35,948 nucleotides of DNA from Nitrospiraceae bacterium (GTDB taxonomy: Bacteria; Nitrospirota; Nitrospiria; Nitrospirales; Nitrospiraceae), in contig JBFWWG010000020.1 in the NCBI GenBank assembly GCA_050246315.1, positions 1 to 35,948 on the forward strand, in the 5' to 3' direction. The notes under the pieces are model-generated. The model ran no database searches. It saw nothing but the letters and a program-made list of their open reading frames with translations, and was not told the origin of the DNA. Shown here piece by piece: positions 1 to 35,948 of the stretch. Numbering within the stretch: position 1 is the stretch's first letter; each line of letters opens with the position of its first letter. A program made the translations under genes and the position numbers.

Positions 1-323
1 TCTTCGGAAATGATCGTAGACTCGACGAAGCGATCTCCTCCGTGGACCACCCGATGGCCGACCGCGGCGATTCCATTGAGCGAGCCGGCCAGACGATCGA
101 AGATCTCCCGCAGCGCCTGGGCATGGTCTCGTATTTCTGCGCTCGCGGACCGACCGTCCCCATGCTCGCCTACCACCTCGAAGCTGGCCTGGGTTCCGAT
201 TCCCTTGACCGAGCCTTGGAGCAAAGCCGAACCCGCTGTCAGGTCGCCGGTTGACTCCTCAACCACGTCCACAAGCCGAAACTTGATCGACGAGCTGCCG
301 CTGTTGATCACCAGGACCTTCAT
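1..323 (-). CDS. ackA: Acetate kinase, 5' part (runs off the left edge of the window)
   Basis: Manual translation from ATG at 323: MKVLVINSGSSSIKFRLVD...DHAQAL...IAAVGHRVVHGGDRF. Contains both acetate kinase signatures (VINSGSSSIK and GHRVVHGG). Absent from the ORF track because there is no stop in the window. Confidence 0.93.
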   Translation of the reverse strand, partial: MKVLVINSGSSSIKFRLVDVVEESTGDLTAGSALLQGSVKGIGTQASFEVVGEHGDGRSASAEIRDHAQALREIFDRLAGSLNGIAAVGHRVVHGGDRFVESTIISE

Positions 324-361
324 GTCAACATGGCAGCCACGTGGGATACGAACGGCGACCG

Positions 362-1429
362 TCAGTCATCGTGCCATTCTGAACGATGCACCTCCGCCGC
401 CAGACCGGACTGATCGCCTTCCAATGAGTGGGTATATCGACCCAGGGTCGCCGCGCTGTTGCACTTGGCCCGGTGGGAGAACGCCTGCTGCGCCGCGTGC
501 AGGTTTTCTGGCTTGCCGCGCCAGGCTTCCATCGCGGAATCTTGCAGGGCCCGCCCGTAAGAGAAGCTGATGCTCCAGGGCTTCGGTGGATCGAGCCTGT
601 TGATCGCATTCAGATGGGAGGTGGCCAGAATGTCGCTTTGGCCGCCGGATAGAAAGACGATGCCAGGGACCGCACTTGGAACATGCCGCCGCAGAGATCG
701 CAACGTTGCCGTGGCGACCTCCTCGATCGATGCCTGAGTGCGGCAATCCTTCCCAGAGACCACCATGTTCGGTTTGAGGAGCATCCCTTCGAGGCTGACA
801 CGCTGTCCGTACAGTGAGTCGAACACCGCGTGGAGCACCGAGCCGGTCACTTCCTCGCAGCGATCGATGGTGTGAGCCCCATCCATCAGTACCTCAGGCT
901 CCACGATCGGCACGAGGTTTTGTTCCTGGCACAGTGCGGCGTACCGGGCCAGCGCGTGGGCGTTGGCCTGTACACACATCGGGCTGGGTAGCGTCTCGCT
1001 GATACGAATCACCGCCCTCCATTTGGCGAATCGCGCCCCTCTCGAGGCATAATCCTTGAGTCGCTCCCGAAGACCGTCAAGTCCTTCGGTCACGGTCTCG
1101 TCCGATGAGCCGGCGAGGGGCTTTGCACCAGAGTCCACTTTGATCCCAGGGATGATCCCTTGACGGGACAATACCTCGGGCAAGGCCGCTCCCGAGCTGC
1201 TTTTCTGCCGAATGGTTTCGTCTTGCAGGATCACGCCGCTGATGAACGAGGCGATATCGGGAGTGGTGAAGAACAACTCTCGGTAGGCGCGGCGGCTGTC
1301 TTGGGTCGATTCAATCTTGAGCGAGGCAAACCGCTTTGTGAGGGTGTGAACCGTTTCATCTGCCGCCAGGATGCCCTTGCCCTCGGCGACCAATGCCCTT
1401 GCTGTCAGATCCAGTTCCTGTCGCCCCAT
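362..1429 (-). CDS. fba: Class I fructose-bisphosphate aldolase (eukaryote-like glycolytic family)
   Basis: Motifs GKGILAADE, GIKVD, FAKWR, LVPIVEPE, LLKPNMV (Schiff-base Lys), FLSGGQS, SFSYGRALQ. Start moved to MGRQEL at 1429, which has an AAGGAG RBS. Confidence 0.95.
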   Translation of the reverse strand: MGRQELDLTARALVAEGKGILAADETVHTLTKRFASLKIESTQDSRRAYRELFFTTPDIASFISGVILQDETIRQKSSSGAALPEVLSRQGIIPGIKVDSGAKPLAGSSDETVTEGLDGLRERLKDYASRGARFAKWRAVIRISETLPSPMCVQANAHALARYAALCQEQNLVPIVEPEVLMDGAHTIDRCEEVTGSVLHAVFDSLYGQRVSLEGMLLKPNMVVSGKDCRTQASIEEVATATLRSLRRHVPSAVPGIVFLSGGQSDILATSHLNAINRLDPPKPWSISFSYGRALQDSAMEAWRGKPENLHAAQQAFSHRAKCNSAATLGRYTHSLEGDQSGLAAEVHRSEWHDD

Positions 1430-1531
1430 GTCCGCTCTCCTTGGATTTCTACTCTCCGGCCGGCTTTGTATCGTCCGATTGTTTCTTATCCCCAGTTTAT
1501 ACACGTTATACACGAGGAGTGAAACGGATCA

Positions 1532-1551
1532 TACTGTCAAAAATGACAGGC
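1532..1551. promoter_or_regulatory. Palindromic operator TACTGTCAAAAATGACAGGC (box 1), upstream of fba in the fba/pfp divergent region
   Basis: Perfect CTGTCA-N4-TGACAG. On the minus strand TATAAC (1510-1505) starts 22 nt beyond the box edge. Confidence 0.7.
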
Positions 1552-1823
1552 TTGCCTTTTGCTGGCTTCGCATTGTCGAATAGCGTTCCCTTATTGCCGT
1601 ATCCTCAGTCGGTGGATTGGAGCTGGAGCAAGAGAAGTGCCATGATTTGCCCCGCCTAGATCCGGCTGTGTGGCTCTTGTGGTGAGGCAGCATCGTAGTG
1701 AGGCAACATAGGCTGTGTGCCAGAAACAATCAGGTAAGCGTCGTTCTCTGTGGCGGTTTGCAACAGGACCATCGATAGTGATGTCCCAATAGGTCGCAAC
1801 AATGAAAACAAGGAGTAGGCACA

Positions 1824-3080
1824 ATGACGGAGACAGTCGCCATATTGGTCGGCGGGGGGCCGGCCCCCGGTATCAATGGTGTGATCAGCGCTGCCACGAT
1901 TCGATGTCTGGTGGAGGGCTGGAAGGTCCTCGGCATCGAGCAGGGTTTCAAGTGGATCATGCAAGGCGATGTGAGTAAAGTCACGCCGCTGACCCTTGAA
2001 CAGGTCAGCCGGCTTCATTTTCGAGGCGGATCGGTCCTCAAGACGGCCCGAGCCAACCCAACTAAAAACCCGGCCCACCTGGCTCAAGTGTTGCGGAGTC
2101 TGGAGCGGCTCGGCGTGACGGGACTGATCACGATCGGCGGGGATGACACCTGCTTCTCCGCGCTTTCACTGGAACGGGCCGCCCAAGGCCGCCTGCGCGT
2201 CGTTCACGTGCCTAAGACCATCGACAACGATCTCGATCTTCCGCAAGGAGTCCCCACCTTCGGATTTCAGACCGCCAGGCACCTGGGGACCTATGCGGTC
2301 GAAAGCATCCTTGAGGATGCGCGCACGACCGGCCGCTGGTTTTTCGTCGTGACCATGGGACGCAAAGCTGGCCATCTTGCGTTGGGCATCGGCAAAGCCG
2401 CCGGAGCGACGCTCACGGTGATTCCGGAAGAGTTTACGGAACGACCCGTGAGGCTGGCAAAGGTGGCAGATATTCTCGCAGGCGCGATCATCAAACGGCT
2501 GAGCCAGGGCAGAGAGGACGGGGTGGCCGTCATCGCCGAGGGCGTCGCGGAGATCATGAACCCTGACGATCTCAGCGCGTTGTCATCCGTCGCTCGCGAC
2601 GAACACGGCCATGTCGAACTGGCCGATCTCGACCTGGGGCGAGCGCTAAAAGAAGAGGTCCTCAAACGGTTGGCGCCCTACGGTCTCGCCCCGACCATCA
2701 GGCTCAAGGATCTGGGATTCGAATTGCGATGCGCGGATCCCATCCCGTTCGATATGGAATATTGTCGCGATCTGGGCTGCTGTGCCGCAGAGTTTTTGAT
2801 CGCAGGCCGTACGGGAGCGATGGTGTCGATCGTCAACGGAGGGTCATCGCCAATCCCGTTCAGCACGATTCTCGATCCGGCCACGCAGCGGACGCGAGTT
2901 CGAATGGTGGATGTGGCCGCCGAGTCCTATCGGCTCGCCCGCCGCTACATGATCCGATTGGACAAGAGCGATTTCGAAGAGAGCGAGCGGCTCATCAAAT
3001 GTGCTGCGGTGGTCGGTCACACTCCCGAGGCCTTCCGAGAACGATTTTCGCTCGTCGTTGAGCATGAACCGTCTTGGTGA
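1824..3080 (+). CDS. pfp: 6-phosphofructokinase, probably pyrophosphate-dependent
   Basis: GGGPAPG, IGGDDT, PKTIDND, MGR motifs. GGDD plus Lys in PKTIDND is the PPi-type signature. AAGGAG RBS. Confidence 0.9.
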   Translation: MTETVAILVGGGPAPGINGVISAATIRCLVEGWKVLGIEQGFKWIMQGDVSKVTPLTLEQVSRLHFRGGSVLKTARANPTKNPAHLAQVLRSLERLGVTGLITIGGDDTCFSALSLERAAQGRLRVVHVPKTIDNDLDLPQGVPTFGFQTARHLGTYAVESILEDARTTGRWFFVVTMGRKAGHLALGIGKAAGATLTVIPEEFTERPVRLAKVADILAGAIIKRLSQGREDGVAVIAEGVAEIMNPDDLSALSSVARDEHGHVELADLDLGRALKEEVLKRLAPYGLAPTIRLKDLGFELRCADPIPFDMEYCRDLGCCAAEFLIAGRTGAMVSIVNGGSSPIPFSTILDPATQRTRVRMVDVAAESYRLARRYMIRLDKSDFEESERLIKCAAVVGHTPEAFRERFSLVVEHEPSW

Positions 3081-4101
3081 ACGACTCCCGATCTTCCAAG
3101 GCTGCCGGTTCGCCCTCGTCGTCGTCTTGGTCTCGATAGGCCTGTCCCTTTTCGCCTCGCCGGCGAAGGCGGAGTGGAGGGTCAACGGGATGGCCATTCT
3201 CTTCTGGACGGACGACATCGGTATTTTTTCCGCCACTCGACGCTTGTCGCGCGACGGCGATCCGACCCAGCCGGCGCTCGACTCCCGCCTGACCGACAAA
3301 GGCTCGTCTTTCGGATTAGACCCGCAACTGACGGTCTCCAATACGGTCCATAACCGGCTTGGAAAACTGGAACTGAGCGCCCGAGGCCAAGGTTTTATCT
3401 TCACGGAGGACTCTCGCTTCAACCAGGGCATGCTCCGGCTCCAAGCCATTCAGGCGTTTTCCTCCGAGACGCGACTGCGGTTGCGATACGAGTATATGCC
3501 GAATCAGTTTCTGGGCGATAACGAGGACCGGCGACCCGGAGAGCTCGGTCTTGCGGAGGAAATCCTCACGAGCAGTATCTGGTCCGCCCGAATCGAACAA
3601 CGCCTCACTCCCGATCTGGACGTGATGTTGCTGGGGCGATTCGGCACGCGCCGGTACAACGATGCCTTTGCGGAGCGGGATACCAACTTCTGGACCATCG
3701 GACCGCATGTGGACTGGCGGGTGTCGAGGCGCGTGAAACTCGGGTTTGGCTACCACTTCGAGCAGGGTCTGGCCGATGGTCGCAACCAGCCGCAGTTCGA
3801 AGACGACGTGTCCTACATCAACCACTATCTGACGACCGAGGTGGACATTGAATTGACGGAGCGGTGGTCCCTTCAGATGGCTGCGCACTACGAGCGCAAT
3901 ATCTGGACGAGCACGATCGTGGGAGATGAACGCAACGGCGCGCACGAGACGATCGTGCAAGGAGAACTCATTCTCGTTCGCCAGGTCACGGAACGGGTTC
4001 AGGCCTTTGCCGGCTTTCAGCGCTCAAGCCGGAAACAGAGCTTCGAGACCGACGGGGTCAAGAATACGAACGTGGGCATCGGCATCTCGGCGACGTTCTA
4101 G
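3064..4101 (+). CDS. Predicted outer-membrane beta-barrel protein
   Basis: Signal peptide ending SPAKA, amphipathic beta-strand pattern, C-terminal GIGISATF (terminal Phe). The start overlaps the 3' end of pfp; exact start uncertain. Confidence 0.75.
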   Translation: MNRLGERLPIFQGCRFALVVVLVSIGLSLFASPAKAEWRVNGMAILFWTDDIGIFSATRRLSRDGDPTQPALDSRLTDKGSSFGLDPQLTVSNTVHNRLGKLELSARGQGFIFTEDSRFNQGMLRLQAIQAFSSETRLRLRYEYMPNQFLGDNEDRRPGELGLAEEILTSSIWSARIEQRLTPDLDVMLLGRFGTRRYNDAFAERDTNFWTIGPHVDWRVSRRVKLGFGYHFEQGLADGRNQPQFEDDVSYINHYLTTEVDIELTERWSLQMAAHYERNIWTSTIVGDERNGAHETIVQGELILVRQVTERVQAFAGFQRSSRKQSFETDGVKNTNVGIGISATF

Positions 4102-4286
4102 TCCGCATTATTCATGAACGTTTCTACTGCAATTGCGGATTCGCTGCTGCGACAAGCCTGGCCAGTCGAAGGGATTTCTCCGGCGGCCAATGAGCGCAGA
4201 GGAATTGAAATACGGACAGCGGGTCTCTCCGCCGAGGATGGTCGTATCGAAGGTGCAACGTCACGAAGCGTCGTGGATAATGAGGG
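4102..4286. mobile_element. MITE-like element, family F1 (TIR about CCCGCATTATTCATGA), degenerate copy
   Basis: Left end TCCGCATTATTCATGA follows CTAG (which contains the upstream gene's stop codon). Right end TCGTGGATAATGAGGG precedes CTAA. The first ~85 bp closely match 31569-31654. Confidence 0.75.
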
Positions 4287-4302
4287 CTAACTTTCTCCGC
4301 CG

Positions 4303-4332
4303 TTGACCGAGACGACGGAGGGATGCTACCTT
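4303..4332 (+). promoter_or_regulatory. Putative sigma70-type promoter of atpG
   Basis: TTGACC (4303-4308), 18-bp spacer, extended -10 TGcTACCTT (4324-4332). Confidence 0.45.
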
Positions 4333-4397
4333 TGCTGCCTCAGCGCCGTGCGAACGAGGAGATCCACCGGATCTCTGCAACCTTGTAAAAGGATCCC

Positions 4398-5294
4398 ATG
4401 CCAAGCCTTCAATCCGTCAGACGGAAAATCGATTCCGTCAAGAAAACCCAGAAGATCACCAAGGCCATGAAGATGGTGGCCGCCGCGAAACTGAAGCGCA
4501 TGCAGGATCGCATTCTGGCGGCGCGGCCATACGCCCACAAGATGCGGGACTCGATCCGCAACCTCAGCCGGCGGGTCAATCGCGACGCGCATCCGCTGTT
4601 GAGGAAGCGGGAGGCCCAGCGTATCGTGGTCGCGGTGGTGACGAGCGACCGCGGATTGTGCGGCGCCTTTAACGCCAACATTCTCCGGACGGCGGCCCAT
4701 GCGCTGAGGGAGTTCGAGGCCGCCGGCGCCCAGGTTGAGGTGGCGGTGATCGGTCGGAAAGGCCGGGACTTCTTTCGACGGCGGAATTGGAAGGTGCGCC
4801 GCGAAGTCGTGGATATCTTCGACAAGTTGAGCTTCGAGCACGGGATGTTGTTGGGTACGGAGCTGCAAGCCATCGACGACTATGTGAATGGTCGCATCGA
4901 TGCGGTCTACGCGATTTACAATGAGTTCAAATCGGCCATACAACAGCGCATCGTTGTCGAACGGATGTTGCCGATCGATTGGATCGTCGAGATCGCCGAT
5001 GTGAAGGAGGCTGAACAAGGCACCGAAGCGATGCCGGGCTCCTATCTGTATGAGCCGAGCGAGGATGAACTATTGGAACAGCTCCTCCACCGAAACTTCC
5101 ACGTTCAGGCGTACCGCATTCTGCTCGAATCCTCGGCAGCCGAACAAGGCGCCCGCATGGCGGCCATGGACGGGGCCACGCGAAACGCCGGCGAGCTCAT
5201 CAAGAAATTGACGATCTATTACAACAAGACCAGGCAAGCGGCGATCACCAAAGAGCTGATGGATATCGTCGGCGGCGCCGAGGCCTTGAAATAA
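4398..5294 (+). CDS. atpG: F1 ATP synthase gamma subunit, stand-alone
   Basis: KITKAMKMVAAAKL, TSDRGLCGAFN, ARMAAMDGATRNA and RQAAITKELMDIVGGAEAL motifs; 298 aa intact. No other atp genes flank it. Confidence 0.96.
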   Translation: MPSLQSVRRKIDSVKKTQKITKAMKMVAAAKLKRMQDRILAARPYAHKMRDSIRNLSRRVNRDAHPLLRKREAQRIVVAVVTSDRGLCGAFNANILRTAAHALREFEAAGAQVEVAVIGRKGRDFFRRRNWKVRREVVDIFDKLSFEHGMLLGTELQAIDDYVNGRIDAVYAIYNEFKSAIQQRIVVERMLPIDWIVEIADVKEAEQGTEAMPGSYLYEPSEDELLEQLLHRNFHVQAYRILLESSAAEQGARMAAMDGATRNAGELIKKLTIYYNKTRQAAITKELMDIVGGAEALK

Positions 5295-5610
5295 CTCTCG
5301 CCCATGATCTTCTTGCACTGGTGAACTCCGCTTTTCTCTGACCCAATCTCGTCGAGACTGGTTATGGCTGGGTGACTGATCTCTTGCGAGTCACTCTGAT
5401 GCGCGTGGTGGTGCTTCAGTAGCCTTGGCCGACGGCTCAGTGCAGCCGGGACGTGCCACGAGCAGTGGAAACGAGACAAGACACAGACTCAGAACATGTG
5501 ATCGTGTGTCGATGGGATGTAGGGCGCCACGGATGCGGCCCATGCTTGGGTTGCAAACAGCGCGTGTGTCTCGCGAGACCATCTCGCGACCGAACACGTC
5601 AGGTAGAAGA

Positions 5611-6048
5611 TCATGGCACCTTGGTAAATTCACCGTGATATCGATCCCCTGTTTCGCGACTGGTCGAATCGACGGCAAGCACCGGTCGTCCCGCATGGTC
5701 GTATAATGTAAGGGTGACGGCACGGCGCCTGGTATTCCCGATCAACCGACCGTCTCGTAGCTCAAGGGACCCGGCCCCGACTGCTGCATTCTCACCACTC
5801 TGTCCGACGAATTGATAGGTCGCGTTCTCGTGGATCATGAGATAGACGGAACCTGTCGAGAAGGTTGAACCTTCTTTCTTCACGGTGCCTTCCCATTTCC
5901 CGATCACCATGTTGAGATCGGTCATCTCAACTAGTCTCCAGGTCGGACCTTTGTAGAGAGGTTCGCCGGAACATCCCACTAATATTCCCAGCACGAGAAT
6001 GCCGCCATAAAGGCGGAGCTGGTTTGCTAATTTAGCAAGTGGATTCAT
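5611..6048 (-). CDS. Hypothetical lipoprotein
   Basis: Start MNPLAKL with GGAG RBS, hydrophobic segment ending in lipobox LVGC, beta-rich mature region. Confidence 0.7.
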   Translation of the reverse strand: MNPLAKLANQLRLYGGILVLGILVGCSGEPLYKGPTWRLVEMTDLNMVIGKWEGTVKKEGSTFSTGSVYLMIHENATYQFVGQSGENAAVGAGSLELRDGRLIGNTRRRAVTLTLYDHAGRPVLAVDSTSRETGDRYHGEFTKVP

Positions 6049-6063
6049 ACGAATCTCCACAAG

Positions 6064-6210
6064 GCGACCTGCCCGCTCTACCACACTTCGTGTGAGCCGG
6101 CGGCTGATGGGGCAGAGCCCAGCTTCATTGTTGCCGCCGGAGAAATCCCTTCCATCGGCCATGGCCCAGACAACGGATGGAACGTCACGAACCGTCATGA
6201 ATAACGTGGG
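6064..6210. repeat. Rearranged F1 repeat fragment
   Basis: 6064-6148 matches the reverse complement of internal parts of the 31569-31930 element (e.g. GCCGCCGGAGAAATCCCTTC). 6183-6210 matches its right end (ACGAACCGTCATGAATAA..TGGG). Confidence 0.65.
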
Positions 6211-6287
6211 TGCATGAAACGAGCGCACGCAATGCGCAGGTCACGGGAGACGCACAGACACTCGGAAGGAATCGTCAACTCTCGATC

Positions 6288-7760
6288 TTACTGTTGCGCC
6301 ACCTTTGAAGCAGGAGCGGATTCGTACGGACCGGCGGGCGACCAGCCTCCGCCTAAGGCCTTATAGAGTTGGACGACCGACACCAGTTGCGTCCGGCGAG
6401 TCCTCGCCAGCGACAACTCGGCATCGAACAGGGTCCTCTGCGCGGTGAGCACGTCGAGATAACTGGCTCGGCCGCCCTGGTAACGAAGGTCGGCCATTTC
6501 GAGCGCCGATCGAAGCGATTTGACCTGCGCTTCCTGCGCCTCCCGTTGCTCGCGCGACTTTTGCACGGCGATCAGCGCGTCTTCGACTTCCTTGAAGGCC
6601 GTCACGATGGCCTTCTCATATTGCAACGACGCCTGCTTGGTTCGCGCTTCCGCCACGGTCACCTGATACCCGAGCGACGTAGCGTTGAGCAGCGGCCCGG
6701 CGACGGAAGCCCCGGCGAATTGCGTGAACGCGACGCCCGGCGCGAACGCATTGATCTGCGGATTGGCGACGCCCAAGGCGCCTGTGAGCGATAGTTGAGG
6801 AAACCGTGATGCCTGAGCCACCCCAATGGTGGCGGTGGCCGCCGTCAAATCCTGTTCCGCTTTCAGGATGTCTGGCCGGCGCTGTAGCAAATCAGAGGGG
6901 AGTCCGGCCGGCACCTGCGGCGGCATGACCTGTCCGGTCAACGCGATCCCCCGTGGAACTTGGGCGGGCTTCCGTCCCAGCAGGAGGCTGATCTGGTTTT
7001 CCTTCTGAACTTCCTGCCGTTCTAAATCAGCGAGCTGCGCGGCCGCGTTGGCGCGCTCGGCTTCGAAACGGTCCAAATCGAGCTTCGGGATTACTCCCTG
7101 CTCCAATTTCACGCGCGAGATTCTGACGGTATCATCCCACGCCTTCAGCGTCCGCTTAGTGATCTCGACTTGGAGGTCCAACTGCCGAAGGTCGAAGTAG
7201 GCCTCGGCGACATTGCTGACGAGACCCAGAATGACCGCCCGCTGCGCTTCTTGTCGTGAGAGGAGTTGGGCCCTGGCGGCCTCGATCGATCGGCGAATCT
7301 TCCCCCAGATATCCACTTCCCACTTGAGGCCCGCGAAGGCGTTCTGATTCGAGAGCGTCGCTCCGTCTGCGGCCAGCCCGGGGATGAACACCCCACCTCC
7401 TCCTGGAGACGGAATGCCGACGGCATTCCGGTTCGCGTTATAGATGAAGGCCTGACCGCCGTAGTCCAATGACGGAGCGAGATCGAATCGTGAAATCACG
7501 AGTTGGGCTTGGAATTCCTCGACCGATGCCGCAGCCGTTCGGACATCCTGGTTTTCTTCGAGGGCGGTTCGGATGAGCCGTTGGAGTTCGGGGTCCTTCA
7601 GCAGGTCCCACCAAGGCAGGTTCGCGATGGATTCAGAGGTCGCCGGCGCCAGGCGCCAGGCATCGCCCGTCGGAGTGTCCGGACGGGCATAATCCGGACC
7701 CATGCTACAGGCGGTCATGAGCGGGAGCGCAGCGAGCGCGGCGAGCCGGCGACAAATCAT
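6288..7760 (-). CDS. RND efflux outer-membrane factor lipoprotein (OprM/NodT family)
   Basis: Lipobox MTAC, WW...DPEL, LPSDLLQRRPDI, LYKALGGGW. TGATG coupling to the RND gene. Confidence 0.95.
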   Translation of the reverse strand: MICRRLAALAALPLMTACSMGPDYARPDTPTGDAWRLAPATSESIANLPWWDLLKDPELQRLIRTALEENQDVRTAAASVEEFQAQLVISRFDLAPSLDYGGQAFIYNANRNAVGIPSPGGGGVFIPGLAADGATLSNQNAFAGLKWEVDIWGKIRRSIEAARAQLLSRQEAQRAVILGLVSNVAEAYFDLRQLDLQVEITKRTLKAWDDTVRISRVKLEQGVIPKLDLDRFEAERANAAAQLADLERQEVQKENQISLLLGRKPAQVPRGIALTGQVMPPQVPAGLPSDLLQRRPDILKAEQDLTAATATIGVAQASRFPQLSLTGALGVANPQINAFAPGVAFTQFAGASVAGPLLNATSLGYQVTVAEARTKQASLQYEKAIVTAFKEVEDALIAVQKSREQREAQEAQVKSLRSALEMADLRYQGGRASYLDVLTAQRTLFDAELSLARTRRTQLVSVVQLYKALGGGWSPAGPYESAPASKVAQQ

Positions 7761-10700
7761 CAATGTTCTCCCTCCAAACGTGCGTGCGCCGGAAGCGGTT
7801 CCGGTCGCGGTGCGACCTGCGGTGAGCGGCCGTCGCCGGCGGAATTCAGCGCACCCGGCGGCGGGGCGCCTGGCTTCGGGTGGTCGTGCCGATGGGACAA
7901 TTTCTCGACGACATAGAACGTCACGGGGATCAGAAAGATCGCGATAAGACTGGCGGTGAGCATGCCCCCCAGTACCGTGATGCCGAGCATGATGCGCGAG
8001 GCCGCTCCGGCGCCCGATGAGAAGACGAGCGGGAGAAGGCCGAAGATGAAGGCAAACGCCGTCATCAGAATCGGGCGCAGCCGCAGCCGCGCGCCGGCCA
8101 GCGCGGCGTCGCTGATCGATTTGCCCTTTTCGTATTCCACTTTGGCAAATTCCACGATCAGGATGGCGTTTTTAGCGGCCAACCCGATGAGCATGACCAA
8201 CCCGATCTGAGTAAAGACGTTGTTTTCGAGCCCGAGGAGCCAGAGCGCCCCGAAGGCTCCGAAAACCGCGATGGGTGTCCCCAACAACACGCTGAAGGGA
8301 AGGCTCCAACTCTCGTACTGGGCCGCCAAAATCAAGAACACGAACAGAAGCGAAAAGCCGAAGATGACACTGGCCGGTACGCCTTCGGCTGCGACCTTTT
8401 CTTGAAACGACATGCCCAGGTAGTCGTACCCCATTTCGCGCGGCATCGTGTCGGCAAAGACCTCTTCGAGCGCCGCCATGGCTTGCCCGGAGCTGTAGCC
8501 AGGAGCCGCGGAGACCAGTAACTGTGCCGAACGATATTCGTTGAACCGCATCGTGAACTCCGGGCCGTAGATGGTCTCCATGGTCACCAGCGTTGAAAGC
8601 GGCACCATGGCGCCGTCCGCATTGCGGACGTAGAACTGGCCGACATTTTCGGCCTTGGTCCGGAACTCGCCTTCCGATTGGAGGTACACCTGCCACACTC
8701 GGCCGAATCGGTTGAAGTAGTTCACCATCGACCCCCCCATGAAGGCCTGGAGAGTCTGATAGACGTCGCCTAGATTCACCCCCTGCTTGAGCACCTTCTC
8801 GCGATCGACCCGTGCGAAAACCTGGGGGACGCTGGGGATGAATGTGGTGTTCACCGAGGCGATTTCAGGACGCTTCCGAACGGCTTCCATGAACCGTTCG
8901 GTCTGTTCCGCGAGAAACCCGACATCCTTGCCGGACCGGTCTTCGAGAACAAACGTCACGCCTCCGGATGTCCCGACGCCGGGGATTGCCGGCGGCGGAA
9001 ACGCAAAGGCTACCGCCTCCGGCAATTGCTTCAGCTCCCGGTTGAGATGTTGAAAGATGGCCCGGAGCCCCTCTTCGGGTTTGGTCCGTTCATGCCAGGG
9101 AGCGAGGGTTACGAAAAAGAACGCGTTATAGGTCGTGCTGGCCGTGCTGAGAAGACTGAACCCGACCACGGCGGACGCAAACTGGACACCCGGGGATTCT
9201 TTCAGGATCTGTTCTATCTTCTTGGCCACCTGGTCGGTGCGTTGGAGCGATGAGGCGACCGGGAGCTGGACGTTGAGATAGAGGTAGCCTTGATCCTCAA
9301 TCGGAAGAAATCCGCTCGGGAGACGTGCGCCCAACAGGCCTGCGAGGACGGAGACGAGGACGAGAAAGACCATGGACCGCCCAGCCTTCCGAATGAAATA
9401 GCCGCAGAGCCCGACATAGCCGTCCGTCGCCCGCCCAAACCATCGGTTGAACCAATTGAAAAACAGGCCCATCGGGCCTCGCGTCTCTTGCCGTGGGCGA
9501 AGCAACAGCGCCGATAAGGCAGGGCTCAGCGTGAGTGCGTTGAAGGCGGAGATGACGACGGAGACGGCGATCGTGACGGCGAACTGCTGATAGAGCCGTC
9601 CGGTAATGCCGGGGATGAAGGCAGTCGGTACAAAGACCGCCGCCAGGATCAGCGCGATGGCCACCACCGGTCCGGAGACCTCCTCCATCGCCTTCAGGCT
9701 GGCCTCCTTGGGAGAGAGGCCGTGCTCAATGTGATGCTCGACCGCTTCGACGACCACGATAGCGTCATCCACCACGAGACCGATCGCGAGCACCAGTCCA
9801 AACAGCGACAGCGTGTTGATCGAGAAGCCGAGCAGCGGGAAGACCGTGAAGGCGCCGACCAGCGAGACCGGGACGGCCAGCATGGGAATCAAGGTCGCCC
9901 GCCATCCTTGCAAGAACACGAAGACGACGATGATCACGAGGACCAGCGCTTCCCAGAGCGTGGTCACGATTTCCTTAATCCCCTCGCGGACCGCCTGGGT
10001 CGTATCCAACGAGACGACATAGTCGAGATCCCCCGGGAACCGCTCCTTCATCTCCTCCATGAGCTTTGTCGCGCGATCCATCGTGTCGATGGCATTGGAG
10101 CCCGGGAGCTGATAGATCGCAATGAGGGCGGCCGGCCGGCCGTTCATCCGGCTGATCATGTTGTACATCTGCGCGCCCAGCTCGATCCTGGCGACGTCCT
10201 TGAGCCGCACGAGAGACCCGTCGGCATTCGCGCGAATGACGATTTGTCCGAACTGCCCCTCGTCCTGCAGGCGCCCCTGCGCTCGAACGCTATAGGTAAA
10301 CTCCTGGCCCTGCGGCACCGGCTCGGCGCCGATCTGCCCGGCGGGGTTCACCGTGTTCTGTTTCTTGATCGCGTCGACGATCTCCGGCACCGTGATGCCG
10401 AGTTTGGCCAGGACGTCGGGCCGTACCCAGAACCGCATCGCATACTGCCCCGCTCCGAAAACCTGTACCTGGCCGACGCCCGGGACGCGGGTCATGGGAT
10501 CGTTGATGTTCACGTAGGCATAGTTGGAGAGCCAGATGTTGTCATACGTACCCTTGGGCGAGTACAGGGAAAACAGGGCGAGAGGACTGGTCGTCGCCTT
10601 CTTGACCGTGACGCCGAAGTTCTTGACCTCGGGCGGCAACTGGGATTCCGCTTGCGCATAGCGCATCTGTGCGAGGATCTGATCGTCGTTCGGCCTGGTC

Positions 10701-10990
10701 TTGATGTCGAAGTCCACACGGAGCGTCATCTGGCCGTTATTGGCGTTCACCGAGTACATGTAGATCATGTTGTCCACCCCGCTCACTTGCTGCTCGATGG
10801 GAGTGGCGACCGACTGCTCCACCGTGACGGCGTCGGCGCCGACATAGGTGGCGGTCAACATGATTTCCGGCGGAGCGATGTTGGGGAACTGAGCGATCGG
10901 GAGTTGGACCAGCGCGATGATGCCGACGATCGTCATGACGATGGAGATCACCATCGCGACGATCGGTCGGTTGATGAAAAACTTCGCCAT
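7760..10990 (-). CDS. RND efflux permease, HAE1 (AcrB/MexF-like)
   Basis: MAKFFINRP, GLVVDDAIVVVE, AKNAILIVEFA, RLRPILMT; 1076 aa. Confidence 0.97.
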   Translation of the reverse strand: MAKFFINRPIVAMVISIVMTIVGIIALVQLPIAQFPNIAPPEIMLTATYVGADAVTVEQSVATPIEQQVSGVDNMIYMYSVNANNGQMTLRVDFDIKTRPNDDQILAQMRYAQAESQLPPEVKNFGVTVKKATTSPLALFSLYSPKGTYDNIWLSNYAYVNINDPMTRVPGVGQVQVFGAGQYAMRFWVRPDVLAKLGITVPEIVDAIKKQNTVNPAGQIGAEPVPQGQEFTYSVRAQGRLQDEGQFGQIVIRANADGSLVRLKDVARIELGAQMYNMISRMNGRPAALIAIYQLPGSNAIDTMDRATKLMEEMKERFPGDLDYVVSLDTTQAVREGIKEIVTTLWEALVLVIIVVFVFLQGWRATLIPMLAVPVSLVGAFTVFPLLGFSINTLSLFGLVLAIGLVVDDAIVVVEAVEHHIEHGLSPKEASLKAMEEVSGPVVAIALILAAVFVPTAFIPGITGRLYQQFAVTIAVSVVISAFNALTLSPALSALLLRPRQETRGPMGLFFNWFNRWFGRATDGYVGLCGYFIRKAGRSMVFLVLVSVLAGLLGARLPSGFLPIEDQGYLYLNVQLPVASSLQRTDQVAKKIEQILKESPGVQFASAVVGFSLLSTASTTYNAFFFVTLAPWHERTKPEEGLRAIFQHLNRELKQLPEAVAFAFPPPAIPGVGTSGGVTFVLEDRSGKDVGFLAEQTERFMEAVRKRPEIASVNTTFIPSVPQVFARVDREKVLKQGVNLGDVYQTLQAFMGGSMVNYFNRFGRVWQVYLQSEGEFRTKAENVGQFYVRNADGAMVPLSTLVTMETIYGPEFTMRFNEYRSAQLLVSAAPGYSSGQAMAALEEVFADTMPREMGYDYLGMSFQEKVAAEGVPASVIFGFSLLFVFLILAAQYESWSLPFSVLLGTPIAVFGAFGALWLLGLENNVFTQIGLVMLIGLAAKNAILIVEFAKVEYEKGKSISDAALAGARLRLRPILMTAFAFIFGLLPLVFSSGAGAASRIMLGITVLGGMLTASLIAIFLIPVTFYVVEKLSHRHDHPKPGAPPPGALNSAGDGRSPQVAPRPEPLPAHARLEGEH

Positions 10991-12168
10991 CAGCCTGCGG
11001 TCTTGTCAGGAGATCCTTCGACCGGCTTGGGGTTCACGGTCATCCCGGCCTTGATCTTTTGGAAGCCTTCGACCACGACCTGCTCGCCGGGCTTCAGTCC
11101 GTGATCGATGACCCACCGGCCCCCGACACGTTCTCCGACTTTGACTGGGCGGACCTCGACCTTCTTCTCCGCATCGACCACGGCGATCTGATACTGGCCC
11201 TGCAACTCAGCCACGGCCCGCTGCGGGACCAACAGTGCACCCGCCTTCGTCTTCGTGATCGCCCGAACGCGGGCAAACAGCCCGGGACGGAGCAGGTTGC
11301 CGGGATTCGGGAAGACCGCCGCAACACGGATCGTGCCGGTCTTGACATCCACCTGACGGTCCGCGAGCAGAAAGTTGCCCTTGTGCGGGTAGACCGATCC
11401 GTCGGCCAGGATCAATTCGAGTTGGTCGTCGCGCTGTTCATCTGCGTGTTCGTAGCGCGCCTGCACCCTCTCGGCTCCCCGCAGGTATTCTTGTTCGCTG
11501 ACCGGAAAGTAGACGCGGATCGGATCGACGGTCGAAAGCGACGCGAGCGCGCCGGTGCTGGGACCGACCAGATCGCCGATCTGCGCCTTGGCGATCCCGA
11601 TAATGCCGTCGATGGGCGCCTCGATTTTGGTGTAGCCGAGGTTCAACTGGGCTTGCTGCACCGAGGCACGGGCGGAGGCAAGCGAGCCTTTGGCCGAGGC
11701 GTGGGCCTGAATCGAGTCGTCTAATTCCTTCTGGCTGATCGCCTTGGCTTTCGCAAGCGGGGTGTCGCGTTTGACGTCCATCTCCGTCTTCGCCAGTTGC
11801 GCTTGGGCTTGACTGAGTTGGCCTTGCGCCTCCGCCAAGGCGGTCTGGAAGGGTCGCGGATCGATCTCGAACAGCAGGGTGCCTTTTCGCACGAACGCGC
11901 CTTCCTTGAAGTTTCGACTGATGAGGTAGCCGGTCACCTTGGCCTCGATCGTGGCATTGACCAGGCCATCCGTGGTGCCGATCCACTCCGAATGGATCGG
12001 GAGGTCTTGCTCCACGACCGTAGTTACCAAGACCTCCGGGGCGGTCTGCGCGGCGGTCTGAGCCTCCTTCTTACAGCCGGAGGCGGCAGCCATGATTGCA
12101 AGGAAGATGAACAGGAGTGACAGCGGTGCGGTCATAGGGGCCATGATCCTAAAGGAAGTCGTTAGCAT
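10990..12168 (-). CDS. RND periplasmic adaptor (membrane fusion protein)
   Basis: Lipobox ASGC, LFEIDPRPF, YTKIEAPIDG, LRPGLF, LLVPQRAV. TGATG coupling to the permease. Start may be 12168 or 12144. Confidence 0.93.
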   Translation of the reverse strand: MLTTSFRIMAPMTAPLSLLFIFLAIMAAASGCKKEAQTAAQTAPEVLVTTVVEQDLPIHSEWIGTTDGLVNATIEAKVTGYLISRNFKEGAFVRKGTLLFEIDPRPFQTALAEAQGQLSQAQAQLAKTEMDVKRDTPLAKAKAISQKELDDSIQAHASAKGSLASARASVQQAQLNLGYTKIEAPIDGIIGIAKAQIGDLVGPSTGALASLSTVDPIRVYFPVSEQEYLRGAERVQARYEHADEQRDDQLELILADGSVYPHKGNFLLADRQVDVKTGTIRVAAVFPNPGNLLRPGLFARVRAITKTKAGALLVPQRAVAELQGQYQIAVVDAEKKVEVRPVKVGERVGGRWVIDHGLKPGEQVVVEGFQKIKAGMTVNPKPVEGSPDKTAG

Positions 12169-12349
12169 AAACAACTTGCGGTCTTGAAAGGAAGAGGGTG
12201 TGCGGCGCCGCGGAGGCATTCCTTCCTGGTGGACAAGCCCTACCCGACCCTGCGCTCATGATGTGGGACCGGTTGAGATGGGGCCGAGCGGATGCTCCCT
12301 GTTGATGGCAACTCGACAAAGCCCGCGCTCGCCAACTCGCCAATATGGG

Positions 12350-12369
12350 AACTGTCAGAATTGACAGGT
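12350..12369. promoter_or_regulatory. Palindromic operator AACTGTCAGAATTGACAGGT (box 2), upstream of the RND operon
   Basis: Perfect CTGTCA-N4-TGACAG about 180 bp upstream of the adaptor gene. Confidence 0.7.
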
Positions 12370-12384
12370 TCTCAAGCACATTAT

Positions 12385-12863
12385 CCCGGATTCCACAGTT
12401 GACCCTCGTTGAGATAAGATGGGCGGCCACCTTCTTCGCTACGTTCAGGAGTTTTTGCATGCGCGTTCGTCCGGTCCCTGCATCGATGCGGTACCCGAAG
12501 CTCCGCTTCGCGTTGACGGACCATCCGATCACGGTCTGGGCAGGAGCCATTCTGCTCCGCCTGTCCGACGAACTGATCGGGCTGCGCGCGGCGCTCATCA
12601 CCCTGCTGACGCCGTTCGCGAAGTCCCCCGACAGTCAGATTCCAGCCATCAACGTGCTGCTCGTCTGGTGGTATGGGTTGGCGTTGGAGGCTGAGCGGTT
12701 CGAGCATTTCACGCACTACCGTCGGGACCTGCTGCTCCCGCGCTTACCGGGCTTGCCGCGCTTCCCTTCGCCCGATACCCTGCGGCGCTTCTTTCACGGC
12801 TTCACGTACCAGCGGGCCACCAAGCTGTCCGAGGCCTCGATGGGCCTCTCCCTGGACGCCACG
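12385..12863 (+). mobile_element. IS1380-family insertion sequence remnant (left end plus N-terminal transposase fragment)
   Basis: ORF from ATG 12459 (AGGAG RBS) reads ...TDHPITVWAGAILL...GLPRFPSPDTLRRFF, as in IS1380 transposase N-termini, and ends before the DDE catalytic region. CCCGGATTCCAC at 12385 resembles IS1380-family left ends. Confidence 0.7.
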
Positions 12864-13037
12864 GAGCTGGGAGTAAAAAAGAAAGCGCGCAAGGGCGGCT
12901 CCTTCCTCTGCACGGACCAGTACTGCGTGCGGTATCTCGCCGGCGGCCGGGGAAAAGGCGAGCCGAACACGGGAACCAACCATCTGAGATTTCGGCTCGT
13001 GCAAGAAGTCAGACCGAAGATGTCGGCATGCGCATGA
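12864..13037 (+). pseudogene. 3' remnant of a formylglycine-generating enzyme (FGE/SUMF1, sulfatase-modifying factor)
   Basis: KGGSFLCTDQYCVRYLAGGRGKGEPNTGTNHLRFRLV matches the FGE catalytic C-terminus (GGSxxC-x4-CxRY...NxGFR). Its stop overlaps the next ATG (ATGA). Confidence 0.8.
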
Positions 13038-14242
13038 GTGACCCGCGATCGAATACAAGCGATCGGAACCAGACCGGCGCTAGCTCCTCGGTTGAGTTCC
13101 CTCTCTTCATCGGCGGCCCCCTGTACCGGCTGCAGCAGCGGATCCGTGTCGCTCAACCGGATCGGCGCCGCCTAGGACTGACCGCGCTGTACGCACTGTT
13201 CGTCGCCTGGGTTCCGATGGTCATCCTCTCGGCGTTGCAAGGGCTGACGATCGGACCGACACGCCTCGAATCGTTTCTGATGGATTTCGAGGTGAACGTG
13301 CGGTTTCTGGTCACGATGCCGGTCCTCCTGTTCGCCGAGTCCACATGTGGAGCCCGACTCAGGCCCATTGTGAGGCAGTTCCTGGATGCGAACCTCGTCA
13401 TCAACGAGGCACGAGACCGCTTCGAAGACCTGATTCAGGATACCGTTCGGCTCAGCCATTCCGGTCGGGCTGAGATAACGCTCTTGGGCTTCGCTTATCT
13501 GCACACCCTCATCGCTTTTGTCTACATCCTCGACTTTCCGGATTCCACCTGGCGACTGCCTGTGGAGAACGGGCGCCACGTCTTGTCGCTTGCAGGAGGC
13601 TGGTATTTCCTGGTGGCGTTCCCCTTGTATTCGCTGCTGCTCTTGAGATGGCTCTGGCGGATCGCCTTATGGTGGCGGCTCTTGTGGAAGGTCTCGAGGC
13701 TGGAGCTGCAACTGTCACCCGCCCATCGTGACGGGGCAGGCGGGTTGGGCTTTCTCAGTGAGTCGTTGTCGGCGTTTGCCCTCTTCGCCTTTGCGACGAC
13801 GGCGACCACCGCCGGAGGCACAGCCGACTTCATCGTCTACGAAGGAGACACGATTGCGCAGTATCAATGGGAAATCGGGGGCTTGGTGACCTTCCTCCTG
13901 CTGTTGATCGCCGGCCCGTTGCTGTCATTCATCCCCAGACTGAACGAAGCGAAGGAGTCGGCGGCGTTTCGATACGGCGCATTGGCGAGCCGCCATATCC
14001 AGCAAGTGGACCGCAAATGGCTTACGGGTGAGCCGGCGGGCACCGACATCGGGCTCGATTTTCGAGCCGTGGCGCACATGGGCGCGTCGGTGGCCGCCGT
14101 GCGGGAGATGTCCACGACCCCGCTTTTCAAAGACGATGTCCTGAAACTCCTCCTCACCGCACTGCTTCCGTTTGCTCCGCTCCTGGCCACGCTCGTGCCG
14201 ATGGATGAGGTACTGAATCTCCTCCTGAAGGTCCTTGTGTAA
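13034..14242 (+). CDS. Hypothetical multi-pass membrane protein
   Basis: About 8 hydrophobic segments; motifs GGPLYRL and HRDGAGGLGFL. Confidence 0.85.
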   Translation: MSDPRSNTSDRNQTGASSSVEFPLFIGGPLYRLQQRIRVAQPDRRRLGLTALYALFVAWVPMVILSALQGLTIGPTRLESFLMDFEVNVRFLVTMPVLLFAESTCGARLRPIVRQFLDANLVINEARDRFEDLIQDTVRLSHSGRAEITLLGFAYLHTLIAFVYILDFPDSTWRLPVENGRHVLSLAGGWYFLVAFPLYSLLLLRWLWRIALWWRLLWKVSRLELQLSPAHRDGAGGLGFLSESLSAFALFAFATTATTAGGTADFIVYEGDTIAQYQWEIGGLVTFLLLLIAGPLLSFIPRLNEAKESAAFRYGALASRHIQQVDRKWLTGEPAGTDIGLDFRAVAHMGASVAAVREMSTTPLFKDDVLKLLLTALLPFAPLLATLVPMDEVLNLLLKVLV

Positions 14243-14274
14243 CGATCCTCTGCCCTGCTGGCATCAATATTCTG

Positions 14275-14372
14275 TCAGCGGTCCCACACGAGTCGGCCGC
14301 CAGCGCCCGATTGAGAGCCTGTACCATTTTCAGATGAGCGGGTTGATTCTCGTTGAGACCGGTGCCGAAATA
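14275..14372 (-). pseudogene. Diverged duplicate of the last ~32 codons of the 15171-15599 gene
   Basis: TGLNENQPAHLKMVQALNRALAADS versus TGLNEDQPAHLRMVQALNRALAADS. One base is missing just before the original stop. Confidence 0.85.
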
Positions 14373-14388
14373 GCGTCCCACAAATTTT

Positions 14389-14891
14389 GGTTCTTCCGGC
14401 TTTCGTGTGGGTAGCGAGGATAGCCCTTATCGCCTCGGCTGCCGAAGGCCGGGCGTCTCCGGGCCTTGCCCTTTGGTCGCCGCGCCTCTTCTCATGTCGT
14501 CCTGGTGGTCGCCGCGCCGGAGGGCGAAGCCGGAGCTCGAAGCCGGCGCGGCGACACCCGAGCCCGGCACCTGACTGGCTTGCGCCCGCCCGGGCCGCGG
14601 CCCTCCGCGCGCCGCCCTTCCAGCCTCGCCTCACGCCTGTCCCGGGGAGCAGAGCGAGGGAGGCCCGCTCGCATTGCCGGAGGATCGGGGCCCCACCGAG
14701 GGCAGGGCAGGAAGGAAAGCTGGACGTGACCGATGCCCCACGGTCGCCAGACCGTGGCGGAGCGAATTCCAGAAGGGTTCCGCCTGCGGAGCCCCGGACG
14801 GGTCGATCCGGGAGGCGTGAGAGCGGGCGTCCCCTCGCCCGCGCCGAGGGTGTGGGTTTTACAAGCAACCCACACGATTTCCGGAAGAGCC
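14389..14891. mobile_element. Non-autonomous ISL3-type element (MITE), 503 bp
   Basis: TIRs GGTTCTTCCGGCTTTCGTGTGGGTAGC / GGCTCTTCCGGAAATCGTGTGGGTTGC (22/27 identical). Perfect 8-bp direct repeat CAAATTTT at 14381-14388 and 14892-14899. No transposase inside. Confidence 0.88.
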
Positions 14892-15060
14892 CAAATTTTG
14901 TTCATAGCCCCTTCGCCCTGAGCTCGTCGAAGGGCTCACCACGAACGAATCTTTGGTCTGGTCAGAAGCATTGCCGGTAGCACAAGCATGAGCGGTGTCG
15001 GGCGGCCAGTGAGTCTCCTCATGTGAGGACACCTATTGGGAAGAGCAGAAAAGGAAGGAA

Positions 15061-15085
15061 GCGGCAGCCGCACGGCGGCTGCCGC
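15061..15085 (-). terminator. Probable intrinsic terminator downstream of the DUF3015-like gene
   Basis: 11-bp perfect stem GCGGCAGCCGC / GCGGCTGCCGC with a 3-nt loop, followed on the minus strand by TTCCTTCCTTTT. Confidence 0.55.
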
Positions 15086-15170
15086 GAAAACTGTATCGTC
15101 GGAACTCCCACCTGTGGAGGCGGGATGCTTTATAGAATGACTGGAAGGTCCTGCTCAGGGACTGAACAGC

Positions 15171-15599
15171 TTACCGGTTCCAAAACGAATCGGCCGCTAG
15201 GGCCCGATTGAGAGCCTGCACCATTCTCAGATGTGCAGGTTGATCCTCGTTGAGACCGGTGCTGAAGAGGTCCGAGTGGCGATTCTGGACCAGCCGCGTG
15301 AATTCTCCATGCCGAGCGACCGGGATGTCGTAGAGGTAGGCCAGGGATGTCAAATATTCGCCACCACCCGCCGCCGATTCTTGACGGAGGTTCTCATAGG
15401 CCACGCCGGTGAACAGGTTGATCTTCTGTTCTTGCCTGACCAAACCATCCTCCGTGAGAAGCGCGCCCGGCGTGGTGCTTGAGAGGAAATTCGAGGTCGA
15501 GTCCAAGGTGGCCTTTGTCGTGCCACAGGCGGAGAGAGTCAGGCCCAGAATCATGATTCCCATGACCTCCAGCAGTCGGTGGCGAAGTGTGGTCGTCAT
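15171..15599 (-). CDS. Lipoprotein, DUF3015-like
   Basis: Lipobox LSAC; YENLRQESAAGGGEYLTSLA resembles the DUF3015 core; AGGAGGAG RBS. Confidence 0.75.
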   Translation of the reverse strand: MTTTLRHRLLEVMGIMILGLTLSACGTTKATLDSTSNFLSSTTPGALLTEDGLVRQEQKINLFTGVAYENLRQESAAGGGEYLTSLAYLYDIPVARHGEFTRLVQNRHSDLFSTGLNEDQPAHLRMVQALNRALAADSFWNR

Positions 15600-15772
15600 A
15601 GCTCCTCCTCCTTGGGGTTAGGTAGTTGTCCGTGAATGTGGGTATGTGCCATAGATGGAGGGAATTGTCAAAGGCATCCCTCACCATCATGCGATTTACG
15701 GGGCTGTCGCTCTGACTGGCCGTCTGAGGCCGAGCGGCGAGCGTGCCATGCCACAATTCGGGGGTCACAAAT

Positions 15773-16799
15773 TGGGGTCAGGCATGCATATTGACTTATT
15801 GAGCAGGCTCAATTGCCGATGGCTTGACGTACGCGGGCTTCCAATGTCTCATCGCGATGCAGGGCATAGGCCGATGCCAAGCGGCTGATCATTGAGGGAT
15901 CCCGGTGCAGTCTGCGACCCAGTTCCTGCGTGCTCATCCGACCCCATTCGCGTGCCAGGAAGACCAACAGCGCGCGGACCGGCACGTGGGCCCGTTGCCG
16001 ACCCGGGGCGACGAGCGTCTTGGGAGTCACCGCACAGACCTCGGCCACGGCGGTCAGGAGCGTCCCAAACGTCGCATGTGGTGCCTGGACGGTCCTTATT
16101 TGGGTCGTGGCCGTCCGGCGCTGGACCTTGGCAATGAAGCGCGTATCACCCAGCATCTGTTGGTCCACCGTGTCGTAGAACCGATCCTCGTGACCCAGCC
16201 CCACCCCTTCCCGCATGAATTGCCGATAGGCCCGTCGAGCTGGCCCCATCTGTCGATGAAAGGCTTCCAACACCGCTGCGGTGCTGATCTCCACAGGACC
16301 AGGCTGTCCAAGATAGGCGGCATGGCTACTCCAGGGATAGGTCCAGGGGCTCAGAGGGGCCCGCATGCGGGCTGGATTCAGATGGAGATACCGCACCAAT
16401 TCAAGCAAGTAGGCGTCGCGATCGCATAAAATGGCCTGGTAGCGGCCTTGAAAGACGTGCCCGCTCTTGTCGTAGCGGCGATTGTAGTATTGGCTATAGG
16501 TGAACTGGAGGGTCTGCATGGTGCGGGACAGGGGGCGCTCTCCTGTCTCGATCAACAGATGAACGTGATTGGGCATGAGCACATAGGCATGCACCTGTAC
16601 CCCATCACGCCGCCGATAGCGTTCCAACCGTTCGAGGTATGCAGTGTAATCAGCCCGCTCATGGAAAATCGGCGCACGCCGGTTGCCGCGGGCGATGACA
16701 TGGTAAATTCCGCCAGGGAAGTCAATGCGTGGTTTGCGCGCCATGCGGGCAAGGATACTCGGAGATGCCGCAATAAATCAATACTCAGGCCTGACCCCA
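15773..16799. mobile_element. Y1/HUH (RAYT-type) gene unit bounded by 29-bp inverted repeats
   Basis: TGGGGTCAGGCATGCATATTGACTTATTG (15773-15801) versus reverse complement of 16771-16799, TGGGGTCAGGCCTGAGTATTGATTTATTG: 25/29 identical. Confidence 0.8.
15809..16744 (-). CDS. REP-associated tyrosine transposase-like HUH (Y1) protein with C-terminal DnaA_C-like HTH
   Basis: YHVIARGN, MPNHVHLL (HUH), GHVFQGRY, YLHLNP (catalytic Tyr), YPWSS. C-terminal RALLVFLARE...STQELGRRLHRDPSMIS. Confidence 0.92.
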   Translation of the reverse strand: MARKPRIDFPGGIYHVIARGNRRAPIFHERADYTAYLERLERYRRRDGVQVHAYVLMPNHVHLLIETGERPLSRTMQTLQFTYSQYYNRRYDKSGHVFQGRYQAILCDRDAYLLELVRYLHLNPARMRAPLSPWTYPWSSHAAYLGQPGPVEISTAAVLEAFHRQMGPARRAYRQFMREGVGLGHEDRFYDTVDQQMLGDTRFIAKVQRRTATTQIRTVQAPHATFGTLLTAVAEVCAVTPKTLVAPGRQRAHVPVRALLVFLAREWGRMSTQELGRRLHRDPSMISRLASAYALHRDETLEARVRQAIGN

Positions 16800-16832
16800 T
16801 TTCATGTGACTCGGCCATCCGCCCGGACGCCT

Positions 16833-17837
16833 CTACGGGTCAAACCCAAAGACCCGCCTCCAGTCGTGCTTCATATCCACGACCGTCCAGCCCTTCTGAT
16901 TCGCCTCGTCCAGCGCCTTGTCCAGTTTGCCGATGGGCGAGGTGCGGTCGTAGACCCACTCGCGTTCGGCATCCGTATGATGGACGAGGCCCATGAAACG
17001 CGCCCCCGCGCCGGCCGCCGTCCATTGCAGCATCTCATGATCCCCGTCCGAATTGCCGAATGCGAAGATCGGCCGGCGCCCGATGAATTTCTGTATCCCG
17101 ATGGGTTTCCCGGCCTTGTCATCGATAAAGTCCACGGCAGGCAGTTTCATCAGGACGGGTTTGCCGTCACGCAGTTCGAATTTCTGCTTGCCCACGCTCC
17201 CGACGACTTGTTCGGGCGGAATGCCATACACCTTTTCGGCAAAGGCACGCATGAACTCCACGCCCCCGCCGGAGACGATGAACGTCTTGAAGCCGTTGGC
17301 GCGCAAATAGGCGAGCAGTTCCAGCATCGGCTGATAGACCATGTCGGTATAGGGTCGATTGAACCGCGGATGCCTCGCGGTAGCCAGCCAGTCCTTGACG
17401 ATCCCCTCGAACTCATCCGTCGTCATGCCGCTGTGCGAAACGGCCAGGACCTCCAGCATCGCCTGCTCCCCTCCTGTCGCAATGGCCTCCTTGTCGCCTT
17501 CCAGCAGTGCGTTGAAAAGCTGTTTCGTCTTCCACTCGGGGTGTTGCGGCGCCAAGGCCTTCACGCGGTCGAGGGCGAAGAGGAACTGGAAATACATCGG
17601 CTGCTCGGCCCACAGCGTGCCGTCGTTGTCGAACACGGCGATGCGTTCGGCCGGCGGAACGAAATCGGCGCGGCCCTCCGCCGTCACACGGGCGACAAAG
17701 TCCGTGATGGTCTTCTTGGCCGGACCGTCATGCCAAGATGGGAGCGGATCGTCGAGGGCCAGGGCTATGCCGGGTAGTGCGGCGAGCAGCACAATCACAA
17801 TAAGACATCGTGCCGGCAGGATTTTTGAGGTCCTCAT
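16833..17837 (-). CDS. Secreted HAD-superfamily hydrolase (phosphatase)
   Basis: Signal peptide ending ALA; FDNDGTLW (motif I), IVSGG, GKP, FGNSDGD. Confidence 0.92.
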   Translation of the reverse strand: MRTSKILPARCLIVIVLLAALPGIALALDDPLPSWHDGPAKKTITDFVARVTAEGRADFVPPAERIAVFDNDGTLWAEQPMYFQFLFALDRVKALAPQHPEWKTKQLFNALLEGDKEAIATGGEQAMLEVLAVSHSGMTTDEFEGIVKDWLATARHPRFNRPYTDMVYQPMLELLAYLRANGFKTFIVSGGGVEFMRAFAEKVYGIPPEQVVGSVGKQKFELRDGKPVLMKLPAVDFIDDKAGKPIGIQKFIGRRPIFAFGNSDGDHEMLQWTAAGAGARFMGLVHHTDAEREWVYDRTSPIGKLDKALDEANQKGWTVVDMKHDWRRVFGFDP

Positions 17838-17952
17838 GAGTCCTCTCTCCCTCTTTGGTGATCCATGCTAACGCGAAGGGCAGATCGTCGCGTCATCCAT
17901 ACAGGTCACGTGCGGTTGACGGCTTAGTATATCCAGTGATACGGTTAGCCAT

Positions 17953-18198
17953 ATGAAAACAACCATACATATACCAGACAGCCTATTCGAGGAGGCACGC
18001 AAGTTGGCCCATCGAGAGCGGACAACGCTGAAAGCCTTGGTGGAACAGGGACTTCGCCGAATCGTCTCAGAACGGAAACGCCGCAGCGGATTTCGCCTCC
18101 GTAAGGTCACCTTCAAGGGACAAGGTCTACACCCTCATCTGGCCGGAGCCTCCTGGGAACAGCTTCGCGAGTTGAGCTACGAAGGGCGTGGCGGATGA
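17953..18198 (+). CDS. vapB: VapB-type ribbon-helix-helix antitoxin
   Basis: MKTTIHIPDSLFEEARKLA...LVEQGLR; ATGA overlap with a PIN toxin gene. Confidence 0.88.
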   Translation: MKTTIHIPDSLFEEARKLAHRERTTLKALVEQGLRRIVSERKRRSGFRLRKVTFKGQGLHPHLAGASWEQLRELSYEGRGG

Positions 18199-18629
18199 TC
18201 GCCGTCGATAGCAACGTGCTGGTGTATGCCCACCGCGAGGACGCTCCCTGGCACGAGGTCGCCTATGCTCGTATCCTTCAACTGGCCGAGGGACAAGCAC
18301 CCTGGGCCATCCCATGGCCATGCATTCACGAGTTTCTCGCCATTGTAACCCACCCCCGCATTTATGCTCCCCCGACACCGCTGGAAACGGCGGTGGATCA
18401 AGTGGAGGCCTGGATGGAATCGCCGAGTCTTGTCCTCCTCTCTGAATCGGAGAGCTATTGGGAGCAACTTCGCGCCATCATCCAGGCTGCGCGAGTATCC
18501 GGTCCACAAGTCCATGATGCAAGAGTGGCGAGCCTTTGTCACCAGCACGGGATAGACGAGTTATGGACAGCGGATCGGGATTTCGGTCGGTTTCCCGGGC
18601 TCAAGACTCGAAATCCCCTGGTCGCCTAA
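18195..18629 (+). CDS. vapC: VapC PIN-domain toxin
   Basis: MIAVDSNVLVYA, EFL, VHDARVA, TADRDF acidic PIN residues. Confidence 0.92.
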   Translation: MIAVDSNVLVYAHREDAPWHEVAYARILQLAEGQAPWAIPWPCIHEFLAIVTHPRIYAPPTPLETAVDQVEAWMESPSLVLLSESESYWEQLRAIIQAARVSGPQVHDARVASLCHQHGIDELWTADRDFGRFPGLKTRNPLVA

Positions 18630-18639
18630 GTCGCCGACT

Positions 18640-18917
18640 ATTCCCCGTTCCGTTATCCATTAGCAGCCCACTGCTCTTTAAGAGATCGGTGGTGCTCCCA
18701 CCGCCTGTCAGCCCGACATCGCCGGCCTTTGCTGCGGCCTCAGCTTCTATACCGGCATGCCACTTGCCATCGGCCAGGTCGCGAAGCTTGTCGAGGTCTT
18801 GAAAGACCAGCACGATCTTTTCCACTCGTCCGCCCCAACCGGCGCCAAGAATTCCTATCAAATCAAAGCAAGAATCAGGAGCAGGTTACCGAGTGCCGTT
18901 CCTCTTGAACCGTGCAT
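18640..18917 (-). pseudogene. Internally deleted, frameshifted paralog of the 27293-27880 SYLF-like lipoprotein
   Basis: ATG 18917 gives MHGSRGTALGN (compare MRASRRMALGK). A 5-bp tandem duplication TTGAT shifts the frame. ILGA is then joined directly to GWGGRVEKIVLVFQDLDKLRDLADGKWHAG, nearly identical to the intact copy; diverges after DLLK. Confidence 0.88.
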
Positions 18918-19043
18918 GTCGTGCTTTTTCCTCTCCGACGTTGGGTCCGGTACCCACTGGAGTGAGGCCAGCAAGTCAACTCCGACCACCTCGGAATGTC
19001 CATCCATTGACATGGGTGCTCCTCCGGAAACCATCGGTCACGG

Positions 19044-19230
19044 TCACTCGATGGTCGCCTTCTCGATCTTGCCGGTGAAGGTGAACGGCAGCTTGTAGGT
19101 GAAGTCTACGGTCGAACCGACGTCCTCGTCGATATCCATGCCTTCCCCCGGCGAGATCCGGAGCGATATGGTCTTGGGCAGTTGGCCGTCAGCCACCTTC
19201 GCGCCGTTCATCGCCATCGCCACGGGCGCC
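19044..19230 (-). pseudogene. 3' remnant of an arylsulfatase
   Basis: NGAKVADGQLPKTISLRISPGEGMDIDEDVGSTVDFTYKLPFTFTGKIEKATIE resembles the C-terminus of long bacterial arylsulfatases (D.G.D.G+PV...Y..PF.FTG.I.KV.I). Confidence 0.7.
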
Positions 19231-19262
19231 GGCTCGTTTATTTTCGGCAATCGTAGGTCTGA

Positions 19263-19898
19263 TCAGCGAATCTGCCGCCTGAGAGACATGTACTGCGGTT
19301 CCGGCAGCAACAGCCAGTTCGAGATCCCGGTCACGCCGTTCACGCCGGCTGCCGCCGCCTCGGCATGTACACGCTCATCTTCGCCCGACACCACTCCCAA
19401 CAGCACGACCTGTCCATCCAGGACTTCGACATGGACCCGGCTTTTGACGACACCGGGCGCCAGGGCCAGGGCAGAGGCGATCTCTGCCTTCAGCGTCAGA
19501 TCGGAGGCGGTGCGATTGGTAGAGCCTCCATCAGCCGAAGACGGCTTGACCGGAAGGTAGCCCTCCACGGATCGAAGGCCCGCAACAGTCCTGGCTGTCC
19601 GCAACAACGCCTCGGCCTGTTCACGGCGATCCACGTGACCGACCAGATAGGCGCGCTCCATGAACACATAGACGGAAATGAGACCGGAAAACCCCTGCTG
19701 CACGACCAGCGCTTCGTGTAGGTGGAGCTTGTGCCGATCATCCTGAGCGATCGTTCGTGGACTCAATTCGCTCTGCGCCGCCTCCGCCATGGCCTTGTAT
19801 TTGGCCCCTCCGCAGCCGCTTGAAGCGATCAGGGCAATCGACATCCCTGCGCCTTGCACCCATCTCCAGGTCGGGATCATGGCCCTTCTCTTCAACAT
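19263..19898 (-). CDS. Dual BON-domain lipoprotein (DolP/OsmY-like)
   Basis: Lipobox-like SSGC; two BON repeats (AYLVGHV...VAGLRSV; SDLTLKAEI...VVLLGVV...VNGVTGISN). Confidence 0.85.
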   Translation of the reverse strand: MLKRRAMIPTWRWVQGAGMSIALIASSGCGGAKYKAMAEAAQSELSPRTIAQDDRHKLHLHEALVVQQGFSGLISVYVFMERAYLVGHVDRREQAEALLRTARTVAGLRSVEGYLPVKPSSADGGSTNRTASDLTLKAEIASALALAPGVVKSRVHVEVLDGQVVLLGVVSGEDERVHAEAAAAGVNGVTGISNWLLLPEPQYMSLRRQIR

Positions 19899-20070
19899 GC
19901 CATCACCTCAACGACTGCCGGAAGGCTGTTGAACAAGCCTGCCAACCTGCTATCCAATGCACGTGGCAGGCACGGGGTGATCGCCTCTTGGTCTATTCGT
20001 CATGCGTCAACCGTAAACCGTCAATCGACCAACGATCAACAAGGTGGAATACGACGACCTCCCGCTCTAA

Positions 20071-20201
20071 CAGCCTGCGGAATACCTCGATTTGTGTGTT
20101 TGGACAGGCTCCGCAGGATCGAAAAACCGCAGTGTCTTCAACGAGCGATCCGTTCGTCCTGAGGCTCTCGAAGGATGAACGGAAGGTTATTCCGTAGGCT
20201 G
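20071..20201. repeat. Short MITE/REP-like element, family F2
   Basis: Ends CAGCCTGCGGAATA / TATTCCGTAGGCTG, flanked by CTAA and (C)CTAG. Internal hairpin CCGTTCGTCCT...AGGATGAACGG. Colinear with the reverse complement of 31436-31564. Confidence 0.7.
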
Positions 20202-20399
20202 CCTAGCGATCGACGAATGACGAGGGACGAATATCCGTTCTCCTGCTCGCTGCGATGTTGCGCGGGTGAGACTCATGCCGGGGTTGGGAGGTGAGGAAGG
20301 AGACCTTCCTCACCCTCTTGTAGGTGTTCTTCCAATTCCTTCAGCGCTCGTGTGCGGTGTCGGCTTGTCAGGAGGCCAAACTGGCTTTTCGCCAGCCTG

Positions 20400-21263
20400 T
20401 TAGAATAAGTACACAGTCCCGTAAAAATACGCCAAATTATACGAGAAATCGAACTCGAACCCGCCCCTGGATGTATCTTGCAAATCGGTGGCCAGTCGGT
20501 CGTAGGCGACGCCCATCGCGAAATGTTTGAATAGCCGATACTCAAGCCCAAAGTAGTACTCGAACATCGCGCCCTCGTAATTGCCTACCTTCAAATAGAA
20601 AAAGTCGGCACGAGTCTGAAACTGGAAGCGCGGCGTGATGGCATAGTTTACAAAGAGTCCAAACGACGGAAGCGGAACCGTCACATTTTCATTCACGGTG
20701 GTTTTGGTGGAAGGCTGATTGTTGGGAAGGGTAATGTTCCCTTGCGCTGTGAAATCAAATTTCGTTGCCGCCATATATACTCCGGGCGATATCCCAATTT
20801 CCGCTTTGTCGCTGTGATAAAAGGAGTAATTGTAGAGCAGGCGATAGAGATTCAGGTTCAGGTCGGAGTGGACGCTCGCGTTGGCAGCGATGATGTTGTC
20901 GCCGATCTGAATTTGCTGGTCGAGAATCGTGTTTTCTCCTCCCAGGCCGACCCGATACCACGAGAATCCCATGGCATGCCGCTCGTTGAATCGATAGAGG
21001 CTGTCGATTCTGAGCGCATTCGTGCTGTTGTCCCCGCCTAAGGTTTTTGCAAAGTCCACGCTCGACCCGATACCGGTTCTGTCGCCGCGAACCGTGACGT
21101 CCGCATTGACTCCGAACACATAGGCCCACCCGCCGCGGATCATGAGCCGGTCGTGAAGCGGCTCCTTAGGCGGTTCCTCCTCGGCCCGAATCATGCCGGG
21201 CGTCCCGAAGACCAGGAGGACAGCCGAGACCGTCAGCGCGGATATCCAAGAGGTCCCACTCAT
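20400..21263 (-). CDS. Predicted outer-membrane beta-barrel protein
   Basis: Signal peptide, aromatic-rich alternating strands, C-terminal YFYGTVYLF; GGAGGAG RBS. Confidence 0.82.
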   Translation of the reverse strand: MSGTSWISALTVSAVLLVFGTPGMIRAEEEPPKEPLHDRLMIRGGWAYVFGVNADVTVRGDRTGIGSSVDFAKTLGGDNSTNALRIDSLYRFNERHAMGFSWYRVGLGGENTILDQQIQIGDNIIAANASVHSDLNLNLYRLLYNYSFYHSDKAEIGISPGVYMAATKFDFTAQGNITLPNNQPSTKTTVNENVTVPLPSFGLFVNYAITPRFQFQTRADFFYLKVGNYEGAMFEYYFGLEYRLFKHFAMGVAYDRLATDLQDTSRGGFEFDFSYNLAYFYGTVYLF

Positions 21264-21296
21264 CGTCTCTCCTCCATTATAAAAGCCGTGGCCGTC

Positions 21297-23126
21297 CTAC
21301 CCTCGCGCCTGGGCGTAGAGCGGTGACCCCTCCGGCGGATAATCCAGCGAACCCTTGACCTCGGCGATCTTCTCCTTCGGAAAATTCGGAAGGTACAGGG
21401 CCTGATTCAATTTCCAGTCTTTGACTTGCGCAGCCACTGCCTGCGCTCGCTGGTCGTCGAACGGCTTCCCTGGCAATTCATACTGGATTTGAGCGGGGAA
21501 TGCAAAGTCCGACCCGGCGGCGGCGATGATTTCCATGACCCTGAGGTTCAGGTCTTCAGCGATCTCGAGGGATTCCGTATAGTCGGTCACATCAATATAG
21601 GCAAAGATGTCCAGGTCGAGTGAGTATTCGCCGAAGCCCGAAAAGCGGACGTGGAGCGGCTCGGATAGGACTTTCGGGTGGGCGTAGAGCATCCTCCGGG
21701 TCTCCACCAGGATGTAACGGATTTGATCGGGCGTGGTCTCGTACCGGAGACTTAACCGGGGGTGGTACCAAAAGCGATCGCGCCTCGACAGATTGTCGAG
21801 GTGCATGTTGGAGAATTCGGCGTTCGCGATCGTGATGACGCTACGCTCCAGGGTCCGTATACGAGTGGCGCGGAGGCCGATCTCTTCCACGGTCCCCATC
21901 TTGTCCCCGAACCGGCAGAAGTCCCCTACCCGGACCGGTTGCCCGGTAAAGAGCGTGACGGCGCCGAAGATGTTTTCGAGCGTTTTCTGCGAGGCGAGGG
22001 CGACAGCCACCCCGCTGATGCTGAGTCCGGCCAGCAATGTGGTCACCTTGAATCCAATGTTGTCGAGCCAGAGGAGCAGGGCGGCGGTGATCGCCACGGC
22101 CTTGAGAAGCCTGGCCAGGGGCTTCAAGAGCACCAGAGTGCCCCCCAGGCCCTGGCGATCGAGATTGGCGCTCGTGCGGTGAGCCACGAAGTCCACGACC
22201 CGGAGGAGCAGCCAGGCCACAGCGAACACCAGGATCGTCCTGGCCTCTCCCACCGCTCGAAGCGCAACGGACGGCCCTACCAATTCCAAGACGTACCTGC
22301 CCAAGACCGCCCAGATGACCAGGCGCAGCGGGGTCGAGAAAAAGCGGGCCACGTTGTCCGCCAACTCGGTGTTGAAGCGCCTCAGGACGTAAATGGTGGA
22401 CTGTGCGATGAGGATGGCGACCGGATACAGCGCAGCCCCGAGGACGATGACCAGCATCCACAACCAGAGGTTGATGCCCAGCAGCGAGACATCGAACATC
22501 CAGGGTGGCAGGACTTGTTCGAGCGATCCATAGCCGAACTCCTCGTACAGCTTGGGAATGTCGGCGACGGTGACGCCGGCGAACTTCCAGATGTACAAGC
22601 CGTCTTCTCGAGGAATCCGCTGCAAGAAGATGTCGAAGGTTTGATCTCGCCCCGAGATCCTGCCGACACGATCGCGAGCAGGGTGAAGATCGTCGGCTTG
22701 ATCGCCTGCGGGGGTGGCGCTCAGGGCGTCGAGGTCGATCCAGAGGGTCCGGTCCAGTATAATTTTCAACTGGCGGGCCAGTTCTGGTCCTTGGCTCTGA
22801 ATCGTTTCCGCCGGGAGATTGCGGAGATCGAGGTACTCGGCCGCCTTGGCATAGTTTCGATTGCCCGCTGCCGTGAGGAAGCCACGGACACTCGATCGCG
22901 GCAGGCCTCGATCCAGTGGATCGTCGGGAATGTCGCCTCGCAGGGTTTCCGCCTCAACTTGGTCCGCCGGCCGATCCGCTTGTGGTCGCTTCTGAACCAA
23001 CTCGCGTAAGGTCGGTTGCGTCGGCTCGGTTCCGGCGATCGACGGCGTTGTCCAAGACACCCCACACATCATCGCGAGCGAGAGAAGAATCGTCGCAGTT
23101 CGGAAACGTGCCGCCTGTCTGTTCAT
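21297..23126 (-). CDS. MscS-family mechanosensitive channel with N-terminal periplasmic domain
   Basis: LLAGLSISGVAVALASQKTLENIFG, PVRVGDFC, GTVEEIGLRATRIRT, FAFP. AAGGAGG RBS before MNRQ at 23126. Confidence 0.92.
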   Translation of the reverse strand: MNRQAARFRTATILLSLAMMCGVSWTTPSIAGTEPTQPTLRELVQKRPQADRPADQVEAETLRGDIPDDPLDRGLPRSSVRGFLTAAGNRNYAKAAEYLDLRNLPAETIQSQGPELARQLKIILDRTLWIDLDALSATPAGDQADDLHPARDRVGRISGRDQTFDIFLQRIPREDGLYIWKFAGVTVADIPKLYEEFGYGSLEQVLPPWMFDVSLLGINLWLWMLVIVLGAALYPVAILIAQSTIYVLRRFNTELADNVARFFSTPLRLVIWAVLGRYVLELVGPSVALRAVGEARTILVFAVAWLLLRVVDFVAHRTSANLDRQGLGGTLVLLKPLARLLKAVAITAALLLWLDNIGFKVTTLLAGLSISGVAVALASQKTLENIFGAVTLFTGQPVRVGDFCRFGDKMGTVEEIGLRATRIRTLERSVITIANAEFSNMHLDNLSRRDRFWYHPRLSLRYETTPDQIRYILVETRRMLYAHPKVLSEPLHVRFSGFGEYSLDLDIFAYIDVTDYTESLEIAEDLNLRVMEIIAAAGSDFAFPAQIQYELPGKPFDDQRAQAVAAQVKDWKLNQALYLPNFPKEKIAEVKGSLDYPPEGSPLYAQARG

Positions 23127-23249
23127 GGTCAAACCTCCTTGACTGATGTCGAAATGTGCCGAAGGCCCGCGACCGGTGCCGCGGCGGAGATAAGTTCCGA
23201 CCGGCATACGAGGACGGCAACAATCAACGCTCGGAGACTTCCGACACGC

Positions 23250-23435
23250 CTACCTCTTGTCGAACTTGATGAACTTGAGCCCCTCCGGCGTCAGGTTTCG
23301 CAGGAGGTCTTTCCGGTCGAACAGAAATCCGGCGATCTGATCCTTGATGTTGGTGGTGTCGATCCAATCTCCGGCGCCGGCCGTCACCAGCCCAAACGGC
23401 CCGCCGCACCGACTTTCCAGACTTCTCTCATTCGA
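23250..23435 (-). pseudogene. Degenerate 3' remnant of a Ysc84/SYLF-like gene
   Basis: WKVGAAG, then a frameshift, then LVTAGAGDWIDTTNIKDQIAGFLFDRKDLLRNLTPEGLKFIKFDK, resembling the SYLF C-terminus (...+.GF+F..KGLM.NL+LEG.K.). Confidence 0.6.
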
Positions 23436-23539
23436 TCTCCGTCGGCCAGCACACGCGAGATCGGGCCGCCTCGCCGGTGTTGACCACAAATCCGCGGATG
23501 GGCGGACTCCCTATAACACTCTCTGCCGAGAGATACTAG

Positions 23540-23640
23540 CCCGCATTATTCATGACGGTTCGTGACGGTTGCACCCATTGCACCTGGATGGCAACGGGTC
23601 GCACGGCGGTCGCAGCAGAAGCGTCCATGAATAATGCCGC
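23540..23640. mobile_element. F1 MITE, 101-bp internally deleted copy in opposite orientation
   Basis: CTAG|CCCGCATTATTCATGA ... CCATGAATAATGCCGC|CTAG. Confidence 0.82.
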
Positions 23641-23976
23641 CTAGCCCGAGTAAGTCTCCATCGCGAGGCGTTTTTATGGTAAACCAAGCCGGAAGCCAGA
23701 ACGAAATGCTTCTGTTTGAGAAGGATTGTCTATGACCCGACGCTTCCTTGTGGCGCCAGCACGGTCGGCAACGGTTGTTGCAGGCTGTGCCCGCTATTCC
23801 GTGAATGACAAACTGAAGAGGGGTGAGCCGGTGGATGGCCTGTGGGAAGCGGCGCCCTGGCTGGTCTTCGGTTCGTCGCATTTCCCGTGGCTGGCGAGCG
23901 ATCTCGCCGGCAGGTTTCCCGAATTAGGAGGGACCTCGGGTGCTCCTCCCCGAATCCACCAGGTGACAGCTTTCTG

Positions 23977-25026
23977 ATGCCCGTTTGCAGGAGGGGTCAG
24001 ACAAGAGAGACTCGGCGAGGTCGCGGCCGGTCGATACTCCTAGCCGTACTCTCCGTGCTCCTACTCGTCCCCGTCGTCTCACATGCCGACGTGGTCTTGC
24101 TCACGAACGGCGAATCGGTTCGAGGCAAGATCCTGGCGATGGAGGACCAGAGTCTCGAGGTCGAGACGGACTTTGCCGGCAAGATCAGAATCGACTGGGC
24201 GAAGGTCCAAGGGTTGACGTCGGATCGGCCCCTCTCGCTGAATTTCCATGCCACGTCCGACATTCCAGAGGGCATCGGCCTGCGGGACGGCGACCGGCTC
24301 ATCGTGACGCAGTTGCAGGCCGGCGGGCCGATTCGTCTGCGGGACATTAAGGCCATCAACGCGACGGAACTCTATTACAGAGGGTACGCCAGCGCCGGCG
24401 GCAATCAGACCACCGGGAATTCCAGGACGCAAGCGCTCAACCTGACAGGTTCGTTTACATTGCGGCGCGATCGTGACCGCCTGCAGATCGACGCGAGGTA
24501 CATTCGAGGGGAGGCCGAAGGGGAATTGACCGCCCAGAACGCACGCGGCTCCTCCCGGTACGATTACTTCCTTTCCAGGCAGACCTTCCTGTTCGGCGAT
24601 CAGCTTTTAGAATACGACCTGTTCCAGAATCTGGAGCTTCGCAGCACGTCGGCGGTGGGTCTGGGCTACGACGTCTTCGATCGGAAGACCCGCTCACTCT
24701 CGTTCGGCGGGGGGCCGACGTTCGTCTACGAAGACTTTACCACCGAGCCGGCCACGGCGACCCCATCGGCCATGTGGTTCGTGCGCTGGTACCAAGAGTT
24801 CCGCGGCGGGGACGTGAGGATCTTCCATAAGCATCAGGGGTTTCAAGACTACGGGACAAGGGATGGGTTTCGCCTGAACGCCTCTCAAGGGATTCGGGTC
24901 AAGGTCTTCGGAGATTTCTCGCTCAATCTGGAGTATGACATCCGATACAATACGCAGCCGGCCCCCGGTCGAAAGGAGCTGGATACGACGCTGATCATCG
25001 GTTTCGCCTATGAAATCGAACGGTAA
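23977..25026 (+). CDS. DUF481/YdiY-like outer-membrane beta-barrel with N-terminal extra domain
   Basis: Signal peptide ending SHA-DVVLLTNGE; GGNQTTGNS, RYDYF, LELRSTSAVGLGY, DTTLIIGFAY. Confidence 0.8.
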   Translation: MPVCRRGQTRETRRGRGRSILLAVLSVLLLVPVVSHADVVLLTNGESVRGKILAMEDQSLEVETDFAGKIRIDWAKVQGLTSDRPLSLNFHATSDIPEGIGLRDGDRLIVTQLQAGGPIRLRDIKAINATELYYRGYASAGGNQTTGNSRTQALNLTGSFTLRRDRDRLQIDARYIRGEAEGELTAQNARGSSRYDYFLSRQTFLFGDQLLEYDLFQNLELRSTSAVGLGYDVFDRKTRSLSFGGGPTFVYEDFTTEPATATPSAMWFVRWYQEFRGGDVRIFHKHQGFQDYGTRDGFRLNASQGIRVKVFGDFSLNLEYDIRYNTQPAPGRKELDTTLIIGFAYEIER

Positions 25027-25074
25027 ATTTGCGCCGCGTTCCGACATGGTCTATGCCGGATGTCGGCCTTGCGA

Positions 25075-25893
25075 TCATGTGGCATTGTCGGGCCCCTTCT
25101 CCGGCTGCGGCGCCTGGATCAAGGCGTCAAAAAGCTTGTACAGCGGCGTATAGGTTGTCGCCGTCCGGCCGTTCACAAGATCCGTCACGATACTCGCCAT
25201 GACGACTCGAACCATGTCTTTGAAGTAGACCGGATCCTGGGACATCGCTTCGCCTTGCATGGTCCCTTCGGCTATGGAGGACCAGAGCAATGCGCCGGTC
25301 TCGGAATCCCACAATTGCAACGAGAGCCGCATGACGGTGGCGCGCGTTTGAGAGATCCTGACGCCAAATACGGGGAATGACCAGCGATCGGTCATGTGCT
25401 GCACGAACATCATCAAGCGGGGCTGGAAGATATAGCGTGCGCCCACGGCGGCTCCGAGCTTTCGCAACGGCTCGCGATTCAAGATATTGGCCTGTTCCGC
25501 GACCGTCCTCATCTTTGCATAGTCTTCCGTCAGGCCTTGCGTGTTGATGCGTGTAAACGTGTCCCTCGGATCGATGACGTGGATGTTGGGAGCGACCTTG
25601 CCCATGATCTCAGCCAGAAAGTTCTCAATTCCGACCTCGTTTCCCATCAGCGGGATGAGCGCCGGAGCCCCGAATATCGCGACCGGTTCTCCCGTGAAGA
25701 CGGCATGCTCTGGCGGCAATGAACGCGGCGTCGAGTTGGTTTGGACCTGCCAGCCATGCATCGAACTCGAGCAACCCGCCGCAACCGACACGAGCACCAG
25801 AGCCGCACAGAGTACACCGTGTGGCAACGGCACACGATTCATCTTGCAGGCCTTGGGTCCGTTGTCGCCGTGCCGGAAATTTCTGTTCCCCAT
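25075..25893 (-). CDS. Hypothetical lipoprotein
   Basis: GGAGG RBS before 25893 (alternative start 25842); lipobox AAGC; LQLWDSETGALLWS typical of periplasmic alpha/beta lipoproteins. Confidence 0.75.
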   Translation of the reverse strand: MGNRNFRHGDNGPKACKMNRVPLPHGVLCAALVLVSVAAGCSSSMHGWQVQTNSTPRSLPPEHAVFTGEPVAIFGAPALIPLMGNEVGIENFLAEIMGKVAPNIHVIDPRDTFTRINTQGLTEDYAKMRTVAEQANILNREPLRKLGAAVGARYIFQPRLMMFVQHMTDRWSFPVFGVRISQTRATVMRLSLQLWDSETGALLWSSIAEGTMQGEAMSQDPVYFKDMVRVVMASIVTDLVNGRTATTYTPLYKLFDALIQAPQPEKGPDNAT

Positions 25894-26101
25894 TGAACCT
25901 CCGTTGGAAAGAGAAGACATGCATGTTCGGGCTAGCCCACGGTGCTCAACGCATCATCGATTGATGCCAACCCGTTCCTCTATAGCCTAGCACCCACGTT
26001 CTGATCAATACGAAACCGGTCGGGCGGCCTGGAACGGTGAGAGTTTGAATCGTTGCATCGGTTGACCATTCGGACTATCCACGGGTGTGATTGTATGTCG
26101 A

Positions 26102-26130
26102 TTGACATCATGATGCTCTTGGCTTAGCGT
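26102..26130 (+). promoter_or_regulatory. Sigma70-type promoter of a leaderless antitoxin gene
   Basis: TTGACA, 17 bp, TAGCGT; ATG 6 nt after the -10. Palindrome CATCATGATG overlaps the -35 and spacer. Confidence 0.6.
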
Positions 26131-26136
26131 CAACAC

Positions 26137-26385
26137 ATGCGCACCACGCTGACTCTCGATGACGATGTCGCCGCCAAGCTCAAGACGGAGATGCGTCGTC
26201 CTGGTCGCTCCTTCCGAGAGACCGTGAATGAGATGTTACGGCGCGGCCTTTCGACAAGGCACAGCCAGTCCCCCAAGCAGCCCTTCAGGGTGGTGACCCG
26301 GGACCTCGGAACGCTCTTGCCTGGACTCACCCTGGACAATATCGCCGATTTGCTGGAGCAGGTGGAAGGCCCGCTCCATCGATGA
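26137..26385 (+). CDS. vapB: VapB-type RHH antitoxin
   Basis: MRTTLTLDDDVAAKLK...SFRETVNEMLRRGL. Confidence 0.85.
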   Translation: MRTTLTLDDDVAAKLKTEMRRPGRSFRETVNEMLRRGLSTRHSQSPKQPFRVVTRDLGTLLPGLTLDNIADLLEQVEGPLHR

Positions 26386-26465
26386 TCCTCGTTGAGGTCA
26401 ACCTCCTCCGCTATGCCTACCACCCACGGTCGGATCCCGCCGGTGGATGGAGCTGTAAATCGTGA
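26382..26465 (+). pseudogene. vapC: Truncated VapC (first ~18 codons only)
   Basis: ATGA overlap with the antitoxin; MILVEVNLLRYAYHPRS resembles the PIN N-terminus MILVDxNLLxYA; stop after 27 codons. Confidence 0.8.
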
Positions 26466-26470
26466 CAGAG
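26451..26470. promoter_or_regulatory. Palindromic operator AGCTGTAAATCGTGACAGAG (box 3)
   Basis: One mismatch to CTGTCA-N4-TGACAG; lies just past the vapC break point; target gene unclear. Confidence 0.5.
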
Positions 26471-26609
26471 GCTGGCGGCCTCCTCGCCGTCGCTCACCTC
26501 GGGCCCTCTATCGCGCCGGCTGCCAGGTCATGTTGAATCGGGCTCCGGCAGACTGTAGAGGCGTGGCATGACGTTCCGGCCCTTGTCCGGCCGTTATCAA
26601 CAAGTTACA

Positions 26610-26837
26610 ATGGCGGCGATGTTGGACTGGAGCCAGTGCAGAGCAGTCGAGCGCGTTCCCGGAAAGGTGAGCGGAGTCTGGGTGTTCGAGGGCACTCGCG
26701 TGCCGGTGCGTGCGTTGTTTGAGAACCTCGAAGGTGGGGCCAGCGTGATCGACTTCCTGAAATGGTTCCCTGGTGTCACGCACGAACAAGTCGTCGCCGT
26801 ATTGGAGCACACTGAACACAGTCTGGTCGAGACGTAA
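26610..26837 (+). CDS. DUF433-family antitoxin
   Basis: PGKVSGVWVFEGTRVPVRALFENLEGG...FPGVTHEQVVAVL. Confidence 0.88.
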   Translation: MAAMLDWSQCRAVERVPGKVSGVWVFEGTRVPVRALFENLEGGASVIDFLKWFPGVTHEQVVAVLEHTEHSLVET

Positions 26838-26864
26838 GCCCGACCTGATAGATAACCGCACGCG

Positions 26865-27201
26865 TTGCGAATCCTTTTCGATCAAGGCACCCCGGTCCCC
26901 CTGCGCCAAGTCTTGAGCGACCATATCGTCACGACAGCGTTCGAAATGGGATGGTCTAACTCTGAGCAACGGGGATCTCCTGCGAGTTGCGGAAGGACGA
27001 TTCGATGTGCTCATCACTACGGACCGGAACTTTCGATATCAACAGAACCTTACGGTACGGCAATTGGCCGTTCTGGTCTTGCCGACCACGAGTTGGCCAA
27101 CTATCAAAAACCACCTTGATAGCATCCTGAATGCACTGACAAACATTCACAACGGAGATTATCTCGAAATCTCGTTTTCTGGTGAGAACAACAGGACCTG
27201 A
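26865..27201 (+). pseudogene. DUF5615-type PIN-like toxin, frameshifted
   Basis: MRILFDQGTPVPL...GWSN, one extra base near 26961, then LSNGDLLRVAEGRFDVLITTDRNFRYQQNL to the stop at 27201. Confidence 0.85.
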
Positions 27202-27292
27202 TTCTTGCAGTTTCCTTGTTTGCTGCCCTCGGACTTGAAACAAATCTTCCACCTGCTTCTCGCTACCTGCTCACTACCATCGGATCTGGCAG

Positions 27293-27880
27293 CTACTCGA
27301 TTGAATAGGGTTGCGTCCGTAACACGGACACGGTCGCCGTGCCGGAAATTCCTGCATCGGTCAGCACGTAGGTGGAGAACCCCTTTTTGAGCAGATCGGT
27401 CGTGCCTCCACTGCCGGCAGCGCCCACGTCGCCGGCCTTGGCCGCGGCTTCCGCTTCAACGCCGGCATGCCACTTCCCATTGGCCAGGTCTCGCAATTTA
27501 TCGAGATCTTGGAAAACCAGCACGATCTTTTCCGCCCGGCCACCCCACCCCATCCCGAATTGCAGCTCAGGAATCCTCAGGTACGTCCGCTTTCCGGTTG
27601 CCTTCTCGACTGCGACGCCGGCGCCGCTCGCCCACCCCATCGTGGGGATCTTGATGGTGTCTTGTTCCGCCACCAGGTACCCGACGGATTCCTTTAACTC
27701 TTGCTCGGCTTTCGGCTGTTCTTTGACCAGGCGCGCCAGGGTGTCCTGTTCGAGCTTATCGAAGTAGGCCAACTTTTTCTCTTTGCTCCCCACCAGACCG
27801 CCCGCACAGGCCCCGAGCACGCCGATCAGGACAATGATCAATGCCGGTTTACCGAGTGCCATTCTTCTTGAAGCGCGCAT
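27293..27880 (-). CDS. Ysc84/SYLF-like lipoprotein
   Basis: Lipobox LGAC; GYLV, SGAGVA, FGMGWGG...IVLVF, GVEAEAAAKAG, YVLTDAGI pattern. Confidence 0.8.
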   Translation of the reverse strand: MRASRRMALGKPALIIVLIGVLGACAGGLVGSKEKKLAYFDKLEQDTLARLVKEQPKAEQELKESVGYLVAEQDTIKIPTMGWASGAGVAVEKATGKRTYLRIPELQFGMGWGGRAEKIVLVFQDLDKLRDLANGKWHAGVEAEAAAKAGDVGAAGSGGTTDLLKKGFSTYVLTDAGISGTATVSVLRTQPYSIE

Positions 27881-27947
27881 GTTGTGTTCCTTTCTTCATT
27901 GTCGGTGGAAGCTCGACGGATGGGCACCACAACTCGGAGCCGGCGCG

Positions 27948-27967
27948 AACTGTTAAAAGTGACAGGT
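27948..27967. promoter_or_regulatory. Palindromic operator AACTGTTAAAAGTGACAGGT (box 4)
   Basis: One mismatch to consensus; 68 bp upstream of the 27880 start. Confidence 0.68.
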
Positions 27968-28045
27968 TCTGGCGGCCTTTTCGGTATCACAAGCATCACC
28001 TCCTCGATTCGCCGGCAGCCAGACCTTGTTCAATCAGAGCGCAGT

Positions 28046-28432
28046 TCACACGTACATCGGCCGTCGGTCGGTAAGGGCGGCCCAGCCGCGAACGATCCGG
28101 TAGATGAACCAGAGCCCGACCAGCCCCATCGGCAGCCAGGCGAAGAGGATTCCGATGCCCAAGGTCGCGATGATGAAGAGGACGCAGAGCGAAATCCACA
28201 GCAGTCCGTACCAGAACGTCCGGATCTGCCACCGGAAGTGCGATTCGAGCCAGGTGCCGCGCGCCTCGCTCCGCTTCACGTAGTTCAGGATCACCGCGAT
28301 GATCGACGGCCAGCCGGTGAGGAAGGCGCCGACAATGGTTGCGGCCCCGATGACGCCGGTGAGCAGGCTGAACGCATGCAGCGCGTACACGACGTTTGTC
28401 CAGGTGACGAGGGGATCAGATGCCCGTTCCAT
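28046..28432 (-). CDS. Small membrane protein (DUF4870-like)
   Basis: YALHA...SIIAVILNYVKR...WLESHFRWQIRTFW...WFIYRIVRGW; GGAGG RBS. Confidence 0.82.
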   Translation of the reverse strand: MERASDPLVTWTNVVYALHAFSLLTGVIGAATIVGAFLTGWPSIIAVILNYVKRSEARGTWLESHFRWQIRTFWYGLLWISLCVLFIIATLGIGILFAWLPMGLVGLWFIYRIVRGWAALTDRRPMYV

Positions 28433-28583
28433 TCCATCCTCCACTCTGTTAACTCGATGTTGGCCTTATGCATCCTGCCGACGAACCTACTGTTACGTTC
28501 TTTGGTGCCGTCCTTGGCCGAGAGTCCTCGTTCGCCTATACAATGCAAGAAGCAGGAGAGCAAGCTCGCGCGTTGGTGATGCC

Positions 28584-28611
28584 TTGACATCACACCCGAT
28601 GATGCTATGAT
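28584..28611 (+). promoter_or_regulatory. Sigma70-type promoter of a leaderless TA operon
   Basis: TTGACA, 16 bp, TATGAT; ATG 6 nt after the -10. Confidence 0.62.
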
Positions 28612-28617
28612 GCCTCC

Positions 28618-28884
28618 ATGCGCACCACAATCCGTATCGATGACGACCTCCTCCGAAAGCTCAGGGAACAGGCGCGCAAGGAAGATACCCCTCTGACCCG
28701 CCTACTTGACCGGACGCTACGCGCGGGCATGCGGGCGTCGCCCAAACCATCCTCGCCGACACGACGCCACCGGGAGCGGACCCACGCGATGGGTTCGCCC
28801 AGGATCAAACTCGACAAAGCTTTGGCATTGGCAGCGGCACTGGAGGATGAAGAGATCGTCAGGAAAGTGCTCGGCCGCAAGTGA
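28618..28884 (+). CDS. vapB: VapB-type RHH antitoxin
   Basis: MRTTIRIDDDLLRKLR...LDKALALAAALEDEE; GTGA overlap with the toxin. Confidence 0.88.
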   Translation: MRTTIRIDDDLLRKLREQARKEDTPLTRLLDRTLRAGMRASPKPSSPTRRHRERTHAMGSPRIKLDKALALAAALEDEEIVRKVLGRK

Positions 28885-29330
28885 AGCTGATCGATCTCAA
28901 CATCCTCCTCTATGCCATCAACGAAGACTCTCCTCACCACAGTCCCATCCAGGCTTGGTGGGAACAGGCGCTCAATGGTGACGAGCCTCTGGGGCTGCCC
29001 TGGGTCGTCCTGCTTGGGTTTCTTCGCATCTCCACCAATCACGACATATTCCCACGACCGCTGAGTTCTGATACAGCAATCGACAAGGTTCACGCCTGGC
29101 TGGCGCTTGATACCACGAGCCTCGTGCCGGAAAAAGAGGAGCACTGGGAAATTCTCCGTTCCTTATTGAGCGAGACCGGTACGGCAGCCAATTTGGTGAC
29201 CGATGCCCATCTTGCCGCGCTCGCGATCAGTTACGATGCCGTCCTCGTCTCATGTGACAATGACTTTGCGCGGTTCAAGCGGCTACGTTGGGAGAATCCG
29301 ATAGGTCGCAAGCGACACCGGCGGTCGTGA
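28881..29330 (+). CDS. vapC: VapC PIN-domain toxin
   Basis: MKLIDLNILLYA, GFLRISTN, NLVTDAHLAALA, SCDNDFARF. Confidence 0.92.
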   Translation: MKLIDLNILLYAINEDSPHHSPIQAWWEQALNGDEPLGLPWVVLLGFLRISTNHDIFPRPLSSDTAIDKVHAWLALDTTSLVPEKEEHWEILRSLLSETGTAANLVTDAHLAALAISYDAVLVSCDNDFARFKRLRWENPIGRKRHRRS

Positions 29331-29562
29331 CGTCAGTTCACCCTGGCTCGCACTATTCACGATGACTTCTACTGCCATCACCGAGCGACCCGTTGGCTCG
29401 ACTCCTTGCATACAGAAGATCAAGAGGTACTCCGTCGCAATCGGTACCCCGGCTGTGACGAGCTTGAGTGCGAGGTTCACCTCCATGCTTCAGCCTCCGC
29501 TTGGAGGCCTGTTGCAGCGGCGTAGCGGTGATTGCAGGAAAACCGTTCATGAACACTGTCGG

Positions 29563-31260
29563 CTAAGAGGCATGATCGCCGTCCGAGGTTCCGGACGGTG
29601 TTCGCGCGCCTTCTCGCCGGCCGTCCGCCAGCGTGGAGGCGACGGCCGGGGCCGTAAACCACTTCTCTCTCGGCACAATTTTGGGCTCCGGAGGATCACC
29701 TTCATAGGCGGGCGTCATGATCTGCACACCGTGTTCGTTGAACAGATCAAGAATATTCCGGTGTAACTCGGTCAGCGTGTGGGACGTTTGCTGAGTGTCG
29801 GCCGTGTAGGCATTCACCTCGTACGTCACGGCAAAATCACCGAGCTCTTTCTGGAGCACGTACGGCGACGGGCGCTTCAGTAAGCCGGGCGTCCGATCGG
29901 CCGCCTGCAGCAAGATGGCCTCGACCTGACGCCAGGGCGTCTCGTAACCGATCCCGACCGTCGTATGCAGGATCAAGCCCTCCTTCTCGGCCAGGGAGCT
30001 GTAGTTGATCACGTGCGTGTTCAGAATCATGGAGTTGGGCACCACGATCTCCTCGTTCTTCAGGGATCGGAGATGCGTGACCAGCAGGCGCATTTCAGTC
30101 ACGTTTCCGACCAATTCGTCGATCTTCACCAGGTCCCCGACTTTGAACGCGCGGCGATAGATCATGGTGTAGCCCGCGATGATATTGGAGATCGCCGAGG
30201 AAGATCCGAGCGAGAGAATGATGCCGAGGAAGATCGAGACGCCCTTGAACGCCTCGGATTCGGAACCCGGGACGTAGGGATAGGCCACGACCACGGTGAA
30301 GGCAATGGTACCCAAACGCAAGAGGCGAAAGGTCGGCAGGGCCCATTCCCGATCGAACCCGGATATCGAGACCGTGCCCCGCGCAATCCCGGCGAAGAAG
30401 TGATGCAGCATCTGGAGGGCGTACCGCACCACAATGATGAGAATCGCGAGAAAAACCAGATTCGGCAGCGCGGCCAGGATCGCCGTGGCCATCTGACTGA
30501 TGGGATTGAACAGAATGGCAAAGAGCCGGACCGAAATGGGCTTGGTCCAGGGAAAGAGCGCAAGAACGTATTGAACGTACGACATGCCGACGATCGACAG
30601 GAGGAGGACATAGACGGCGTGTTCGACCAATTGAAACCCGGCCCACAGCCGGTCCGCCTGAACGATCTGTAGCGATTGAAATCGCAAACCCTGAAGGCGA
30701 GCCTTGACCCGGCGCTGGCTGAATTGTCTTAGCCGTTGAAACGTCCATCGAATTCCCCACACCAGACCAGCAACGAACAATGTGGCGGTGGCTGCATGAC
30801 CGGCGCCGATCAGCAGCACCCGCAAGGTTCGATCGTGCCGATAACTGATGATGGCCTCCGCAATGCGAGTTCGGTTAAGGAGGGCGAGCGACTGGCGTGA
30901 CACATGTTCGAGTGCCGCGTCCGCATCGAAGACGTTCATAACCAATTGGTTGTCGGCATAAATCTCGGAACGCCCCTCGATCTCCGCGGCACGAAGCGAC
31001 TCCACTGAGACCGTCTCATCGGCGGCGAGTGCGATGATGCGGTCGGCGATGACCTGCGCCCGCCGCTCGGCGGGATAGGCGGAGGTGCCGCGCACCCGGA
31101 AGAGTATGTTTCCGTCGATCGTGACCGATGCGCTGGGCCGCTCCAATTGGGCGGACGGTTCATTCTTCTCAGCCTCGGCCTCAATAGGAATCCACAGCGC
31201 CGCTACGATCAGCAGCAACCAGCAGACCAGCCTGCTTTGCTTCCAGCACCTCCGCGTCAC
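29563..31260 (-). CDS. MscS-family mechanosensitive channel (second, distinct subfamily)
   Basis: FKGVSIFLGIILSLGSSSAISNIIAG, FKVGDLV, VPNS, IGYETPWRQVE, GVQIMTPAY. AAGGAGG RBS before GTG at 31260. Confidence 0.92.
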   Translation of the reverse strand: MTRRCWKQSRLVCWLLLIVAALWIPIEAEAEKNEPSAQLERPSASVTIDGNILFRVRGTSAYPAERRAQVIADRIIALAADETVSVESLRAAEIEGRSEIYADNQLVMNVFDADAALEHVSRQSLALLNRTRIAEAIISYRHDRTLRVLLIGAGHAATATLFVAGLVWGIRWTFQRLRQFSQRRVKARLQGLRFQSLQIVQADRLWAGFQLVEHAVYVLLLSIVGMSYVQYVLALFPWTKPISVRLFAILFNPISQMATAILAALPNLVFLAILIIVVRYALQMLHHFFAGIARGTVSISGFDREWALPTFRLLRLGTIAFTVVVAYPYVPGSESEAFKGVSIFLGIILSLGSSSAISNIIAGYTMIYRRAFKVGDLVKIDELVGNVTEMRLLVTHLRSLKNEEIVVPNSMILNTHVINYSSLAEKEGLILHTTVGIGYETPWRQVEAILLQAADRTPGLLKRPSPYVLQKELGDFAVTYEVNAYTADTQQTSHTLTELHRNILDLFNEHGVQIMTPAYEGDPPEPKIVPREKWFTAPAVASTLADGRREGARTPSGTSDGDHAS

Positions 31261-31371
31261 TCGTTCCTCCTTGTGGTGCTCTGTGCCTGGATCATTTGAG
31301 AAACCCATCGCCATGGCGCATAGAGAACTCCACTGAGATGAGGTCGTGTACCATGTCGCTAAGCGGGCCGG

Positions 31372-31391
31372 AACTGTCAATAGTGACAAAG
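31372..31391. promoter_or_regulatory. Palindromic operator AACTGTCAATAGTGACAAAG (box 5)
   Basis: One mismatch to consensus. Minus-strand TGgTACACG with the hexamer 22 nt beyond the box edge. Confidence 0.68.
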
Positions 31392-31435
31392 CCTCGACAA
31401 CGTGCGACGTGTTCGTCACTCGCAAGGCCTCCTAG

Positions 31436-31564
31436 CAGGCTGAATACAATCCTCCGTTCATCCGGAGAGGTGGTCAGGACGAATGGAGCGCTCATTGAAT
31501 ATCTTGGTGTACTCCGGTCGTGCTGAGCCTGTCGAAGCACGCAAATCGAGTTTTTCCGCAACGC
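31436..31564. repeat. F2 element, second copy (inverted), between two CTAG sites
   Basis: Reverse complement aligns with 20071-20201 (GCGGAA.A.CTCGATTTG.GTG.TT.GACAGGCTC.GCA...TTCGTCCTGA...GGATGAACGGA). Confidence 0.7.
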
Positions 31565-31568
31565 CTAG

Positions 31569-31930
31569 CCCGCATTATTCATGAATGCTTCTACTGCAAC
31601 CGTGCATTCGCCGCTACGACAAGCCCGGCCGGTCGAAGGGATTTCTCCGGCGGCGTATCAAACACTGAGGAAGGGACATGCCCGTAGAGTGCTTCTCCGT
31701 CGGCGCAGCTACGAAAATACGATGAATAGCCGACGGTCCAAGCGAAGCTTCGTATAGAGGGACTCTGCCCGATGAGCCGCCGGCTCACACGAAGTGCGGT
31801 ATGGCGGGCGGGCTCGCTGCTCGGTCGGTCAACATACTGTTTCAAGTATGTCTCCCTCCCTCGCATCTCCACGCGCCCGTCTCGGTGGCGACTTCGCGGT
31901 TTCGTGACGAACCGTCATGAATAATGTGGG
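31569..31930. mobile_element. F1 MITE, longest copy (362 bp)
   Basis: CTAG|CCCGCATTATTCATGA ... TCATGAATAATGTGGG|CTAG; TIR 15/16 identical. Confidence 0.85.
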
Positions 31931-31947
31931 CTAGCTCACCTGTCGTC

Positions 31948-33165
31948 CTAATCCCACTTCACCGCATCCCGCTCGTGGCATGGAACGGGCTCCCGACGAT
32001 AGACATTCAACAGGCCGTAATGGTCGGAGGCCGGGAGGCCCAGACTGTCGGTCTCCTGCCCAAAGAGCGTTTGTGTCAGACAGTAGCCCGGCAAGAAGGA
32101 GTGCTCGATCAGATAGTCGATCTGCCTCGGTCGTCGCATTTCGGTCCGATAGGCTTCCGTGATGGATGCTTGCACCGCCGGCTCTTCCTTTGCAGTCAGA
32201 TCGACCAGGATGGAGGGAAATGGCGACGTCTCCGGATCGGGAATCAGCCGATTGTGCAGTGGATCTGCCGTATAGCGTCGGCCGTTGTGGTTCGCGATCC
32301 GCGAGGTATCGAGATAGCGCAGGAGTCTGACTTCCTCGTATTCGGGATGACCTTCCTCAAAATTCAGATCGCCTCCGAAAATGATCCCCGTATAGGACCC
32401 CTCCCGCTTGAGCTTGTTCAAGGTCCGGGTCAGCCGATTGAGTTCGCCGATGCGGCGCAATCTGGACTGCTCGATCTCCCATCGCAGGTCGGCGTACCGG
32501 CCGAACGTCTCCCTGTGATCGGATAATCGGGTCAGGAATGGAGCGCCGGCTTCGAATCCCGAGTGGAGATGCGTCGAGGCCACCAGATACTTCCCCGTCG
32601 TTCCCGGAATGGCAATTTCGCCGATCAGTCCATATCGCAACTCCTCCAGTTGAAAGCCGGAACTCGTGCGGCATCGGCCGAAATCTCCGCTTAATTTCAA
32701 CCCGGCAAGTTTTTGAAGGCGCAGCGGCGTCTTTGCCAGTATCACCAAGCCGTTGTTCAGATCCGTGAACAAGGCCCGATTCTCGCTCATGCGCATCCCA
32801 CAGGCATCGACTTGATGAATCTCGGCGTAGTCGAGCCCGGCTTCCTTCAAGGCGTGCACATAGCGTTCCGCCCGCGCAGGAAGCGGGTTCACTTCCTGAA
32901 GGAACACGAGGTCCGGCGCGACGCGGGTGAGCTGCAGGATCAGCAATTGAAAGCGGCGTTCGTTTTCCTCGATCGATTCGCCGGCCGTCACGCCGAACTT
33001 TCCGGTCAGCAGACCATGCAGCGCGTTGTACGTCACGACGCGAAAGGCGTCGGGAGCGGCGGAGCCCTCTTCGAGAGGCGGCACGACTTCCGATTGCTGC
33101 GCCGGTCCTGCGCAAGACAACAGTCCCCAGGCGACCAATGCGATCCAGAGCCGGCGAATTGTCAC
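31948..33165 (-). CDS. Endonuclease/exonuclease/phosphatase (EEP) family lipoprotein
   Basis: Lipobox LLSC; VVTYN, DLVFLQEV, STHL, GGDLN, RQIDY, ASDHY. Confidence 0.88.
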   Translation of the reverse strand: MTIRRLWIALVAWGLLSCAGPAQQSEVVPPLEEGSAAPDAFRVVTYNALHGLLTGKFGVTAGESIEENERRFQLLILQLTRVAPDLVFLQEVNPLPARAERYVHALKEAGLDYAEIHQVDACGMRMSENRALFTDLNNGLVILAKTPLRLQKLAGLKLSGDFGRCRTSSGFQLEELRYGLIGEIAIPGTTGKYLVASTHLHSGFEAGAPFLTRLSDHRETFGRYADLRWEIEQSRLRRIGELNRLTRTLNKLKREGSYTGIIFGGDLNFEEGHPEYEEVRLLRYLDTSRIANHNGRRYTADPLHNRLIPDPETSPFPSILVDLTAKEEPAVQASITEAYRTEMRRPRQIDYLIEHSFLPGYCLTQTLFGQETDSLGLPASDHYGLLNVYRREPVPCHERDAVKWD

Positions 33166-33881
33166 GGTTCATCCTTCGAGAGTCGGTTCAGCATGGCTTG
33201 CAGGCGGTCCGAATACCAGTGTCGGACGCGACCCGGGTGTTCCAGGATGTCCTGTGAGCGAAATGGGCCTCCATAATAGAGCGCGTGCGCTTGGTCATTC
33301 GAGAACACCAAGGTCCCACTCAGCTTCACCCCGGCAAAAGCGCCTTTCACCCTTGCAAATGAAATGACGTCCGCACTCAGCGTGGGAGTGGTTGACCCGC
33401 TCACGGCTCTCCCAACCGGCCCCGCTGCCAACGTGATCCCCGTTCCGAGAAAGAACCGGCTGTGGACAAATGATTCGGCGCTCCGCTTCGTCATCGCCAA
33501 CGCGACCACCTCCGCTTGCGCAATCCCGATCTGAAGTCCGACCCCGGCGCTCACCAGGGTGAGGAAGGCCGGATCACTCCACCGCCCTGTTTGCTCATCT
33601 CTCACCAGCACGATCGCCTTTCCGTACGCAGCGCCGAGAAGGTAGCCGAGACGAACCATGTCAGGCACAATAACGATCGCTTGCGCCTCCTTCGCATATC
33701 GGCGAAACCAATCCATGTCGGGGTGTTCCTCGAATCGAGCGAACGTCAAACGCGATTCATCGACGAGCTCTTGCACGTCCGCCAGGTCAAGGGCGCTGCT
33801 CTGGTCTGGCGCGACGACGAACAGAGCCGCGACTATCAGGCAAGTCAGAAACGGTGCTCGGTGAGGCCCGGCGATGATCAT
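33162..33881 (-). CDS. Secreted lipid-binding SYLF (Ysc84) domain protein
   Basis: AQAIVIVP, GYLLGAAYGKAIV, WSDPAF, GVGLQIG, AAGPVGR, SFARVKGAFAGV.LSG, YYG. GTGA overlap with the EEP gene. Confidence 0.88.
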   Translation of the reverse strand: MIIAGPHRAPFLTCLIVAALFVVAPDQSSALDLADVQELVDESRLTFARFEEHPDMDWFRRYAKEAQAIVIVPDMVRLGYLLGAAYGKAIVLVRDEQTGRWSDPAFLTLVSAGVGLQIGIAQAEVVALAMTKRSAESFVHSRFFLGTGITLAAGPVGRAVSGSTTPTLSADVISFARVKGAFAGVKLSGTLVFSNDQAHALYYGGPFRSQDILEHPGRVRHWYSDRLQAMLNRLSKDEP

Positions 33882-34094
33882 CAGGTGTGCGGGGGGCTGA
33901 TCGGCTGTGGCGTCATCGGGGGATGATGCCGCCCGAGACAGGGCGAAGCTCCGGGAGAGTGGGGGGATTCCCTTGCATCTGGGAAATGGCGCGGTTGTGT
34001 TGCACGGACCTCCCACTCGGTGATGACCGAGTCCGGGAATCAGTTCGGCGAGGTACGGTTCATCTCAACCGGCTCGGTCCGCCCTATCGATTCC

Positions 34095-34634
34095 TCAGTC
34101 GATCAGTGGGATTTCCCGCGCGAGCTCATATTTCAAGAGCGATCGGATCTTGTTTTCGATCTGAAGGTATCGGGCGACCTTAGCCTCCGGCAACACGTGG
34201 GCGAATTGCCGGGCATAGGATTGCTTGATCGCCACCTCGGCCGCCTCCACGGCCAGTACCTCATCGAGCAGGTTCGACGCTGTGCCGTCCGGCACGGGGC
34301 CTTTTTTAAAGGCTTCGGCATAGTCCGTGATGGTCCGACCGAGCCGCCGGTCAATCAGGTCCAGATTCTGCTGATAGGAGTCATACAGGGGCCAGAATTT
34401 TCCGGCCTCCTCGTCCGTCAGCTCCATGTTGTTTGACACCAACGATCTCTTGTCCGCCTTGATCTTGTTCAGCAGCACCTCGAAATCGGTGGCGATGGAA
34501 CTCGTCGTACCGGCGGTAGGAGACGCGGCCGAGGTGGTTGCCGTGCTCGAGGATGTGCTCCGGGACGGCTCCGACGCACAGGCCTGTACGAACAGCAACC
34601 CTACGACCGCGATCTCCCATCCGATGTGTCTCAC
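34095..34634 (-). CDS. Helical periplasmic lipoprotein, paralog 3 of tandem triplet
   Basis: Lipobox VQAC, Ser/Thr/Ala linker, KADKR..V..NMELTDEEA..FWPLYD.YQ...KVARYLQIE.KIR. Confidence 0.85.
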   Translation of the reverse strand: MRHIGWEIAVVGLLFVQACASEPSRSTSSSTATTSAASPTAGTTSSIATDFEVLLNKIKADKRSLVSNNMELTDEEAGKFWPLYDSYQQNLDLIDRRLGRTITDYAEAFKKGPVPDGTASNLLDEVLAVEAAEVAIKQSYARQFAHVLPEAKVARYLQIENKIRSLLKYELAREIPLID

Positions 34635-34678
34635 TGACTGTCTCCTCTGTCCATCGCTCTGTCGGATCCTCTCATGGC

Positions 34679-35230
34679 TCAGTACACCAGCGGAATCTCC
34701 CGAGCCAATTCAAACTTCAGCAATGACCGGATCTTGGTTTCGATCTGAAGGTACCGCGCGACTTTGGCATCCGGCAGCACGCGGCTGAATTGCTGAGCGA
34801 AGTCTTTCTTCAACATGACTTCGGCATCTTCCAGATTCAGCATTTCGTCGAGCAACTTCGAGGCCGTGCTGTCCGGCAACGGACCCTTCTTGTAGGCCTC
34901 GGCATACTCCATGATTGTCCCGCCGAGCTGGTTGTTGAGATCCGTCAGTTTCTTCTGATACCCGTCATACAACGGCCAAAAGTTTTGCGCTTCTGCGTCC
35001 GTCAGCTCCATATTGCTGGCCACCAACAGTTTCTTATCCGCCTTGATCTTGTTCATCAGGATCTCGACATTGGTTGCGGACGGACTCTTTTGGACGGCTG
35101 CGGTGGAGGTGGCTCGGGGAGTCGCCGGAGCGGCCGCCGTGGCGGATGAGGTGCTCCGGGAGGGTTCCGACGCGCAGGCTTGGACGAACAAACAACCGAC
35201 AACCAGCATTCCCAGTTCTAGTCTTCGCAT
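34679..35230 (-). CDS. Helical periplasmic lipoprotein, paralog 2 of tandem triplet
   Basis: Lipobox VQAC, Ala/Thr/Ser linker, same core; AAGGAG RBS. Confidence 0.85.
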   Translation of the reverse strand: MRRLELGMLVVGCLFVQACASEPSRSTSSATAAAPATPRATSTAAVQKSPSATNVEILMNKIKADKKLLVASNMELTDAEAQNFWPLYDGYQKKLTDLNNQLGGTIMEYAEAYKKGPLPDSTASKLLDEMLNLEDAEVMLKKDFAQQFSRVLPDAKVARYLQIETKIRSLLKFELAREIPLVY

Positions 35231-35286
35231 GGACACACTCCTTTATCGCATCTTGTTGGTCCTGTCATGTCGCGGATGGTCGTGAT

Positions 35287-35763
35287 CTAATAGACGAGCG
35301 GAATTTGTTGCGCGAGGTCGGCTTTGATGATCGCACGGATTTTGGTTTCCATCTGAATGTACCGAGCCGCCTTGGATGCCGGCAGGACTTTCCTGAGTTT
35401 GTCCGCAGTGGCTCGTTTCAGATGCGTTTCGGATTCTTCCACAGCCAACACTTCATTCATCAGCCTCTTGGCGGTGTCGTTCTGCAGCGCGCCCTTGTTA
35501 AAGGCTTCGGCATAGTCCCCGATCGTCCGACCGAGCCGGTTGTTGATCTTATCGAGTTCCGACTGATAGTCGTCGTAGAGGGGCCAGAAGGCCTTGGCCT
35601 CGGCATCGGTGAGATCCATATTGGTGGCGACCAGAAGCTTCTTGTCCGCCATTAGCTTCTCCTTGACGATTTCCATATTCGAGGCGTTGGCACCACTCTG
35701 TGCCAAAACCGGAGTGGTCCAGCCTACCAGGACAAGCAGGCAGATGACGTAGAAGGATTTCAT
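35287..35763 (-). CDS. Helical periplasmic protein (SPase I signal), paralog 1 of tandem triplet
   Basis: MKSFYV...PVLA-QS signal, same NMDLTDAEA..FWPLYD core; AAGGAG RBS. Confidence 0.85.
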   Translation of the reverse strand: MKSFYVICLLVLVGWTTPVLAQSGANASNMEIVKEKLMADKKLLVATNMDLTDAEAKAFWPLYDDYQSELDKINNRLGRTIGDYAEAFNKGALQNDTAKRLMNEVLAVEESETHLKRATADKLRKVLPASKAARYIQMETKIRAIIKADLAQQIPLVY

Positions 35764-35856
35764 GACCGAGCTCTCCTTTTTCTGAAGGTTGATGGATCTC
35801 TGTACGCTACCGTACGAGCGGTCCCTATTCTTTAACACCAAACAGGGGGAGGTTCC

Positions 35857-35876
35857 AACTGCCAAAGGTGACAGCT
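35857..35876. promoter_or_regulatory. Palindromic operator AACTGCCAAAGGTGACAGCT (box 6)
   Basis: One mismatch to consensus; 94 bp upstream of the triplet. Minus-strand TGtTAAAGA with the hexamer 23 nt beyond the box edge. Confidence 0.68.
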
Positions 35877-35948
35877 TGAGGGGGAACGTCTATACCATGG
35901 CGGGAGCTAAACCTGCAATCGCGCCGTGTGATCCGTTCCGCATGCGGC

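What the first reader, a model, noticed from the sequence alone, without database searches (positions are those of the whole stretch)
1532..35876. Six copies of a lux/las-box-like palindrome define a candidate (quorum-sensing?) regulon across the window
Seen: CTGTCA-N4-TGACAG with at most one mismatch at 1532, 12350, 26451, 27948, 31372 and 35857 (20-mer starts), all outside intact genes. A rough uniform-composition expectation is 37/4^12 x 36 kb, about 0.08 hits. Five copies lie ~70-180 bp upstream of minus-strand genes: fba-ackA, the RND pump, the SYLF lipoprotein, MscS and the helical triplet. Boxes 1, 5 and 6 have a TA-starting -10-like hexamer 22-23 nt beyond the box edge (TATAAC, TGgTACACG, TGtTAAAGA), and box 4 has TGgT at the same offset, putting the box centre near -43. 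Known: AHL-responsive LuxR-family activators bind 20-bp NNCT-N12-AGNN palindromes centred near -42.5. Inference: one activator, not encoded in this window, co-regulates fermentative carbon metabolism, efflux, mechanosensitive channels and envelope lipoproteins, e.g. a biofilm or high-density programme. My scan was by eye, so further copies may exist.
Basis: partly seen in the sequence, partly recalled or inferred. Interest (0 to 1): 0.82.

Follow-up and report, generated by a model that had tools for sequence, protein, structure and literature searches.

The report
Two-component regulator box, not quorum sensing
Six copies of a short DNA palindrome in this Nitrospira-type nitrifier are real and recur beside the same kind of two-component regulator in several bacterial phyla, so they are likely the sites where that unnamed regulator, not a quorum-sensing protein, would switch on a clustered set of probably stress-related genes.

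Summary
All six boxes are present (shuffles give 0.12). The window is one contig; the adjoining contig encodes, 0.8-3 kb past its end, a PAS histidine kinase, a NarL-type response regulator (recognition helix TVAFHKY), a seventh perfect box and a receiver-only protein. Among 151 family genomes, 25 are box-rich; 24 of them carry this regulator and the 25th has it deleted, whereas only 2 of the other 126 show its signature. AHL synthase (8/25 vs 43/126) and the LuxR solo do not track the box; this genome has no luxI or LexA hit. Around the same helix in Acidobacteria, Planctomycetes, Verrucomicrobia and Proteobacteria the top de novo dyad is the same motif. A -10 element sits 22 nt past the box, putting its centre at -43.5, as for E. 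coli NarL at yeaR. Targets: the receiver-only protein, sugar-storage and fermentative enzymes, MscS, RND pumps, envelope proteins, some acid-resistance-type enzymes. The signal is unknown and binding is untested. In this lineage the system appears to be decaying (shortened kinase, damaged promoters, regulator-less strains). Verdict: an apparently undescribed, cross-phylum NarL-family regulon; quorum sensing is rejected.

The parts
1532..1551 (.). Box 1 (perfect core); drives the minus-strand run fba, ackA, xfp, glgX, glgP, NapA-like oxidoreductase, cytochrome c, ppk2, pgi that continues on contig C3
1505..1510 (-). -10-like hexamer TATAAC at +22 from box 1
362..1429 (-). Class I fructose-bisphosphate aldolase, first gene behind box 1
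12350..12369 (.). Box 2 (perfect core), upstream of the RND pump; no -10 at +22, 8 extra bases in the spacer relative to sister genome G307
6288..12219 (-). RND efflux operon (membrane fusion protein, AcrB-type permease, outer-membrane factor)
26451..26470 (.). Box 3 (one mismatch), orphan: lies between two plus-strand antitoxin-like genes, about 530 bp upstream of the 25075-25920 lipoprotein-like gene
27948..27967 (.). Box 4 (one mismatch); extended -10 reads TG-g-TGCCCA here but TG-g-TACCCA in G307
27293..27880 (-).
31372..31391 (.). Box 5 (one mismatch), with TG-g-TACACG at +19 to +27 (hexamer 31345-31350, minus strand)
29563..31312 (-). MscS-family channel behind box 5 (start uncertain)
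35857..35876 (.). Box 6 (one mismatch), with TAAAGA at +23; its orthologous promoter keeps the box in regulator-bearing genomes
31948..35763 (-). Genes behind box 6: three paralogous exported proteins of no Pfam family, a Ysc84-domain protein and an endonuclease/exonuclease/phosphatase-family protein
35822..35948 (.). 127-nt overlap with contig C25, which continues with the receiver-only gene (C25:337-819), box 7 (C25:892-911), the NarL-type regulator (C25:929-1582) and the PAS-HisKA_3 kinase (C25:1590-3053), all on the minus strand and outside the window

Best explanation
The palindrome is likely the binding site of the NarL-family response regulator encoded just past the window's end, which, once phosphorylated by its neighbouring PAS histidine kinase, would bind as a dimer at about -43.5 and switch on a clustered, probably stress-related gene set. 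Shown: the boxes, their non-coding position, the fixed -10 spacing, the kinase-regulator-box-receiver cassette, and the co-occurrence of box and regulator across genomes and phyla. Inferred: direct binding, activation, and a feedback role (phosphate sink or shuttle) for the box-preceded receiver-only protein. Least certain: the signal. The targets (glycogen and glucoside turnover, phosphoketolase-acetate kinase, ppk2, MscS, RND pumps, LEA/BON/Ysc84 envelope proteins, alternative Rieske-cytochrome b, amino-acid deamidase/decarboxylase) and the varied kinase input domains fit best a general stress or energy-limitation programme (my odds about 0.45, against 0.25 low oxygen, 0.2 acid, 0.1 other). 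In this lineage the circuit looks partly decayed.
For: Cassette 0.8-3 kb from box 6. 22 of 25 box-rich genomes carry the TVA[F/Y]HKY signature, 2 more carry a TIAFHKY orthologue beside a box, and the last (G307) has the regulator deleted; 2 of 126 box-poor genomes show the signature. Contrasts inside genera: g7 13 of 18 have both and 5 neither; g3 1 of 17; g100 1 of 4. A box lies within 1.5 kb of 20 of 24 signature loci but 0 of 32 paralogue loci, whose helix reads TV/IEFHK-x or similar; the positions that differ align with NarL's base-reading K188 and K192. De novo, TGTCA-N4-TGACA is the top dyad in 123 loci found only by the helix pattern (28 loci vs 0.27 expected); 48 of 80 long loci hold a box vs mean 0.84 for shuffled matrices. 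TA at +22 on the gene side in 26 of 41 oriented sites vs 4 on the other side, i.e. centre -43.5, the NarL position at yeaR (PMC10853779, passages). The promoter of the box-6 gene keeps the box in 15 of 20 regulator-bearing vs 3 of 20 other genomes. In single-contig genome G270 all 7 exact boxes lie within 45 kb around the regulator.
Against: No binding or expression data; RNA runs were contigs only and show neither starts nor levels. 32 of 80 long cross-phylum loci have no box at score 17 (28 have none at 15), with no substitute dyad, and 3 of 10 outside genomes searched had no exact site. Regulator and targets sit on one island, so co-occurrence partly reflects co-inheritance, and genomes are related. 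Box-bearing islands sometimes hold other regulators (Crp-family in 7 of 80 loci, a LuxR-solo-like gene in G256 and G285). G307 lacks the regulator yet keeps boxes 2 and 6 unchanged and most cargo genes intact. Three of the six window boxes lack a good -10 or target. Start sites are inferred from motifs.
Confidence: 0.82

Rival explanations
1. The box is a lux/las box read by an AHL-binding LuxR (quorum sensing).
For: 20-bp dyad with CT..AG ends near -43; Nitrospira has a working LuxI/LuxR pair (PMC8553950, passages); this genome has one LuxR solo with a marginal autoinducer-domain score (24.3 bits, cut-off 23).
Against: No luxI hit here; luxI in 8 of 25 box-rich vs 43 of 126 other genomes; the solo in 10 of 25 vs 28 of 126, and in 17 of 17 g3 genomes of which 1 is box-rich; two luxI loci lack the box and one carries ACCTGG-N8-CCAGGT instead; the published box scores 5.6 on the matrix, real sites 17-30.
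Confidence: 0.03
2. The box is read by another regulator that travels with, or lies outside, the island (a Crp/Fnr protein or another LuxR-type protein); the NarL-type gene is only a co-inherited target.
For: Regulator genes themselves often have a box upstream; Crp-family genes occur in 7 of 80 cross-phylum loci; a LuxR-solo-like gene lies in two Nitrospira islands.
Against: No such gene in this genome's island; the island solo has no orthologue here; the N6 spacing of Crp/CooA sites is not enriched; the motif follows one recognition helix across phyla whose neighbouring genes differ.
Confidence: 0.1
3. It is an SOS box (CTGT-N8-ACAG) bound by LexA.
For: The core contains CTGT-N8-ACAG, the enterobacterial LexA pattern (recalled).
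Against: No LexA DNA-binding domain found in a genome rated 100% complete while 10 of 14 controls ring; best score upstream of recA is -8; targets are not repair genes; the site lies upstream of the -10, as for an activator.
Confidence: 0.01
4. Same regulator and box, but a dedicated low-oxygen (DosR-like) or acid-resistance (EvgA-like) regulon rather than a general stress programme.
For: Low oxygen: xfp, ackA, pta, ppk2, NapA-like enzyme, NirK with Rieske-cytochrome b, a USP. Acid: a box directly before glutaminase, aspartate-alanine antiporter, aspartate decarboxylase and asparaginase in G285, plus DUF308, DUF202 and carbonic anhydrase targets elsewhere.
Against: Kinase inputs vary (PAS only, MASE1, periplasmic binding domain, Y_Y_Y propeller, GAF), which argues against one dedicated signal; the acid genes were seen in single genomes only.
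Confidence: 0.4

Closest known systems
E. coli NarX/NarL at the yeaR promoter (PMC10853779, passages read)
   Same: HisKA_3 kinase with a receiver + LuxR-type HTH regulator; 16-bp dyad core; site centred at -43.5; base-reading positions of helix 9 align with the subfamily's signature.
   Different: Helix reads TVAFHKY instead of TVKVHVK; site CTGTCA-N4-TGACAG instead of the 7-2-7 TAACCAATAAATGGTA type; cytoplasmic PAS kinase here; extra receiver-only gene; scores far below the NarL model cut-off (102 vs 250 bits).
Nitrospira NspI/NspR1 quorum-sensing pair (PMC8553950, passages read)
   Same: Same bacterial group, LuxR-type HTH, 20-bp palindrome beginning NNCTG.
   Different: AHL-binding protein next to luxI; box ACCTGGCGGTTCCGCCAGGT; distributed independently of this box.
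SsrB and MctS/MctR (best NCBIfam models); DosR, NreC and EvgA regulons (functions recalled, not read)
   Same: NarL-family two-component regulators; DosR and EvgA control clustered dormancy or acid-survival genes of partly similar kinds.
   Different: No model reaches its cut-off (SsrB 139/242, MctR 133/300, EvgA 78/251); their recalled sites differ from this one.
Alphaproteobacterial general stress response with single-domain receivers such as SdrG/MrrA (recalled)
   Same: Varied kinases converging on one output, with a receiver-only protein inside the regulon.
   Different: There the output is an ECF sigma factor released by PhyR; here it would be a DNA-binding activator at sigma-70-type promoters.

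Membership tests
AHL LuxI/LuxR regulon | AHL synthase in the genome | tested here: not met
   0 hits in G000; same search finds 51 of 151 family genomes
AHL LuxI/LuxR regulon | LuxR with an autoinducer-binding domain | tested here: inconclusive
   Genome search blank, but one solo scores 24.3 bits vs cut-off 23; its best NCBIfam model is EpsA, below cut-off
AHL LuxI/LuxR regulon | Box co-occurs with luxI or the LuxR solo | tested here: not met
   luxI 8/25 vs 43/126; solo 10/25 vs 28/126
AHL LuxI/LuxR regulon | luxI promoter carries the box | tested here: not met
   0 of 2 luxI loci from box-rich genomes, up to 2 mismatches; one has the NspR1-type box
LexA/SOS regulon | LexA present and box upstream of recA | tested here: not met
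NarL/FixJ-family two-component regulon | Receiver + GerE-type HTH regulator linked to the sites | tested here: met
   P0002, PF00072 + PF00196, adjacent to box 7; tracks the box across genomes
NarL/FixJ-family two-component regulon | HisKA_3 kinase partner with phosphorylation motifs | tested here: met
   P0001 PAS-PAS-HisKA_3-HATPase, H-box ARELHD; receiver DD/D/T/K residues present, read by eye
NarL/FixJ-family two-component regulon | Dyad site at an activator position (about -43.5) | tested here: met
   TA at +22 in 26 of 41 oriented sites; start sites inferred, not mapped
NarL/FixJ-family two-component regulon | Phosphorylation-dependent binding and activation | not testable with these tools
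   needs EMSA/DAP-seq and expression data
Named orthologue (NarL, NarP, SsrB, EvgA, UvrY, MctR) | Score above the curated NCBIfam cut-off | tested here: not met
   none of the 25 best models shown reaches its cut-off
Crp/Fnr (CooA-type TGTCA-N6-TGACA, recalled) | Six-base spacer between TGTCA half-sites and a linked Crp-family gene | tested here: not met
   only the N4 spacing gives exact hits; no Crp-family gene in this island

The most novel reading that the evidence does not exclude
An unrecognised general-stress circuit shared by Acidobacteria, Nitrospira, Planctomycetes, Verrucomicrobia and some Proteobacteria: many different sensor kinases feed one conserved recognition helix, one box and a box-controlled receiver-only phosphate sink, and the whole programme is gained and lost as an island, with natural regulator-deletion strains common in engineered nitrifying reactors.
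Probability: 0.35. Interest if true: 0.72.

Novelty: new member of a known kind. Interest (0 to 1): 0.52.

Why it matters
Gene regulation in Nitrospira and Acidobacteria, dominant nitrifiers and soil bacteria with few genetic tools, is poorly mapped. This gives a regulator-motif pair that can be read from sequence alone in about 830 stored genome stretches (estimate), ties dozens of proteins of unknown function to one programme, points to two helix positions that separate it from near-identical paralogues, and offers natural knockout strains for a direct test. It also warns that lux-box scans in Nitrospira can pick up a motif unrelated to quorum sensing.

Tried and rejected
Quorum sensing, SOS and Crp/CooA readings (see rivals). 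Whole-protein search with the regulator in 251 phylum genomes could not separate orthologues from paralogues; the helix pattern could. The genome-level autoinducer-domain search was blank but a direct scan showed a marginal hit, so 'no LuxR solo' was dropped. A single-sequence AlphaFold model of the regulator was poor (mean pLDDT 56) and was not used. RNA runs were contigs only, so no expression or start-site evidence was drawn. A search for an alternative dyad in 28 box-negative loci found nothing convincing. The idea that boxes decay quickly after regulator loss has weak support only (G307: 3 of 7 deleted with flanking DNA, 1 core change, 1 flank change, 2 unchanged). Paper searches for the motif or system gave no relevant hit (for NreC returned unrelated papers; demanded all terms, so they are narrow); subscription journals, RegPrecise-type databases and supplements were not seen. 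The scan's earlier notes held nothing on this locus, protein or motif orientation. The last planned script could not run; its checks were done, except the sequence at the deletion junction.
Full report
Observation. The six sites are in the window at the stated positions: two perfect, four with one mismatch. Dinucleotide shuffles give 0.12 on average and never more than one. In the 4.39-Mb genome only the four-base spacer yields exact matches (5; each other spacer from 0 to 10 yields 0). With a matrix rebuilt from 92 sites of other genomes, 13 distinct sites score 17 or more: 8 in a 92-kb stretch formed by contigs C3, C20 (the window) and C25, which overlap by 127 nt, 3 in the first 20 kb of C2, one before an extra Rieske-cytochrome b operon on C18 and one on C9. 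Close homologues of the local proteins are labelled Nitrospira or Nitrospiraceae.

The regulator. Just past the window's end, C25 carries on one strand a PAS-PAS-HisKA_3-HATPase kinase, a receiver + GerE-HTH regulator (P0002), a perfect seventh box, and a receiver-only protein, followed by box 6. P0002 is one of 15 GerE-type proteins in the genome and the only one with the helix TVAFHKY. It reaches no curated NCBIfam cut-off; its nearest solved relatives are VraR, DesR, NarL and EvgA.

Co-occurrence. In 151 genomes of the family, exact box counts are bimodal: 25 have 3-16, 16 have 1-2, 110 have none; the reversed control pattern gives 0 or 1. A DNA pattern for TVA[F/Y]HKY rings in 24 genomes, 22 of them box-rich. 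Two further box-rich genomes have a TIAFHKY orthologue next to a box. The last, G307, has the regulator deleted. The two signature-positive, box-poor genomes have 2 and 1 exact sites. The match holds inside genera (g7: 13 of 18 both, 5 neither; g3: 1 of 17; g100: 1 of 4), though kin are not independent. A box lies within 1.5 kb of 20 of 24 signature loci (score above 16) and of 0 of 32 paralogue loci (above 17; none reached 15). Most paralogues read TVEFHK[A/S/G/T]; the differing positions align without gaps to NarL K188 and K192, which contact bases (PMC10853779, passages). The promoter of the box-6 gene holds a box in 15 of 20 regulator-bearing genomes and 3 of 20 others; of those three, G198 in fact has the signature and the other two are 72% and 76% complete and were not searched further.

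Beyond Nitrospira. The helix pattern alone fetched 123 loci from 10 of 64 parts of the GTDB collection (about 830 stretches estimated), mostly Acidobacteriota, with Planctomycetota, Verrucomicrobiota, alpha- and gammaproteobacteria and others. An unbiased count of spaced inverted 5-mers put TGTCA-N4-TGACA first (28 loci, 0.27 expected). 48 of the 80 long loci have a box against a mean of 0.84 for 50 shuffled matrices; the other 32 do not, many of them Vicinamibacteria or unclassified Acidobacteriota. Exact sites per outside genome are few (0-6 in 10 genomes); in Granulicella sp. L46, 4 of 5 lie within about 15 kb around its two regulator genes.

Promoter anatomy. Of 122 hits in these loci, 2 fall inside called genes, which cover 76% of the DNA (my own gene caller, some loci overlap). 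In 70 oriented sites T and A peak at +22 and +23 past the box, T at +27, with TG enriched at +19/+20; in 41 island sites TA stands at +22 in 26 on the gene side and 4 on the other. Taking that T as -12 puts the box centre at -43.5, the position of NarL at yeaR. Start sites are inferred.

Quorum sensing and SOS. No luxI hit here; luxI occurs in 8 of 25 box-rich and 43 of 126 other genomes. One LuxR solo beside the flagellar motor genes has a marginal autoinducer domain; it occurs in 10 of 25 and 28 of 126. Two luxI loci from box-rich genomes lack the box; one carries ACCTGG-N8-CCAGGT, the form published for Nitrospira NspR1 (PMC8553950, passages), which scores 5.6 on the matrix. LexA was not found and recA has no site.

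Targets. The receiver-only gene and the regulator genes themselves are the most recurrent targets across phyla (128 box-plus-TA first genes listed; a receiver-only gene lies in 47 of 78 loci). In this genome box 1 heads a co-directional run of fba, ackA, xfp, glgX, glgP, a NapA-like oxidoreductase with a NapC-type cytochrome, ppk2 and pgi; other boxes precede two GH63 glucosidases with an amylase-like gene and glucose dehydrogenase, the RND pump, MscS, and Ysc84, LEA-2 and outer-membrane genes. Elsewhere: sulfatases, patatin, PqiAB, phosphoglucomutase, a USP, DUF892, NirK with Rieske-cytochrome b, and in G285 glutaminase, aspartate-alanine antiporter, aspartate decarboxylase and asparaginase (65 and 22 proteins scanned, chosen by hand). 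Kinases near the regulator share HisKA_3 but differ in input: PAS only, MASE1, periplasmic binding domain, Y_Y_Y propeller (26 of 29 locus proteins scanned were HisKA_3 or PAS kinase-type, 2 were sigma-54 activators, 1 had no family). I infer a conserved output module for general stress or energy limitation; low oxygen and acid remain open.

Decay in this lineage. The kinase lacks about 145 residues, spanning most of two PAS domains, relative to three 630-residue homologues; contigs of three runs cross the junction, so it is not an assembly error. A 1,380-bp deletion removing the regulator, box 7 and the kinase's ATPase end is the dominant form in runs X8 and X15 and a minor form in X1 and X3 and is fixed in G307, which also lacks fba with box 1 and the box-3 region but keeps most cargo intact. 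In the window, box 4's -10 has G where G307 has the conserved A, box 2's spacer has 8 extra bases, and box 3 is cut off from a target. In G270 and G201 an integrase-family gene and tRNA genes lie at one side of the box cluster, which fits, but does not prove, a mobile island.

Novelty. Searches of open full texts for the motif or system found nothing relevant (listings only); subscription papers, regulon databases and supplements were not seen. The architecture is a familiar kind; this subfamily, its site, its cross-phylum reach and its regulon appear undescribed. Shown: motif, position, geometry, linkage, co-occurrence, natural deletion. Inferred: binding, activation, feedback, signal. DosR, EvgA, NreC, CooA, LexA and SdrG/MrrA properties are recalled, not read here.

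Noticed in passing
G000:C25:540-1919 (L001), runs X1, X3, X8, X15; G307:C16:68968: A 1,380-bp deletion removes the response regulator, box 7 and the kinase's C-terminus; intact and deleted forms coexist in two runs, giving natural knockout strains.
   Followed up: partly
G000:C25:1590-3053: The kinase has an in-frame loss of about 145 residues that fuses the start of one PAS domain to the middle of the next.
   Followed up: partly
window 34095-35763: Three tandem paralogous exported proteins with no Pfam or NCBIfam family; relatives in 49 of 151 family genomes, including all 25 box-rich ones.
   Followed up: partly
window 14389-14892, 20067-20203, 31433-31935, 4097-4190, 6062-6165; L001:3210-3345: Several short intergenic sequences that recur many times in the sister genome G307; they look like miniature mobile or REP-type repeats.
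   Followed up: no
window 12459-13037 and 15809-16744: An IS1380-like transposase fragment next to box 2 and a Y1 (IS200/RAYT-like) transposase.
   Followed up: no
window 17953-18629, 26137-27201, 28618-29330: VapB/PIN and DUF433 toxin-antitoxin modules, some partial, inserted on the strand opposite to the box-driven genes; similar modules recur in related islands.
   Followed up: no
window 1824-5294: A PPi-dependent phosphofructokinase divergent from fba and a lone extra ATP synthase gamma gene, also present in the islands of G210 and G256.
   Followed up: no
G000:C18:53158 (L039); G256 L211: A box with a -10 element precedes an extra Rieske + cytochrome b/c operon; in G256 the same operon includes a copper nitrite reductase.
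   Followed up: partly
G000:C4:133914-134723 (L036): A LuxR solo with a weak autoinducer domain beside motA/motB-like genes, found in 38 of 151 family genomes, many without luxI.
   Followed up: partly
G000:C3:8434-11448 (L002): A NapA-like molybdopterin oxidoreductase with a NapC/NrfH-type cytochrome in a nitrite-oxidiser's island; broken in G307.
   Followed up: no
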